The notes under the pieces: generated by a model
What the model saw: only the letters and a program-made list of their open reading frames with translations
What the model was told of the DNA's origin: nothing
Databases searched by the model: none
DNA from: a virus
Taxonomy: Duplodnaviria > Caudoviricetes
IMG/VR virus record: IMGVR_UViG_3300027743_000008
Span: 1-50,230 of that record
Length of the DNA: 50,230 bases
Reading direction: 5' to 3' (one strand)
Part shown: positions 1 through 50,230 of the stretch, piece after piece
Numbering within the stretch: the stretch's first letter is position 1
How the letters are laid out: every line of letters starts with the position of its first letter
Made by a program: the position numbers and the translations under genes

Positions 1-104
1 GCCTTGGAGGCGTCGCCATCGGCCTTTGCCTCTCCATCGGCCTTGGAGGCGTCGCCATCGGCCTTTGCCTCTCCATCGGCCTTGGAGGCGTCGCCATCGG
101 CCTT
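1..104. repeat. 39-bp tandem repeat (about 2.6 copies) at the contig join, coding ADGDASKADGEAK repeats on the minus strand
   Basis: Unit gccttggaggcgtcgccatcggcctttgcctctccatcg at 1-39, 40-78 and partially from 79. Confidence 0.95.
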
Positions 105-818
105 ACCGCCGCGTGGGTTGCCTTCCGGCCCGTCGCGCTTGGCAGGCGCGGAACCGGCGGCAAGACGGCGTTGGATTTTGCGGGCGATTTCCAGCACGTC
201 GGCGGTTGATTGCGCCCTGTCCAGTTGCGCCATCGTCCAGTCGACGAGGCGGCGCGTCGACGGCGACAGCATGGCGTCATAACGGGCGACGTCGGCAATG
301 GCATAACCGCACAACCGGACGCGCCCGAACATGGCCAGCGTCCAAGGCAATTGCAGCATATCGTTGGGATCGTAGGACGGTGGACATTTGGCCGTCGCCC
401 AAACCATCAATTCAGTGAGCAAATCGGCCGAATTGCCAGCGGTCCCGGCGCGGTTGAATTCGCGCTCGATGCGGACGTCTTCCATGCCGTTGACGAGCGC
501 CTGCAAGCTTTCGGCAACCGCCAGCGACCATGACGTTTCATCCGTGTAAACCGCATGGCACAACTCATGAATGAAATACGCAATCCAGCGGTTTAGCTCG
601 ACTTTGGTGAGACGATGTTGCGCAGGCGCGACCGGGAAATAGACCGTCGCGTTGATCAATCCAGATGCGATGTCGCGGTTGTGCCTGATGAACGCGGTTC
701 CGAATTGCGCGTCCGCCATGACCTCGACGGTTCCGGCCTTGCCGGTTGCGATGTCGAGGAAAAGCTTGATGTTGCGCTGCATTGCGTCAAGCGCGTCCGG
801 TAATGCTATCGTTTGCAT
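1..818 (-). CDS. 5' part of a CobT-like protein with an N-terminal HExxH zincin domain; continues across the join into 50230..49140 (about 603 aa in total)
   Basis: Not in the ORF track because it runs off the edge. My translation: ATG at 818 after GGAGAG gives MQTIALPDAL...YFIHELCHAVYTD...LVNGMEDVRIERE. It is in frame with ORF 49140..50078 once the 97-bp overlap is removed. Confidence 0.85.
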   Translation of the reverse strand, partial: MQTIALPDALDAMQRNIKLFLDIATGKAGTVEVMADAQFGTAFIRHNRDIASGLINATVYFPVAPAQHRLTKVELNRWIAYFIHELCHAVYTDETSWSLAVAESLQALVNGMEDVRIEREFNRAGTAGNSADLLTELMVWATAKCPPSYDPNDMLQLPWTLAMFGRVRLCGYAIADVARYDAMLSPSTRRLVDWTMAQLDRAQSTADVLEIARKIQRRLAAGSAPAKRDGPEGNPRGGKADGDASKADGEAKADGDASKADGEAKADGDASK

Positions 819-846
819 TTTTTCTCTCCGATATGATTTGGCCGTT

Positions 847-917
847 GCGTTTTTCAGAAACGCCTAGGCGTTTTAAAACGCAAAATGCCGCTTGTCAATC
901 TGACAAGCGGCATTTTG
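847..917 (-). promoter_or_regulatory. Palindrome cluster containing a candidate sigma70 promoter for the cobT-like gene
   Basis: 17-bp inverted repeat caaaatgccgcttgtca-atc-tgacaagcggcattttg at 881-917. On the minus strand, TTGACA (898-893), 17 bp, TAAAAC (875-870). Confidence 0.5.
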
Positions 918-944
918 TCGAAACCCACCTAAGCGGGCGCTACA

Positions 945-2417
945 TTATTGCACGTCGACGACGCCAAAGCCGGTGACACGCGTGCTCACGGCGACGACAG
1001 GCTGCCCGTCCAATTCGGCCTTGAACGCCACGGCGTTGAAATCCGCCCGGAACGCGGCGTGTATCGTGGCGCGTTCCGCATCGGGCAACCGGGACAACAC
1101 GCAATCCTCGAAAGCTTCATCAATCTTGTAACCATCAAGGCTCATTTCGACGAAAGCGATCTGTCTCCGGAGCGACAACGGGACGTTTTCGAAACCGGGC
1201 AGTTTCCGGGCCAGGTTGATGAACGCCACCACGCGTTCACACGCCGCCTTGGGCGCGAACGTGTGATTTGCCAATGCCTGCGCCTCTAAAGCAGGGTCCA
1301 GATAGTCGACAACGATCATTCGCGCCATACGGTCGACCAGCGCCGCATTGGCCATATGCGTGCCAGCGTAAAGGCCGCTTTCGTCGCCGAAACCGCGTGT
1401 GTTGTCGGCGCAAACAAAACAGACGCCGTCCGCGCAACGAACGACTTCGCCCGTCGGCAACGTGATGCGGCGCGACGAAAGCAGGGTCTGCAACATGGCC
1501 GCGATGCCGGGAGGCGCGAACGTGATTTCGTCCAAAAGAATGATCATTCCCGGACGGCGGATTGCGCGTGTCAGCACGCCGTCCACCCAAACGGTTGCGC
1601 CGTTCACAAGGCCGTTGCCGCCGATGATATCGGCGGGCTCGACGGCCCGTTGGAACGTGATTTCAGTGTAGGGTCTCCCGGCACGCGCCGCGATCTGCTC
1701 CGGGAGGGTGGACTTGCCGGTTCCGGCCGGGCCAGCGAGCCATACGTTGCGCGGCACGCGTGGCAAGGCCGGATCGATGGCGCTGACAAGCTTGGAAAGT
1801 GTCAGCACGTCCGGAACGTGGAACGGATCGACGTCCGGCACGCCGTCGCTCGACTGCCATACGGAAATCGCCTTGTCGGCGTGCTTCATGCGGGACGAAA
1901 TGCCGAAAAGCTTTCCGATGGTCGACGCGCCGACACGCGCCGCCGGAACGAACGCGGGCGCGACGGTTGCGCCAGTGCTGTCGACGGTGACGGTTACCGT
2001 CTTTTCGACGATACGTTCCCGCTCGATCTCAACCGCTGGCTTGTTGGCAAGCGCGACAATCGGAGACAGCGCGTCGGTTACCGTTGCGAGTAGCGACGCG
2101 GACAAAAACGGCCGCAACGGCGACAGCACGGTTTCGGCCATGTCGCTGGCATCGGCTGCGGGCGCGTCGATCAAGGTTTCCGTCTCGGTTTCCGTCTCGC
2201 TTTCGTCCGATATGGCGTCATGCCATCCTGTCGCCATGTTCAGCACATTGGCGACATCGTCGCCTAGATCGAATTCGGCAACCGCCTTTGCGAGCAACGG
2301 GCCGTTCAACTGCCGGGACGCGAAACCGCCGTTGCGCGCCCGGAAGGCGTCAAAGCCGGAATGCTTTCGTACAAGGGCGCGGACGGCGTCGCGCTGTTGC
2401 TGATTTAGCTTTTGCAT
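945..2417 (-). CDS. CobS-like MoxR-family AAA+ ATPase
   Basis: Walker A GPAGTGKS, Walker B ILLDEI, ADNTRGFGD and NAALVDRM motifs; adjacent to the vWA partner gene. Confidence 0.88.
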   Translation of the reverse strand: MQKLNQQQRDAVRALVRKHSGFDAFRARNGGFASRQLNGPLLAKAVAEFDLGDDVANVLNMATGWHDAISDESETETETETLIDAPAADASDMAETVLSPLRPFLSASLLATVTDALSPIVALANKPAVEIERERIVEKTVTVTVDSTGATVAPAFVPAARVGASTIGKLFGISSRMKHADKAISVWQSSDGVPDVDPFHVPDVLTLSKLVSAIDPALPRVPRNVWLAGPAGTGKSTLPEQIAARAGRPYTEITFQRAVEPADIIGGNGLVNGATVWVDGVLTRAIRRPGMIILLDEITFAPPGIAAMLQTLLSSRRITLPTGEVVRCADGVCFVCADNTRGFGDESGLYAGTHMANAALVDRMARMIVVDYLDPALEAQALANHTFAPKAACERVVAFINLARKLPGFENVPLSLRRQIAFVEMSLDGYKIDEAFEDCVLSRLPDAERATIHAAFRADFNAVAFKAELDGQPVVAVSTRVTGFGVVDVQ

Positions 2418-2530
2418 GGTCGTTCTCTCATTCGGTTTTGGTCAATCGGCAATTGGCTTTGCCGCCCGGCAGACATCCGCCGGAAAATCACCATTACTAA
2501 AAAATGTAGCGGGAGACAACACATTTTTTC

Positions 2531-2720
2531 GACGTCTCCCGTCGCGCTCGGCGCTCGGCGCTCGGCGCTCGGCGCTCGGCGCTCGGCGCTCGGCGCTCGG
2601 CGACGGGAGACGGGAGACGGGAGACGGGAGACGGGAGACAGCCTCGCACGGGCGCGGGCGCGTCGCGCCGCAGGCGCGGGCGCGTCGCGCCGCAGGCGCG
2701 GGCGCGGGCGCGAGCGCCCG
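2531..2720. repeat. Non-coding GC-rich short tandem repeats: (GCGCTCG)x8, (GACGGGA)x5 and a duplicated GGCGCGGGCGCGTCGCGCCGCA
   Basis: Read directly at 2544-2599, 2602-2636 and about 2651-2710. Confidence 0.92.
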
Positions 2721-2739
2721 GCCCGGCAGGGGCCAGAAC

Positions 2740-2857
2740 CGAAATCCCCTATAGCAAAATCTGGAAATCCGAATTTTCCATGAAACCGAACGGTTTCGAA
2801 ATCTCCTATAGGAACTCCCCGAAATCCGAATTTTCCAGGAAACCCGACGCTTTCGAA
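2740..2857. repeat. Imperfect 57-bp direct repeat (2 copies), AT-richer than its surroundings
   Basis: cgaaatc(c/t)cctatag...gaaatccgaattttcca(t/g)gaaacc...tttcgaa starting at 2740 and at 2797. Confidence 0.85.
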
Positions 2858-3528
2858 CGGTGGGCGTCGCGGTGGCACTCGATGCAAAGCAGCTCCAGAC
2901 GGCACTTGCCGTCATGGAACTCCCGCCAACGCGATGCGCTGTCCGGATCGACGAATTTCGCCTGCGCCCCGCCACGGTCGGTTTTAGGCTCTCCCCAGAA
3001 CAGGGTCTCCTTTTCGACCCAGACCGCCAGCAACTCGCACAGCGTCACGCCTATCGAGTGATGCACGTCGAGCGCATCGCCGGACGACACCCGCCCGCAC
3101 GTCTCGCATCTGTCTCCTCTTCCCGCCCGGTAGGCGTCTATCGTCGGCTGCACCGCCCTTCTCGCGACCTGCACCATGAAGCTGCGATCCGAGCGCCTCG
3201 ACAACGCGCTCCTCCACGCGAACCCGTCGGCGAGAGACCCGTCCCTGTAGTGGACACGCACGGCGCGAGAGTTATCAAAACGAGGTCCAGCACGCGCTCC
3301 TTCGATGACCGCCATCTCGTTGGCCGTGATGATGTCGAAATGATCGATGTTGTCGAGCCTCCTCGAACTGTTGGTGTTGGTATGCCGCATCGCCACCAAC
3401 GCAGAAAAAAGTTCATGCCCGTGTCCAGTCAACGGTTGATGCAAGGGTTGGGCGCGCACGAAGGCGAGGACGTAATCTCCGGCAGCCTTCTTGGATGGAA
3501 ACTCCATATCGGCTATTTTGATCTGCAT
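2806..3528 (-). CDS. DCL/DUF3223-like protein with a C-terminal HNH-type Zn-binding nuclease fold
   Basis: N-terminal FPSKKAA...RH...DGS..F.W pattern; CETCG...LDVHH...W.EFH...LLCIECH. Confidence 0.6.
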   Translation of the reverse strand: MQIKIADMEFPSKKAAGDYVLAFVRAQPLHQPLTGHGHELFSALVAMRHTNTNSSRRLDNIDHFDIITANEMAVIEGARAGPRFDNSRAVRVHYRDGSLADGFAWRSALSRRSDRSFMVQVARRAVQPTIDAYRAGRGDRCETCGRVSSGDALDVHHSIGVTLCELLAVWVEKETLFWGEPKTDRGGAQAKFVDPDSASRWREFHDGKCRLELLCIECHRDAHRSKASGFLENSDFGEFL

Positions 3529-3591
3529 TATTTTTTAACCCCCTCACCGCGCCCCCGCCAGACCTCCCGACATGGATAAGTACCGGCACGC

Positions 3592-3720
3592 CAACTCTAC
3601 AAACTGAACCCTACAGTAGCGGCTTGTGCGAGACTGTCGAGTTGGGAGGCCCCCTTTAGGGGGACCAACTCGACATCGCCGAAAGTTCAACTCTACACTA
3701 TGTAGAGTTCAACTCTACAC
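3592..3720. repeat. Iterated CAACTC(T/G)ACA motif in direct and inverted orientation; candidate replication origin
   Basis: Direct copies at 3592, 3666, 3688 and 3710; inverted copies at 3636 and 3701. Lies immediately downstream of the primase-helicase gene. Confidence 0.6.
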
Positions 3721-6081
3721 AACCTCGAAACCCCCTCCGATAACCACCATCGGGGCCTTCCTTCCGGTGTCTGTATCGACCACCTGTTCGACCGTTATGA
3801 CACCCATATTTGACATTTTTTCTATGATCTCGGCAGCCTTTTTAACCGATACGCCCAACACCCTATGCACGGATTTTGCTCCCGTGTTGTTGACGTTCGA
3901 GCCATAGACCCGCATCTGCTTCCCGGCTGCCGCAGCCTCTTCCAGAAGATCGCGCCACGCCCGCACCTGTGCCATGTCGTTGATCGACTGCGTCGGCACC
4001 AGAGGCACCAGTATCGGTGTCTCCTGCATCACCATCTTGGTCGGGTCGACCGCATCGTGAGATGCTATCTGCACCGTGATCTGTTCGTACCAGCAGGCGA
4101 CGTAGCGGGCCTTGTCGTCGTTTGCCTTGGCCACGTACTCGACGATGACCTGCCGCCCCATCCATCCGAACTCCTCGATCTCCTTGGCGGTCGCTGGCGT
4201 CAGCGTCAGCGCGCCCCGGACGGCCCCGGTGATGCCGGTTGATCCCCGGATCGAGATGATCGACCTGTCTCCTGCTGCCGCAGCTTCCTTGTTGACGTGG
4301 TGGACGAACGTCACCGACGCCCAGAACGTCTTGGCCAAGCGATCCAGAAACGCCATGACCGGAGAGATGTCCTGCGCCGCGTTCTCGTTGATGCCGGTCA
4401 CCGACGTCGCCATCGTGTCGACCACTATCATCGCGATGTCCCTGCCGGACCTGACATACTCCAGCACGGCTTCGAGGATTTCGAGACAGGAGACCTGCCA
4501 CGCCTTGCCGTCGAAGTTGAGCAGCGCCGACTTCAGCGGGATGATCTCATGCGCCGGGGTGGCGCTACCAAGCCCGTGATGGTCGAGCCACGCTTGGGCG
4601 CGACGCTTGATCAGCCCCTTCCCGTCCTCGTTGGAGATGTAGATTATGTCTCCCGCGAATTGCAGCTTGCCGTGGCCGTAGCGGATCAGGTCCGGTCGGT
4701 TGTAGGTGATCGCCAGCGCCTGATTGAGGATCAGCAGGGACTTGCCCAGTCCGGGCATTCCGGCCAGCACCGTAAGGATGCCGCGCTCGTAGGGTGTGAC
4801 GACGACCGGCGGCGCGACCGTGCCGGACTTCAGCGCCTCGCGCAGTGTCTGGACCTTGCCGCCATTGGTCCAGTTGGCGCTGTCTCCGTTCCTGTGGTGA
4901 TCCGGGATGGGTTGGGTCTTGGCGATCTCGGCGAGCAGCTCGTCGAGCTTCTTGCCAGCCGCCTTGGCCTCGGTGTCTCCCTTGCGCTCCGGCATCGGGA
5001 TTTGGTCTTCCTCGACTACCCCAAATGCTCCTCCATCCGCCGCGAATACCTGCGCGGCTTTCTGTCTCTCCGGGCTGTCCGGCCCGTGTATGCCCTCGAT
5101 CAAGCGCCGCAGCGTCGTCGCCGACGATGTCGTCCCGGAAAAGCTGTCCCATGTCTTCTCGGTGGATTTCCCGATGTCGTGCTTCTGCGACTGCCGCGAC
5201 CAGTCCTCGAACACAGCGTACCCGTCGGGTGAGCCTTCCGACGCCCCGTGGACGCCCATGCCAACGGCGATCCAGCGGTCATAGTCGTCGTCGTTGGGGA
5301 TCAGCTCGACCAGCTTCCTGATGGCGTCCGGGGGGAGCGTCTCCATGCCGGGGAGCCTTGGGATGCCCTTGTTCCACGACTGCCCAGCCGGGTCTTTGCC
5401 TCTAACCTCGGTGCATCCGGCCGCTTCCAGCACATCAGGTAACCTCGACCAGAACTCCGCGATAGCCGAGACAGGAACGCGCGGCAGCGTCGCCATCGTG
5501 ATCTGGCCATCGACGACGTACTTTCCGCCCTCGGCGTATTTTCCCCGGATCACCGTCTGCCGCCCGTCGCCGATGATCTGCACCTTCTGGGCATCGCCAC
5601 CCGCTGGAGGAACGAAACCGATATCGACGGAGCCGAGCGAGACAGGCTTCCCGGTGCCGTCGTCGATCACCACGCAGATCGCGGTCTTCTTGATGTGCGG
5701 CCTTCCGTCCGAACGCTTGACGCCGCGTTGCGGCAGGAACGGGCCGAACACGTCGCATTCCAGCGCGTCGACCAACTCCATCACGGCCGGGTCGGTGATG
5801 TCCTTGTCGATGCCGAGGAAGCCGCCGACGCCGCCGCGCAGCCCGACGCCGCAGCCGCCGACGTCCCACGCCTTGGCTTCTTCGAGAGTGGCGGGAGGGC
5901 GCTGCGACCAGCCGAACATCGGATCGCCGGGAGCGCCGGGTTTCTTGCCGCCCGGAACGATTGGGATCATCTGCGCCGCGAAACCGGCGTTGAACGCCTG
6001 TTCGTTCAAACCCAGATTGGTGCGCAGCGGAACGGTGTTGGCCACTTGCGGTGGCGAGTCAGGTGTTCTATCTCTGGACAC
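3715..6081 (-). CDS. Primase-helicase (bifunctional PrimPol N-domain, PriCT-2, AAA_25/RepA-type helicase)
   Basis: IPIVPGGKKP and GIDKD PrimPol motifs; YDRWIAVGMG...FEDWS PriCT-2; GMPGLGKS, IVVDT, VHHVNK and RGSTG helicase motifs. Start moved to the GTG at 6081 after AAAGGA. Confidence 0.88.
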   Translation of the reverse strand: MSRDRTPDSPPQVANTVPLRTNLGLNEQAFNAGFAAQMIPIVPGGKKPGAPGDPMFGWSQRPPATLEEAKAWDVGGCGVGLRGGVGGFLGIDKDITDPAVMELVDALECDVFGPFLPQRGVKRSDGRPHIKKTAICVVIDDGTGKPVSLGSVDIGFVPPAGGDAQKVQIIGDGRQTVIRGKYAEGGKYVVDGQITMATLPRVPVSAIAEFWSRLPDVLEAAGCTEVRGKDPAGQSWNKGIPRLPGMETLPPDAIRKLVELIPNDDDYDRWIAVGMGVHGASEGSPDGYAVFEDWSRQSQKHDIGKSTEKTWDSFSGTTSSATTLRRLIEGIHGPDSPERQKAAQVFAADGGAFGVVEEDQIPMPERKGDTEAKAAGKKLDELLAEIAKTQPIPDHHRNGDSANWTNGGKVQTLREALKSGTVAPPVVVTPYERGILTVLAGMPGLGKSLLILNQALAITYNRPDLIRYGHGKLQFAGDIIYISNEDGKGLIKRRAQAWLDHHGLGSATPAHEIIPLKSALLNFDGKAWQVSCLEILEAVLEYVRSGRDIAMIVVDTMATSVTGINENAAQDISPVMAFLDRLAKTFWASVTFVHHVNKEAAAAGDRSIISIRGSTGITGAVRGALTLTPATAKEIEEFGWMGRQVIVEYVAKANDDKARYVACWYEQITVQIASHDAVDPTKMVMQETPILVPLVPTQSINDMAQVRAWRDLLEEAAAAGKQMRVYGSNVNNTGAKSVHRVLGVSVKKAAEIIEKMSNMGVITVEQVVDTDTGRKAPMVVIGGGFEVV

Positions 6082-6316
6082 AGGTGAAGTTCCTTTCGTG
6101 GGAGTTAAACCTTGGCAGTGTCGTCTTTGGCTAGAAGGCATTGTTAGCACGGGTTTCGTGAGCCGGTTAGGTTTTTTGAGTTCTCTCCCCTGACCGGATG
6201 CCGCGATGCCCCAGAGGCGGGACCATCTGCTTTGGTCGGCGGACCCCACCTCGCCCCTTTTCATGACGGCTCGCGATGCCCCCGCTCGCGAGCCGTTTTG
6301 CTTTCCGGGTCAGAGC

Positions 6317-9124
6317 TTAAAGCTTCCCATACCGTTCCGTCAGGATGCCGCCCTCGCTCGCGATGGGGAGACCGCTGGCCCATGCCGGTGGCGTCTCGAT
6401 GATCCGCTTCGCGTAGTCCGGATAGAAGCCGGGCGCGACCTCGAAGAGTAATTCGTCGTGGACCGACAGCACCAGCTCGGCGGCGAGGTCGGCGGAGACA
6501 CGCAGCGCGGCTTCGACGATGACGTCGCGAGCCACCGCTTGCGTCACGTTTTCCGCCAGCTTGGACCCCCACGTGCGGATCGGCTGCCACTGCTTGGTGT
6601 ACTGGTCGACGCCGTCGAACACGATGGCGGTATGATTAGGCTGGACCGGATCGACGACGAGGCGTGGGTTGCGATACCAAAGCTTTCTACCGGACGGCAG
6701 CTTGATCATGAGACAGGGATATCCGAAGCTATTGGCCACCACCATAACGATGCCGCGCGCATGGGTGGGGATGAACGGGTGCGTGATCGCCTGCTTCGCC
6801 GCCGCGTCCAAGTCCCACCAGAACTGTCTCGTATGGGCATTGGCGTCGCGCCATGCGGTGACGATTTCGAGGCTCTCCATCTTGGTGAGCCGAAGCCCGT
6901 TGGCCAACGCGAAGTCGACGAACGCTTCGTGGCCCATGCCGAAGCCCAGACCGAGGACCGCGACCTTGCCTGCCTTGCGTGAGCCAAGCCCCAGCCTGTC
7001 CGACGTGTGGGTGTAGACGTCCTCGCCCTTGCGGAAGACGTCAAGCACGTCGTTCTGGCCCGCCAGCCAAGCGAGAACCCTAGCTTCGATCTGCGAAAGA
7101 TCAAACACGAGGAACTGCTTCCCGTCCGAAGGGATGAGGCAACCGCGGAGACAGGCGGAGACAACAGCTAGGGGTTCGCCATAGAAGACCCCGAGGCCGT
7201 CGTTGCGCAGCCCCCCGAGGATCGCGTTGATCGCGTCGAGCGGGTTCCAGCCTTTTGGCGGGCGCGGGAAGTTCTGCGGCTGGATCAAACGACCTGAATT
7301 ATGGTGGATCAGTCCTTGGGCGACATAGCTTGCATCTCCTTCAACAGAGATGTCCCAAACTCCTCTTTCTCCCACAGGTGCAAGCGACCAAGCTTCTGCT
7401 TGTGCAGCGCCTGATGCCCTTTCGGCGTCACCAGAGCCAGATTGTCCAAGGTGTCGTTCGTCTTGTCTCCGTCGATATGGTGGACGTGCCAGCCCTCCGG
7501 CAGCTCCTTCAGTCCCAGCGCCGTCGCCATCGCGCTCCGGTGTTCGAAGGTGTAGCCATCGCCGTTCCACGTCGCCATTCGACCACTGTGCAAAACCCGT
7601 TTCACCGCGCTCTGTATGCCATAGTTGGGGTTCTTCGCCCCTACTCGGCTGCGAGAGTATGCCGCGCTCTTCAGGCGCTTGTATTCCGCCGGAGACAGCC
7701 GGGCTTTCAGCACCGCCCCCACGTTGTGCAGCGTCGTTCCCAACTTCGCCGCGACTTCCTCCATCGTGATGACCTGCGACCGATAGAGGCGTTCGACCTC
7801 CTCGCAGAACGAAGCGTCCGCCAGCATCTTCCTCGAAACACTCATCGATCCGTCTCCACCCCGTTTCCGTCATGATCCGGTGCGCCAGCGTCGCCTCGAC
7901 GAAAGCACCATCCGGCCCTTCGAGACGGTACATGGTCTCGATGCCTTTGTAAAATTTTGCCAGAACTTTCCGGGGTTGGCCACTGCCGCCGATGACGATG
8001 TCGCCGGGACGCAGCCCGATGATCCGTCGTGGCCCTTCCGGCGTGTCGACCAGCGTTCCGCCCGCAACGCAGAAGCGTCCCGTCCTCGCAGCGCCATAGT
8101 ATTGAAGCGTGCCGCGCACCCGGCCGTCGTTGTCGACCGTGTTCAGCATCGACTGGAGTTTCTTCACCGAGGACTTGGCGACCTTTTGTCTGATCGCCAG
8201 CACCTTGGTGCCGAGGGGAGACAGCCCGGCTTCAGGAGCCGTGTCCAGCGTGTCCTGGACCTCGTCCTTGCCGACGGTGGCCATCTTGACGCCTTGGCCC
8301 CATAACCAGCTCAGGAGACGTTGGGTCTGGGTGCCGGGAGACGTGACGTTGCCCCCGGTCAGGGCTTTGCACTCCGCGTCGAGCTTTTGGGTTTCTTCCT
8401 TGGCGATGCCGATCAGCGTGTGGATCAGGGGGATGTCGAGCCTGATGCCCTTGTCGTTGGCGATCCGGTCGAGGCGAGACACGGCTTTCTCGTAATCGGG
8501 CAGCTCCGGCGTAAGCTTGCACACGGCGCGCTCGGCGATTACGTCCTGCTTACAGTAAGCTTCGAGCGCAGACAGTTTTCCCAGATCGACGTCGTGCCAG
8601 AACGTGCCGTCCTGTTTTGGCCTGCACATCTGCATCATCAGGCGATGCCCGGCGACGTCCTTCAGGAGAGACGGAGCCAAACCGAGGGCTGGCCCGGCGT
8701 GTTCCAGCTTGGCCGGAAGCCCGGAGTACAGCGCCCGCTGCATGGAGCAGATCGCTTGGCGCGGGTCCATCTGCTTCACGCCGAACCAGTTGGTGATGAA
8801 GGCCCACTCGAAAGCCGCGTTCCACGCCACGAACTTCCCGTCCGAGGCGAGGTGCTGCGAGACATCGTGCGGCAGGCTTTTCGGCATCGTCACCGAGGAG
8901 ACGGGGCCGTCGTCGAACGCCCACGCGATGACCGTCACGATGGTATCCGGGTGCCGGGAGTAGGCGCTCGCGCCGACCTTGCGCAAATCTAGGGTAGAGG
9001 CTGTCTCCAGATCGAGGTGCAGCAGTCGGCGTTCCGGGAACACCTTTCCGGCAACCGAGGCCCGCGCATCCAAGTCCCCGATCCTTTTGATGATGGCCAT
9101 CAGGTCGTCGATGCCCACGCTCAT
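6317..9124 (-). CDS. polA: Family A DNA polymerase (APSE-like) interrupted by an intein
   Basis: Exonuclease motifs LDLET, AWNAAFE and YCKQDV; TGRF|SGRLIQPQN; motif A DLSQIEARVLAW; motif B RKAGKVAVLGLGFG; motif C VHDEL. The ATG at 9124 overlaps the upstream stop (ATGA). Confidence 0.95.
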   Translation of the reverse strand: MSVGIDDLMAIIKRIGDLDARASVAGKVFPERRLLHLDLETASTLDLRKVGASAYSRHPDTIVTVIAWAFDDGPVSSVTMPKSLPHDVSQHLASDGKFVAWNAAFEWAFITNWFGVKQMDPRQAICSMQRALYSGLPAKLEHAGPALGLAPSLLKDVAGHRLMMQMCRPKQDGTFWHDVDLGKLSALEAYCKQDVIAERAVCKLTPELPDYEKAVSRLDRIANDKGIRLDIPLIHTLIGIAKEETQKLDAECKALTGGNVTSPGTQTQRLLSWLWGQGVKMATVGKDEVQDTLDTAPEAGLSPLGTKVLAIRQKVAKSSVKKLQSMLNTVDNDGRVRGTLQYYGAARTGRFCVAGGTLVDTPEGPRRIIGLRPGDIVIGGSGQPRKVLAKFYKGIETMYRLEGPDGAFVEATLAHRIMTETGWRRIDECFEEDAGGRFVLRGGRTPLSVAGHHDGGSRGEVGNDAAQRGGGAESPAVSGGIQAPEERGILSQPSRGEEPQLWHTERGETGFAQWSNGDVERRWLHLRTPERDGDGAGTEGAAGGLARPPYRRRQDERHLGQSGSGDAERASGAAQAEAWSLAPVGERGVWDISVEGDASYVAQGLIHHNSGRLIQPQNFPRPPKGWNPLDAINAILGGLRNDGLGVFYGEPLAVVSACLRGCLIPSDGKQFLVFDLSQIEARVLAWLAGQNDVLDVFRKGEDVYTHTSDRLGLGSRKAGKVAVLGLGFGMGHEAFVDFALANGLRLTKMESLEIVTAWRDANAHTRQFWWDLDAAAKQAITHPFIPTHARGIVMVVANSFGYPCLMIKLPSGRKLWYRNPRLVVDPVQPNHTAIVFDGVDQYTKQWQPIRTWGSKLAENVTQAVARDVIVEAALRVSADLAAELVLSVHDELLFEVAPGFYPDYAKRIIETPPAWASGLPIASEGGILTERYGKL
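7298..8071 (-). mobile_element. Intein (258 aa) in the DNA polymerase
   Basis: Block A CVAGGTLVDT, block B ATLAHRIMTETGW, block F VWDISVEG, block G IHHN followed by Ser. Removing it restores TGRFSGRLIQPQN. Confidence 0.95.
7309..7845 (-). CDS. HNH homing endonuclease encoded in the +1 frame inside the intein
   Basis: N-terminal HTH-like segment, NUMOD3-like GAKNPNYG, and EHR...LG..LP.GWHVHHIDGDKTNDTLDNL...H...H. GGAG lies 8 nt upstream of the ATG. Confidence 0.9.
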   Translation of the reverse strand: MSVSRKMLADASFCEEVERLYRSQVITMEEVAAKLGTTLHNVGAVLKARLSPAEYKRLKSAAYSRSRVGAKNPNYGIQSAVKRVLHSGRMATWNGDGYTFEHRSAMATALGLKELPEGWHVHHIDGDKTNDTLDNLALVTPKGHQALHKQKLGRLHLWEKEEFGTSLLKEMQAMSPKD

Positions 9125-10047
9125 GGCTTCACCCGCGTGAACAGCCGGTGCAGCTCTTCGTGGTCGCGCCAGTTGACCTTGGTCGAGCGCACCGGGATGA
9201 CTTTTCCCGAGGCGAGGTGCCGTTGGTGGGAGCGCCGCCAATGGGGGACCGGGGAAGCGTGATGGCCTGTTTGGCCGGGATTTCGCTTGATCGAAGCCAC
9301 GGCGTGCTGGAACAGGGAGACATAGTCGCGTGTCTCCACCCGCGTATGCGCCGGGATCGGAGATTTCCCCTTGAGCGCCCGTTGCTTGTTGAGTTTTTCC
9401 GGGGCCGGGACGTCGACGACCGGCACAGAGGCGTCAGCCAAGAGACGCAGCATCGTCACCAGCGGATCGAGCATGTTGGCCCCGCGCTTTCCGGCTTCGG
9501 GCTGCCGGTTGAAGACGGCGTCGATCATCGGGACCGGGTTTATCACGGTCACGCCGTCTTCCACGCTGATCGCGCAGATGTCGTTGACCACCACCGCCAG
9601 CGGCATGTCGGGCGAGGCGACGCCGTAGATTTCGATGACGATGGACGCCTTGCCCCCCGAGAACGGCGAGACGAAATAGCCGCACATGCCGCCCTCCCAC
9701 GACGAGACGCCGATCCACTCCTCGTATGGGTGCTGGAGTTCGCCTGCTTCGAACGCGTCGCGTGTCCGGGTGCTTGTCTCCTTCAGCAGGTTGTTGGGCA
9801 GGAAGCCGAAGTCGATCATCCGGCCCTCGCGGATGGTCTCCTGAACCGTCTCGATCATCGTGTTGACGAGGTTCGCGCTGGTGCTGGGGATGTCGAGCAT
9901 CGGGCTGAACGCGAACAGGCCGTCGAGCGCGGCGTTGCGAAAGCTTGCTGCGCTGCGGATCGGGTGCTTGTCGAAATCCTCCATGATTTTGATCATGGTG
10001 GCTCTAGCCAGTTTCGGGGGCAGGCTGCCGGGGACGTCGACGCTCAT
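9121..10047 (-). CDS. Hypothetical phage protein with a C-terminal HASP.PHWRRSH.R basic motif
   Basis: 308 aa ORF, strong SD (AAAGGAG), stop coupled to the polymerase start. Confidence 0.8.
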   Translation of the reverse strand: MSVDVPGSLPPKLARATMIKIMEDFDKHPIRSAASFRNAALDGLFAFSPMLDIPSTSANLVNTMIETVQETIREGRMIDFGFLPNNLLKETSTRTRDAFEAGELQHPYEEWIGVSSWEGGMCGYFVSPFSGGKASIVIEIYGVASPDMPLAVVVNDICAISVEDGVTVINPVPMIDAVFNRQPEAGKRGANMLDPLVTMLRLLADASVPVVDVPAPEKLNKQRALKGKSPIPAHTRVETRDYVSLFQHAVASIKRNPGQTGHHASPVPHWRRSHQRHLASGKVIPVRSTKVNWRDHEELHRLFTRVKP

Positions 10048-10188
10048 GGGCGGGTTCTCCTTTGGTCGGTCCGGGGAGCCTTACATAAAAAAGTGTCGCA
10101 GGCCAACTTAAAAATGTAGGATTTTTTGTTGACCTTGGATGCGTCGGCGTGTACCCCTGTCGCAGCAATCGCCCCCGGAGTGACGAAA

Positions 10189-10440
10189 ATGCCCAAGCTG
10201 AAGCCAGATAGAGCGTTCCCGCACTACAAGTTTCGCGATCTTCTCGCGGCAGTGGGGAGCGACCAAGAGATATCTGACCTGATCGCCTCGCACGGCTTCG
10301 ACCGCCCGACGTTACCCGTCATAAGGGGCTGGCGCTCGCGCAACTCGATCCCGTCGCGGTGGCTGCCGCTGATCCTGCACCGGGTGATCTCCAACGGCGA
10401 CCTCAAGAACATGACGTCGCTGCTTGAGGAGCCTTTCTAG
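10189..10440 (+). CDS. Cro-like HTH DNA-binding protein
   Basis: GGAG upstream; VIRGWRSRNSIPSRW pattern; first gene of the divergent rightward operon. Confidence 0.65.
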   Translation: MPKLKPDRAFPHYKFRDLLAAVGSDQEISDLIASHGFDRPTLPVIRGWRSRNSIPSRWLPLILHRVISNGDLKNMTSLLEEPF

Positions 10441-10512
10441 ATGGTGACCGGGGGAGCCAGCCTGCTGGCCGTCGTCGCCTTCTTCATTTTCTTGGCGATC
10501 ATGGAAGACTGA
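10441..10512 (+). CDS. 23-aa hydrophobic peptide MVTGGASLLAVVAFFIFLAIMED
   Basis: ATG abuts the upstream stop, GAGGAG lies upstream, and it fills the gap exactly. Confidence 0.5.
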   Translation: MVTGGASLLAVVAFFIFLAIMED

Positions 10513-10533
10513 CCAGACCAAAGGAGAGAACCG

Positions 10534-10929
10534 ATGTCCAAGCTGACCTGCGCGCCACGCCCCTGCGCGTCCTGCCCCTACCGCAAGGACGCGCCGTCCG
10601 GGCTGTGGGAGCGGAACGAATACGACAAGCTGCCCGCCTATGACGGAGACATCCCGGACCAATTATTCGCCGGGGCCGTCGGCGTGTTCCTGTGCCACCA
10701 GCGAGACGAGAATTTGTGCGCCGGATGGGTTGCCGCGCACGGGGCCGGGAACCTTCTGGCGCTGCGCATGGCCCGCGACGTGGACGAGGCGGTGTTCTCC
10801 TACGAGACCGACGTGCCGGTGTTCAAGTCCGGTTCCGAAGCGTGGCGGCACGGGATGAAGGACATCCACGCCCCCGGCCCGAAGGCCGTGCGCCTGATGG
10901 ACAAGCTGGCCAGAAAGATAGCCCGATGA
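10534..10929 (+). CDS. DUF6283-like Cys-rich protein
   Basis: PCASCPYRKDAPSGLW...FLCHQ...CAGW; strong SD. Confidence 0.75.
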   Translation: MSKLTCAPRPCASCPYRKDAPSGLWERNEYDKLPAYDGDIPDQLFAGAVGVFLCHQRDENLCAGWVAAHGAGNLLALRMARDVDEAVFSYETDVPVFKSGSEAWRHGMKDIHAPGPKAVRLMDKLARKIAR

Positions 10930-10988
10930 TCTGGCTTATCGTTTTCGCGGCGAACTTCCTGCTCGTCACCCTGTTGGTCAACCGATGA
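10926..10988 (+). CDS. 20-aa hydrophobic peptide MIWLIVFAANFLLVTLLVNR
   Basis: ATGA overlaps with both neighbours. Confidence 0.5.
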   Translation: MIWLIVFAANFLLVTLLVNR

Positions 10989-11452
10989 TCCTGCGGAAAA
11001 TCCTTGCGATAGACCCCGGCTCCGTCAGCGCGGCTTACGCCATCGTGGAGGAGACGACGTTCCGGATCATCGACGTCGACGACGTGCCGGTGGTCGACAG
11101 GATGGTCGACGCCGCCGGGTGGTCGCAGATCGTCGAGTTCTGGTCTCCTGACCGGGCTGTCATCGAATTGGTTGGTTCCATGCCGAAGCAGGGGGTGAGT
11201 TCCTCGTTCCGGTTCGGAATGGGTTGCGGGCTTTTGCGGGGTGTCGTCATCGCGTGCGGTGTTCCTGTCGAACAGGTGTCTCCGTCCAAGTGGAAGCGGG
11301 ACATGGGGCTGGACAGCGACGGCGAAAAGTCACGCGCGCTGGCCCTGCGGCAATGGCCGGAATGTCTCCGGCTGGGGCGGGTGAAGGATCACGGAAGAGC
11401 CGAGGCGCTGCTGCTGGCGCGTTGGTTTCTGGAAAAGACCAGCAGGCAGTGA
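10985..11452 (+). CDS. RuvC-like Holliday junction resolvase
   Basis: LAIDPG, VIELVGSMPKQGVSSSFRFG, PSKWK and DHGRAEALLLA motifs. Confidence 0.88.
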   Translation: MILRKILAIDPGSVSAAYAIVEETTFRIIDVDDVPVVDRMVDAAGWSQIVEFWSPDRAVIELVGSMPKQGVSSSFRFGMGCGLLRGVVIACGVPVEQVSPSKWKRDMGLDSDGEKSRALALRQWPECLRLGRVKDHGRAEALLLARWFLEKTSRQ

Positions 11453-11473
11453 CCGACCAAAAGGAGAGAACCG

Positions 11474-11740
11474 ATGACCACGACCAATGTCCAATACCTT
11501 CCCGGCAGCCGTTCGCTGGTGACGCTGACCGACAGCCTCGCCGCCCGCAAGCTGGTGCAGGAGGAAGTCCTGCGTTCGAAGCTGAGCTACACGCTGATCG
11601 CCACGAAAGCCGGGCTGGCGAACTCGACTGTCTCCAACATCGCCACCGGCAAGACGATCTGGCCGCGTCTCGAAACCATCGTGCGGGTGCTGGCGGCGCT
11701 GGGCTGGGTGCTGATGGCGCAGCGCCGGGGAGGCGAGTGA
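11474..11740 (+). CDS. XRE-family HTH protein
   Basis: IATKAGLANSTVSNIATG..P.LETI..V..ALG; strong SD. Confidence 0.82.
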   Translation: MTTTNVQYLPGSRSLVTLTDSLAARKLVQEEVLRSKLSYTLIATKAGLANSTVSNIATGKTIWPRLETIVRVLAALGWVLMAQRRGGE

Positions 11741-13053
11741 TGAACCTCTTCCCATACCAAGAGGACGCCGTCGCCCGGATCACGGCGTCTCCGGACCCGA
11801 CCTATCTGGCTTTCGAAATGGGCCTCGGTAAGAGCGCCATCGCCTTGGAGACAGCCAAGCGCCGGGGCGTGAAGCGCCTTCTCATCATGTGTCCGTCGGT
11901 GGGCAAGCTCGTCTGGGCCAAGGAGATCGCCAAGTGGTGGCCGGGGAACCATGTCGTGGTGGTCAACAGCCCCGGCGATCTTGGCTTGTGGGACGAAGGC
12001 ATCTTCATCCTGCCCTACTCGCGTGTCTCCACCGACCGGGAGTTCGCCGACACCGTCATGCTGGGAGCGCCGTTCGAAATGACGGTGCTGGACGAAGCCC
12101 ACGCCTTGAAGAACCCCGGCGCGAACCGCACCAAGGCCGTCCTCAAGACCATGCTGCCGAAGCTGGGCTTCGTGCTGCCGATGAGCGGCACCCCGACGCC
12201 CAACCATCCGGGCGAGCTGTTCCCGATCCTGCGAACGGTGTTCCCGGAGACCGTGCGCAAGTCCGATGGGAAACTCATGCGGCAGGCCGAGTTCGAAGAC
12301 GCCTACTGTCAAGTGGTCAACCGATGGTTCGGCGGCAGATCGATCAGGACCATCGAAGGGGCCAAGAACGGAGACATCCTCAAGGCGAGGATACGACCTT
12401 ACTTTCTGCGGAAGACCAAGAAGGAGGCGCTTCCCGAGTTGCCCGACATGACCTTCGACACCTATCCCATCGCGGCACCCGGTGCGCCGGACTGGGGCTT
12501 CGATTTCTCGACAATCGACGACGACGAGATCGAAATTCTGCTGTCGTCTCCCGACCGCCACGTCATGCGGATGCGGCACCTCACGGGATTGGCCAAGGTT
12601 CCCGGCGCGGTCGAGGCCATCGTCGACATGCTGGATAGCTGTCGGCGCAAGGTGCTGGTGTTCGCCCACCACACCGACGTGATCATCGGCCTGATGTCGA
12701 ACCTCGCCGCCTACAATCCGGTCGCGATCACCGGAGAGACGACATCCGCGAGCCGTGCTCACGCGGTCGACAGGTTCCTGAACGATCCGAAGTGCCGGGT
12801 GTTCGCCGGGAACATCACCGCAGCCGGGACGTCGATCACGCTGGTCGGAGACAAGGCCGATGTCTCCGACGTGTTCTTCGTCGAAGCGGATTATTCCCCC
12901 GGCAACAACGTCCAAGCCGCGTCTCGCATACACCGGATCGGCCAGAAGGACGCCGTCCAAGTCTGGTTCCTCACCGCGCACGGCACCATCGACGACCGCA
13001 TCCAAGAGATTTTGGTCCGCAAGACGCGGGACCTCAAGGAGTTGTTCGGATGA
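11740..13053 (+). CDS. SNF2-family (DEAH) helicase
   Basis: LFPYQ, EMGLGKS, LDEAH, SGTP and QAASRIHRIGQ motifs. Start trimmed to the ATG at 11740. Confidence 0.92.
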   Translation: MNLFPYQEDAVARITASPDPTYLAFEMGLGKSAIALETAKRRGVKRLLIMCPSVGKLVWAKEIAKWWPGNHVVVVNSPGDLGLWDEGIFILPYSRVSTDREFADTVMLGAPFEMTVLDEAHALKNPGANRTKAVLKTMLPKLGFVLPMSGTPTPNHPGELFPILRTVFPETVRKSDGKLMRQAEFEDAYCQVVNRWFGGRSIRTIEGAKNGDILKARIRPYFLRKTKKEALPELPDMTFDTYPIAAPGAPDWGFDFSTIDDDEIEILLSSPDRHVMRMRHLTGLAKVPGAVEAIVDMLDSCRRKVLVFAHHTDVIIGLMSNLAAYNPVAITGETTSASRAHAVDRFLNDPKCRVFAGNITAAGTSITLVGDKADVSDVFFVEADYSPGNNVQAASRIHRIGQKDAVQVWFLTAHGTIDDRIQEILVRKTRDLKELFG

Positions 13054-13136
13054 GGAGCCACGGTCGTCAGCGCCAGCAATATGCGGCACGTCCTCAAGGG
13101 CGTGCTGGAAATCATCAACAAGTAGGAGACACCGAA

Positions 13137-13727
13137 ATGACACCCGCATTCACCATCACCATCACCGCCGACAGCCCGGAACAGCTTCAGGCGAACCTGC
13201 GCGCCATGCTGCCGCAGCAGGAAGACCGGGTCTTGGAGTACATCAACGGGGTGGAGTTCCAGAGCCTGCTCATCCAGATCGGTGATCGTGTCGAGGCCGA
13301 AGGCTACGAAATGGAGGTCCGGAAGAAGGGCGAGCGCGACACCAAGCCTGTCGAGGAGCTGCCGCAGGCAGCTCGCAAGAAGGAGGAGGCCCGCGCCAAG
13401 CTGCGCGGCGAACTCGTCGCGTCTCTGGCCGAGGCGACGCACGCCACCACGGTCGTCAAGGACGAGATCGAGGTCGAAGTTGCTCCTGCCGGGGAGACAC
13501 CGCCGGAGGTGAAGGCCAAGAAGGCCAAGGTCAAGACCAATGGCAAGGCGGAGACGCCCGACGCGCTCAAGGCGCGCACCATCATCAAGCTTCAGGAGTT
13601 GTATTCGGCCGGGAAGAAGGCCGAGGTCAACAAGCTGCTGGCGCAGTATGGTGACGGCTCCAAGACCTTCTCGTCGATCCCGGCGGAGCAGTTCGCGGCC
13701 ATCGCCGAAGCGGCTGAGGCGATCTGA
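13137..13727 (+). CDS. Conserved hypothetical protein of the type usually found upstream of DUF2800
   Basis: AGGAG upstream; charged linker and C-terminal VNKLLAQYG...FSSIPAEQF. Confidence 0.72.
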   Translation: MTPAFTITITADSPEQLQANLRAMLPQQEDRVLEYINGVEFQSLLIQIGDRVEAEGYEMEVRKKGERDTKPVEELPQAARKKEEARAKLRGELVASLAEATHATTVVKDEIEVEVAPAGETPPEVKAKKAKVKTNGKAETPDALKARTIIKLQELYSAGKKAEVNKLLAQYGDGSKTFSSIPAEQFAAIAEAAEAI

Positions 13728-13924
13728 TGGCGGCAGCTCTGGAGGAAGGCGACGTCGTCGAGAAGACCGAAGGCGACTATCGTTTCCGGGGCGTCGTTGT
13801 CTCTGTTTTCCGGAAGTGGGACGAGGCTTCGAACTCACTTTCGGGACCACAGCGTGTCGTTGTCCAGAACGAGAATGGTATCCTGCACATCTTCAATCCA
13901 CGCCAACTGACGCATCCGGGCTGA
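13727..13924 (+). CDS. Small SH3-like protein, distantly DfrB/R67-like
   Basis: GDVVEKTEGDYRFRGVVV...VVQNENGILHIF; start overlaps the upstream stop. Confidence 0.6.
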   Translation: MAAALEEGDVVEKTEGDYRFRGVVVSVFRKWDEASNSLSGPQRVVVQNENGILHIFNPRQLTHPG

Positions 13925-13964
13925 AACTTAAAAAATCGGAATTTTTTATCGGGGGTAAAGTTTA

Positions 13965-15113
13965 ATGGCACACGCACACGCATCGCCGTCGTCGTCGGAA
14001 ATCTGGATCAACTGCGCTGCGTCGGTGACGCAGGCGCGGGGGAGGCAGAGGAAGGCGACCGTCTACACCCGCGAGGGTTCCGCCGCGCATCAGCTTGCCG
14101 AGCGCATCCTCACGGCCCGGACCAAAGGCAAGAACCTGTCGGACGTCAGGTCGATCCTGATCGAAGGCGAGGATGTTCCCGTCACCGAGGAAATGGTCGA
14201 CGCCGTCGACACCTATGTCTCCTACGTCTTGGGCCTGAAGGGGACCAAGCTCTTCGAGACGGTCGTCAAGGTCGAGACAGCCGACGACCTTGAGGCCCTG
14301 TGGGGGACAGCCGACACCATCGCGATCAAGAAGCGCGAGGTCGAGATCGTCGACTTCAAGTACGGGCAGGGCGTCTTCGTCCCGGCCGACACGCCGCAGT
14401 TCCGGATTTATGCCATCGGCGTGCTGGATTACCTCGGGCCGTTCGTGGAGATCGACAACGTCAAGCTCACGGTGGTGCAGCCGCGCGCCGGAGACGAGCC
14501 GGTGCGCAGTTCCATAATCCCGGTCGACGAACTCGTTCGCTGGCAGAAGGATGTCCTCGTCCCGGCGTTGCGTCGCCTCAAGGCGGGTGACGCCACGGAG
14601 AAACCGGGCGACCACTGCCGGTGGTGCGTCAGGGCGGGCGAGTGCAAGACGCTGGCGGCGCTGGCGATGGACAGCGCAAGGATAGCCTTCGACGAAGTCC
14701 CGCCCGATCCGACCGGCATGACCGACGAGGAGATCGGCAGGGTCTTGGCGCATGGCGAGCTGATCCTGTCGTGGGTCAACAAGCTGCGTCAGGAAGCCTC
14801 TGCGCGGATCGACGGCGGCGGTGCTGTCCCCGGCTGGAAGCTGGTGGCGAAGCGCGCCATGCGCCGCTGGGACGATCCGGAAGGGGCGCTTCTCGCGATG
14901 AAGGGCAGGGTTCCGCTCACCAACGTGCTGCGCATCGAAACCATAGGAACCGTCGAGAAGGTCTTGAAAAGGTACAAGGTTCCGCTGGATATCATCCACC
15001 CCTACACGATCAAGGAAAGCAGCGGGACGACCTTGGTCAGCGAGGCCGATGGCAGGCCCGCTGTCGATACGTCAGCGAAAAATGTATTTTCTGAGACGGA
15101 ACCGCTTGACTAG
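13965..15113 (+). CDS. DUF2800 Cas4-like PD-(D/E)xK exonuclease
   Basis: HAHASPSSS..W..C, EGSAAHQLAE, WGTAD, IVDFKYG, Q..IYA.G and HCRWC motifs. Confidence 0.9.
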   Translation: MAHAHASPSSSEIWINCAASVTQARGRQRKATVYTREGSAAHQLAERILTARTKGKNLSDVRSILIEGEDVPVTEEMVDAVDTYVSYVLGLKGTKLFETVVKVETADDLEALWGTADTIAIKKREVEIVDFKYGQGVFVPADTPQFRIYAIGVLDYLGPFVEIDNVKLTVVQPRAGDEPVRSSIIPVDELVRWQKDVLVPALRRLKAGDATEKPGDHCRWCVRAGECKTLAALAMDSARIAFDEVPPDPTGMTDEEIGRVLAHGELILSWVNKLRQEASARIDGGGAVPGWKLVAKRAMRRWDDPEGALLAMKGRVPLTNVLRIETIGTVEKVLKRYKVPLDIIHPYTIKESSGTTLVSEADGRPAVDTSAKNVFSETEPLD

Positions 15114-15189
15114 GTTTTATAAGCCCGTTACATAATTCACATCGCTCTTGAGAAGAGCGACTGATGTCAGCACCGAAAGGAACCGTGAA

Positions 15190-15735
15190 ATGGCCGTCGT
15201 CGTCACACCCTACGCCACCCTGTCCTTCCCCACCCTGTTCACGCCCAAGCCGAGGGCCGAAGGCGGCGAACCCGTCTTCTCCTGCGCGCTGCTGTTCGAT
15301 GAAGCCGCCCAGAAGTCCAAGGAATACAAGGCGATGCAGGACGCCTGCGTCACCGCTTTCAAGGACAAGTTCGGTGCAGCCGCGCAGATGAAGGGCGCGA
15401 CCTTCCCGTTCAGGGACGCCGCCGAGAAGTCCGACAAATACCAAGGCTACGAGGAAGGTGTCGTCTACATCAACCCGTGGTCGAAGCAGAAGCCCGGCAT
15501 CGTCAACGCCCGCCTTCAGGACGTGCTGCTGCCGGACGAGGTCTACGCCGGGCAGTTGGTTAGGGCGCAACTAACGCCGTTCGCATGGACGAACAGCGGC
15601 AAGAAGGGCGTCTCGTTCGGCCTCAACAATCTCCAGATCGTCAAGCACGATGCTCCGCGCATCGACGGTCGCGTCTCCGCCAACAAGGCGTTCGACGCGG
15701 TCGGCGAGCCTGAAGACGAAGACATGCCGTTCTAG
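15190..15735 (+). CDS. DUF2815 single-stranded DNA-binding protein
   Basis: LSFPTLF, PFRD, EVYAG, GVSFGLNNLQ and an acidic tail EDEDMPF. Confidence 0.9.
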   Translation: MAVVVTPYATLSFPTLFTPKPRAEGGEPVFSCALLFDEAAQKSKEYKAMQDACVTAFKDKFGAAAQMKGATFPFRDAAEKSDKYQGYEEGVVYINPWSKQKPGIVNARLQDVLLPDEVYAGQLVRAQLTPFAWTNSGKKGVSFGLNNLQIVKHDAPRIDGRVSANKAFDAVGEPEDEDMPF

Positions 15736-15766
15736 GGCGATGACCAACGCCGAAGGAGAGACAGGC

Positions 15767-16117
15767 ATGAACACGTCAGCAATGGAAAAAGAATTGGAGC
15801 AGAGTATCAGCGTTGCGCTCCAAACCGGCGGCGACCTACCCCGGATCACCCCCCGGACGGAACGGTCGCTGCCGGACCAGATCGCCCAGCTTGAGCGCAT
15901 CAACCGCGCCGTAGACGAAAGAATACGTCAGGAACGGCTGACGCTTCGGAACAGCTACGAGCGGCAGGTCGTTGAGGTCCGCGCGGTATTCGACGTGCGC
16001 ATCAGCGACGAGGTGTCCAAGCTGGAGCAGGCCAGAGACGCCGAGCTTCTCGCCTTGACGGAGGAAACGAGCCGCAAGCTCCACGATCTGGAGCAACTGG
16101 CGCGACGTCAGGGCTGA
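15767..16117 (+). CDS. Coiled-coil hypothetical protein
   Basis: AAGGAG upstream; helical, charged sequence. Confidence 0.7.
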   Translation: MNTSAMEKELEQSISVALQTGGDLPRITPRTERSLPDQIAQLERINRAVDERIRQERLTLRNSYERQVVEVRAVFDVRISDEVSKLEQARDAELLALTEETSRKLHDLEQLARRQG

Positions 16118-16125
16118 GAGGGGAA

Positions 16126-16163
16126 CCCGGAGGGCCGTCGTGTGGGAGCGATAGCCTTCCGGG
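16126..16163 (+). other. Intergenic stem-loop
   Basis: cccggagggccgtcg pairs with cgatagccttccggg (G-U pairs, one mismatch); no U-tract. Confidence 0.4.
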
Positions 16164-16290
16164 CCACGGGGTGAGTTTCAGGCTTCATCGCTGCGACGGG
16201 AGGAGTTCTTGCCGCAGCGGAAATACCATATCCGACAAAATCCGAAATGGTAAGCTTGTCCCGGTGGACAGGCATCGAGGAGACACGTCA

Positions 16291-16488
16291 ATGTTCGTGA
16301 CCTATCGTGGATATCGTCTTGAGAGGATCGCCCCAAGCCGCGTCGACGTCATCGACCGCAAGACGCTGGCGTTCCGCAAGACGACGCGGACGTGGGACGA
16401 AGCCATCGCATGGATCGACGAGAAGACCGGCCAAAAAGGAGAGACAGCCAATGCCGACCACCAAGAAAGAGCCACCCTCCACCAATAG
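16291..16488 (+). CDS. Small hypothetical protein
   Basis: GAGGAG upstream; TYRGYR...EAIAWID pattern typical of small phage proteins. Confidence 0.6.
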   Translation: MFVTYRGYRLERIAPSRVDVIDRKTLAFRKTTRTWDEAIAWIDEKTGQKGETANADHQERATLHQ

Positions 16489-16768
16489 GCGCGTCGAGGA
16501 ACTCAAGCAGTTCCTCAAGCCCGTCAATGGTCTCAGCAACAGCGAGAGCCTGTTCCTGCATGACGTCATCGGGCAGGTGCTGGCCCTGTTCAACCAGACG
16601 GACGGCAAGGAACGGCACTTCCTGACGCTGGTGTTCACCCGCGAGAGCAGTGACGACTACCCGTTGATCAGCATGGACACGATCTCTTCCCTGAGCAGCC
16701 GCAGCTACGCGCTGTCTCTGGTCGAGGAGTGGATCGCCCGCAGCAAGGCGGATGCCCGCAAGCCATGA
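16451..16768 (+). CDS. Hypothetical protein
   Basis: AAGGAG upstream; stop overlaps the next start. Confidence 0.65.
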   Translation: MPTTKKEPPSTNRRVEELKQFLKPVNGLSNSESLFLHDVIGQVLALFNQTDGKERHFLTLVFTRESSDDYPLISMDTISSLSSRSYALSLVEEWIARSKADARKP

Positions 16769-16998
16769 GCAGCCTGACACCCCGCGAGAGACAGGTCGTC
16801 GACATGGTGGCGCGCGGCCTGCGCACCAAGGTCATCGCTCATGAGTTGGGCATTACCTACGGCACCGCCAAGCTGCATATCCACAACGCCTATACCAAGC
16901 TGGGGATCAGCAGCCGCATCGAGCTGCTGCATTGGAAGCAGCGGCAGCCGGTGCTGCGCCCGGTCGAGGAGATCGACTGGATGCAGGCTGCCGAATGA
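16765..16998 (+). CDS. Stand-alone LuxR/GerE-type HTH regulator
   Basis: LTPRERQV...G...K.IA.ELGI...TAK.HI.N.Y.KLGI.SR. Confidence 0.9.
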   Translation: MSSLTPRERQVVDMVARGLRTKVIAHELGITYGTAKLHIHNAYTKLGISSRIELLHWKQRQPVLRPVEEIDWMQAAE

Positions 16999-17072
16999 GT
17001 GTCGGCGACTGGTGGATCGTCTGGTTCGTGACGCTCGCCGCGCTGCTCGCCGCCGTCTGGTACTCGGCCTGA
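16995..17072 (+). CDS. 25-aa hydrophobic peptide MSVGDWWIVWFVTLAALLAAVWYSA
   Basis: ATGA overlap with the LuxR-type gene; last ORF before the convergence point. Confidence 0.45.
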   Translation: MSVGDWWIVWFVTLAALLAAVWYSA

Positions 17073-17107
17073 TCTAAAAAATCTAAAAATTTATGCGGGG
17101 GTCTGCG

Positions 17108-17962
17108 TCATCCATAGGCGCGACGCCCTTGTGACAGGACGGGAAGCCCGGTCACCGGATCGAGCTTCCCGGCCATGCCGATGTCTCCGACCTTGAACAG
17201 GTCCGCCAGCGGCTGGCTATCAACGCGGGGCGCTGGGGCTACCACTGGCGGGGCCTGCCCTTCCACCTCGGCGTTGGCCGAGGCGAAATCAAACTCTGGT
17301 AATGGCGCTTGGTTCTGGTCGAGCGGGCTGTAGATGAGACCGCCGCTGTCTCCTCTGGAACGGCGTCCACTGGGTGACCCATCATAGGCGTCGGCGAAGT
17401 CGTCGGCCAGCGTTCTCTCCCGGCTCGGCACCAGCGAGATCGGGCTGTCGTCGGACTTCGGCCGGTTGAACGCGGTGGCGTCCAGCACGGGTCCGGGATT
17501 GTAGAGGGTGGTCGCGCCGACGTCGGCACCGGAACCACCTCCAGCAGCCTCGACCGGGCCGGAGACACGGGCCTTGCCGCTCATGCCGCTGATGCCGTCG
17601 TAGGCCCCGATGCCGTTGTTCTTGGCCCCCATCCAGTCGCCCCAGCCTTTCTTGCTGGCCCAGTCGAGCGAGAAGGCGACTTGTTGTTTCCAAGTGGAGG
17701 GGTCTCTGGCGTCCAGTCCCGTCCGGGCGGTGAACTCGTCGCCCAGCCCGGCGTTCGGCATCGCCCGAGACATGCCGCCGTAGTGCAACTGGAACGGCCC
17801 GAACGACGAGCCGTCGTCGCCGCCGTGGTCCGGCTGCTCCGGGTCGAACACGTTGAGCGCCTCGGTCTGGGCGACACGCACCGCGACGTCCGGGTCGATG
17901 CCGCGCTTCGTGGCCTCCTGCCGGATGAACGCTTCCATTTCCCCGTAGGCTCTGGCTGGCAT
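17108..17962 (-). CDS. Virion-associated lysozyme-like / lytic transglycosylase protein
   Basis: IRQEA..RGIDP..A.RVAQTE...SFGPFQL...W..W.GA N-terminal domain followed by a low-complexity tail. Confidence 0.7.
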   Translation of the reverse strand: MPARAYGEMEAFIRQEATKRGIDPDVAVRVAQTEALNVFDPEQPDHGGDDGSSFGPFQLHYGGMSRAMPNAGLGDEFTARTGLDARDPSTWKQQVAFSLDWASKKGWGDWMGAKNNGIGAYDGISGMSGKARVSGPVEAAGGGSGADVGATTLYNPGPVLDATAFNRPKSDDSPISLVPSRERTLADDFADAYDGSPSGRRSRGDSGGLIYSPLDQNQAPLPEFDFASANAEVEGQAPPVVAPAPRVDSQPLADLFKVGDIGMAGKLDPVTGLPVLSQGRRAYG

Positions 17963-19515
17963 CACGGTTTCTCCGGCGCTTTGAACGGCTTCACGGGGGG
18001 TGGGCGCTGGTAGTAGTTATCCCATTGCAGGAACCTCGGCACGTCCTCGGTCAGCTCCGGCCGGGTGTTGTTGAGGTCGCGCAGCGACATCTTGGCCCGC
18101 GTCGACATGTTGCGCGCCGATGTCTCTCCGCCTTCGGTCCAGTAGCCAAGCCCTTCCGAGTTCCAGTTGTTGATCTCGCCGTAGTCTCTCATTCCTTCGG
18201 GGAGCAGGTATTTCTTGTCGATGTCGTTCTGCATGGACGGGTTGTCGAGCGCCCACTGTTTGTTGAAGTTTCTGAGCTTGATGTGTTCCGGCGTCTCCGC
18301 TGTCGCCCTCATGTCTTCGGGGATGGTTTTCAACCAAGCGTCCTCGGCTGCCCAGTAATCCTGCGTTCGCTGGTTGATCGCCGCCTCGTGGCGAGACAGC
18401 GCCCCGTAGACATCATCGCGCACGTTACGGCCAGCCTGTGCCGCGCCGGGAGACGACGGGCTGAAGCCGCCGGGCATGTCGAACATGTTCTGCGTCTTGT
18501 GGCCGATCTCATGGATGGTGGTGCCGAGTTCGTCGTGTCCTCCGGCTCTGGCCACGACGCTACCCTTCGGGTTGAGAGACGTCGGGATGTTGAACACCCC
18601 GGCAGCCGGGGTGGACCCGGACATGAGAGGCCCGCTCGGCCTGAACATCGGGGTGCTGAAGATTTCCTCCAGCCCCGGCTCGTTGAACAGCGCCGGGTGG
18701 TCGACGAAATCCGGCACTTTCGGTTTCGGGTAGGCGTGCAGCGACGAGTAGTCGTTCGGCTTCATCTCCCACATCTCGTTCGTCAGCGGGGCGCGGTAGA
18801 GCGGCTTGGTCGGAGAGAAATCGACCCCGAACGGCAGAAATGGCTGATCAGGATCGGGCTGCTCGCCTTTGGTCAGTTGCTCGCGCCGTAGCGGTAGTTT
18901 ACCTACGCCGTCGTCGCTCGTATCGACGTCGGTGCGCAGCTTGGCCCCGACGTCCGGCGTCTCGGTGATCCATTGCTCGTCGCGGTAGTTCGCGCCGTTC
19001 CATCCGGCGGGGCGGTACTTCTCCCAGCCCCATTGTTTCCAGATATCGTCCGGGTTGACGCCGCGCGCCGCGTCTTCGAGCGCCGCCCGCTTGAACAGGT
19101 TCGGCACCATGTGCAGGATGGCTGGCTTGAGCACCGAGGAGACAGCCCCGGCTGCCGCGTGGCCTCCGGGGACGGCGTCCGAGAAGGCCGACGCGAGGTT
19201 GAGCGCGCCGCTGGCGTAGTCGCCCTGCTCGATGTCTCCCATGCCCTCGTTGGTGTCGGCACCGGCATTTACCCCCGGCACCAGCCCGACCAAGCTCTGG
19301 CTGTCGCGCAGGGCTTCGCCGTAAGGCTTGCCGGAGATGCCGCTCGCGGCCTTCGCCATCAGGTCGGCGATGCTCTCCGACAGGTAAGGGTCGCGGTTCT
19401 CCATGACCTGATGGGGCGCGGGCGTGAACTGGTTTCTCGGCAGCACCGTCGGCCCCAACGCACCCCGCGCAGGGGAGACACGTCCGGACAGCAGCTCGGC
19501 GAGCGGGTTGGCCAC
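17962..19515 (-). CDS. LPD23-like zincin domain protein (large polyvalent protein-associated)
   Basis: W..WGW...W..E..D, DHPALF..P.L, HEIGH..Q and Y....GE..ARN...R motifs. Confidence 0.68.
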   Translation of the reverse strand: MANPLAELLSGRVSPARGALGPTVLPRNQFTPAPHQVMENRDPYLSESIADLMAKAASGISGKPYGEALRDSQSLVGLVPGVNAGADTNEGMGDIEQGDYASGALNLASAFSDAVPGGHAAAGAVSSVLKPAILHMVPNLFKRAALEDAARGVNPDDIWKQWGWEKYRPAGWNGANYRDEQWITETPDVGAKLRTDVDTSDDGVGKLPLRREQLTKGEQPDPDQPFLPFGVDFSPTKPLYRAPLTNEMWEMKPNDYSSLHAYPKPKVPDFVDHPALFNEPGLEEIFSTPMFRPSGPLMSGSTPAAGVFNIPTSLNPKGSVVARAGGHDELGTTIHEIGHKTQNMFDMPGGFSPSSPGAAQAGRNVRDDVYGALSRHEAAINQRTQDYWAAEDAWLKTIPEDMRATAETPEHIKLRNFNKQWALDNPSMQNDIDKKYLLPEGMRDYGEINNWNSEGLGYWTEGGETSARNMSTRAKMSLRDLNNTRPELTEDVPRFLQWDNYYQRPPPVKPFKAPEKP

Positions 19516-19516
19516 G

Positions 19517-20248
19517 TCAGAACCTCCTGCCCGGCAGCGGCTGCGCCTTGGGTACGCCCGCTTGGCCTATCGTCCTGACGTTGAACAGCTCGGCAAGCGG
19601 GGCCATCGAGTTTTCGAGTTGCGCCAAAAGTTTCGGGGCCGGACTCGGAGTCGGAGCTGCTTGGCCCGTGTCTCCAAGGTCTGTCTCCAAGGAGACATTT
19701 GGTGTCTCCTGTCTCCTGCCCTCTCGCAGCATGGGTTGGGCTTCTTCGGTCCTTCTTGTCGACGAAGCCGAAGGCAAGCTTCCAGCCGAGGTCTCGGCCA
19801 ACGCATTTATTTCATCGCGGCCCGGCGGCGTCTGCACGATGCCGTTCGCCAGCAGCGTGCCGATATCGGGCGGCGGCGCAAGGGACGTCGCGTTCCCTGC
19901 ACCGCCGCCACGCGCGCCAGCGAGTTCGATGTGCCAGTTCTCGTTTCCCAAGGGGAAGCCGAGGCCGTACCTCGCCGCATTGTCATGCGCCCACTGCAAC
20001 GCCGCCGGGCTTGCGAATTGGAGGTCCGCAGCCAGCCCCTTGTTGTGGTAGCTGTGGCCGGGCGGCGCAACCCATTTTCGCGCGGCTTGGGGCGAGCCAT
20101 ACTTCTGGAGCGCCCTGTTCCAGAGCTGTTGCTGTCTCGCGACATCGCGATAGCCGGACCCGACCGAGATGCCGGGGCTGGCCGCGATGAAGCTCTGGAG
20201 CGCGCTCCCGAAGTTCGGCACGAAATCCTGAAAGCCGGAGAAGGCCAT
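19517..20248 (-). CDS. M15-family (VanY-like) peptidoglycan peptidase, virion-associated
   Basis: SGYR...QQQL, APPGHSYHNKGLAADL, NAARYG and ENWHIE motifs. Confidence 0.87.
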   Translation of the reverse strand: MAFSGFQDFVPNFGSALQSFIAASPGISVGSGYRDVARQQQLWNRALQKYGSPQAARKWVAPPGHSYHNKGLAADLQFASPAALQWAHDNAARYGLGFPLGNENWHIELAGARGGGAGNATSLAPPPDIGTLLANGIVQTPPGRDEINALAETSAGSLPSASSTRRTEEAQPMLREGRRQETPNVSLETDLGDTGQAAPTPSPAPKLLAQLENSMAPLAELFNVRTIGQAGVPKAQPLPGRRF

Positions 20249-20258
20249 CCGTGTCTCC

Positions 20259-22490
20259 CTACTTCACGGGCTGTGCCGGGCGCAGCAGGTTGGTCCCGAT
20301 CTGCCTGACCGACCCGTCCGGCATCCTGATGCGGTACATGTTCCCGCCCCGGCCGATCTCGACGACAGTGCCGCTCTGGCCGGACATCGGGTCGTCCTCG
20401 TCGGTGATGACCAGCGGCTGCCCGACCTTGGCGTGGAAGGGTGGTTCGTCCGTCATCTTCTGGCCCGACGTCGCTCCGACGGCAGCCCGCGCCGCCGACT
20501 GGGCGAGTGGCTCCTTGTCGAACAGTCTTGTCAGCCCGGCTTCGTTGGTCAGCAGCCCGGCCTTCACGCGCTTGACGACCGGGTCGATCATCGCCGCAGC
20601 GATGGCTCCTTTGATGCCCGCGAGGACGCCGCCGGTCACGGCCCTTGTGCTGTTCGAATACCCCTCCCCGAGGGTGCTGCCGGTGGCGGTCGGGACCGCG
20701 CGCTTTCCGGCACGCGAGGCTTCCGCCGCCGACACCGTCGCGATGTCGTCGATCATCCGCTTGTGCGTCGGGTTGTTCTTTGTGACACGGTTCTTCCAGC
20801 GGTCGCTCTTGTCGGTCCAGTCGGTGGTCATGGCTTTCGGGTCGACACGTTCCGGATCGATTGAGCGACCGGCGTTGGGGCCGCGCAAATCCAGTTCCAG
20901 TGCGTCGGCCAGTACCTCGTTGAGCGGCTTCGGCGTGTGTCTCTCGTAGGGGGCGAGCTGCCGGACGCTGCCCTTGTTGGCCCCTCCCAACAGCCGGTTG
21001 TAGGCTTGGGCTTCGGGCGCTGCTTCAGCGATGTCGGTGCTGGCGGAGGTGGATGTCCCCCGGTGCTTCTGGACCTGCGCCTCCTGCCTGCGCAGCTTGT
21101 TGTAGGCTTGCTGCTCGACGTCGAAGTCGAGAGGGCCTCCGGCGTTTGCTGTCTCCCGCATCATGTCGGTGAGTGCCTCGTAGGCCGGGGCGTTGACGTC
21201 CGGGTGCGTGTCTTCGTTGCGAAGAAGTTTCCCGGTGTCGGTGCGGATTTTCTTGGCCGCGCCGTAGGGCATCGTCGGCGTCGGCACGTCCATCGAATTG
21301 GGGTCGATGTCGAGTTCGTACTTGCGGCGAACGAGGGCGCGCATCCGCTTCGCCTGATCGTTGATGACCGGCGTGGTGTCGCGCTTCTTCATCAGGTCGG
21401 TGAGGACTTGGTCGATCTGCATGGCGTCGGTCGGAGACAGCGAGCCTGCCTGCTTTTCCAAGGCTTCTTGGATGTCGCTCATCTTCTGGTGGATGGTGGT
21501 CTCGGCGTTCCCCATCATGGCGATGATGCGGTCGCCGATGGTGTCCTTGGTGATCGGCGTGTTGCTCGGGCGACCGCGGATTTTCTCGGTGACGTCCTGC
21601 TTGGCCCGGTCGTAGCCGCCGAACTGCTCGCGCCGTGTCTCCAGCACCTTCTTGCCGGGTCCGACGTCGCGGGCTAGCCGGTCCTCCATCGCACCCAAGG
21701 TCTTGGGAGCCAGAATACCCCCAGTGATCGGGATTTGGGCGTCGTTCTGCGCGTTGAGGCGCTGGATGGCGCGCAGGGTGTTCTCGCTGCGGTCGTTGAG
21801 GTTGTAGTAATGCTTGATCCCACCCTTGACCGCCGGGGCGACACCTCCGGCCAGCACGCCGCCAAGCCCGGTGCCGATCTCCTTGCCGATGTCTCCGCCG
21901 ACGAGATCGCCAAGCTCGCCAGCGCCATAAGAACCGGCATAGCCAGCGCCCTCGGTCGCGGCAGTGCGCCCGACAGCGCGGGCCGCGCCGCCGCCGACGT
22001 GCTTGGCGATGGTCGGCAGGGTCTTCGCGCCAGTGCGGGCCAAGGCCGTGCCGATGGACGCCGGGATGCTGGCCCCGGCGCTGATGATGGCTTCGACTGC
22101 GGCGGGTCCGACCATCGCCGTCCAGTCGTTCATGCTCTCGTAGCCGGGCAGCGGGTCGCCGACGACCTCATTGTAGGCGTCGGTGATCGGCGAGCGCACC
22201 GACTTGCGCTCGTAGGGTCGGCCGTGGCCCTCTTCCCAGAGATTTTTGCCGACTTCCCACAGGTACTGCGCGCCTTGGATCGGCAGGTCGGCGGTCTGCG
22301 CGAAGCCTTCCCCGGTGCCGCGCGCCAGCGTCTGCGCGCCCTTGCCAACGGTCTCCATCGTGCTGTCATCGGCGTTGCCAAGCTTGGCGTTCTCGTAGGC
22401 GATGACGCGGTCGATGACATCCAACGGCGTCTTGGTGTCATCGAAACGCATCAACCTGCCGTCGGACAGCGGGCGCAGTATCTGGGTCAT
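20259..22490 (-). CDS. Internal virion / DNA ejection protein with a C-terminal KOW/SH3-like segment
   Basis: Long helical Gly/Ala-rich ORF at the position typical of podovirus ejection proteins. Confidence 0.65.
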   Translation of the reverse strand: MTQILRPLSDGRLMRFDDTKTPLDVIDRVIAYENAKLGNADDSTMETVGKGAQTLARGTGEGFAQTADLPIQGAQYLWEVGKNLWEEGHGRPYERKSVRSPITDAYNEVVGDPLPGYESMNDWTAMVGPAAVEAIISAGASIPASIGTALARTGAKTLPTIAKHVGGGAARAVGRTAATEGAGYAGSYGAGELGDLVGGDIGKEIGTGLGGVLAGGVAPAVKGGIKHYYNLNDRSENTLRAIQRLNAQNDAQIPITGGILAPKTLGAMEDRLARDVGPGKKVLETRREQFGGYDRAKQDVTEKIRGRPSNTPITKDTIGDRIIAMMGNAETTIHQKMSDIQEALEKQAGSLSPTDAMQIDQVLTDLMKKRDTTPVINDQAKRMRALVRRKYELDIDPNSMDVPTPTMPYGAAKKIRTDTGKLLRNEDTHPDVNAPAYEALTDMMRETANAGGPLDFDVEQQAYNKLRRQEAQVQKHRGTSTSASTDIAEAAPEAQAYNRLLGGANKGSVRQLAPYERHTPKPLNEVLADALELDLRGPNAGRSIDPERVDPKAMTTDWTDKSDRWKNRVTKNNPTHKRMIDDIATVSAAEASRAGKRAVPTATGSTLGEGYSNSTRAVTGGVLAGIKGAIAAAMIDPVVKRVKAGLLTNEAGLTRLFDKEPLAQSAARAAVGATSGQKMTDEPPFHAKVGQPLVITDEDDPMSGQSGTVVEIGRGGNMYRIRMPDGSVRQIGTNLLRPAQPVK

Positions 22491-22491
22491 G

Positions 22492-25068
22492 TCATTGTCC
22501 CCCGCCATGAACATTGGGGTCGTAGTCGACGATGTTCGGCGACGACTGCCGCGACGGCGCGCGACGGTCGTAGCCCAGCGCCTTCAATTGCGCGGTCATC
22601 TGCGGGGTTATCAGGTTGTTGTTGGCGAGTGCGTCGTAGATGCCGCTCATCGCGATCTGCCGCTGGTCAGCCTTGAGCGCCCGTGTCTCCTCGTCGTCTC
22701 CGTCCTGATCGATGAAGCGATAACCCAGCGCTACGTTTTCGTAGTTCTGGATCGCCGCGCCGGAGTTGATGCGGCCCTCGGAGTTGATGAAGGTCGAGGC
22801 CAGCGCCATGAACTGCCGCGTCGAGTTGTCGGTGCCGTAGTGCTTGATCATGGCGTCGAAGAAGCCGACGTCGGCGCTGGAGCCGCTGCCTCGGGAAGCC
22901 GCCCACTGCCGATACCACGGCGGGGCCGTGTGGGCCTTGAGGGCCTGATCGGCAGCTGCCGCTTCCTGCAACCAAAGCCACGCCCGGTCTTGGAACTCGG
23001 TGCGGTCTTTCCCCACCCCCGGCACGATGATCTTGTAGCCGGACGTGCCAAGCACGGAGCCGTCGCCCTGTGTCCCGACCGGCGGGCCAGCCGTCGGCAC
23101 GATGTTCTGAGGGTCGATTGGTTGTGTAGACGGGGCCTGCACGTTGGCAGTGTCCTGCGCCACCGGCAGCGGTGGCGCGGCATTGGGGTCGGCGGCGGGC
23201 TGCGTGACCTGCTGCGCGGAAACCTCTGGAGACACGGGCGCTGGCGCGGTCGCCGCCGGTAGGATGATCCCCGCACGGCGGGCAACGTCTTGCGGCTTCG
23301 GGTACATCGACAGGTTTCGACCCGGCACCTCGATGCCGACGGTCTCCTTGCCATTCTTGCCATCGACCTGCCGCATCTCGACGTGCGGCACAGACAGCTT
23401 GTTGTAGATCAGGTCGTAGTTGGTAGCGTCCTCCGGCGTGATGACGGCCTGTGGGTCGCGTACCTTCAGAGACACGTCGCGGATGATCGTCTCCTGCTCG
23501 TTGTCGGAACCGGCGAGCGGATCGGCCGGGGCCGGTTCCGGAACGCCGGGAACCTTGGTCGCCGTGGCCGTGCCGCCGTCCGCGCCGGAGGTCACTTGGA
23601 CAAGGCTGGAACCCTTGGCGACGGACTGGAGGTTGGGCGGGGCGACCGGACCCGGCAGCTTGCGCATGATGTCGTTGCCGTCCGCGTCCTTGTCGTACAT
23701 CCAGACTTCACCGTTGATCACTTGTGTCGTCTTCTTGATGTCCGGGTTGGCTGTCTCCTTGGCGATGTCGGCATTCGCCGCCGCCATCGTGCCGATGTCG
23801 TCGGAGCGTCCCGCCACCATCGTCGTGTTCGGGGCATGGCCCAGCAGCGCCATCGACTGGCGCAGCTTGTCTCCGTTGCTCGGGTCGCCATAGGTGAGAC
23901 CTGCGGTGCCGAGAAGCTTGTTGAGCGTCCCGGCCGGATCGCCAGTCTGGATGGCCATCTTGGCGATGCCGGACCATTCCTCCTCGGACAGCGCGACCGG
24001 GCCGACGGCCTTCTGGACCTCCTCGGCCACGGCCTTGGTGACTGCCGGGTGCGGCCTACCCTCGTTCGGGTCGGTGAACTCGCCCGCTCCGGGCGCGACC
24101 ATAGGCTCGACCGGCACCGGCATCTCCGGGTCCAGCGTGGCGTCCGGGGGATTGCCCGGCAGCACGTTGAGCGGGCCGTCGACGCTGCGCAGCCCCGGCT
24201 GCGGGGCCGGGGTTGCCGCGACCGGCGGCGTCATGGCTTCGAGGTCGACCGGCACCGGCACGTCGCCCGCGAAACCCGCCTGCGTCGGGAAGTAGGGAGA
24301 CAGGTCGGCCGGGACGTCCGGCTCCGGGGACGGACCCAGCGCCAGCACGGGGGCCGGAGGCTCGTCGTAGGCCGGGCGCAGGCCCTCTTCCATGTCGCGC
24401 TGGCGCAGGTCGCGCAGGATCGAGCTGATCACCGTCGCGTCTTCCGTGCGGTTGCTGGCGGGCAGGCCGGGGCGTCCGGGGAACGGGCCGACGCCCGCCG
24501 GGGACTGGGTGAGGACTTCGTCGAGCTGCGGTTGCGGACGGCCGGGGAACGGCCCCACCGGAGCGCCGGGTCCGACGTCGGGTCGGCCGGGGAAGCCGCC
24601 GGAAACGATCTGGTCGACGATGTCTGGCTCGACCGGCACCGGGTACGAGTTGTCGGAGACAGCGCCGGGTCGTGCCGGGAACGCCGAGATGATCTGGTCG
24701 CCCGGACGATCCGCCGGGACCGGCGCGTATGGGTCAGGCCCAAGCTCGACCGCCACCGGGGCTTCGGTCGGGGCCGGTCCCGGCCGCTGCGCCGTCGTGA
24801 TGTAGTCCCGCGCCAGCTTGGTCATCGGGGCGACGCCAGCTTCGTTGTACTGGAGTTCCTGCTCCTTCAGGGCCTCCTGCGAACGGATGTAGTCCTCGTT
24901 GGCCCTGATCTGGGCGCGCTGGTATTCGTCGGTGGCGAGGTCGGACTGGAGCCGCGCGAACTTCATCTCGCGGTCGGGGTCGCCGAACAGCGCCTTGGCG
25001 AACACGTTGGCGACCGACGTGTCGGGTCCACCGCCGCCGTCGTTTATTCTTACGCCCATGATCGCCAA
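22492..25068 (-). CDS. Pro-rich internal virion / ejection protein
   Basis: 858 aa ORF, GGAG 8 nt before a TTG start; contains repeated PFPGRP motifs; operon position. Confidence 0.65.
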   Translation of the reverse strand: MAIMGVRINDGGGGPDTSVANVFAKALFGDPDREMKFARLQSDLATDEYQRAQIRANEDYIRSQEALKEQELQYNEAGVAPMTKLARDYITTAQRPGPAPTEAPVAVELGPDPYAPVPADRPGDQIISAFPARPGAVSDNSYPVPVEPDIVDQIVSGGFPGRPDVGPGAPVGPFPGRPQPQLDEVLTQSPAGVGPFPGRPGLPASNRTEDATVISSILRDLRQRDMEEGLRPAYDEPPAPVLALGPSPEPDVPADLSPYFPTQAGFAGDVPVPVDLEAMTPPVAATPAPQPGLRSVDGPLNVLPGNPPDATLDPEMPVPVEPMVAPGAGEFTDPNEGRPHPAVTKAVAEEVQKAVGPVALSEEEWSGIAKMAIQTGDPAGTLNKLLGTAGLTYGDPSNGDKLRQSMALLGHAPNTTMVAGRSDDIGTMAAANADIAKETANPDIKKTTQVINGEVWMYDKDADGNDIMRKLPGPVAPPNLQSVAKGSSLVQVTSGADGGTATATKVPGVPEPAPADPLAGSDNEQETIIRDVSLKVRDPQAVITPEDATNYDLIYNKLSVPHVEMRQVDGKNGKETVGIEVPGRNLSMYPKPQDVARRAGIILPAATAPAPVSPEVSAQQVTQPAADPNAAPPLPVAQDTANVQAPSTQPIDPQNIVPTAGPPVGTQGDGSVLGTSGYKIIVPGVGKDRTEFQDRAWLWLQEAAAADQALKAHTAPPWYRQWAASRGSGSSADVGFFDAMIKHYGTDNSTRQFMALASTFINSEGRINSGAAIQNYENVALGYRFIDQDGDDEETRALKADQRQIAMSGIYDALANNNLITPQMTAQLKALGYDRRAPSRQSSPNIVDYDPNVHGGGQ

Positions 25069-25080
25069 GGTCGTGTCTCC

Positions 25081-25890
25081 CTAGAATATGCGGGCTTGCG
25101 GGATCGCGGTCGTCGTCGTCGGCAGGAACGAGGGACGCGCCGTCGGGATGATGCCGGTGGTCGCCGGACCCGATAGTGAACTGGACCCTCCGCCATACGC
25201 GGTCCCCAGCCCCTGCGCCCCGACCGACAGCGCCGTCGAGAAGATGTCGGCGAGCGGCGACGGCGTGAACTGGACCTGCACCGGCTCGACATTTCTCTCG
25301 CTGGCGAACGCGCCTAGCGAGCCGGTCCTGAACGCGTTGAACTTGTCGATGTCCGATCCGGTCTGTTGCTGGATCAGCGGGTTCATCGTGCCGAGGCCGC
25401 CGAAGCTTTCCCCGAACGAGGAGACCTTGGCGAGCGCGCCGATCCGCTGCGAGGCCCCGGCAGCGGCTTCCGAAATCTTCTTGGCGAGGTCGGTCTGCAC
25501 CAGCGGGTCGCTGCCCTGCTGGCCGGACAGCATCGCCTTGTCGGCCTCGGCCTGCGGCACTCCTGTCTCCGGCGTCGCCACCGAGGCGTCCCCCTTGCCC
25601 GCGAGGTACTCGGCGAGGCGCGCTTCCTCCGCCTTCTGCCGCTCGCTCTGGGCGTCGCCCGCGACCTGCGCGAGGCCCTCGACACGCGCCTTGTCGGCAC
25701 CCTGACGCAGCTCTTCCTGTCTCACTTGCTCGGCGGCGCGGTCCTTCTTCTGCTGCTGCTGCCAGATGCTGACCTCTTGCTGCTGCTTCTTCTGGGCGGA
25801 GCGTTGGCCCATCGCGTTGGCGGCGGTGCCAGCCGCGCCGATCACCGTCGACGCCAGAGACGCGATGCCGATCATTGTTGGGTCGCACAT
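25081..25890 (-). CDS. Internal virion protein (MCxP N-terminus, T7 gp14-like position)
   Basis: MCDPT start, hydrophobic Gly/Ala segment followed by a Gln-rich coiled coil. Confidence 0.72.
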   Translation of the reverse strand: MCDPTMIGIASLASTVIGAAGTAANAMGQRSAQKKQQQEVSIWQQQQKKDRAAEQVRQEELRQGADKARVEGLAQVAGDAQSERQKAEEARLAEYLAGKGDASVATPETGVPQAEADKAMLSGQQGSDPLVQTDLAKKISEAAAGASQRIGALAKVSSFGESFGGLGTMNPLIQQQTGSDIDKFNAFRTGSLGAFASERNVEPVQVQFTPSPLADIFSTALSVGAQGLGTAYGGGSSSLSGPATTGIIPTARPSFLPTTTTAIPQARIF

Positions 25891-25902
25891 GGTCCCTGTC
25901 TC

Positions 25903-26859
25903 CTAGACGATGCGTTGGGCGGGTTTCGGCAGTCCGCCGACCTTCTTGGCGAAAGCCGCGTTGTCGGCACCCTGAAGGAACTTCGCGCCGCCGATGGCGG
26001 CAATATTGAAGATGTCTCCCAGCGGCGTCGTCGACGGCTTCTCGGCGGTGATGTTGGTGACCGCGTGGGTGGCTTGGTTTGCGGCGACGTCCGGGTTCTC
26101 GGTGGCGAAAAGCTGGCTGGTCGCCTTGGCCTCCTCGCCCGCGACACGGGTCCGAAGATCGGCAGCCGCGCTGTCGGCCTTGGAGCGGACGTCGGCGGTG
26201 TTGAGGGCGTTCTGCTTGGCGAGATCGGCGACCAGTTCGTTGGCGGCGCTTGAGCGCAGCGTCCCGGCGTCGGCCAGCCGGAAAGTCGTCTCCTTTCTGG
26301 CGTCGGCGTATTTATCGGCGACCTGCGGCTGGTAGAAGTCGAGGATGCCTTGTTTGAAAGTATTGTAGAAATCGTCGCCGATGCCGCCCGTGATCTTGCC
26401 GTTGCCGACGCTGGCGGAGACGACGTCGCCGCGCTTGTAGATTTTGCCGTCCGGGCCTTTGATGTAAATCCCGGCCTCGCGCCCCGGCACTGCGGTGACC
26501 TCCGGAGTTCCGGGAAGCCTGCCGCCCTCACGCATATCGCCACCGCTGGTCTGGAACATGCGCGGCGCGCCCGGCATCGCCGCACGCCCTTGCACGGCGG
26601 CGACGGCGGGGAGGTCGACGAAGCTGTACCCGGACATGCCCGGCACCGCCCCCGCCTTCTGCGTCGGGCTTACGGTACCCCAGTCGAAGGTCTTGTTGAC
26701 CTTGCCCTCGGTGCCGTGGAAGGCCCCCTTGATGCGGGCGAGACCGGAGTTGATGCGCGCCTGCCGCTCGGCGGCTTTCTTGCGCGCGTCGGCAGCCTCG
26801 TCCTTCTGCATCTGGATCATTTCGCGGGAGGAGCTGTCGTCTCCGCCTTTTTTGCCCAT
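25903..26859 (-). CDS. Internal virion protein
   Basis: MGKKGG start after AGGAG; Ala-rich helices; follows the GNAT genes. Confidence 0.68.
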   Translation of the reverse strand: MGKKGGDDSSSREMIQMQKDEAADARKKAAERQARINSGLARIKGAFHGTEGKVNKTFDWGTVSPTQKAGAVPGMSGYSFVDLPAVAAVQGRAAMPGAPRMFQTSGGDMREGGRLPGTPEVTAVPGREAGIYIKGPDGKIYKRGDVVSASVGNGKITGGIGDDFYNTFKQGILDFYQPQVADKYADARKETTFRLADAGTLRSSAANELVADLAKQNALNTADVRSKADSAAADLRTRVAGEEAKATSQLFATENPDVAANQATHAVTNITAEKPSTTPLGDIFNIAAIGGAKFLQGADNAAFAKKVGGLPKPAQRIV

Positions 26860-26861
26860 GA

Positions 26862-27380
26862 TCAAAAGCTCCTGATCAACTGCTTGGACCCGGCGTCGCG
26901 GAAGCCAAGCTTGAGAAACATGTTGCGCAGCGAGGCTGTCTCGCGCTCCATCCCGGCGTCGAGCAGGGCGTCGAAGCAGACAGCGCCGTCGGCTCGCGCC
27001 ACCTCCAGCGCCAGCGTCGCCAACACGCGCCCGACGGCGGAGCGCCGCCACTGCTTGCGCACGTAAATCTGGTTGAGGTGGGCAATCGGCTCGGTCGTGT
27101 AGCGGCTGTCCAAGAGGTAGCTGACCGCTCCGATCAGTTCCTTGCTGCTCCTGACGATGGCGACGAGGTGGGGAAGATTTCCGGTGCTGATGCCGTTGAA
27201 CAGCCACACCCACGCGCCTTTCGGGTCGAACGTCAGACCACGCTCGCCGTAGCCACTCTCGGCGAAGAAAATGGTGTAGAGGCCGATGAGGGCGTCGATG
27301 TCTCCCGGCACGGCAGCGCGGAACTCATAGATGTCGACGGCTTGGGCTAAGAGCTTGGCGTGGTCAGGGGCTTGGTTCAC
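26862..27380 (-). CDS. GNAT-family acetyltransferase
   Basis: FRAA..GDIDAL, IYVRKQWRRSAVGR.L and F.KLGF motifs. The start (GTG at 27380) is uncertain. Confidence 0.8.
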   Translation of the reverse strand: MNQAPDHAKLLAQAVDIYEFRAAVPGDIDALIGLYTIFFAESGYGERGLTFDPKGAWVWLFNGISTGNLPHLVAIVRSSKELIGAVSYLLDSRYTTEPIAHLNQIYVRKQWRRSAVGRVLATLALEVARADGAVCFDALLDAGMERETASLRNMFLKLGFRDAGSKQLIRSF

Positions 27381-27837
27381 GGTTGTCGATCCGCTCGAAG
27401 AGGATGACCTCTCCATGCCGGGTGCCAATATCCCGTGTCGTGGCCCTCGGGACGAAGCCGAGGTGGCGGAGCCAAGCTTGCGAAAGCGTGTTGCCGGGGT
27501 TGACGGCGCAGACGGCGCGATAGACCCCGGCCCTGTGTAGCTGCGGGATCATAATCCTGCGAATGAATTTCGTCACGCTCCTGACGGCGGGCCAGCCGCG
27601 CTCGGTCTTGAAGCCCCAGACGACGGCGAAATTCTTCGACGCCTTGGCCCCGAAAGCCATCACGGGGGTGGCCTCGTCGAGCGCGACGAACTTGAATTTG
27701 CTCTCCCATGCGTCGTTGGCGAGGGAGACATAGTCATCAGGGTCTCTGGTCAGGGCGAGTTCCTCGCGGTCCTCCTCGCACAGCCACGAGCCTATGTAAG
27801 TAAGGTCGTCATATGTGGCTGCGTTGACCGTGATCAT
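27364..27837 (-). CDS. GNAT-fold virion assembly protein (T7 gp13-like)
   Basis: L.EEDREEL...N..S.AWL..LGF pattern; directly after the nozzle gene. Confidence 0.7.
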   Translation of the reverse strand: MITVNAATYDDLTYIGSWLCEEDREELALTRDPDDYVSLANDAWESKFKFVALDEATPVMAFGAKASKNFAVVWGFKTERGWPAVRSVTKFIRRIMIPQLHRAGVYRAVCAVNPGNTLSQAWLRHLGFVPRATTRDIGTRHGEVILFERIDNREPSP

Positions 27838-29354
27838 GCCTCGTCGTCCGCAATCGAGTAGTGGACCGCGCAGTTGGAGATCGTCGCGGGCAGCGCATCG
27901 CTGTTGTAGAAGCGCAGCGAGAAGTGGCTGTCGTAGCCCTGCATCTCGCTCGCGCCGATGTTCCACGTCGGCTTGTCGATGGTGCCGATCACCTCTTCCT
28001 GCTCGGGGTCGGACGGGTCGTAGGAGACAGCAACCTCCCACGCCCCGGTCGGCATCGGGTTGCCCCACGTACTGTTGACGGTGGCGTCGAAAGCCTGAAA
28101 CGTCTTCTTGTGGCCGGGTTTCTTGCCGTCGAGATACGGCATCCGCACCTCGACGGCGCGCGGGCCGAGGTCGGCGTAAGCCTTGCCATCCGTGCCGCCG
28201 TAAACCCACAGGCGGTTGAGGCTGTCCTTCAAGAAAATACGGCCTCCGGCAGTGGCGGCATAGGTGACGTCGTAGCCGTCGAGTTCGGGAAGCGTGAAGC
28301 GCGACCACGCCGTGATCTTGGGGCCGGGGAAGTAGGACAGCACCAGTATCTCGTCGGGGAACACCATCCAGAAGCGGCCGATGACCGGCTCCAGTATGGC
28401 TACCGCCTTGTCGAGATAGGCTTGGCCCTTGCCCACCGCCAGCAGGATTTCGTTGATCGCCGGGTCGATGGGCGAGCCGATGTCGGAGACGGAGGCGGAG
28501 TTGGAGCTGTCCTTGGCCTTCAGCGACCTGACGCCGGAAGCGTCGAGGAACAGCACGTCGCCGGAGCCGTACTGGAGCGGAGACCTCTGCGCAGAGGTTC
28601 CCGAGCCGCGCAGCAACTGGTCGAAGGCATTCTGTGCCGGGTCGGCGGCGACCGCCCATATCTGCGTCGCCCGTGTCGAGAAGATCGCCAGCTTGTCGTA
28701 ATAGACCTCGACGGATTTGAGGTTCTCGCTGGCGGCGTCGGTGAGCGACAGGTTGATGAAGCCCGAGCCGTTGCTGGTGCCGGTCCACACCATCGGATCG
28801 CCGACGGCGGAGAAGGACAGCAGGCGGCCATTGGCCACGTTGGGAGGGTTCACCGAATAGATTTTCGACTTGAAGGTGCGGATGAAGAAGCCCTTGCCGG
28901 TTCCCTCGGTCAGAACGCCGTCGTAGAGCGTCGTCGAGCCGCCGCGTGAGCCGACATAGTAGTGTGGGTTAATGGTCGCCGACGTGACTTGTGCGAGGTC
29001 GCGGCAGGCGAGATAGACGCGACCATCGAAGATATCGTAATCGCTCTGCTGCAACGTGAGACTGGCGTTGGGTATCTTGGCCCCTTTCAGGGTGACGTTA
29101 GGAACCTCCCACGTCGACGGCAGGCCCGGATCGACATTGCGCCCGAATATCCAGAGCGAACTTTCCGTCGCCGCCAGCCCGAAGGTGTCTGGAGCCAGTG
29201 CCGCGACCTGCGTGAAGGCGCGGCGCTTGGAGAGTTCCCCGCCCGGCGTCACGACGACGTTGACCAGCTTCGTCAGGGTTCCGGCCGGAGACGTCAGCGG
29301 GGACTTACGGTTGTCCTGCCCGGCCGCGAAGTTGTCGATTATTTGATAGGTCAT
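27834..29354 (-). CDS. Tail nozzle / DNA stabilization protein (P22 gp10 or T7 gp12-like)
   Basis: NFAAG...N.V....G.L.KR N-terminus, beta-rich, ITAWSR; follows the adaptor gene. Confidence 0.75.
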   Translation of the reverse strand: MTYQIIDNFAAGQDNRKSPLTSPAGTLTKLVNVVVTPGGELSKRRAFTQVAALAPDTFGLAATESSLWIFGRNVDPGLPSTWEVPNVTLKGAKIPNASLTLQQSDYDIFDGRVYLACRDLAQVTSATINPHYYVGSRGGSTTLYDGVLTEGTGKGFFIRTFKSKIYSVNPPNVANGRLLSFSAVGDPMVWTGTSNGSGFINLSLTDAASENLKSVEVYYDKLAIFSTRATQIWAVAADPAQNAFDQLLRGSGTSAQRSPLQYGSGDVLFLDASGVRSLKAKDSSNSASVSDIGSPIDPAINEILLAVGKGQAYLDKAVAILEPVIGRFWMVFPDEILVLSYFPGPKITAWSRFTLPELDGYDVTYAATAGGRIFLKDSLNRLWVYGGTDGKAYADLGPRAVEVRMPYLDGKKPGHKKTFQAFDATVNSTWGNPMPTGAWEVAVSYDPSDPEQEEVIGTIDKPTWNIGASEMQGYDSHFSLRFYNSDALPATISNCAVHYSIADDEA

Positions 29355-30059
29355 TCAGCTTTGCCAGAGCAGGTTTCGGTTGGTCCGGGTGAGGCTTGAG
29401 TTCGGCACGCCCCCGCCCAGCGTCGCGACCTTGTTCTTGGCGGAAATCTTGTTGCCGAGCATCTTGGTCAGGTGGCGCTGCGCCTTCTGCATCTTGGTGG
29501 TGGCGTCTTCGGCCTTCGCTCTGGCCAGCAGCTCGGCGGCGGTGAACAGGACGATGGTCGTGGCGTCGATGGTGGGGAGGTCGCTGTCGGAGACAAACGA
29601 CTGCAAGGCGCTCTGTATCTTGAAGCGCACGTAGTTCCCGGCGGCGTTGGGCGTCGGGTAGACGCGGAACTGCGTGGCGGAGGAGACATCCCACGCCTGC
29701 ACCGGGTCGGCGCGGCTGTCGTTGTCGAACGTCCCCGGCTTGATGACATCCTCGGGGATGCCGTAGCCGATCTCGTTCCAGTCGCTGCCGGGGCTGCTCG
29801 TCGCGAATGCTTGTCTGACCATGTCGAACGTCACGGCGGGCGACGACGGGAACGGGTAGAGATACTGCCCTGCCGCCATCGCGATGTCGGCACGGCCGGA
29901 GAGTTCCGGCCACACGAACGCGACCCAGAGTTCCTCCTGCGTGCGGGCCAGCAGGTATTTCAGCGTCTCAAGCTGGTTGGTCCCCTGCGCTGGAGACAGC
30001 GCGTGGCCTGCCTCGGCGCGCAGCCGCCGAACCATTTCGAGCAGCGTGGGCGCGGCCAT
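29355..30059 (-). CDS. Head-tail adaptor protein
   Basis: TL.EMV..LR.E.G, F.WP.L and VYPTP motifs; position after the capsid genes. Confidence 0.7.
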   Translation of the reverse strand: MAAPTLLEMVRRLRAEAGHALSPAQGTNQLETLKYLLARTQEELWVAFVWPELSGRADIAMAAGQYLYPFPSSPAVTFDMVRQAFATSSPGSDWNEIGYGIPEDVIKPGTFDNDSRADPVQAWDVSSATQFRVYPTPNAAGNYVRFKIQSALQSFVSDSDLPTIDATTIVLFTAAELLARAKAEDATTKMQKAQRHLTKMLGNKISAKNKVATLGGGVPNSSLTRTNRNLLWQS

Positions 30060-30064
30060 CGGGG

Positions 30065-30490
30065 CTACCTCTTCTTGGTGGCGATCTTGTCGGCCGGGGG
30101 ATCGAACGGCACGTCGTCCTCGGGTTCGCCCAGCGGCGGCGCGTAGCTGTTGGCGTTGGCCCCGGTGACCTCTGTCTCCCCGCTGATCGGGTTGATCCAC
30201 GTCACGCCGGGCCGGAGCGTCGCTTCGGGGGCTTCCATCTCGGAAGGGCCGGAGCGCCCGCCCCAGACGGCAGCGCACGGCGCGTCTCCGTAGATCAGGG
30301 AGAGCCGCTGGCGCTCGGCGCGCGAGGACTGCGGAACGGCGACGAACGGGATGATCTGGGTGACGGAGCCGTCGCCGTGCATGGCGCGGATGACTTCCAT
30401 CTCGGGCCACGAGATCGGGCTGTACTCGTCACGGATGGCGACGTTGCGGATGTCCTCGCCCAACGCGATGGTCGCCTTGCAGAAGTGCAT
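30065..30490 (-). CDS. Conserved hypothetical protein downstream of the capsid gene
   Basis: AGGAG upstream; ISWPE..VIRAMHG...E..RL...YG pattern. Confidence 0.7.
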   Translation of the reverse strand: MHFCKATIALGEDIRNVAIRDEYSPISWPEMEVIRAMHGDGSVTQIIPFVAVPQSSRAERQRLSLIYGDAPCAAVWGGRSGPSEMEAPEATLRPGVTWINPISGETEVTGANANSYAPPLGEPEDDVPFDPPADKIATKKR

Positions 30491-30502
30491 GGTGGTCTCC
30501 TG

Positions 30503-30530
30503 AAAAAGGCCGGGGCCGAATGGCCCCGGC
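30503..30530 (-). terminator. Rho-independent terminator after the major capsid gene
   Basis: GCCGGGGCC-ATTC-GGCCCCGGC followed by CTTTTT on the minus strand. Confidence 0.8.
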
Positions 30531-30547
30531 AGGTCACGCGATATCAA

Positions 30548-31663
30548 TCAAGCGATGTCGATAACGAGAGACGAGTTGAACTGCTTGCCGATGAGCTGGC
30601 AGGTCGAGGTGATCGACCGATACATGATGAACTTGTCGGCCGGACGCGCCGGGGTGTGCCGGTGCATCCACTCGTCCTCCATGCACATCAGCATGATCTT
30701 CTTGCTGTCGAACCAGTAGGCGCGCTTCGACAGGCCGAGGTCGTCGAGGGTCGGGTCGTAGACGACCTCCGTCCCGGCGAAGTTCATCGAACCCATCGCA
30801 CCATCCTGAGTGCCTTTGAAGCCACCCATCGAGTAGTTGCCGTTGGCCCTGATCTCCGTCTCCATCGCGCCGATGAAGGCAGACCCGGCGATGAACGTGT
30901 CAGGCTCGCCACCGTACTTGGTCAACTGCCGACGCTCGGACTGGAGTACCTGCAACAGAGCGCCGCCGTTGGCGATGTTGGAGGTGATCGCACCTCCGCC
31001 CCACGCCGCCAGCGCCGGGGTGCCGGTGACGAGGGTGCCGAAAGCCGCCGTGTAGGCGCGGTTCCTCCACCACTCGTTGCCCGCCGTGGCGCGGTTGATG
31101 CCGCCGACGATGCCGGTGGACGGCGTGTCGGAGATCAGCAGCTTGAGACCGGCGAGCGCCTTGGCGTCGGCGACACCGTCGCCGTAGAGCAGGGCGTTCA
31201 TCTTGCGGGCGTACTGCTCGCCGAGGTCGAACAGCTTGTCTTCGAGCAGGCCGACGAGGACCGTCATCTCGCGACGCGAATGCTCGGTCGTCTTCTCGCC
31301 GTTCGAGCCGGGATCGACGACGGAGATGCCGTCGATCTTCAGCTCGGTGTGGGTCATGGTGAGACCGATGTGATGCTCGCGCCACGGGTAGGCGGCACGC
31401 TTGATGTTGGCGGGCGTGTAGAAGACGACCTGATCGTCGTGGGTGTAGCCCTTGACGCTGTCGTTGACGCCAGCCGCGCCGAAAGCGCCGGAGACAGCAA
31501 TCGAGATGTCTCCCTTGCCGCCGGGAAAGTACTTCTTGCGGGAGACCATCTTGTCGAACAGCGGTCGCTTCTGAAGCGACTGCCGCCAGACGTCACCCTT
31601 GTCGAGATAGTAGTCCAGCGCCGCATTGGCGATGTTGGTGATTTCACCAGCCGTGAAGGCCAT
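30548..31663 (-). CDS. Major capsid protein
   Basis: 371 aa, after the scaffold gene and followed by a terminator; LYGDG...L.GL, GGINRAT..WW.N and YDPTLDD motifs. Confidence 0.88.
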   Translation of the reverse strand: MAFTAGEITNIANAALDYYLDKGDVWRQSLQKRPLFDKMVSRKKYFPGGKGDISIAVSGAFGAAGVNDSVKGYTHDDQVVFYTPANIKRAAYPWREHHIGLTMTHTELKIDGISVVDPGSNGEKTTEHSRREMTVLVGLLEDKLFDLGEQYARKMNALLYGDGVADAKALAGLKLLISDTPSTGIVGGINRATAGNEWWRNRAYTAAFGTLVTGTPALAAWGGGAITSNIANGGALLQVLQSERRQLTKYGGEPDTFIAGSAFIGAMETEIRANGNYSMGGFKGTQDGAMGSMNFAGTEVVYDPTLDDLGLSKRAYWFDSKKIMLMCMEDEWMHRHTPARPADKFIMYRSITSTCQLIGKQFNSSLVIDIA

Positions 31664-31685
31664 CGGAGGGAACCCTTTCTAGGGA

Positions 31686-32771
31686 TCAGCCTCCTGCTCG
31701 TCTGGCGTTTTCAAGTCCTTGGAGTGCTGCTTCCATGAGGGATTTGGGTGCCGCGCGAGCAGAAGAAGGTGGGGTGCCTCCGTTCGGTAGTCTGGGCGTC
31801 GAGTTGGGCCGTGGCGTGAAGGATCGCATCTGGCGGTTGACCTCGTCGTAGGCTGCCTTGGTTATCGCAAGGGCGTCCTCGACAGTCGCTATGGTTCCGC
31901 CGCGTTCGAACAGCATGGCTTGCGCCGCCCTCCGGACGGAGGGTGCTTTAGCCTTGTAATCCGGGTCGCTCGCAGAGAGCCGAAGCTCGAAGTTGGAGAC
32001 GGCGCGCTGGACGTCGGCCTGAACCGCACGCACTTGCGAGACCTGCGTCTCCTGCGTGGTTTCCTTGAGTTCGAACTGCGTGCGCTGGTTGTCGAACCGC
32101 TGCCGCGCGAACTCCTTGGCCGCTGTCTCGGTCATGTGACCGGCGCGGACGCGCTCGGACAGGTCTTTCGGGAGGACAACCCCCAGATACTCCTGTGCTT
32201 GGCGCACGAACGGGGCAATCGTCTTGTAGAACGAAGCGTAGTCCCCGGCGCGCAGCATCGCTGCGATGCGCAGGGTTCCGGTGATGTCTTCGCCGGAAAG
32301 CTTGTTCGTGATGGCGAACTGCTCAAGCTCGCTGCCGATCTCGGCGGCAGGGCGAAGTGCAGCAACCTCGTTGCGCAACTCGCGCCGCTGTTTCAGCAGC
32401 TTGTTGATCTTCTTGCGAACGACCGGAGCCGCCTCTTGCGGGGCCTGCTCGTCGTCGTCCTCCGAAGACCCGTCGTCTGTCTCCTGACCTTCTTTCTCTG
32501 CCTGATCGGGTTTTTCTGGCTGGGTGCCGTCCGGGGGAGCGGACGTGTCGTCGTCCTTGGCCAGCACGTCGCGTTCGTTCGTGGCCGGAACCACCTTGAG
32601 AACTGCGTCGAGCAGGCTGGACTTGGACTGATCCCCTGAAGGAACCGGCGACGCTTCGGTCGCCGGGGTGCTTGGCGCAGGAGACGGGCTAGCCGACGGC
32701 GCTGCTGTCTCTTGTGAAGGAGAGGGGCTTGCGCTGTCCGCTGAAGCCGTGGGAGGTGCTTCGTCGGCCAT
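31686..32771 (-). CDS. Capsid scaffolding protein
   Basis: Acidic disordered N-terminus plus coiled coil; lies between portal and capsid. Confidence 0.75.
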   Translation of the reverse strand: MADEAPPTASADSASPSPSQETAAPSASPSPAPSTPATEASPVPSGDQSKSSLLDAVLKVVPATNERDVLAKDDDTSAPPDGTQPEKPDQAEKEGQETDDGSSEDDDEQAPQEAAPVVRKKINKLLKQRRELRNEVAALRPAAEIGSELEQFAITNKLSGEDITGTLRIAAMLRAGDYASFYKTIAPFVRQAQEYLGVVLPKDLSERVRAGHMTETAAKEFARQRFDNQRTQFELKETTQETQVSQVRAVQADVQRAVSNFELRLSASDPDYKAKAPSVRRAAQAMLFERGGTIATVEDALAITKAAYDEVNRQMRSFTPRPNSTPRLPNGGTPPSSARAAPKSLMEAALQGLENARRAGG

Positions 32772-32824
32772 CTATGTCTCTGACTGCGGTTGCGCCCGTT
32801 ATAGGCGCAAAGTTTTGCGACAGT

Positions 32825-35251
32825 CTACTGCAATCGTGTGGTCGGGCTTTGCCCCTCCGGCGAAGGACTGCTCTGGGGCGGCGTCGGCGTCTGGCTGTTG
32901 GTCGGAGACGGCTGCGGCGCGTTGAGCGATCCCTGCGGTCCCTGCGCGTTGGGGTCGCCCTGACCGGGCAGGCCCGGAATTTTCCCGGAGTTCATCGACG
33001 TGATCGACGGGAGACCGTCGGCAATCGCCTCGTCGACGTCGACCTTGTCGTCCATGCGCCGGATGGCTTCCTTGGCCAAGAACGACGGCTTGACGCCGGG
33101 AAGCTGCATCAGGATGGGTGCCAGTCTTTCGAAATTTTGCAGTTCCTGCGCTTGGTTCGGTCTCCCGGAAGAGCCAGCTTGTATTTCGAGATAGATGTCC
33201 CGCGCGACCTCCGACTTGGTCAGCACCGGCCACATCGCGCCGGGGCCGACGACCGACTTCACGACCTCTTCCGAAACATTGAGCAGAAGAATTTGACCAG
33301 CCGCCTTGGCCATTGCGTTGAGCGTCTCGTCGATGTCGTCGATGGAGGAGCCGGTGGCGTTGGCTTTGGCTGACGCGGCGTAGGAGGTTTCGGTCGCGGT
33401 ATCGCCGGATGTGCCGCCCAGATCAGCTTCTTGGTCTCCGACTGCCCTTTGAAGGTCTTGAAAGATCGGGTTGACCTCGTAGAGGTTCGGGTCAATTGGC
33501 GCTCCCTTTACAGCCTGTAACAATTGGTTGATGTCCTGCCCCGGCTGGAGGCCGGAGACACCGATCAGCGCGTTGACCGGGTGAGACCTGAACGCTTCGA
33601 GGTCGTCCTCGGACAGGGTTCCCTCGGCGTAGGCGGTCTTCGGCCGGTTGGCGATGCGATGCTCGCGCAGGCCCTGCCGCGCACGGTTCAGCTCACGCTG
33701 CATCGGGCGGATCAACTGGACGTCGGAGATCGGGTAAACCCTTCCGTCGACCTCGTTGAAGGCCGTCAGGAACCACGGCCAGAAGCGGTCGGTGTAGACC
33801 TCCGGCGCGGTAGGCTCGCCGAGGAAGTCCTTGTAGCCGTCGCATATCTTGTAAACGAGGCCGTCCTTCTTGTTGTAGACGTGCCAGACGACGCAGTTGC
33901 TGGTGTCGGCATCGTCGTCGATGCCTGTCTCCTTGGACCCGCCGGTCTCCCAGCTTTGCCTTGCGCGCTCGTAATCGGAGCCGACGTCCATGCGCTCGTA
34001 GGACGTGTGTCCCTTGGAGACGTCGACGCCGTATGTCTCCTGCACCTCGTTGACGCTGAGCAGGAACTCCTCGGCGACCCAGTCGCAACCCAAGAAATCC
34101 CGCAACTGGATGCAGTGCGGATCGGGGATGACAGCCGTCGATTTCGGCCATGAGAACACCAGCCCCTCGCGGACCACGATGTCCTGCTCTTTCGAGAGGG
34201 CGTCGAGGGTAAGGCGCAGTTGCTCGGCGCTGGCGCTGTCCATCTCTGTCTCGCCGTCGGCGAGGTCGGCCGAGATGCGCTCGACGAGCTGAAGCTGGCT
34301 CTGGATGTCGGCGATGCGGCTATCGAGGTCCGGGGACTTTCCCATGACGCGCTGGAAGCCGAGGCGGGTCCAGCCGACCCCTGAAGTAGCGGCTCTCCTG
34401 ACCGTCATCTTCATCATCGACTTGAACGACTGCTGCTGCTCGGAGAGTTCGTACTCGTAGAGGATTTCCAGCGTGCGGGCGATCTTGTTGAGCATCGTCA
34501 ACTGGCGCTTGACGTTCTGCGCGTCGGCGATGATCTCGTTGGCGCTGGCGATTTCGTCCGGCGGCGGCATCATCGGCATCGGCGGCATCGGCGCACCCAT
34601 GCCGGGTCCAGCTTCCGGCCCCGGCGCTCCGGGCGATCCGGCTGCGGCCGGGTTACCGCCGGGCAGCGGCGGAGACGCAGGCATGGCTCCGGGCTGCGGC
34701 ATCCCCGGCATCATGCCGGGGCCGTTGCCCATCGCCCCGGCCGACGCCAGCCCGAGGTTCTGGGCGATGCCCATCATCGCCATCATTCCGGCCTGCTGGG
34801 CCTGCTGCACGGTCTGTTGTGCCTGCGCGAGGCTCTCCATCGTGCCGTCCCAGACCGTCGACAAAATGCGCTGTCTCCTGCGGCAGATCGCCTTCGGGTT
34901 CTTGGCGTAGACGCTGGCGACCCGTTTTTGAATGTGCTGGAGGGTGATGTTCGCGATGTAGAGGTCGGCCGTGGCGACGTCATCGAACAGCACCTTCTTC
35001 GGGTCTTCCGGCCACTGCGCCCCGGCCGCGAACTTCTGGTCGGTCTCCATCTGCCGGAACGTCTTGTCCCAGAACGTCTTGCCGTGCTTGACCATGCTGG
35101 TCATGGCGTCGACGAGGGCTTTGCGCCTTGGCTCGGGTTCCGGCTGCTCGCGCTTGAGCATCGGCCCCTGTGTCTCCGGCGGCACCAGCAGGGGGTGCGG
35201 CTCGGGAGGAGGTCCGATATCGACGAGCGGGGGTTCGGGTGGGAGGGCCAT
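32825..35251 (-). CDS. Portal protein (P22-like size)
   Basis: About 808 aa directly after TerL; F..G.QW, LIRPMQ.ELN..R and TATE motifs; Pro/Gln-rich tail. Confidence 0.85.
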   Translation of the reverse strand: MALPPEPPLVDIGPPPEPHPLLVPPETQGPMLKREQPEPEPRRKALVDAMTSMVKHGKTFWDKTFRQMETDQKFAAGAQWPEDPKKVLFDDVATADLYIANITLQHIQKRVASVYAKNPKAICRRRQRILSTVWDGTMESLAQAQQTVQQAQQAGMMAMMGIAQNLGLASAGAMGNGPGMMPGMPQPGAMPASPPLPGGNPAAAGSPGAPGPEAGPGMGAPMPPMPMMPPPDEIASANEIIADAQNVKRQLTMLNKIARTLEILYEYELSEQQQSFKSMMKMTVRRAATSGVGWTRLGFQRVMGKSPDLDSRIADIQSQLQLVERISADLADGETEMDSASAEQLRLTLDALSKEQDIVVREGLVFSWPKSTAVIPDPHCIQLRDFLGCDWVAEEFLLSVNEVQETYGVDVSKGHTSYERMDVGSDYERARQSWETGGSKETGIDDDADTSNCVVWHVYNKKDGLVYKICDGYKDFLGEPTAPEVYTDRFWPWFLTAFNEVDGRVYPISDVQLIRPMQRELNRARQGLREHRIANRPKTAYAEGTLSEDDLEAFRSHPVNALIGVSGLQPGQDINQLLQAVKGAPIDPNLYEVNPIFQDLQRAVGDQEADLGGTSGDTATETSYAASAKANATGSSIDDIDETLNAMAKAAGQILLLNVSEEVVKSVVGPGAMWPVLTKSEVARDIYLEIQAGSSGRPNQAQELQNFERLAPILMQLPGVKPSFLAKEAIRRMDDKVDVDEAIADGLPSITSMNSGKIPGLPGQGDPNAQGPQGSLNAPQPSPTNSQTPTPPQSSPSPEGQSPTTRLQ

Positions 35252-36807
35252 TACCAACCTGCTTTCTCAGCGCCGTTCAACACGCGCTTTTCGAGGACCG
35301 ACGACTGCTTCACCCAGCCGAGGGTGCCGGGCTTTGGGCCTTGCTTCTTCGCCCTAATCGCGCCCGGAGACGCCTGCGCACCCAGACCGGAACCGATCCA
35401 CGCCAAGGCATCAACAAAGTCGTCTCTGGCCCCGAAAGGAAACTGGAGAAGTTCTTGACGCGCCTCCATCCACCACGGCGCGAAGGAAGGGAAGTAGACC
35501 ATCCCCATCGCCATGCGAGCCATGATGGACTGCGCTCTGGACTTTTTGTCATGGACGGGGGTGACCTCGCAGACGGATGTGAACGTCGACCTCTCCAGCA
35601 TCCGCTTGCGCAGGAAAGGGCCAATCGACTTCGAAATGTGGCCTCTTTCCGCCCACCAGTAGAGCGGCTTGTACTTGGCCATCAGGTCGATCATGCGCTC
35701 GACGGTCTGGTCTGTCGAGATATGCGCCCAGACGAGGTCTTCCATGATCCAGATGTTCTGGTCCTCGTCGACGCCGACCATCAAACAACAGGTCTTGTCG
35801 CGGTCCTGCGTGGTGGAGACAGCGTGGTCGCTCGACGCATAGAAACGCAGCCGGTCATTGGGTGGCCGGTCGTTCCTCCCATAGGTCTTAATCTTGTCGG
35901 CTGGGAAGAAATTCCCTTTCTCGGGAGTTGGTGAACCCTGATACAGCGCCTGAAAGCCGCGTGGGTCGGCGGCGCGCATCTCTTCCAGATACTGGACCGG
36001 GAAACGCTGGGGCCACAGCGCATCACCCGCTTTCCTGCCCAAAGGGTCTCCAACACCGAGAGACAGGGCGGGGAGGTCGATGATCTTCCATTTCGGACCC
36101 TCCACCGGGGAGTAGTCCGGGTTCTGGGGGTCTGTTAGCCGACCAACGAGATCGTCTTCATGCCAGCGGGTTTGAATAATCACGATCCAGCCCACGCTCG
36201 ACAGGAGGCGCGTTTTCGCGACCTGATTGTACCAAGACCAGAGTTTGTTCCGGGTGACGAGGCTGTCGGCTTCGACCCGGTCCTTGATCGGATCGTCGAT
36301 GAGGAGACCGATGGAGCCACGCCCGGTGATTGCAGACCCCCGGCCGACGAAAAAGAGCTTTCCGCCCTCGGTTGTCTCCACGCGGTCGACCGACGCTGTT
36401 CGGAGAGCCATGTCGGGGAAGACCTGTCGGTAGACGCTGTCCTCCATGATCTCCCGGACTTCTCGTCCAAAATCCCACGAAAGTTTGTCGCTGTAGGTCG
36501 CAAGGATGATGCTTTCTTCAGGGTGCCGCCCCTCGTACCACGCCGGGAACATCCGGCTCGAAAGCTGGCTCTTCCCGTGTCTCGGCGGCACGTTGATGAT
36601 CAGGCGCGGGATCAGGCCAAGCTCGACCTGCTCCAGCGCGGCAGCTATCGCCCGGTGATGCAGGGCCGTGATGTACTGGCTCTTGTCGGTGTCGTCCGGG
36701 TCGTTGGCGTCGGGCATCATGAAGCGAGCGAAATCGAGGAGGTCATCCTTCGCTGCGAGTGCGGCCCGACGCCGCTTGAGGGCCTTGAGGTATCTCGGGT
36801 CGGTCAC
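35251..36807 (-). CDS. terL: Terminase large subunit
   Basis: PPRHGKS, LIDDPIKD, QTRWHEDDL, ALYQG.P and RDDFVDALA motifs. Confidence 0.96.
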   Translation of the reverse strand: MTDPRYLKALKRRRAALAAKDDLLDFARFMMPDANDPDDTDKSQYITALHHRAIAAALEQVELGLIPRLIINVPPRHGKSQLSSRMFPAWYEGRHPEESIILATYSDKLSWDFGREVREIMEDSVYRQVFPDMALRTASVDRVETTEGGKLFFVGRGSAITGRGSIGLLIDDPIKDRVEADSLVTRNKLWSWYNQVAKTRLLSSVGWIVIIQTRWHEDDLVGRLTDPQNPDYSPVEGPKWKIIDLPALSLGVGDPLGRKAGDALWPQRFPVQYLEEMRAADPRGFQALYQGSPTPEKGNFFPADKIKTYGRNDRPPNDRLRFYASSDHAVSTTQDRDKTCCLMVGVDEDQNIWIMEDLVWAHISTDQTVERMIDLMAKYKPLYWWAERGHISKSIGPFLRKRMLERSTFTSVCEVTPVHDKKSRAQSIMARMAMGMVYFPSFAPWWMEARQELLQFPFGARDDFVDALAWIGSGLGAQASPGAIRAKKQGPKPGTLGWVKQSSVLEKRVLNGAEKAGW

Positions 36808-37412
36808 TTCTTCCTTGGCTTCGGATCGTCCTTATGCTCGGCGCGAGACAGCGGGATGCCGCCTGCGGTGCCGAACTCGTCGACCGATTTCTGCGCGGCG
36901 CGCTTGGTGGCGACGGCCTCGCGATCCGACGGCGGGATGTCCTCGTCGTCGCCGATGAAGACGTCGTCGTTCAACCCGGCTTCGGCAGCCTTGCGGTCAG
37001 CGATGTTGCCGAGGCTGTCCGGCTCGAACGCGGTATGCTCGTCGGCGCGGGTCGCCTTGGCCGGGGCCGGGCGCAAGCCCATCGGGTTGGCGCGCGGATC
37101 GTCAAGGTCGTTGGGGTCGTAGTCGAGGGTATCCGGGTTCGGGGGCCAAGTGTCCCTGTACAGCATCTCGCCGACGGTGCGCAAAATGCCGGAGACCTGC
37201 GTCTTGTCGGCCTTGCCCTTCCAGCGGTCGATGACCTCCTCGAAGCTTTCGCGGATTTCATCGTCGGAGACATTGGCGATCTTGGTCTTGTGCTCGTTCT
37301 TGCCGTCCGGCCCCTTGGTCTGGTCGTAGCCGCCGGTCGCCTTGCGATTGGCAACGGCAGCCCGTTCGGCCTCGTCGGCCTCGGCAGGTGTCATCACTCT
37401 GGTAGTGGCCAT
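36804..37412 (-). CDS. Hypothetical acidic protein upstream of TerL
   Basis: AAAGGA upstream; stop overlaps the terL start. Confidence 0.7.
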   Translation of the reverse strand: MATTRVMTPAEADEAERAAVANRKATGGYDQTKGPDGKNEHKTKIANVSDDEIRESFEEVIDRWKGKADKTQVSGILRTVGEMLYRDTWPPNPDTLDYDPNDLDDPRANPMGLRPAPAKATRADEHTAFEPDSLGNIADRKAAEAGLNDDVFIGDDEDIPPSDREAVATKRAAQKSVDEFGTAGGIPLSRAEHKDDPKPRKK

Positions 37413-37430
37413 GAGAGTTCCTTTCGGGTT

Positions 37431-38090
37431 CTAGGTGAACGTGAAGTCAATCGGCCCCGCAACCTGAGACCCGGTGTGGACCTCGACGGGGCAGACAGCA
37501 GGCACTGCGAACAACGAAGGCTTAACGCCCGTCGTGACTTCCGTATCCGAAACAAACGTGGTCGGCTCGATATATCCGTTGAAGACGATGATGCTGTCGG
37601 GGGTAAACCCGGTTCCGATGCACGACATGACGATGTCGGCGGCGTCTCCGGAGACAGCGGTCGCGGGAGACAGGCTGTCGAGCGTCGGAGCCGCCGGGGG
37701 TTCCGGCGCGACAGGGCCACCTTCGTAGGTCGTCCACGTCTCGTCAGCCCGGACGGTCTCGGCCTGCGTGTAAAGCCCGCGCACGGCGCGGTCCTTGTGC
37801 AGCACGTTCCTGTACTGGTCGACGACGGCAGTCAGCGCGTCCATGAAAGCCTGCTCGGTCTCGGGCATCTCTGTCTCCTGATCCTCTGGCCAGCCGCTCG
37901 GGCTGGATTTGACGTCTCGATAGGTGATCATATCCTCATCCTCCGGGATGAAATAGACGACGCCAACGACCACGGTAGGCCACGTCGTGTTGAGCTTGCG
38001 CAGGAACTCCTCGGGCGTCATTCCCATGCCAGCCGCCTCACGCGCCAGCCACGGCCGGGTGACGCCGACGGGGTCGTAAAGCTGGATCAT
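37431..38090 (-). CDS. IPT/TIG (Ig-like) domain protein
   Basis: PTLDSLSPATA...GTGFTPDS...F.G....TTFVSDTE.T at the C-terminus. Confidence 0.7.
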   Translation of the reverse strand: MIQLYDPVGVTRPWLAREAAGMGMTPEEFLRKLNTTWPTVVVGVVYFIPEDEDMITYRDVKSSPSGWPEDQETEMPETEQAFMDALTAVVDQYRNVLHKDRAVRGLYTQAETVRADETWTTYEGGPVAPEPPAAPTLDSLSPATAVSGDAADIVMSCIGTGFTPDSIIVFNGYIEPTTFVSDTEVTTGVKPSLFAVPAVCPVEVHTGSQVAGPIDFTFT

Positions 38091-38245
38091 ATGCGCCCCA
38101 ACAGGAACAGGATCAGGATGATCACCAGCACCAGCCCGATCAGCCCGCTGGGGCCGTAGCCCCATGAGCTGCTGTAACCCCAGTTGGGGAGAGCGCCAAG
38201 CAGGACGACGATCAAAATGATGATCAGAACAGTGGTCAGCGTCAT
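38087..38245 (-). CDS. DUF3309-family small membrane protein
   Basis: LLGALP.W.YS..WGYGPSG..GLVLVI..IL.LLGRI; AAGGAG upstream. Confidence 0.85.
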   Translation of the reverse strand: MTLTTVLIIILIVVLLGALPNWGYSSSWGYGPSGLIGLVLVIILILFLLGRI

Positions 38246-38823
38246 GGCGTGTCTCCTTCGATGCTCTCTTCGAGCGCGACGAGGAACTGGTCGTGGTAGG
38301 CGGCGATCAGCGTGTCGTCGTCGTTTCCGTTGATGATCTGTCGGGCGTTGACGGCGTCGTCGGTGGCGTCGTTGAAGTACTGACCCAGCTTCCGGCCGGT
38401 GAACCAACCCTCGGCCATTCCGCGAAACATAACGCGCGCGGCAATGAGACTATCGAGGGCGACTTCAGGGTGAGCCACGAGATCTCGGTCGTCGATGAGG
38501 CCAAGTGCAGCAGACGCATTGCGATAGTTCTCCTCCCACGTCAGCTGCACGAAACCGCGCCCGATGTAGGGGTAGTAGTCCTTGTCCTTGAGGTAGCTGT
38601 CGCTGCCGTACTCGGTGACCGGCCACATCTTGTAGGCGGTCTCATGGTAGGTGGTCGAGAGCATGTAGGCTAACCACCTGACGTCGTTCATCGGGCTCCC
38701 GGTCAGCTGGGTCTCCCAGAGCCCTAGGATCACGTTCTGGCCGTCGACGTTCTGCTGCGTCAGGGCTCCCTCGAACAGCACGTCCCGCACCACGGCAAAG
38801 TAAATATCCCTATCGAACCTCAT
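38242..38823 (-). CDS. Endolysin, GH19 chitinase/lysozyme-like
   Basis: AYML.T.YHETA, YIGRGFVQLTW..NY and ARQIING motifs. Confidence 0.88.
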   Translation of the reverse strand: MRFDRDIYFAVVRDVLFEGALTQQNVDGQNVILGLWETQLTGSPMNDVRWLAYMLSTTYHETAYKMWPVTEYGSDSYLKDKDYYPYIGRGFVQLTWEENYRNASAALGLIDDRDLVAHPEVALDSLIAARVMFRGMAEGWFTGRKLGQYFNDATDDAVNARQIINGNDDDTLIAAYHDQFLVALEESIEGDTP

Positions 38824-38906
38824 GACGTGAACCCCAGCCACAGGAGGACGACGACGATCACGATGAGCGCCAGCGTCATCATTGTCTGCGCCGAGAAGTT
38901 GCTCAT
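38820..38906 (-). CDS. 28-aa single-TM peptide (possible lysis accessory)
   Basis: MSNFSAQTMMTLALIVIVVVLLWLGFTS; overlaps both neighbours. Confidence 0.5.
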   Translation of the reverse strand: MSNFSAQTMMTLALIVIVVVLLWLGFTS

Positions 38907-39079
38907 CACGCCCCCTTGCACGCCGCGATCAGCGCCAGTTCGCGCTCTTGGACCCTTTCGGCGTTGGCGCTCGATATGAAATACACCATCGCCATCGTCA
39001 CGATCTGCAAGATCACAATCGACAAAAGGGCCGGATGGCCCCTGAGTTCGCCGACGGCGCTGGCGAGGTGCTGGATCAT
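38906..39079 (-). CDS. Small membrane protein, holin candidate
   Basis: 57 aa with one TM segment, upstream of the endolysin. Confidence 0.5.
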   Translation of the reverse strand: MIQHLASAVGELRGHPALLSIVILQIVTMAMVYFISSANAERVQERELALIAACKGA

Positions 39080-39471
39080 TCCAGTGCGGCGGTGAACGAG
39101 AACGGCTTCGGCGGCGTCTGGAAGATGCCGTTTCTGACCGAAATCTGCCAGACTTGAGCACCCACAACCGTCGAGGTGGCCAGCACGGTGGTCATCGAGG
39201 TCGCGGAGACAAAGGTCTTGGCGACCGGCACGTTGTTGACCAGCACTTCGCTGTTGGTGTTGAAGTTCGTGCCGGTCAGCGTGACGGTGGTGTTCGCGGC
39301 CCCGGCCACGGCGGTGACCGGCGAGATCGACGCCAGCGTCGGCGTGTTGGTCGAGTTGGTCTTCATCCACTCGGCGGCGTTCTCGGCATTCAGGAAGTGA
39401 TATTCCTTGCCGTCGTCGCCCTTGAGTTCGATCTTGAGGTCGCCACGCCTGCGGGCGCTGGTGATGATCAT
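39076..39471 (-). CDS. IPT/TIG (Ig-like) domain protein
   Basis: PTLASISP..A.AG....VTLTGTNF...TFVSATSMT...VRNG motif. Confidence 0.78.
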   Translation of the reverse strand: MIITSARRRGDLKIELKGDDGKEYHFLNAENAAEWMKTNSTNTPTLASISPVTAVAGAANTTVTLTGTNFNTNSEVLVNNVPVAKTFVSATSMTTVLATSTVVGAQVWQISVRNGIFQTPPKPFSFTAALE

Positions 39472-39473
39472 GG

Positions 39474-39854
39474 CTATGTCTCCTTTTGCCGCTTGCCTCT
39501 GGGGGCTGCGAGCTGCGCTTCGAAACCCGTGGGGGTGGACGCCGCGAAGGCGTTGGCGCGGCTGTCCCAGATCGTCGCCAGCGCAAACTCGATGTCGCCG
39601 TCCGGCACCGCCGCGCCGCCCTCGTTCTCGATAGTCTGGGTGATCGACGGATTGCTCGACACCAGATGCATCGACAGCATCAGCGCGTCCTCGTCGCCCC
39701 GGAAAATCCGGCTCGAATAGGCGGTGCGGTTGTCATGGTTGGCGGTGGCCGCGTCCTCGGCGGCGACGTTCTGCGCTACCTTCAGGCTGATGAAGCTGAC
39801 GCGGGTGTAGAACTCCGGCTTGGAGACTTCGGCAATGATGTCGCTACTGGCCAT
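39474..39854 (-). CDS. Hypothetical virion-associated protein
   Basis: MASSDIIAEV...VPDGDIEFA...WD; position in the late operon. Confidence 0.65.
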   Translation of the reverse strand: MASSDIIAEVSKPEFYTRVSFISLKVAQNVAAEDAATANHDNRTAYSSRIFRGDEDALMLSMHLVSSNPSITQTIENEGGAAVPDGDIEFALATIWDSRANAFAASTPTGFEAQLAAPRGKRQKET

Positions 39855-40026
39855 GAAGGTGATCCCATTCTTCCCCGGACATGATGTCGAACCGCTTGCG
39901 TTGCAGCCGCTCGACCCTTTCCCGGTACGCTGCGTTATCGGCTTTCGCCTCGTCTGACGCCGTGTCGATGTCGTCCAACAAGGCCCACAGCCGCACGGCT
40001 TTCTGCTCGATTTCGTTACTGGCCAC
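39844..40026 (-). CDS. Small hypothetical protein
   Basis: GGAGG upstream of GTG; LWALLDDIDTASD pattern. Confidence 0.6.
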   Translation of the reverse strand: MASNEIEQKAVRLWALLDDIDTASDEAKADNAAYRERVERLQRKRFDIMSGEEWDHLHGQ

Positions 40027-40264
40027 TGAGAGCCTCCCTGATTGTTTTGCCGCCGAACAGCGTGTCCGGCACGGCGGTGATGTTCTTGTCGACCGGCACC
40101 GCCGCAGGCTCGATGGTGCCGCCGCCTTCGAGGTAGCGCAGCCAGTCGCCTTGGGCGCAGGCGTCGTCCAACCACCAGACCATGCCCTTGTCGTCGACGG
40201 CGCGGATCAGCATGTCGGGCGGCGGCGCGTCGTTGACGACATACTGGGCGGAAACGATTGCCAT
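40016..40264 (-). CDS. Tail fibre-associated small protein (chaperone-like)
   Basis: Coupled to the fibre stop; DW..YL..GG.IEP pattern. Confidence 0.6.
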   Translation of the reverse strand: MAIVSAQYVVNDAPPPDMLIRAVDDKGMVWWLDDACAQGDWLRYLEGGGTIEPAAVPVDKNITAVPDTLFGGKTIREALSGQ

Positions 40265-41865
40265 CAGATCCTCCCGTTGATGATGTAGGTCGCCGCCATA
40301 GCGGCGTAGGTGGTGCCGGTGCAGGTCCGCAGGTCGCGCAGCGTGTAGTTGTTGTACGGGGCGGTGCCGCCAGCGATCAGCGACAGCGTGCCGCTGGCCG
40401 GGAACAGCGTGCCGGTGCCGTTGATCGCCGAGGCCGCCGCACCGTAGCGCGGTGGCACCGGGACGATGTGGTTGGCGAGGAAGTTCGAACCGTTCGAGCC
40501 GACGCCGTTCCAGATCCCGTAGAACGACTGCCAGTACCGCTGGCACCGTTTCAATTCGTCGGCCTCGTCCGGCATCTGCCACGGCGGCGCGAGGCCGGTG
40601 TTGCTGGGATCGGCGTAGAGGCCGACGTCGGCGATGTAGAACACGCCAAGCGCCGCAGCGCCATTGGTGGCGGTGGCAAGAGCGATCTTGTTCCCGGCCT
40701 GCCATCCGGCAACGCCTTGGCTGGTCGTCCCACCAGCGAAGCAGAACGCCACGTTGAGGCCGCGTGTGGTGTCGGATGCCCACGTCCCGGTCACGTCGCC
40801 GGGGATGACGATGCTGTATTGCTGCCAGCCAGCCGCCGTGACGTTGATCGGAGCAAGGTAGGAACGGTCCAGAGCGCCGTTCCTGATGGCGACCGTATAG
40901 GTGCCGATGGGGGCTGTCAGCCAGAAGCGCAACACCACCTGGTCTGCGTAAGCACTGCCCCAGTTGAGGTCGGCGACACGGACGCCCTCGACAGACTGGT
41001 GGATGCCGATCTGGTCGGCAGCGGCCAGCGATGGCTTGGCGGTGGTGACCTGAACGTAGACGCACCTGTTGCTGCCGTTCGGCAACCGCGCACCCGACGC
41101 GATGCGGGCGCACGCGCCGGTGATGCCGGTGTTGAAATAGGCCCACTGGTCGGCGGGGTACTCGTCGGTTGGGACGACCGTGTCGCCGTTCTCCTGACTG
41201 ATCTGAAATGCCGGGTTGACGAGGCGGTTGAAGGCATCGGCGGTCTTCGCCGCCGTGATCGCCGACTTGACGAATGCCGTCGTGGCGACCGACGTGTCGT
41301 TGTCGCCAGCGGCTGGCGTAGACCCGAGTGTCATGGTGCCGGAAACCGACACGTCGCCAGCCGGAGTGACAATCACCTGCCCGACCGCACTGTTGTAGGC
41401 TGTCGGGCGCAGATAGACGCCGGTCGAAGTGCCGCCCGTGTTGGGGCCGAGAACGGCGGCGGTCGGAGCGCCGACGAAGCTTCCCGCTCCGGCTGCGACG
41501 GTCGAGCCTGATGCCAGCGCCGTCGCCGTCAACCCGCCGGTCATGGTGTCTCCGGCCTTGAGGACAAAGCCGCCGCCAGCGGCGTCGAACGTCGCCACGG
41601 CGTCCCAGTTGGCAACGTTGAATGCTGACGCGGTGATCGCAACCTTGGCCCGGTACATCACTCCGGCTTGGACGACGAAATCACCGATGGCATAGTCGGC
41701 AGCCGCGCTGAAATAGCGCACGGCGACGAGGTCCGTGGCGGCGTTGGAAGCGTTGATGACGCCGATCTGGCGGTCGGCGAAGTTCGTGTATATCTCGCCC
41801 GGCTGGCGACCCGTGGGCCGGGAACCCTTAACGCTCGATCTGAGCGATTGTACTCTTTCCGGCAT
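40264..41865 (-). CDS. Tail fibre protein
   Basis: LKAGDTMTG, DTSVATTAFV, NRLVNP.F.I.Q and DEL.RCQRYW fibre motifs. Confidence 0.85.
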   Translation of the reverse strand: MPERVQSLRSSVKGSRPTGRQPGEIYTNFADRQIGVINASNAATDLVAVRYFSAAADYAIGDFVVQAGVMYRAKVAITASAFNVANWDAVATFDAAGGGFVLKAGDTMTGGLTATALASGSTVAAGAGSFVGAPTAAVLGPNTGGTSTGVYLRPTAYNSAVGQVIVTPAGDVSVSGTMTLGSTPAAGDNDTSVATTAFVKSAITAAKTADAFNRLVNPAFQISQENGDTVVPTDEYPADQWAYFNTGITGACARIASGARLPNGSNRCVYVQVTTAKPSLAAADQIGIHQSVEGVRVADLNWGSAYADQVVLRFWLTAPIGTYTVAIRNGALDRSYLAPINVTAAGWQQYSIVIPGDVTGTWASDTTRGLNVAFCFAGGTTSQGVAGWQAGNKIALATATNGAAALGVFYIADVGLYADPSNTGLAPPWQMPDEADELKRCQRYWQSFYGIWNGVGSNGSNFLANHIVPVPPRYGAAASAINGTGTLFPASGTLSLIAGGTAPYNNYTLRDLRTCTGTTYAAMAATYIINGRI

Positions 41866-41900
41866 CTGCCGTGTCTCCCCGGCTCATCTGGCCGTGTCTC

Positions 41901-42569
41901 TCAATAGGTGCCGCAGTCGATTGACAGCTCGACCCATGCGCGGTCCTTGCGCACGTACCGTACACCATCCAACGGCACATCGGAAATCGAACCTCCGGTG
42001 GCGGCGTCGACGTAGGCTTTGGTCGCCGCTTGCAGGGGCGCAGACGGGTCGCCCGGCAGCACAAGGGGCCCGGTCATGGTGTCTCCAGCCTTCAGCACGC
42101 GCGCCGCGAGGTCGGAGAGCAATCCGGTGACCTCGGCCTGCGGGTGGGTATGAGCTGAAGGAGCGAACGTCGCCGGGATGCCGGTCAGCGAAGAGTAGCT
42201 ATGGGTGTGGACGAGCGGTGCCTTCCCGGCGAGGTCGGTTTCGAGGTTCGCCACCTCGCTCTGGACGTGGCTATGCACGCTCGGCGGAAAGGTCGCCGGT
42301 TTGCCGGTGATGTCGCTCCACGGATGGACGTGGGCGCTCGGCGGAAAGGTGGCGGGCTTTCCGGAGACGGAACTCCACGTCACCTCGGTCCAGCCAAGAG
42401 ACTGTCTCCCGTACTGTTTCGTGTCGTTCGGCGCTTCAGGCGTCCCCGCAGCCAGTATCCAGTCGGTGGAGTACTCGGCTCCCGGCACGACGGCTGCGAC
42501 GATCTCGTTGGCGTCGGGATCGGCCCACGGAATATGCAGGGCTTGGCGAAAAGCGTGGGTCGTCGTCAT
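41901..42569 (-). CDS. Tail fibre protein with H-x-H repeats
   Basis: Repeated KPATFPPSAH.H, KAGDTMTG.L.L..DP and AATK.YVD motifs. Confidence 0.82.
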   Translation of the reverse strand: MTTTHAFRQALHIPWADPDANEIVAAVVPGAEYSTDWILAAGTPEAPNDTKQYGRQSLGWTEVTWSSVSGKPATFPPSAHVHPWSDITGKPATFPPSVHSHVQSEVANLETDLAGKAPLVHTHSYSSLTGIPATFAPSAHTHPQAEVTGLLSDLAARVLKAGDTMTGPLVLPGDPSAPLQAATKAYVDAATGGSISDVPLDGVRYVRKDRAWVELSIDCGTY

Positions 42570-45568
42570 GCCACCAGTCTCCAAGTCGAGCCATCCCAGC
42601 TTTTGACTGGTTTCGGCACCCAGCTAGAGCCGTTCCAGACCTTAACAGATTTCTGCGCCCACGCGCTGCCGTTCCAGACGCCGACGCCCGCACCCGAGGT
42701 CTCGGCGTCGACGGAGACAGAGCCGACCAGCGCCGCAACAGACCAGCCAGCGGCGACAATCGTGGTGTTGGTCTTGCCCGACGCCACCGTCACGCCGTCG
42801 GCGGTCGCCGCGCTGACGCCGGTTGCGGCAACCGTGACGAGCTGCTTTGCCGCGACCGACGCAGTGCCGACCGTTGCAAGAGCCGACTGCCCGGAGGCGA
42901 CGACGCCGACGCTGCCTCCGGCCGACGCCGAGATGCCGCCGAGGACCGTTCCGGCGGTAACGCCGACAGCCGATGTCGTGATCGCCTGATTTGCCGTGAT
43001 CGACGCCGTGCCGACGACGGCTGCCGCTGCCGCACCGGAGGCGGCAACCGACGAGCGGACACTGACGGAGACAGCGCCCGGCAGAACCGTGGCGCTCGCG
43101 CCCGTCGTCGGCGTCGATACTTGTTGCTGCGCCGCGACCGTCACGGTCCCGGAGACAGCTGCCGCGCTCAGGGATGCTGGCGTGATGTCGATGCCGCCGC
43201 CGACGGCGATTGAGACACTGCCGTAAGCCGCAAAAGCGCCGACACCGACCGGCGTGACGCTGGCCACGCGCACGGTGGTGACAGAGACAGTGCCCGAAGC
43301 CGCCAGCGCCGTGGCCCCTGCGGCTGGGACACCAGCCCCTCCGGTGACGACGACACCACCGGCACCCGACGCCCCCGAGCCGAGGTCGAGGCCGACGAAG
43401 GAGGAGTTCACCCCGCCGGTCTGGAGACCTCCGGCGTAGTAGCTGTCGTAGATATTGACGATGCTGCTGGCGTAGGTGACCGGGCCGGGATTGCTCCACG
43501 TCTGCCCGTCGAACGCCGTCACCACCATCAGCAGGGCGTAGTAGCCGTTGGCTGCCAGCGTGTGCGGCGTGATCGCGGCCCACGCATAATCGCCGACCGC
43601 CACGCCGGTGTAGTCGATGGTCGCCGTGCGCTCGACAAGCCCCGAGAACCACTCGTAGAGCTTGAGCGTGTGCAGGCCGGTCTGGTTGGCGTGGCAGCGC
43701 CGCGCGCCGAGCCATGTGATCGGGATGCCCGACGTGCCGATGCCGAGGCGGACGCCGACCTCGCCGGTGAAGTCGTTGCGGTCGCTGCCCGGCGTGTATG
43801 AGGTGAGTATCGACGCCGACGGCGCGGTCGCTCCCGTCGAGGTGACGGCAGCGGCAGAAACGCCTGTCGGCGTAAAGCTGACGTTGACCCCGACCGAGAC
43901 CGTGGCGGTGCCGAGCGCCGTCACAGCCGTGACGCTTCCCGGCGTCGTGTCGACGGCACCGCCCGCGCTCACCGAGACATTGCCGTGCGCCGTTGCCGCC
44001 GCCTGACCTGTCGGGGTCGTGCTGATCGACGCTACCGCGCTGGCCGTCGCGACACCGAGAGCGGTTGCGGCAGTCCTGCCGACACTGGTGGCCGAGACGT
44101 TCCAGACGGTGCTGGCGGTCGCCGACCCGAGAATGGAGACAGCGGCTGCACCGGACGCCAGAGTGCTGATATTGGTCCTGCCGGTGGCGGTCGCAGCGCC
44201 CAGAACGGTCGTCGCCGAGACGCCGACGGCTTCGAAACTGACCGGCGCTATCGCGGAGACGGTGACGGTGCCGAGTGCGCTTGCGGCAGCCACGCCGGTC
44301 GCGGCGACGGAGACATCGCCCGTGGCGGCAGCCGCGATCTTGAACGCCCCGGCGATGACGACATGCCCGGAGGCAAGCGAAGCAGTGACAGTCAAATTGC
44401 CGGTTGCGCCCGTGCCGGTCCTGACCGCATCGAATACACCCAGCGAAGTATCAGCGCCCGTCGTAGTGACAGTTTCGAGGCGCTCGATCCACGCTGTCGT
44501 CGATGGCGCGGTCGTGGTGTCGGTCGCACCGGACGCCGTCAGCGGCGTGGTGACGTTGCCGAACGCGCTCCACGCGGCTTCCTGCCCGCCAGCCGCCATC
44601 GCGACGATGAGATCGTCGTCCTGTGTCGTCGTCAGGCCGGTGACGCTGACGGACAAAGTAGCCGCTGTGGTAGCCGCCGTCGAAGCATCGAGCGGTGTCG
44701 TCTGGGCATTGCCGCGATAAGCAACGATAGCGCCGCGTGCGACGGAGACACCAGCCGGGATATCAAATGTAAGGTCAGGAGCACCACTCCGCACCTGATA
44801 GAGCATCGTGCCGGAACCGATAGCGGAAGCAGCAGTCGTGCTGATGTTGTTGGTGGCTTGGGAGTTGACCTGCGTCCAGCCGGTGTTGGTAACGGCAGTC
44901 GTCGCGGTGCTGCGAGAAGCTATGCAGGCGACGAGCAGATCGCCGTCAGCAACGCCCGCAGGCTCGGTCAGCGTCAGCGGCGTGGCAGTTGCTTCGGCTG
45001 CGGTGCCGACGCCGACGATGGCCCACGGCCCGGAAGGCACAAGAAGCTGCGGCCTCAGGTTTGCCGCCGCCGCCATTGTATTGATACTGACGTGCTGGCT
45101 GCCTGTTGGAGGCGTGTTCAGTTGCTCGTTCCGTGAATGAACGACCAAGATGACCGCGCTCGAACGTGGCAGCAGTGCAGTGTCGAGATTGATGCTGATC
45201 CTGCCCGCAACCGTTGGGACCGCCACGGAGCCGAGGAGGGTCAGTGCGGAAAGGCTGCCACCAGCAATTTTGTTGGTGGCAACCGAACCCACCCGCACTT
45301 CAAACGTATCGCCAGCAGCATTGACCGTCGCGACGTTAAGCGACAACCGAACGGTTCGACCCGCCGGGATCGTCGTCGTGTCAAAAGTCGGGAAATATTG
45401 AGCGCACGTAAACCCGAGAGAAGAATTTTGCCCCAACGTCGCCGTAGCGGCGGGTGTTATCGACGCAACGGTCGAGTCTCTGGCGACTGAATAAGTCGCA
45501 TTGTTGAGCTGCGCCTGCTTGTCGGAAGTCGCGGTGACCGGGGCAACCGGAGTATCATAGACGGACAT
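42566..45568 (-). CDS. Large Ala/Thr/Val/Gly-rich tail fibre or adhesin-like protein
   Basis: 1000 aa, repeated beta-strand units (GV.A...LG..T..), C-terminal VWNGS.W repeats. Confidence 0.78.
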   Translation of the reverse strand: MSVYDTPVAPVTATSDKQAQLNNATYSVARDSTVASITPAATATLGQNSSLGFTCAQYFPTFDTTTIPAGRTVRLSLNVATVNAAGDTFEVRVGSVATNKIAGGSLSALTLLGSVAVPTVAGRISINLDTALLPRSSAVILVVHSRNEQLNTPPTGSQHVSINTMAAAANLRPQLLVPSGPWAIVGVGTAAEATATPLTLTEPAGVADGDLLVACIASRSTATTAVTNTGWTQVNSQATNNISTTAASAIGSGTMLYQVRSGAPDLTFDIPAGVSVARGAIVAYRGNAQTTPLDASTAATTAATLSVSVTGLTTTQDDDLIVAMAAGGQEAAWSAFGNVTTPLTASGATDTTTAPSTTAWIERLETVTTTGADTSLGVFDAVRTGTGATGNLTVTASLASGHVVIAGAFKIAAAATGDVSVAATGVAAASALGTVTVSAIAPVSFEAVGVSATTVLGAATATGRTNISTLASGAAAVSILGSATASTVWNVSATSVGRTAATALGVATASAVASISTTPTGQAAATAHGNVSVSAGGAVDTTPGSVTAVTALGTATVSVGVNVSFTPTGVSAAAVTSTGATAPSASILTSYTPGSDRNDFTGEVGVRLGIGTSGIPITWLGARRCHANQTGLHTLKLYEWFSGLVERTATIDYTGVAVGDYAWAAITPHTLAANGYYALLMVVTAFDGQTWSNPGPVTYASSIVNIYDSYYAGGLQTGGVNSSFVGLDLGSGASGAGGVVVTGGAGVPAAGATALAASGTVSVTTVRVASVTPVGVGAFAAYGSVSIAVGGGIDITPASLSAAAVSGTVTVAAQQQVSTPTTGASATVLPGAVSVSVRSSVAASGAAAAAVVGTASITANQAITTSAVGVTAGTVLGGISASAGGSVGVVASGQSALATVGTASVAAKQLVTVAATGVSAATADGVTVASGKTNTTIVAAGWSVAALVGSVSVDAETSGAGVGVWNGSAWAQKSVKVWNGSSWVPKPVKSWDGSTWRLVA

Positions 45569-45639
45569 CAGCGAGTTCCCTCGCCGACGCGAGTGACATC
45601 ATCGGTTGCCGATATCGGCGACAAGCGGCATTTCCTCGA

Positions 45640-46074
45640 TCAGGTGATGCGGACGATGGCGTTGCCAGCGGTCTGCGCCGGGAAGGTGATCGTGAAGTCC
45701 CCGGCGCTCGACACCTTGTCGGAGCCGAAGTCCAGCACGGCGACGCTCTTGAGGCCGTTGGTCGAATTGTAGATCTGAGCGCCCCGGGCGGTGATCGAGG
45801 ATGTCGCCCATGTGGTGGTGGCAAAGGAGACACAACCCTCGTTGGCGTTCAGCACGGGCGTGATGTTGGTCAGCGTGTTGCCCCCGGCGGTGTAGTTGGT
45901 GCCGCTCGACTGGTTGGCGAGGCCGCTCGAATAGACCGCCACGGTCGGGTCCAGCACCGCCGCCGCCAGATAGAGAGCGATCTTGAAGACATTGCCGGTG
46001 GTGACGGTGAAGTTGTGCTGCCCGAGCAGCACCTCGTTCTTGAATGCGTGGCTTACGCCTGCGGTGATGGCCAT
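45640..46074 (-). CDS. Conserved virion structural protein
   Basis: MAIT....FK.E.L.G.HNF...FKIALY...ITARGA.IYN...VLDFGSDK pattern. Confidence 0.78.
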   Translation of the reverse strand: MAITAGVSHAFKNEVLLGQHNFTVTTGNVFKIALYLAAAVLDPTVAVYSSGLANQSSGTNYTAGGNTLTNITPVLNANEGCVSFATTTWATSSITARGAQIYNSTNGLKSVAVLDFGSDKVSSAGDFTITFPAQTAGNAIVRIT

Positions 46075-46077
46075 GTG

Positions 46078-46368
46078 TCAGTCCCTCATGGTTAAGACGA
46101 GAGCGGCAGCTTCATGCATTCCCGCCTGCGTCAACTGGTGGATGATGGTGGTGTGGTTGGACAATACCGCGTTGCGAATGCCTGCCGCCAGCACCGCCCG
46201 GACGCTGTCCCGGTAGGCGAGCGCCTGATCGCGGATGGGGGCTGGCGCGTCGTTCGAAACGTGGATGATCTGCGCGGTGATGTCGTCCACCCAGAACGCC
46301 ACCGGGTGTCCTCCGCCGCTCGACGTGGTCACCTTGAACAGGCCCAGAGAAGTCCCGCTGCTGCTCAT
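46078..46368 (-). CDS. Conserved hypothetical phage protein
   Basis: VTT..GGH...FW...II.VS..AP..IRDQA.A pattern; ATGA coupling. Confidence 0.7.
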   Translation of the reverse strand: MSSSGTSLGLFKVTTSSGGGHPVAFWVDDITAQIIHVSNDAPAPIRDQALAYRDSVRAVLAAGIRNAVLSNHTTIIHQLTQAGMHEAAALVLTMRD

Positions 46369-47681
46369 GCCGTATCGATCCAGACATCGTTGACGGAGGG
46401 CGATGCCGGGGCCACGGAACCAATCGTGATATGCCCCCCGGTGACTTCGTCTTCGGCCGGAACGACAACGCCGCCGCCTCCGGCAGTTTCGAACCAAGTG
46501 ATGAAAATCCGGCTGTCGGCACCCGGAGCCGTGGTGAAGGTGATGACGGCACCGGCTGCGGTGTAAGAGGAAATCGGCTCCTGCACGACGCCGTCGAGGG
46601 AGACCAGAAGCTCCTCGGTCCGCTGGACGTCGACGACCTTGGAGCCGTCCTTGGCCCACAGCGGAAAGACGTTCAGCACTCCGTTCATGCCGGTCAAGGG
46701 TACGAGGCTCCACGCCTTCACGGTCCCCGGAGACAGCTTTTCGACCGGCACCAGCACGTCGATGGAGACCATGTCTCCAGCCCGAAGAGGGCGCAAAAGG
46801 GTGACGACAGAGGTGGTTTCGTCTACAACCCAGTCGCCATCGGTGGCGCTGACGGGTTTTGGCATGATGCGGATGCCATTTACTGAAACGTCAAGTTGTT
46901 CCGGGTATTCATCATCAAGAACAAAGGTTCGGCCGTCCAAAGCTGGCGTCGTCAGCGGGAACACGGTCTGGCCCGCGACGGCCCTGTACCAGAGGGTCAG
47001 CATCCCAGCCCTTTGCGGGTTGAGCATGACATCCCGTATCTCGTCGCCGATCAAACGGGCCTGATGCGCCCACCAGCGCGACGACCAGTGATCGCCCGTG
47101 ATGTCCATGATCTTGACGGCATTATCAGGGAGCGTGTCGGGCATGTGCTCGGCCCAAAGTGCGCTCGACAGCGCCCAAGCCTCTGCCTCAGCAGCCGCAT
47201 CGTCGAAGTCGGTGCGGGTTTCGGCAGCCTTTTCAAGGAGTTGCTCGGTTTCGTCGAGCCTGACATTGAGCAATTGAAGCTGGATAAAAGCGGTGTTTTT
47301 GGCCGCTAAGGCCCGGTCTCCGGCCACTAGGGCGACGCTTGAGGCCGATTTTGCCTCGATTTCGGCCAAAACAGCCCGTTTTTGGGCTGTTTCGGTGCTC
47401 TCGTAGAGGTCCAGCACCCTCCGGACGACCTCTTTGGTCATCTCCTCAAGCTTTTGCTCGAAAAAGCCGAGAACCTCGGGCTGGAAGCTGTCAAACGACA
47501 CGATTTCGTTGCGGAGAGCGCCATCCGACCGCAAAAGCCGGGAAACAGTGGCCTCAAGCTCGAAAATCCTCTGGTTCTGGGCGTCGAACGACGCATCCAG
47601 CATGTCTCCGGGCGGGGGTTCCCTAGGGTGATGCTGCGTCCAGTCGCTGAAGCTAAACGCGCGCCGGAGAATGCCCAGCAT
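46365..47681 (-). CDS. Tail fibre or fibre-anchor protein
   Basis: AAGGAG upstream; FSFSD...P..LD..F N-terminus, coiled coil, AGQTVF and LDGVVQ.P...Y....ITF..AP beta repeats. Confidence 0.72.
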   Translation of the reverse strand: MLGILRRAFSFSDWTQHHPREPPPGDMLDASFDAQNQRIFELEATVSRLLRSDGALRNEIVSFDSFQPEVLGFFEQKLEEMTKEVVRRVLDLYESTETAQKRAVLAEIEAKSASSVALVAGDRALAAKNTAFIQLQLLNVRLDETEQLLEKAAETRTDFDDAAAEAEAWALSSALWAEHMPDTLPDNAVKIMDITGDHWSSRWWAHQARLIGDEIRDVMLNPQRAGMLTLWYRAVAGQTVFPLTTPALDGRTFVLDDEYPEQLDVSVNGIRIMPKPVSATDGDWVVDETTSVVTLLRPLRAGDMVSIDVLVPVEKLSPGTVKAWSLVPLTGMNGVLNVFPLWAKDGSKVVDVQRTEELLVSLDGVVQEPISSYTAAGAVITFTTAPGADSRIFITWFETAGGGGVVVPAEDEVTGGHITIGSVAPASPSVNDVWIDTA

Positions 47682-47721
47682 TCGGCACTCCTTATATATG
47701 GAAGCAGCAGCAGGTCTTGGT

Positions 47722-47973
47722 CTAGCTTGGTTTGCTGGCCTTGTCGATCTCGGCATCAAGCTCGGAGAGGCTGAGTTCGGTGAGGGGCCTTTCGTTGGCG
47801 CGGGCGATCTCCTGAAGCCTTCCGATGTCGCCGAGGCTTTCAAGAAGGGTTCGGGCTGCGGCAGCTCGGGCGGCGGGTGCGGCAGCCTTGTCGTCGGCAA
47901 CCGCGAGGAGCGCCTGCGTCGCCACCCGACGGATTTCGTCCTTCACCGGGAGGGCTTTCGGTCTGGTCGGCAT
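47722..47973 (-). CDS. Small helical protein, terminase small subunit candidate
   Basis: AAGGAG upstream; AR.AAA.TLLE..G and ELSL.EL pattern; first gene of the late block. Confidence 0.5.
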   Translation of the reverse strand: MPTRPKALPVKDEIRRVATQALLAVADDKAAAPAARAAAARTLLESLGDIGRLQEIARANERPLTELSLSELDAEIDKASKPS

Positions 47974-48158
47974 GCTGTCTCCTTATGCTTAAAAAACAGG
48001 GGGGTATCCGGAGGTAAAATACCAGAATTTCAGGGACGTAAAAAAGCGAAAATTTCCGGGTTGAGGGGCAAACTCGCGCGGCGACCCGGCGCGGAGGCGG
48101 GGCAGGGGTCGGCCTCGGCAAGTGGGCTAAGTGCTTGATATCGCTACGCTTTCCGGCT

Positions 48159-48257
48159 TGTCTCCTGTCTCCTGTCTCCTGTTATAACATACGTTAAATT
48201 GCTCACTGAGCACTTGCTCCTAGCTGCCACGGAGACACGTCTCCCGTGTCTCCCGTG
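48159..48257. repeat. (TGTCTCC)x3 plus an inverted GGAGACACG/CGTGTCTCC arrangement
   Basis: Read directly at 48159-48179 and 48228-48257. Confidence 0.85.
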
Positions 48258-48299
48258 TGGTACTCTGATACCACATTTCACCCATCAAATCGTGAGCAA

Positions 48300-48722
48300 C
48301 TATGCGCCCGTTAGCTCTACCCACGCGCCGGGAGACAGCGCCCGGTTTCGCCATGCTTCGAATAAGCGTCCGCGATCAATCGGAGACAGCGGCAAAGCGA
48401 CGTCGAGCGGGAAACCGTCAGGCGCGTTGCCGGACCCTATCCGCGCCATAGCCTTGCGCGGGCGACGCAACGTCGCTTGCGTGACGTCGACGCCTGCGGC
48501 GCGTCGCGCCCATCTATGCCCGCCGTGCTTATGGCAGCATGCCGCGCCGTGGAGCGCGTCGAGCCGACAACGCTGGCCAGTGGCACGGGCGACGGCGACG
48601 CATTGGCGGCGGTTAGGATGGCCGTCTCCGAAACGGGACTGATAGCCGGGAAACGTGCTGTCGAGCGTAACCTTACGCATGGGAATGCGCCATGACGGCC
48701 GGTTTTTGCTTTTAGCTGCCAT
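48300..48722 (-). CDS. HGGxSTG-like Zn-binding protein
   Basis: RRQC.A....TG.RC...A..G...C..HGG; GGAGG upstream. Confidence 0.7.
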   Translation of the reverse strand: MAAKSKNRPSWRIPMRKVTLDSTFPGYQSRFGDGHPNRRQCVAVARATGQRCRLDALHGAACCHKHGGHRWARRAAGVDVTQATLRRPRKAMARIGSGNAPDGFPLDVALPLSPIDRGRLFEAWRNRALSPGAWVELTGA

Positions 48723-49083
48723 TGCAACCTCCCGGTTGCGCCCGACAGGGGCGCGGTTGTAGAGACAGTGCTTTGTGTCTCTTGTTTTGCATTGCTTTGA
48801 GTTTACTTGAAAGCGCGTTTTCGGCCTGTCTCCGGAGACACGAAACCGCGCAAAACGTGAGTTTCCACCTTGGAAAGAATACTACCGCTTTTCTGGTATG
48901 CGACAGCATCACTCTGGACGCGCCCGATTGTGAGAATAAAATTCTATGCCTTCCTTGCCACGGGGACGGCCCGTACAGAGGCACGGGCCTGCGGACTAGT
49001 TTGGATGCCTCCGGAAATGCAACCGCTCCGTAGGGCCTCCCCGTGGCCGGGAAATCGAAGTTCCATAATACCGGAACCGGCCC

Positions 49084-49115
49084 AAAAACAAAGGCCGCGC
49101 CATTGGCGCGGCCTT
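49084..49115 (-). terminator. Rho-independent terminator after the cobT-like gene
   Basis: AAGGCCGCGCCA-A-TGGCGCGGCCTT followed by TGTTTTT on the minus strand. Confidence 0.75.
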
Positions 49116-49139
49116 GTCAGGCGCGATAGGGCGCTGGCG

Positions 49140-50230
49140 CTATTCGCGGGCGAGTGCCTTCACGAGCGCGTTGAGACCGGCCCGCGTGATGTCGCGGCTG
49201 TCGCATTCGACGGCAAGGCCGAAACCCGGATGCACTGGTGTATCGATGCACAGCACGGCGGTTTCGACGTCGAGGCGTCGAGCGTAGGCGTTTGCGCTTT
49301 TGACGCCTTCCGGCCCATAGGCGCAATCGCCATCCGTCACCACGAAAAGCACTTTGCGTTTGGCGGGCGCGCGCGCCGCAAGCTTGGCGCTGGCTTGGAC
49401 AATCGCGCCCGTAATGTCTGTGCAACCGGCCGGGTTTGTCGCTAGCGACGCGAAACGGTTTTGGACGTCCGCCTGCGACAAGCTTTCATTGGGCCGCTTG
49501 ACGGCGCGTGGCGTTCCCTCCGTGAAACGCGTGATGCCGCACTTGACGCCGACTTGCTTGGCCGCTTGCGCAATAACGAGTGCCAGCGTCGCCGTGGCGT
49601 ATGCGGCCTTGCCCCGCATCGAAGCCGAACCGTCGCAGAGGATTTCGATTTCGGTCTGATAGCCTCCCGCGATGGTACGTTTCGCGAAAACCGAATTGTC
49701 TCCGCTTGCGACGCGGGCATAGGCGAAACGATCGAGACGGCCCGTCGGGCGCGCCCGTTCCCAAGTTTCGGTTTCCTCCGATTTCAGGACACGGGCGACT
49801 TGCGCCCGGAGTTTCCCGGAACGCGCCGCAACGGCGCGCAAGTTGGTTGTGGTGGCATTGTCCGGGCCGCGATTGGCCATATGCAGGAACGGTTTCCCGG
49901 CAGTTTCTTGCGCCCGGCGGATCGCCGCGATAACCGCCATTTCGACTTGCGCGGCATGGCCGCTTTTCGAAAGCGCGTCGACGGTATCCCTCAACGTTTC
50001 CGACATCGGTTGCATATCGACCTTGGCGCATTTCGTGACATCGGTCTGCGGCAAGTCGGCGGCGTCGCCGTCGCCCATGCCCGCCTTGCCGTCGCCGTCG
50101 CCTTGCGCCGCACCCTTGGAAGGCTCTCCATCGGCCTTGGAGGCGTCGCCATCGGCCTTTGCCTCTCCATCGGCCTTGGAGGCGTCGCCATCGGCCTTTG
50201 CCTCTCCATCGGCCTTGGAGGCGTCGCCAT
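49140..50230 (-). CDS. 3' part of the CobT-like protein: vWA domain
   Basis: GRLD, ILCDGSASM (MIDAS DxSxS), GCTD and KVLFVVTDG motifs; continues from 818..1 across the join. Confidence 0.87.
   Translation of the reverse strand, partial: GDASKADGEAKADGDASKADGEAKADGDASKADGEPSKGAAQGDGDGKAGMGDGDAADLPQTDVTKCAKVDMQPMSETLRDTVDALSKSGHAAQVEMAVIAAIRRAQETAGKPFLHMANRGPDNATTTNLRAVAARSGKLRAQVARVLKSEETETWERARPTGRLDRFAYARVASGDNSVFAKRTIAGGYQTEIEILCDGSASMRGKAAYATATLALVIAQAAKQVGVKCGITRFTEGTPRAVKRPNESLSQADVQNRFASLATNPAGCTDITGAIVQASAKLAARAPAKRKVLFVVTDGDCAYGPEGVKSANAYARRLDVETAVLCIDTPVHPGFGLAVECDSRDITRAGLNALVKALARE
50134..50230. repeat. 97-bp terminal duplication of bases 1-97 (assembly overlap inside the 39-bp repeat)
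   Basis: Direct sequence identity with the window start. Confidence 0.92.

Follow-up and report, generated by a model that had tools for sequence, protein, structure and literature searches.

A lineage-specific heptamer, GGAGACA, is kept at high density in a soil phage genome and correlates with a CobS/CobT-like gene pair

We found that the heptamer GGAGACA (TGTCTCC on the opposite strand) is present in 108 exact copies in the genome of a soil phage, where about six are expected, which is approximately 17 times chance. The window, that is, the whole stretch of DNA analysed, is this complete phage genome of 50,230 bp. Our best explanation, to which we give a probability of about 0.4, is that GGAGACA is recognised by a phage-encoded factor with which it co-evolves and which marks the DNA of the phage.

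Density of GGAGACA in the phage genome

In dinucleotide-preserving shuffles of the window (n = 100), the mean was 6.28 copies (sd 2.29, largest 13) and none of the 100 shuffles reached 108. A preliminary description of this DNA had counted roughly 105 copies by eye and predicted about 6 from base composition. Both figures agree well with ours, and its ten example coordinates (1162, 2062, 4881, 4974, 9002, 12024, 21433, 29992, 35171 and 43151) are all in our match list, while its GC content of about 65% has to be corrected to 63.7%. The copies are present in every module, with 92 located within 43 gene segments and 16 in intergenic DNA. Among the coding copies, 50 are sense and 42 antisense, and all three phases are used, in line with the earlier statement that the word is non-palindromic and occurs in both orientations, several frames and every module. 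The sites have no strand polarity (48 on + versus 60 on −), nor is there a switch along the window genome. The heptamer is sharp at all seven positions: most single-substitution variants have only 0–18 copies, and the only raised ones are GGAGACG (39) and GGAGACC (26). The flanks of the sites carry no information content. Close pairs are in excess (13 gaps of ≤25 bp versus 5.7 expected, P = 0.0025, 2000 simulations), and apart from these the spacing follows a Poisson-like distribution (CV 0.95, largest gap 2070 bp). Furthermore, 6-bp palindromes are strongly avoided in the window, where 19 of 39 testable ones are at ≤15% of expectation.

The codon- or dipeptide-preserving null that had been named as a refuting test was run as a synonymous-codon shuffle within genes (200 shuffles), in which the proteins are unchanged and every dipeptide is therefore preserved. 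The enrichment persisted, as the shuffles yielded 10.5 ± 3.0 coding copies (at most 21 in any of the 200) versus 92 observed. When codons were resampled from motif-free usage, 7.2 coding copies were expected, and a codon-order shuffle gave 5.3. Of the 232 places where the word is synonymously possible, 92 (40%) are occupied by it, and amino-acid changes are often the price of sites. The disfavoured codons pointed out in the preliminary description are all enriched inside the sites: GGA accounts for 25 of 29 Gly codons inside versus 169 of 1317 outside, ACA for 20 of 26 Thr codons versus 76 of 1020, and TCT for 12 of 42 Ser codons versus 79 of 957. These results show that the enrichment exceeds any codon or protein constraint, and selection on the DNA rather than the protein, as suggested before, is borne out under all three nulls.

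The presence of tandem arrays was also confirmed in the window. Arrays with 7-, 9- and 11-bp spacing are located in intergenic control regions (Table 1). The 7-bp array lies 185–223 bp upstream of the start codon of the cobS-like gene (2417); read on the − strand, it consists of TGTCTCC followed by four CGTCTCC, and the exact site is 2634–2640. It is adjoined, in the same intergenic region, by the GAGCGCC/GCGCTCG repeat, and the single copy in the loop of an inverted repeat is found 95 bp upstream of the same start. The three abutting copies follow closely on a TATAAC-like hexamer ahead of the late, tail-side operon, and a variant pair AGAGACA...TGTCTCT is located 50 bp upstream of the 14-bp palindrome.

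Table 1. Occurrences of the word and related features in the window
Feature	Position	Strand	Details
Dispersed GGAGACA/TGTCTCC	1162..49703	both	48 on +, 60 on −; 108 copies, about 1 per 465 bp
Tandem 7-bp array	2602..2640		period 7, 5.4 copies, 100% matches
Tandem heptamer GAGCGCC/GCGCTCG	2544..2602		different word, 8.4 copies
Single copy in loop of A/T-rich inverted repeat (AAAAAATGT...ACATTTTTT)	2512..2518	+	read from sequence
Three abutting copies, GGAGACA x3	48159..48179	−	low-GC intergenic region
Inverted pair GGAGACA-N9-TGTCTCC	48231..48253		same control region as the abutting triple
Abutting divergent pair, 14-bp palindrome TGTCTCCGGAGACA	48827..48840		intergenic
Five copies in 48 bp	19669..19716		inside VanY-domain gene
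VanY-domain gene	19517..20248	−	hosts the five-copy cluster
Inverted pair GGAGACA-N8-TGTCTCC	9316..9337		exact matches
Similar inverted pair, N7	12847..12867		exact matches
Similar inverted pair, N10	31490..31513		exact matches
cobS-like gene	945..2417	−	490 aa; PF07728 AAA_5, E = 2.5e-21; PHROG 249
cobT-like gene, C-terminal part	49140..50230	−	VWA_2, E = 1.3e-8; CobT_C, 26.1 bits versus cut-off 21
cobT-like gene, N-terminal part	1..818	−	ATG start at 818; PHROG 1576

Words of related phages and of host genomes

Related phages have either no word or words of their own with the pattern NNN+GAC(A). GGAGACA itself is found in G002 (89 copies versus 5.0 expected), and the other words are GGAGACC in L010 (68 versus 4.2), CAGGACA in Mae-Yong1326-1 (89 versus 4.5), CGGACAC in G006 (75 versus 8.4), CAGACAC in G265 (70 versus 4.4), CCGGACA in L049 (28 versus 3.3) and GAAGACA in prophage L058 (25 copies in 21 kb versus 2.1). 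Each of these relatives has arrays built from its own word, and in both the window and G002 arrays lie directly upstream of cobS. The word thus belongs to the phage lineage and varies from one relative to another, a result that goes beyond the preliminary description. The constant GAC(A) next to a variable triplet fits one reader family with drifting specificity. In a second phage lineage, the word is the 8-bp palindrome ACAGCTGT, with 43 copies in G293 versus about 0.8 expected. Although the window and G002 have the same word, only 2 of 27 aligned sites are common to both (2 of 30 in the other direction), which shows that the density of the word is kept while the site positions turn over.

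In all 201 genomes of the likely host order, which is the order of a related prophage's host (the host of the window phage itself may differ), GGAGACA occurs at most about once per 7 kb versus once per 465 bp in the phage, and is mostly about twice as frequent as a control word. The host of prophage L058 contains 688 copies of GAAGACA in 4.1 Mb versus 407 of the control word (1.7x), in mixed orientation along a 388-kb contig. On host contig G175:C1, 22 copies are on + and 10 on −. Overall, phage or prophage DNA contains the word at 7 to 12 times the density of host DNA, the value for L058 and its own host being 7-fold. In Mae-Yong, whose genome ends are known, we observed no two-arm polarity and none towards the ends. 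GGAGACA is therefore not a host word in the sampled order, and the analogy to host-wide words (Chi, HIP1 and uptake sequences) that had been drawn earlier is not supported, given the missing enrichment in the host-order genomes, the excess in the prophage over its host and the missing strand polarity.

The CobS/CobT-like gene pair

The pair consists of a gene for a MoxR-class AAA+ protein followed by a gene for a VWA protein. The cobS-like product is a MoxR-class AAA+ ATPase that carries about 200 aa of additional helical sequence at its N terminus and scores only 72 bits against TIGR01650 (CobS), below the equivalog cut-off of 558.55. Its closest solved folds are the protein remodellers NorQ/CbbQ, and no DNA-specific feature was found in CobS. 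The cobT-like gene spans the window ends, where it continues from 818 down to 1 and the ORFs are open at both ends; identical 39-bp repeats are present at 1–104 and 50124–50230. Its C-terminal part holds an acidic coding repeat and the VWA domain, and the CobT of a relative gave no NCBIfam match. The viral CobS/CobT 'cobaltochelatase' auxiliary genes form a two-gene module (PMC8651126, PMC9503304). The window pair resembles this module in having an AAA+ gene and then a VWA gene with an acidic linker, and differs in the low equivalog score and the additional N-terminal region of its CobS.

Among conserved genes, only this AAA+/VWA pair correlates with a strong word, and it does so with exceptions. 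Among the blastp clusters of 11 whole genomes, CobT is the only one present in six of six word-bearing and none of five word-less genomes. CobS was found in four of the six and none of the five, the two misses being contigs cut inside CobT. All three prophage hosts with a word-bearing prophage harbour a full-length phage-type CobS (E 1e-107 to 5e-88); for the other seven prophage hosts there were AAA-core matches only, or no match. A blind prediction also held, as among 14 further whole relatives only G265 has both CobS and CobT, and it has the strongest word. Furthermore, 14 ORFs of G006 without a tblastn match in its word-less sister G009 were compared across genomes, and only for CobT were counterparts present in three or more further word-bearing genomes while absent from every word-less one. 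In the MCP tree, at least three separate word-less lineages without CobS/CobT lie inside the clade (G003, G009 and G008/G011). Within lineage 1, all five genomes with a score L of ≥30 carry CobS/CobT, while none of the 14 genomes lacking them is above L = 24.

The exceptions are of several kinds. G007 and G010 possess CobS/CobT, yet their 6-mers are only moderate (3.0–3.5x); G269 and G275 are without CobS/CobT but have CAGACA-type words at 2.9–6.5x; and TCAGACA reaches 7.7x in G268, whose AAA gene is a different one. None of the 70 sites of G265 is located in its cobST region (first 4.8 kb). Many distant CobS homologues were found in contigs without a strong word, and in the second lineage G295 has CobS but only 4 copies of the word of that lineage. 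The difference in G003, G008 and G011 extends beyond cobST to the entire early module. A rank test over all 28 genomes, in which kinship was ignored, gave only P = 0.024.

Possible readers and uses of the word

In the explanation that we prefer, GGAGACA would be a lineage-specific asymmetric site of which one copy at a time is read by a putative phage-encoded factor. Selection would maintain how densely the word occurs (about 2 per kb, both strands) rather than any individual site, and we propose that the whole chromosome is thereby marked as the phage's own DNA. In two control regions, one ahead of the cobS-like gene and the other ahead of the late operon, the tandem arrays may serve as high-occupancy sites. 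CobS/CobT might be part of the reading machinery or dependent on it, for instance as a remodeller of a word-bound protein. We infer the existence of a protein reader, its origin in the phage genome, the participation of CobS/CobT and the use of the marking. More tentative, and on balance doubtful, is the idea that in this clade the CobS/CobT-like pair is part of a system that either reads the phage-specific word or acts on a protein bound there. If true, this would be a self-DNA marking system of phages, in which word and reader co-evolve as NNN+GAC(A), in contrast to the wide annotation of phage CobS/CobT as cobalamin auxiliary genes. Viral CobST is interpreted in the literature as serving cobalamin supply (PMC8651126). 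No link of viral CobS/CobT to a DNA word is described in the literature searched.

It seems unlikely that the word is a template recognition site of the phage primase, with dispersed copies serving to initiate Okazaki fragments on either strand and with the arrays and inverted pairs as origin marks. On each strand a copy occurs about every 0.9 kb (48 and 60), which is in the size range of Okazaki fragments, the arrays and inverted pairs are located in A/T-rich intergenic DNA, and the primase-helicase has a PriCT_2 domain, a class that confers template specificity in AEP primases. In addition, GGAGACA and the words of all clade members contain GAC, hence GTC on the opposite strand (TGTCTCC), which is the core of the T7 primase site in the template strand. 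However, PriCT_2 and AAA_25 are the only domains of the primase-helicase, and the enzyme is not of the DnaG/TOPRIM zinc-finger type of T7. The primase-helicases of the window and G002 match over only 13% of their length at 27% identity despite the common word; the N-terminal types of the primases are not distributed according to the presence of a word, as that of Mae-Yong and G265, which have a word, is the same as that of N65, which has none; and G009 retains the replication module at 41–61% identity without the word. The primase signal considered in the preliminary description finds no support from co-variation of word and primase.

A reader on the host side, either a DNA-tracking enzyme such as AddAB/RecBCD acting in a Chi-like manner or another host factor, would let the word protect incoming or cut phage DNA, with each phage fitting its own host. 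We judge this improbable to the same degree, since there is no host-wide enrichment in any of the 201 genomes, the word of prophage L058 is only 1.7x control and of mixed orientation in its host, and neither G175:C1 nor Mae-Yong shows the strand bias of such a system. The word is nevertheless a short asymmetric 7-mer, it varies between phages with presumably different hosts, abutting triple copies are present, as in Chi, where abutting copies raise recognition by the translocating enzyme, and the avoidance of palindromes points to heavy nuclease pressure. Modification of the word by an enzyme of the host, or by one of the phage that escaped recognition, with protection or packaging as the role of the word's density, is very improbable. 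The words do resemble restriction-modification specificities (asymmetric 5–7-mers and the palindrome of the second lineage), and several contain type IIS sites, among them GTCTC, GGTCTC and GAAGAC. More sites mean more, not less, exposure to a cognate nuclease, though, and the extreme palindrome avoidance speaks against a general protection of the DNA by modification. As the preliminary description had stated, no methyltransferase was found, either among the 44 ORFs (Pfam and PHROGs scans) or in six-frame searches with PF01555, PF00145, PF02086 and PF02384. That the word has no present function, being a product of biased mutation, repair or gene conversion or the decaying relic of a lost system, is quite improbable. 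This would agree with the lack of conserved positions, with the raised near-variants GGAGACG and GGAGACC and with the moderate words of G269 and G275, which lack the candidate genes, as expected of relics. It is at odds with a word that is sharp at all seven positions, fills 40% of its synonymous opportunities, forces amino-acid changes and is arranged in control regions as perfect tandem arrays and palindromic pairs, and we know of no repair bias that yields a 17-fold excess of one heptamer.

The recognition word proposed here was also compared with known systems, and its placement as Chi-like, T7-primase-like or stoperator-like failed in each case on at least one tested feature. With Chi it shares a short asymmetric form, a density that DNA-level selection keeps high and the occurrence of several copies abutting one another, but it is not enriched in the host-order genomes, has no strand polarity and is denser in the phage or prophage. 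The GTC core of a T7-type primase site is present in TGTCTCC, whereas the DnaG/TOPRIM primase and the co-variation are absent. Like DNA uptake sequences and HIP1, the word is genome-wide and maintained in density without conserved positions; those are a property of cellular genomes common to their phages, whereas the window word is restricted to phages and changes between sister phages. TraB repeats (clt) of Streptomyces plasmids and the KOPS/SRS of FtsK/SpoIIIE are element-specific asymmetric words of 7–8 bp read by a ring ATPase. GGAGACA resembles them as a short asymmetric word in tandem arrays. Unlike in these systems, there is no FtsK/TraB-like translocase gene among the 44 window ORFs, and the window encodes no ring ATPase besides its primase-helicase, its terminase and the CobS-like protein of MoxR type.

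Stoperators in Cluster A mycobacteriophages and the C1 operators scattered over the P1 genome are asymmetric and read one copy at a time; they are 13–17 bp long with about 20–35 copies, and their consensus, which varies among related phages, evolves together with the reader. The window word is similarly dispersed in tens of copies over a 50-kb phage genome, and its consensus, like that of stoperators, differs between related phages. It differs in its length of 7 bp and its 108 copies. Whereas stoperators lie in short intergenic gaps in one orientation, 92 of the 108 copies are in genes (50 sense, 42 antisense). Neither a repressor nor an integrase was found among the 44 window ORFs, whose only HTH protein is an 89-aa GerE/LuxR-type protein. 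Integrases are, however, present in the word-bearing relatives Mae-Yong, G007 and G010.

Abundance and placement of the word

We counted 108 copies of the heptamer GGAGACA/TGTCTCC (the word) in the window, compared to 6.28 ± 2.29 in dinucleotide shuffles, of which 0 out of 100 reached 108. The word is found in both orientations (48 copies on the plus and 60 on the minus strand), with 92 genic copies (50 sense and 42 antisense, in every phase) and 16 intergenic ones. The preliminary description had considered that the excess might disappear under a codon- or dipeptide-preserving null. It stayed: within-gene synonymous codon shuffling, which leaves proteins and dipeptides unchanged, gave 10.5 ± 3.0 copies against the 92 genic ones, and nulls based on motif-free codon usage or codon-order shuffling gave 7.2 and 5.3, respectively. 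The excess is therefore real and strong. The proteins permit the word at 232 places in the genes, from which 92 are occupied, and the occupied sites draw on otherwise rare codons, as had been described before. This density of 2 per kb is paid for in codon choice and amino acids. All seven positions of the word are sharply defined, and its flanks are uninformative.

Spacing is Poisson-like, except for a surplus of close pairs and the arrays, which were correctly noticed earlier and are present at several places (see table). The arrays have 7-, 9- and 11-bp spacing, which speaks for each heptamer being read on its own. Furthermore, 14 copies are followed 1-8 nt downstream by a start codon opening at least 80 codons, so some copies double as ribosome-binding sites. 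Related genomes also carry arrays: in G002, which has the same word, cobS is preceded by six GGGAGACAC repeats, and the arrays of G006 and of Microcystis phage Mae-Yong1326-1 are built of their respective own words. No strand or genome-end polarity of the word was found in the phage genomes checked.

Arrays and other features located in the window
Feature	Position (strand)	Description
cobS-like gene	945..2417 (-)	
cobT-like gene	49140..50230 + 1..818 (-)	spans the window ends
Array		at 2602-2640, TGTCTCC followed by four CGTCTCC repeats, immediately upstream of the cobS-like gene
Array		low-GC DNA upstream of the late operon, with the word in three abutting copies at 48159-48179 and as an inverted pair
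Palindromic pair		14 bp, two word copies
Cluster		five word copies in 48 bp, within one gene
Heptamer repeat	2544-2602	perfect tandem repeat of GCGCTCG, 8.4 copies, next to the GGAGAC(G/A) array that precedes the cobS-like gene
Recorded direct terminal repeat	1-104 / 50124-50230	39-bp coding repeat of the cobT-like acidic linker
Family A DNA polymerase ORF	6317-9241 (-)	974 aa, versus about 650-770 aa in relatives
Stretches with other DNA in the soil variant	10049-10088 and 10421-10978	
DUF6283 gene	10534-10929	lies in these replaced stretches

Words of relatives and the CobS/CobT-like pair

The head protein retrieved 54 IMG/VR loci, and in five of them (L006, L007, L015, L030 and L039) GGAGACA was one of the three top-scoring heptamers. 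Other loci have GGAGACC (L010), CTGGACA (L041/42), CCGGACA (L049), CGGACAC (L021), GAGACAA (L045, L048) or [CG][AG]AGACA (L028/29), and many of the 54 are without any word. The heptamers counted in whole genomes were GGAGACA in G002 (89), CAGGACA in Mae-Yong1326-1 (89), CGGACAC in G006 (75) and CAGACAC in G265 (70), and the 6-mers were TGGACA in G007 (99) and GAGACA and AAGACA in G010 (129 and 101). Rhizobium phage RHph_N65, G003, G008, G009 and G011 showed only mild excesses typical of codon usage. In four CobS-bearing contigs (L099, L102, L124 and L125), the apparently strong word proved to be a coding tandem repeat of the CobT acidic linker and not dispersed; these were excluded from all word counts. 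GAC(A) is common to the words of relatives, while the preceding triplet varies, being for instance GGA, CAG, CTG, CCG, GAA or CAA. The window and G002 have the identical word at equal density but only 2 of 27 aligned sites in common, so density rather than position is maintained; at most sites the amino acid differs.

We then compared gene content by blastp clustering of GC3-filtered ORFs from 11 whole genomes, six word-bearing and five word-less. The CobT-like protein formed the only cluster present in all six word-bearing and in none of the word-less genomes. CobS was found in four of the six and in none of the five, the two misses being contigs that end within the CobT repeat. Word-less G009 has the replication module as well. 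By tblastn, 14 ORFs of G006 are unmatched in its sister G009; CobT is the only one of them that recurs in three or more further word-bearing genomes and is absent from all word-less ones. In the head-protein tree, three word-less lineages without CobS/CobT (G003, G009 and G008/G011) lie inside the word-bearing clade. A terminase-profile set of 80 loci yielded 19 contigs of at least 34 kb, from which 14 were analysed and five (<90% complete) were left out; among these 14, this type of CobS and CobT occurs only in G265, which also has the strongest word. In addition, full-length phage-type CobS is encoded by all three prophage hosts whose prophage bears a word, 2-3 kb from the prophage locus in two of them (judged by matching contig numbers) and on another contig in the third. 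The genomes of the remaining seven prophage hosts gave only AAA-core matches or none. No third conserved gene was found alongside the pair.

These data make the CobS/CobT-like pair a candidate for a genetically linked component of the word system. However, the link is not clean. G007 and G010 have CobS/CobT, yet only moderate 6-mers, whereas G269 and G275 lack the pair, yet have CAGACA-type words at 2.9-6.5x, and G268, with a different AAA gene, has TCAGACA at 7.7x. The cobST region of G265 holds none of its 70 word sites, and many distant CobS homologues sit in contigs without a strong word. The CobS-like protein was modelled as a NorQ/CbbQ-type remodeller plus a helical N-terminal region without a match; this region was rejected as a DNA-binding fold, since Foldseek matches were limited to the AAA+ core (model pLDDT 77). 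The protein scores far below the CobS equivalog cut-off. Should the pair take part, an 'auxiliary metabolic' label that is very common in viromes would have to be reconsidered.

A second, unrelated lineage of 56-60-kb phages (L353-L361; G283, G293, G294) has only CobS/CobT in common with the window. These phages carry 22-43 copies of the 8-bp palindrome ACAGCTGT, which includes a CAGCTG site and for which about 1 copy is expected. Three CobS-bearing genomes have 43, 26 and 22 copies and a fourth such genome has 4, compared to 5, 5 and 0 in the three that lack CobS; as both groups are nested in the tree, this contrast is not independent.

Readings of the word

Iterated genome words such as Chi, uptake sequences, KOPS and stoperators each uncovered a DNA-handling machine. 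No known system among those testable accounts for GGAGACA, and neither this word nor a connection between CobST and a word turned up in our literature search. We consider it likeliest, with a probability of roughly 0.4, that GGAGACA would be recognised by a phage-encoded factor with which it co-evolves and which marks the DNA as the phage's own. A costly 7-mer, purged palindromes and different words in sister phages together point to a sequence-reading function that is unrecognised, fast-evolving and private to each phage. For finding it, the words provide a direct handle.

A word read by a host enzyme appears improbable. The preliminary description had likened the word to Chi, HIP1 and uptake sequences, but none of 201 genomes from the order to which the host of a related prophage belongs exceeds about 1 GGAGACA per 7 kb, mostly some twofold its reversed control. 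Likewise, in the Brucella anthropi prophage relative the word is GAAGACA, at 25 copies per 21 kb, compared to 688 copies per 4.1 Mb (control 407), in mixed orientation, in the whole host genome. An apparent host strand polarity, in which three contigs had all 19 of the sites listed on a single strand, was an artefact of that listing: the full count for one contig gave 22 plus and 10 minus, and a control word was on mixed strands. That the word provides priming sites is similarly doubtful, because primase types of relatives sort independently of it, which led us to reject the primase as reader; a pattern scan found no relatives of the window primase-helicase. We also give little credence to a modification target: in agreement with the earlier remark, neither Pfam/PHROGs scans of 44 window ORFs nor six-frame searches with four Pfam families found a methyltransferase. 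Functionless drive is, in our estimate, an equally slim prospect. The small terminase is unsupported as reader; the ORF upstream of TerL, identified as small terminase by an unreliable automatic pick, shows 80% identity between word-bearing G006 and word-less G009.

The purging concerns 19 of the 39 testable 6-bp palindromes (expectation at least 8), which are at 15% of expectation or less in the window: GCCGGC (0 observed, 77 expected), CGATCG (1/62), GGCGCC (0/52), CCGCGG (2/49), and CCATGG, ACCGGT, CTCGAG, GGATCC, GAGCTC, AGGCCT, CGTACG and CTGCAG, each 0 against 14-20 expected. The purged set varies among relatives, with 12-19 palindromes per word-bearing and 2-20 per word-less genome among the phages related to the window. 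Nuclease pressure has thus shaped the window DNA, which is probably unmodified. We rejected the word as a by-product of palindrome avoidance on the argument that its codons do not neighbour purged palindromes.

Gene content, hosts and variants

The window (50,230 bp, 63.7% GC) is a whole virus record. PHROGs and Pfam named genes for the terminase large subunit, major head protein, SU10-type adaptor, tail proteins and endolysin, for a family A DNA polymerase, PriCT_2+AAA_25 primase-helicase, RuvC and SNF2 helicase, and for a DUF2800 nuclease, Enc34-type SSB, CobS-like AAA+ ATPase and CobT-like VWA protein. An 89-aa GerE-type HTH protein is also encoded. Since the recorded terminal repeat is a cobT-like coding repeat, the window ends are an assembly join within this gene; contigs G002, G006 and G007 likewise terminate in the 39-bp repeat. 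The long polymerase ORF may contain an intein; Hint_2 is matched weakly by its residues 391-429 (21.3 bits, under the cut-off of 28.4).

By head protein, the closest named phages are Mae-Yong1326-1 (64% identity) and RHph_N65 (46%). We found 14 prophage relatives in bacterial genomes, mostly Rhizobiales-type (B. anthropi, Devosia, Bradyrhizobium, Aminobacter and Rhodopseudomonas), the remainder being in other or unresolved taxa. For Mae-Yong1326-1 (L001, OP028995.1), a heterotrophic alphaproteobacterial host looks likelier than Microcystis, given its 72% GC, its kinship to prophages of Rhizobiales-type bacteria and the Devosia protein that its description names as best match of its CobS (PMC9503304).

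Near-identical DNA to the window is present in soil and sediment metagenomes from several studies, with no RNA data set among the matches listed. Comparison of the window with assembled contigs gave 557 differences and no reported molecule ends, although nicks would not show in contigs; in a soil variant about 2% diverged, a 32.6-kb contig carries other DNA in place of the stretches listed in the table.

Follow-up and report, generated by a model that had tools for sequence, protein, structure and literature searches.

An HNH endonuclease gene probably overlaps the splicing element of a phage DNA polymerase intein in a second reading frame

In textbook inteins, the homing endonuclease is an in-frame domain. 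The family-A DNA polymerase gene of a soil phage raises the question of whether an intein and its nuclease can be encoded in different frames of the same DNA. The stretch analyzed here, referred to as the window, is a 50,230-nt Caudoviricetes record (IMGVR_UViG_3300027743_000008) of an approximately 50-kb soil phage. The polymerase precursor is encoded on the minus strand, as are all features described below, by a single reading frame at 6317..9241 (974 aa from a TTG). This ORF matched DNA_pol_A in Pfam (2e-18) and phrog_17 in PHROGs (3e-94), and its true start is likely the ATG at 9124, which aligned with the start of a homologue (P0044). The N-extein (8072..9241) ends with ...GAARTGRF, and the C-extein (6317..7297) begins with SGRLIQPQNFP, its Ser+1 codon being at 7295-7297. 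Between them, a 258-aa class-1 intein, carrying the splicing blocks CVAGG...HHN and followed by Ser, runs from 7298 to 8071 (7298..8071), as originally predicted. Inside the intein, a 178-aa ORF in the +1 frame (7309..7845) encodes an HNH_3 homing-type endonuclease related to I-PfoP3I and I-HmuI. It starts with the ATG at 7845-7843 and stops with the TGA at 7311-7309, 11 nt before the intein end. The ORF list and the sequence agree with the original prediction that both frames are open over 537 nt and that the nuclease ORF runs through block F and ends inside block G.

The polymerase frame was analyzed for its splicing residues and fold. The window's intein has the class-1 hallmarks C1, T61 and H64 (block B), H257, and N258, and ends with VWDISVEGDASYVAQGLIHHN, followed by Ser+1. 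In an alignment of 28 inteins, C1, H64, D240, H257, and N258 were invariant and T61 was nearly invariant. All 28 complete inteins (254-284 aa) had Cys1, a terminal HN, and Ser or Cys at +1; over the 29 loci this residue was Ser in 21 and Cys in 8. An HMM search of both frames, as suggested with the original prediction, detected HNH_3 in the +1 frame (see below) and, in the polymerase frame, Hint_2 (1.2e-4, 23.0 bits; cut-off 28.4) and Intein_splicing (0.0067, 16.7 bits; cut-off 35.8), both below the cut-off. No nuclease family in Pfam and no PHROGs family matched the polymerase-frame intein. In the AlphaFold2 model, the mean pLDDT of 10-residue blocks was 77-98 over residues 1-100, the N-terminal splicing half with blocks A and B (7772..8071), and 93-97 from residue 231 on. 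The C-terminal splicing half with blocks F and G was assigned to residues 226-258 (7298..7396) from the model and the alignment. The pLDDT was below 50 across residues 101-225, a linker of approximately 125 residues (7397..7771) that is rich in Gly, Arg, and Glu, without a family match or modelled structure. Foldseek found 36 matches of the model in PDB at E<=0.001 with mini-inteins at the top, the best being the gp41-1 intein (6riz; E 3e-6, TM 0.80 normalised to the target). As modelled, the polymerase frame is thus a mini-intein with a HINT fold, whose halves are joined by a low-confidence linker. The middle of this frame had been described as off-frame-like text without a nuclease motif, and the missing family matches and the low-confidence linker between well-modelled halves bear this out.

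The +1 ORF matched HNH_3 (PF13392) in Pfam at 4.1e-10 (39.6 bits, cut-off 24.8; residues 102-145), and 13 HNH endonuclease families (best phrog_7545, 1.3e-18) and one family of unknown function in PHROGs. Its product shares 34.6% identity with the Pf-WMP3 endonuclease over residues 1-151 (E 1e-13), and a profile search against PDB found I-HmuI (1u3e) at 7.1e-5. The catalytic core, HHIDGDKTN...N...H...H (residues 122-148, 7402..7482), was defined from an alignment of 24 sequences, in which H122, H123, D125, N130, N135, H144, and H148 were invariant. In the structural model, block means of 10 residues were 73-96 over residues 1-150, except for a dip to 53 at residues 71-80; strands 120-123 and 136-139 and helix 141-149 had high pLDDT, and the tail was modelled as disordered, with pLDDT below 50 at residues 152-159 and 164-178. 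The whole model had no Foldseek match at E<=0.001. The best matches were local only, namely a chain of Cas8-HNH (51 columns, rmsd 2.6, E 0.13, probability 0.99), and I-HmuI was among the matches with a probability of 0.87. The identification of the +1 product as an HNH endonuclease is therefore upheld by the HNH_3 match above the cut-off, the HNH PHROGs, and the invariant catalytic residues. Two further parts of the predicted nuclease fared worse: the "NUMOD3-like" part had no Pfam match at E<=0.1, and the "HTH" part found only DUF7317 at E 0.03 and weak Foldseek matches to HTH proteins. All 60 records of the phage collection were less than 60% identical to the HNH protein, with no close relative among them. 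Single-sequence locus searches returned five weak loci with the HNH query and one with the C-extein query. Only three full-length relatives were found in genome contigs, all of them in MAGs, with no cultured host among them.

We compared the window with 28 homologous loci (GC 0.38-0.61). In all 29 loci, a family-A polymerase ORF contained an HNH ORF of approximately 180 codons, shifted by the same frame offset, with the HNH stop codon 8-50 nt before the intein end, and all seven host ORFs that were scanned matched DNA_pol_A. The polymerase frame had no stop codon across the HNH ORF in any of the 29 loci, against 3.3-11.6 expected from synonymous-codon shuffles, and the fraction of shuffles that left it open was 0-0.0185 per locus. 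For the HNH ORF of the window, 2000 such shuffles gave a mean of 3.9 expected stops and an open polymerase frame in a fraction of 0.008. The third frame was closed, and the control frame agreed with the shuffle expectation. Chance openness driven by GC content was rejected, as the arrangement also occurs at GC 0.38-0.46 and the shuffles failed to reproduce it.

Over HNH residues 1-150, differences per site at codon positions 1, 2, and 3 were 0.39, 0.35, and 0.60, and amino acid identity was 52% in the HNH frame versus 26% in the polymerase frame. A doubly constrained tail (7309..7395) follows, where HNH residues 151-178 and the stop codon lie over intein blocks F and G; within the window's clade, all three codon positions were constrained there (0.18-0.25 differences per site) and both frames were 66-71% identical. 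The HNH protein and the non-overlapping N-domain of the intein showed moderate co-divergence (Spearman 0.44, for pairs that are not independent). These comparisons indicate that selection acts on both frames, the polymerase frame being kept open and the HNH frame being kept as a protein. The frame-selection test on homologues that accompanied the original prediction thus gave a clear pattern, with third HNH positions varying most and the polymerase frame open beyond chance.

The nuclease ORF had also been credited with its own Shine-Dalgarno (SD) sequence. GGAG is present at 7854..7857, 8 nt before the HNH ATG, and is built from the Trp-Arg codons TGG-AGA of the intein frame (7857-7854). All 29 loci have a start codon at the corresponding position, which in two of them is approximate (ATG in 25, GTG in 2, and TTG in 2). 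An SD-like 4-mer occurred at -17..-4 in 25 of the 29 loci versus 15.8% at other start-type triplets, a contrast for which a binomial p-value overstates independence because the loci are related. Part of the enrichment may stem from codons for Gly-Trp or Glu-Glu-Leu that are conserved in the intein frame. A scan of 7000-9500 for sigma-70-like promoters, which covers one promoter type, found none inside the gene, and thus translation would start internally on the polymerase mRNA. Among the sequencing runs listed as containing the stretch, none was an RNA run.

Taken together, the sequence comparisons make it likely that the locus is a mobile class-1 intein read in two frames, one for a splicing element and the other for an internally initiated HNH homing endonuclease. 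The composite selfish element of the original prediction is supported by the separate constraint on the two frames, the conserved start codon with its SD-like motif, and the mini-intein model. We infer translation of the +1 ORF, protein splicing, and the activity and target of the nuclease. Splicing at TGRF|C...HHN|S would remove the whole insert and restore the conserved polymerase motif. Ribosomes would start at the internal ATG behind the SD-like motif, just after block B, and +1 translation would yield a free HNH endonuclease of approximately 20 kDa. During co-infection, this enzyme would nick or cut intein-less polymerase alleles at or near the TGRF/SGRL site, a target suggested by homology to I-PfoP3I (PMC3428280). 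Recombinational repair would then copy the intein together with the nuclease gene into the empty allele (homing).

Active homing predicts a patchy distribution, empty sites, identical inteins in diverged exteins, and coexisting alleles. The homologue P0044 has the same 258-aa intein, identical by eye, next to a C-extein that is only 83% identical. The insertion site is exactly empty in four other homologues at 63-77% identity (P0043, P0045, P0046, and P0047), which read RTGRF-SGRLIQPQNFP without an insert, and one contig of run X6 represents an allele lacking exactly 774 nt. The listed differences among metagenome contigs were confined to the exteins, with third codon positions accounting for 19 of 21, and synonymous divergence starts within approximately 20-30 nt of the intein ends. 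Judging from the identical copies in diverged alleles and the empty alleles in soil metagenomes, the window's intein appears to be recently mobile and spreading now, and homing would thus be directly testable, given a host or surrogate system.

The persistence of the architecture can also be read differently, as that of a nuclease that is made but does not act, or has ceased to act, as the intein's homing enzyme and serves another purpose, such as cutting the polymerase genes of competitors (exclusion). HNH identity between the window and non-duplicate full-length nested viral loci is 33-48% (25-49% for all nested loci listed), and retention over such deep divergence is longer than a simple invade-and-decay cycle predicts. 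I-HmuI and I-HmuII, according to the accessible part of PMC3428280, cut both intron-plus and intron-minus alleles. This reading is nevertheless unlikely in view of the patchy distribution, the exact empty sites in close relatives, the identical intein in diverged exteins, and the presence of plus and minus alleles in one metagenome.

Slightly less probable still is that the +1 ORF is a silent relic, left when two frameshifts turned an ancestral intein with its HNH in frame into a mini-intein with a junk linker, the nuclease no longer being made. In-frame HNH_3 inteins do exist, as at locus L075 in another gene, and the high GC content makes long open off-frames common in the window. A relic should have acquired stop codons and lost its start, yet the ORF is full-length in 29 of 29 loci at 25-60% identity and retains the start codon, the invariant catalytic residues, and the coding-type third-position pattern. 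Moreover, among 165 fetched loci (not de-duplicated), at least 40 have the HNH gene nested in the polymerase frame, and none of the 40 loci scored as nested has an in-frame HNH.

Programmed +1 ribosomal frameshifting, by which the nuclease would be made as a fusion to the N-extein and the N-half of the intein, is very unlikely. Nothing specific points to it, beyond the two frames sharing one mRNA and the lack of an internal promoter-like site in the scan. The +1 frame of the window contains a TGA at 7872-7870, eight codons before the ATG, so that any shift would have to occur within 24 nt, and inspection of the aligned upstream sequences by eye revealed no conserved slippery site. Retention of ATG, GTG, or TTG in all 29 loci, with the SD-like motif in 25, fits the internal initiation that we favour.

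The record is a metagenome assembly, and we checked contigs for compensating indels, as the original prediction had recommended: contigs of four runs from four other studies had no indels over 7200-8200, one 907-nt metagenome contig covers the whole intein with 4 differences, and another contig (P0001) carries a 99%-identical HNH ORF. With the same frame relation also present in 28 other loci and in 40 of 165 overall, an assembly or sequencing artefact, in which two such indels moved an in-frame HNH domain out of frame, has a negligible probability.

The relatives of the nuclease suggest where the gene may have come from. Related HNH genes are located in introns of polymerase genes, right after TGRLSS..P, in Pf-WMP3, PS3, PhAPEC7, and five metagenomic loci. 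The accessible part of PMC3428280 describes I-PfoP3I as a nicking HNH endonuclease in a group I intron of the Pf-WMP3 DNA polymerase gene and reports experiments in which it nicks that polymerase-gene site. I-PfoP3I and the window's nuclease are homologous, belong to the same 97%-supported clade, and have ORFs of approximately 160-180 aa with a C-terminal HNH. The predicted target gene and motif are shared with I-PfoP3I and PS3/PhAPEC7, in which exon 1 ends with ...TRLSSSKP or ...TGRLSSSNPNL. I-PfoP3I, however, is carried by an RNA intron that splices itself and lies a few codons farther downstream, and its ORF, located in intron RNA, overlaps no other coding frame; here, the vehicle is a protein-splicing intein, on which the ORF is overprinted. 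A group I intron in the window was rejected, as the reading frame is uninterrupted and an Rfam search of 7000-8400 at E<=1 gave one chance-level snoRNA match, although Rfam at gathering score also missed the proven Pf-WMP3 intron.

In the HNH tree, 35 nested rows and two remnants fell on one side of a branch with a support of only 68, which neither shows nor rejects a single origin; the nested form is compatible with one. The original prediction that an HNH gene invaded a mini-intein is plausible in that the nearest outside relatives are intron-borne HNH genes at the same motif, and it is unproven against an old double frameshift. Tentatively, and leaning slightly towards doubt, we propose that one HNH lineage dedicated to the family-A polymerase site TGR-L-S-S-x-x-P-N-L-Q-N moved between two unrelated vehicles, a group I intron or an overprinted intein 4-6 codons away. 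The overprinted form would then be an old and stable mobile element of two genes, consistent with having arisen once, and would since have diversified in the polymerases of many phages. If true, the "splicing element first, endonuclease gene invades later" scenario for how mobile inteins arise would have a living example in this lineage.

The splicing element and the nuclease would be two genes on one DNA stretch, with comparative data pointing to selection on both. The dozens of divergent loci and the intron-borne sister genes at the same target form a natural test set for the acquisition of endonucleases by inteins. Such nucleases will be missed by gene callers and intein surveys limited to translations of the host frame, and the inteins will be filed as "mini" or "degenerate". 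The nucleases are also candidates for small site-specific nickases aimed at a conserved polymerase motif.

Among known systems, the fractured genes reportedly described by Dassa et al. in 2009 contain split inteins whose halves flank a free-standing endonuclease gene. As at the present locus, the splicing element and the endonuclease found together are encoded by distinct genes. Their host gene is physically divided into two ORFs and splicing occurs in trans, whereas here there is one 974-aa frame, open across the insert in 29 of 29 loci, and splicing is predicted to be in cis. Canonical in-frame HNH inteins (Dalgaard et al. 1997, as cited in the accessible part of bioRxiv 10.1101/2025.01.02.630785) likewise combine an intein with an HNH-type nuclease, but their nuclease domain belongs to the intein polypeptide itself.

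The ShiLan domain (Arsenault et al. 2025, PMC11855218, as far as its accessible text goes) lies in a phage DNA methylase and is likewise an insertion, open in the host frame, that has an HNH endonuclease gene in an alternate frame. According to that text, no splicing domain was found in it, the insert is thought to be retained in the protein, and no ribosome-binding site was detectable; here, complete intein flanks and a conserved SD-like motif are present.

Out-of-frame endonuclease genes in inteins are described in two preprints, bioRxiv 10.1101/2025.01.02.630785 and 10.64898/2026.09.14.751524, each cited here for its accessible part. In the second (Phillips, DeSimone & Gogarten), which cites Gorbalenya 1998, a cyanobacterial dnaX intein carries a LAGLIDADG endonuclease in the +2 frame. 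Frame-dependent selection, the coexistence of intein-plus and intein-free alleles in populations, and a proposed secondary invasion of a mini-intein are points in common with our locus; the cellular host gene, the nuclease family, and the frame differ. The inteins in 10.1101/2025.01.02.630785 are contiguous, with the splicing domain in the extein frame, the endonuclease on the same strand in another frame, and a host-frame middle without recognisable structure, as in the polymerase frame here, and the authors propose an origin by invasion of a free-standing endonuclease gene. The nuclease there is endonuclease VII-like and in "frame 3", versus HNH_3 (I-PfoP3I-like) in +1 here. The hosts given in that text are terminase, minor capsid, thymidylate synthase, and "DNA polymerase", of which only Pol III alpha is named, and the arrangement is called rare, compared with at least 40 of the 165 fetched loci, not de-duplicated, in this study. 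A family-A polymerase intein with an out-of-frame HNH was not found in the literature covered, which comprised the accessible text of the related papers from the Gogarten laboratory. As inteins with out-of-frame endonuclease genes have already been described for other nuclease families, the architecture is less unprecedented than the original prediction implied, and we regard the present layout as an HNH_3 member of this group.

The DNA polymerase ORF of the window (6317-9241, minus strand) encodes a 974-aa family-A enzyme (Pfam DNA_pol_A, 2e-18; phrog_17, 3e-94) and lies in a virus record of 50,230 bp that is complete and has terminal repeats. Its neighbours are a primase/helicase gene of the replication module (3715-6264, minus strand; phrog_906, 7e-27), a 308-aa ORF without a PHROG match (9121-10047, minus strand) and a gene for a RuvC-like Holliday junction resolvase (10985-11452, plus strand; phrog_1770, 8e-28). 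A 258-aa intein (7298-8071, minus strand) is inserted between ...GAARTGRF and SGRLIQPQNFP.... It starts with CVAGG, carries TLAH at residues 61-64 and ends with VWDISVEGDASYVAQGLIHHN, followed by Ser. When the polymerase-frame intein was modelled by AlphaFold2 from 28 aligned sequences, block-mean pLDDT values were 77-98 over residues 1-100 and 93-97 from residue 231 onward. Foldseek matched this model to mini-inteins, including gp41-1 (6riz; E 3e-6, TM 0.80, target-normalised), with 36 matches at E<=0.001.

The 178-aa nuclease ORF overprinted on the intein runs on the minus strand from the ATG at 7845 to the TGA at 7311-7309, in the +1 frame relative to the polymerase frame. The ORF listing and the sequence confirmed all coordinates of the original prediction. 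A GGAG motif, supplied by Trp-Arg codons of the intein frame, is located 8 nt upstream of the ATG. Profile searches of both frames gave a match to Pfam HNH_3 for the ORF (39.6 bits; cut-off 24.8), together with 13 HNH endonuclease families and one family of unknown function in PHROGs; the labels HTH and NUMOD3-like, which had also been proposed, were not confirmed by Pfam. As predicted, the central intein appears to lack a nuclease in the polymerase frame: translation of the same DNA in that frame matched no nuclease family in Pfam and no PHROG, and pLDDT was <50 over intein residues 101-225. The catalytic residues (H122, H123, D125, N130, N135, H144 and H148) were invariant across 24 HNH sequences. 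In the model of the HNH protein, 10-residue block means of pLDDT were 73-96 up to residue 150, except that the block at residues 71-80 fell to 53, and the tail was disordered (pLDDT <50 at residues 152-159 and 164-178).

A protein search with the HNH sequence identified a family of about 178-aa proteins with 42-62% identity (P0002-P0015), and an alignment-based locus search yielded 80 viral and 80 metagenomic loci. Of the 35 longest-matching loci, 32 carried the HNH ORF inside a much longer ORF at the window's frame offset, and the third frame was always closed. The window and 28 loci in which the HNH ORF is complete (GC 0.38-0.61) were used as a test set. In all 29, the insertion site is the same polymerase motif, TGR-x-(S) before the intein and S/C-x-x-P-N-x-Q-N after it; the residue following the intein is Ser in 21 and Cys in 8. 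DNA_pol_A was found in each of the seven host ORFs scanned. All 28 complete inteins (254-284 aa) start with Cys and end with His-Asn in the polymerase frame.

It had been proposed to ask which frame is constrained in the intein middle, and information was found in both. Over HNH residues 1-150, variation was highest at the third codon position of the HNH frame (0.60 differences per site, versus 0.39 and 0.35 at the first and second), and amino acid identity in the HNH frame was 52% versus 26% in the polymerase frame within the window's clade (43% versus 21% across all 29 loci). The conserved PHRR..EQ..RQ of the polymerase-frame linker most simply reflects the HNH motif read in the other frame. 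The last 28 HNH codons overlie intein blocks F and G, where, in the window's clade, all three codon positions are constrained (0.18-0.25 differences per site) and both frames are 66-71% identical. Because of this overlap and the disorder of the tail in the HNH model, the simplest explanation for conservation at the C-terminal end of the nuclease is a shadow cast by the splicing blocks. These comparisons support the reading of this DNA as an intein in one frame and a nuclease in the other, with expression, splicing and cleavage as inferred steps.

Among cultured phages, the best matches to the nuclease were <60% identical; the top match was the gene of phage Pf-WMP3 (34.6% over residues 1-151), whose exon 1 ends in ...TRLSSSKP. 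In phages PS3 and PhAPEC7, the related genes are located within introns annotated in the polymerase gene, with exon-1 frames of ...TGRLSSSNPNL and ...SGRLSASEP..., respectively. In five metagenomic loci with apparently stand-alone relatives, a polymerase ORF lies upstream and its similarity is lost directly after TGR-x-S-S/C-x-x-P. Rfam detected group I introns at the gathering score in two of the ten such loci scanned, and it missed the proven intron of Pf-WMP3. L048, a 7.7-kb viral locus, contains three Rfam group I introns (443-673, 3973-4209 and 5396-5659; 88-92 bits), one of them closely following an HNH gene that belongs to the intron-borne clade.

A quick maximum-likelihood tree built from 56 HNH proteins contained a clade, supported at 97%, that united 35 intein-nested, three intron-borne and seven stand-alone genes with two remnants. 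The seven stand-alone genes grouped with the intron-borne ones, and nine further stand-alone genes fell outside the clade. The nested genes and the remnants occupied one side of a branch with a support of 68, so a single origin of the nested form is neither shown nor rejected. The remnants (L091:3242-4549 and L031:1800-2785) have a polymerase fragment ending in ...TGRSSSR (L091) or, on the opposite strand, ...TGRTASA (L031). In both, the adjoining HNH ORF is un-nested, its nearest relatives are nested and the context looks cellular; they are probably decayed prophage copies.

As intron-borne and intein-nested relatives share the same motif, this nuclease lineage is tied to a single polymerase motif, where either an RNA intron or an intein serves as its vehicle, with insertion points a few codons apart. 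Two vehicles at one motif favour, without proving, the original prediction of a mini-intein invaded by a nuclease gene; an old double frameshift that put a formerly in-frame nuclease out of frame is the less favoured origin. Among the 40 nested polymerase loci, the nuclease is never in frame. A canonical in-frame HNH_3 intein does occur in another phage gene (L075:3182-5317; CLHGDT... to ...FVHN/S).

The aligned first codon of the nuclease was ATG in 25, GTG in two and TTG in two of the 29 loci, with the start in two loci shifted by script to the nearest start codon, where the alignment is approximate. A Shine-Dalgarno-like 4-mer was present at -17 to -4 in 25 of the 29 loci versus 15.8% before 4451 other start-type triplets of the same regions, an enrichment whose significance is generous, given the relatedness of the loci and the overlap of the motif with conserved codons of the intein. 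A stop codon lies in the +1 frame of the window eight codons upstream of the ATG, and a scan for sigma-70-like promoters within the polymerase gene found none, suggesting that the nuclease would be made by internal initiation on the polymerase mRNA. Frameshifting from the polymerase frame is a weak alternative.

Long open off-frames are frequent in the GC-rich window; therefore, the openness of the polymerase frame was tested directly by permuting synonymous codons of the HNH ORF, with protein and codon usage retained (2000 shuffles). For the window, the shuffled polymerase frame had a mean of 3.9 stops and was open in a fraction of 0.008. The real frame had no stop across the HNH ORF in any of the 29 loci, versus 3.3-11.6 expected (open fraction per locus 0-0.0185), and the control frame had 3-23 stops per locus, matching expectation. 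Chance openness driven by GC content was rejected, as the layout also occurs at GC 0.38-0.46 and was not reproduced by the shuffles. Compensating indels are excluded, because the frame offset is kept in homologous loci and, at the level of assembled contigs, four runs from four different studies had no inserted or deleted letter over 7200-8200, with one 907-nt metagenome contig covering the entire intein with 4 differences.

The insert is exactly absent (...RTGRF-SGRLIQPQNFP...) from the closest polymerase relatives listed (646-680 aa), whose C-exteins are 81% (P0043), 78% (P0045), 68% (P0046) and 65% (P0047) identical to that of the window. In the 935-aa relative P0044, the intein, as read by eye, is identical to that of the window over all 258 residues, despite a C-extein identity of just 83%. 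The 21 differing positions listed for metagenome contigs all fall within the exteins (7250-7268 and 8090-8159), 19 of them at third codon positions, and no listed difference is inside the intein. A contig from metagenome run X6 joins 7291 to 8088 via 22 other letters, read as A-R-T-G-R-F/S-G, with 774 nt lost on balance, which is precisely the intein. The identical intein with differing exteins and the X6 contig indicate that the same intein occurs in diverged alleles and that empty alleles coexist. This pattern looks like recent homing.

Four of the best 120 relatives listed are at least 900 aa. Among these, the aligned proteins P0143 and P0108 have other inteins at other polymerase sites (AGKV/C...HN/C and ...CEN/C...HN/C) with a long featureless middle, and are candidates for harbouring additional concealed endonuclease genes, either out of frame or antisense. 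The nested HNH and polymerase-intein layout was also observed in L171 (Hyphomicrobiales MAG bin) and L173 (Rubritepida MAG bin); this alphaproteobacterial binning is a hint of host range or a binning artefact. The 2149-codon polymerase ORF of L020 (691-7137), with UDG and 3'-5' exonuclease domains, contains an in-frame LAGLIDADG_2 region (residues 516-673) besides the overprinted HNH intein, which suggests several inteins of different kinds within one gene.

In thirteen loci, nesting was scored in the remaining alternate frame (host offset 1). Twelve of them, L003/L004/L087/L116 (one contig), L005, L006/L007, L062, L069, L078, L104 and L110, carry HNH_3 genes that are more distantly related and Cys-rich in the C-terminal region; their host ORFs, of 800-1666 codons, by inspection resemble large terminases. 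The host frame has intein-like ends (C[FV]..GT... and ...VYNLTV...HN/C) and a featureless middle, and these loci may represent a second, independent overprinted HNH-in-intein family. With the in-frame intein of L075, in-frame, +1 and +2 HNH_3-in-intein arrangements all occur. In the thirteenth locus (L059:250-684), the ORF that encloses the out-of-frame HNH_3 gene looks by eye like a DNA methylase and lacks intein blocks, an arrangement similar to the published ShiLan-type insertion.

[quoted passage not shown] Our search of full texts, as distinct from supplementary tables, which could contain such a case, found no intein of a family-A polymerase that carries an HNH_3 nuclease in the +1 frame. 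Within the same scope, neither a relationship to intron-borne nickases of this site nor such breadth was found described; here the breadth amounts to 40 of the 165 loci fetched (duplicates not removed) and two loci on MAG contigs. The case in the window thus belongs to a recently described kind, for which its comparative evidence is unusually strong, and its evolutionary link to intron-borne nickases is worth pursuing.
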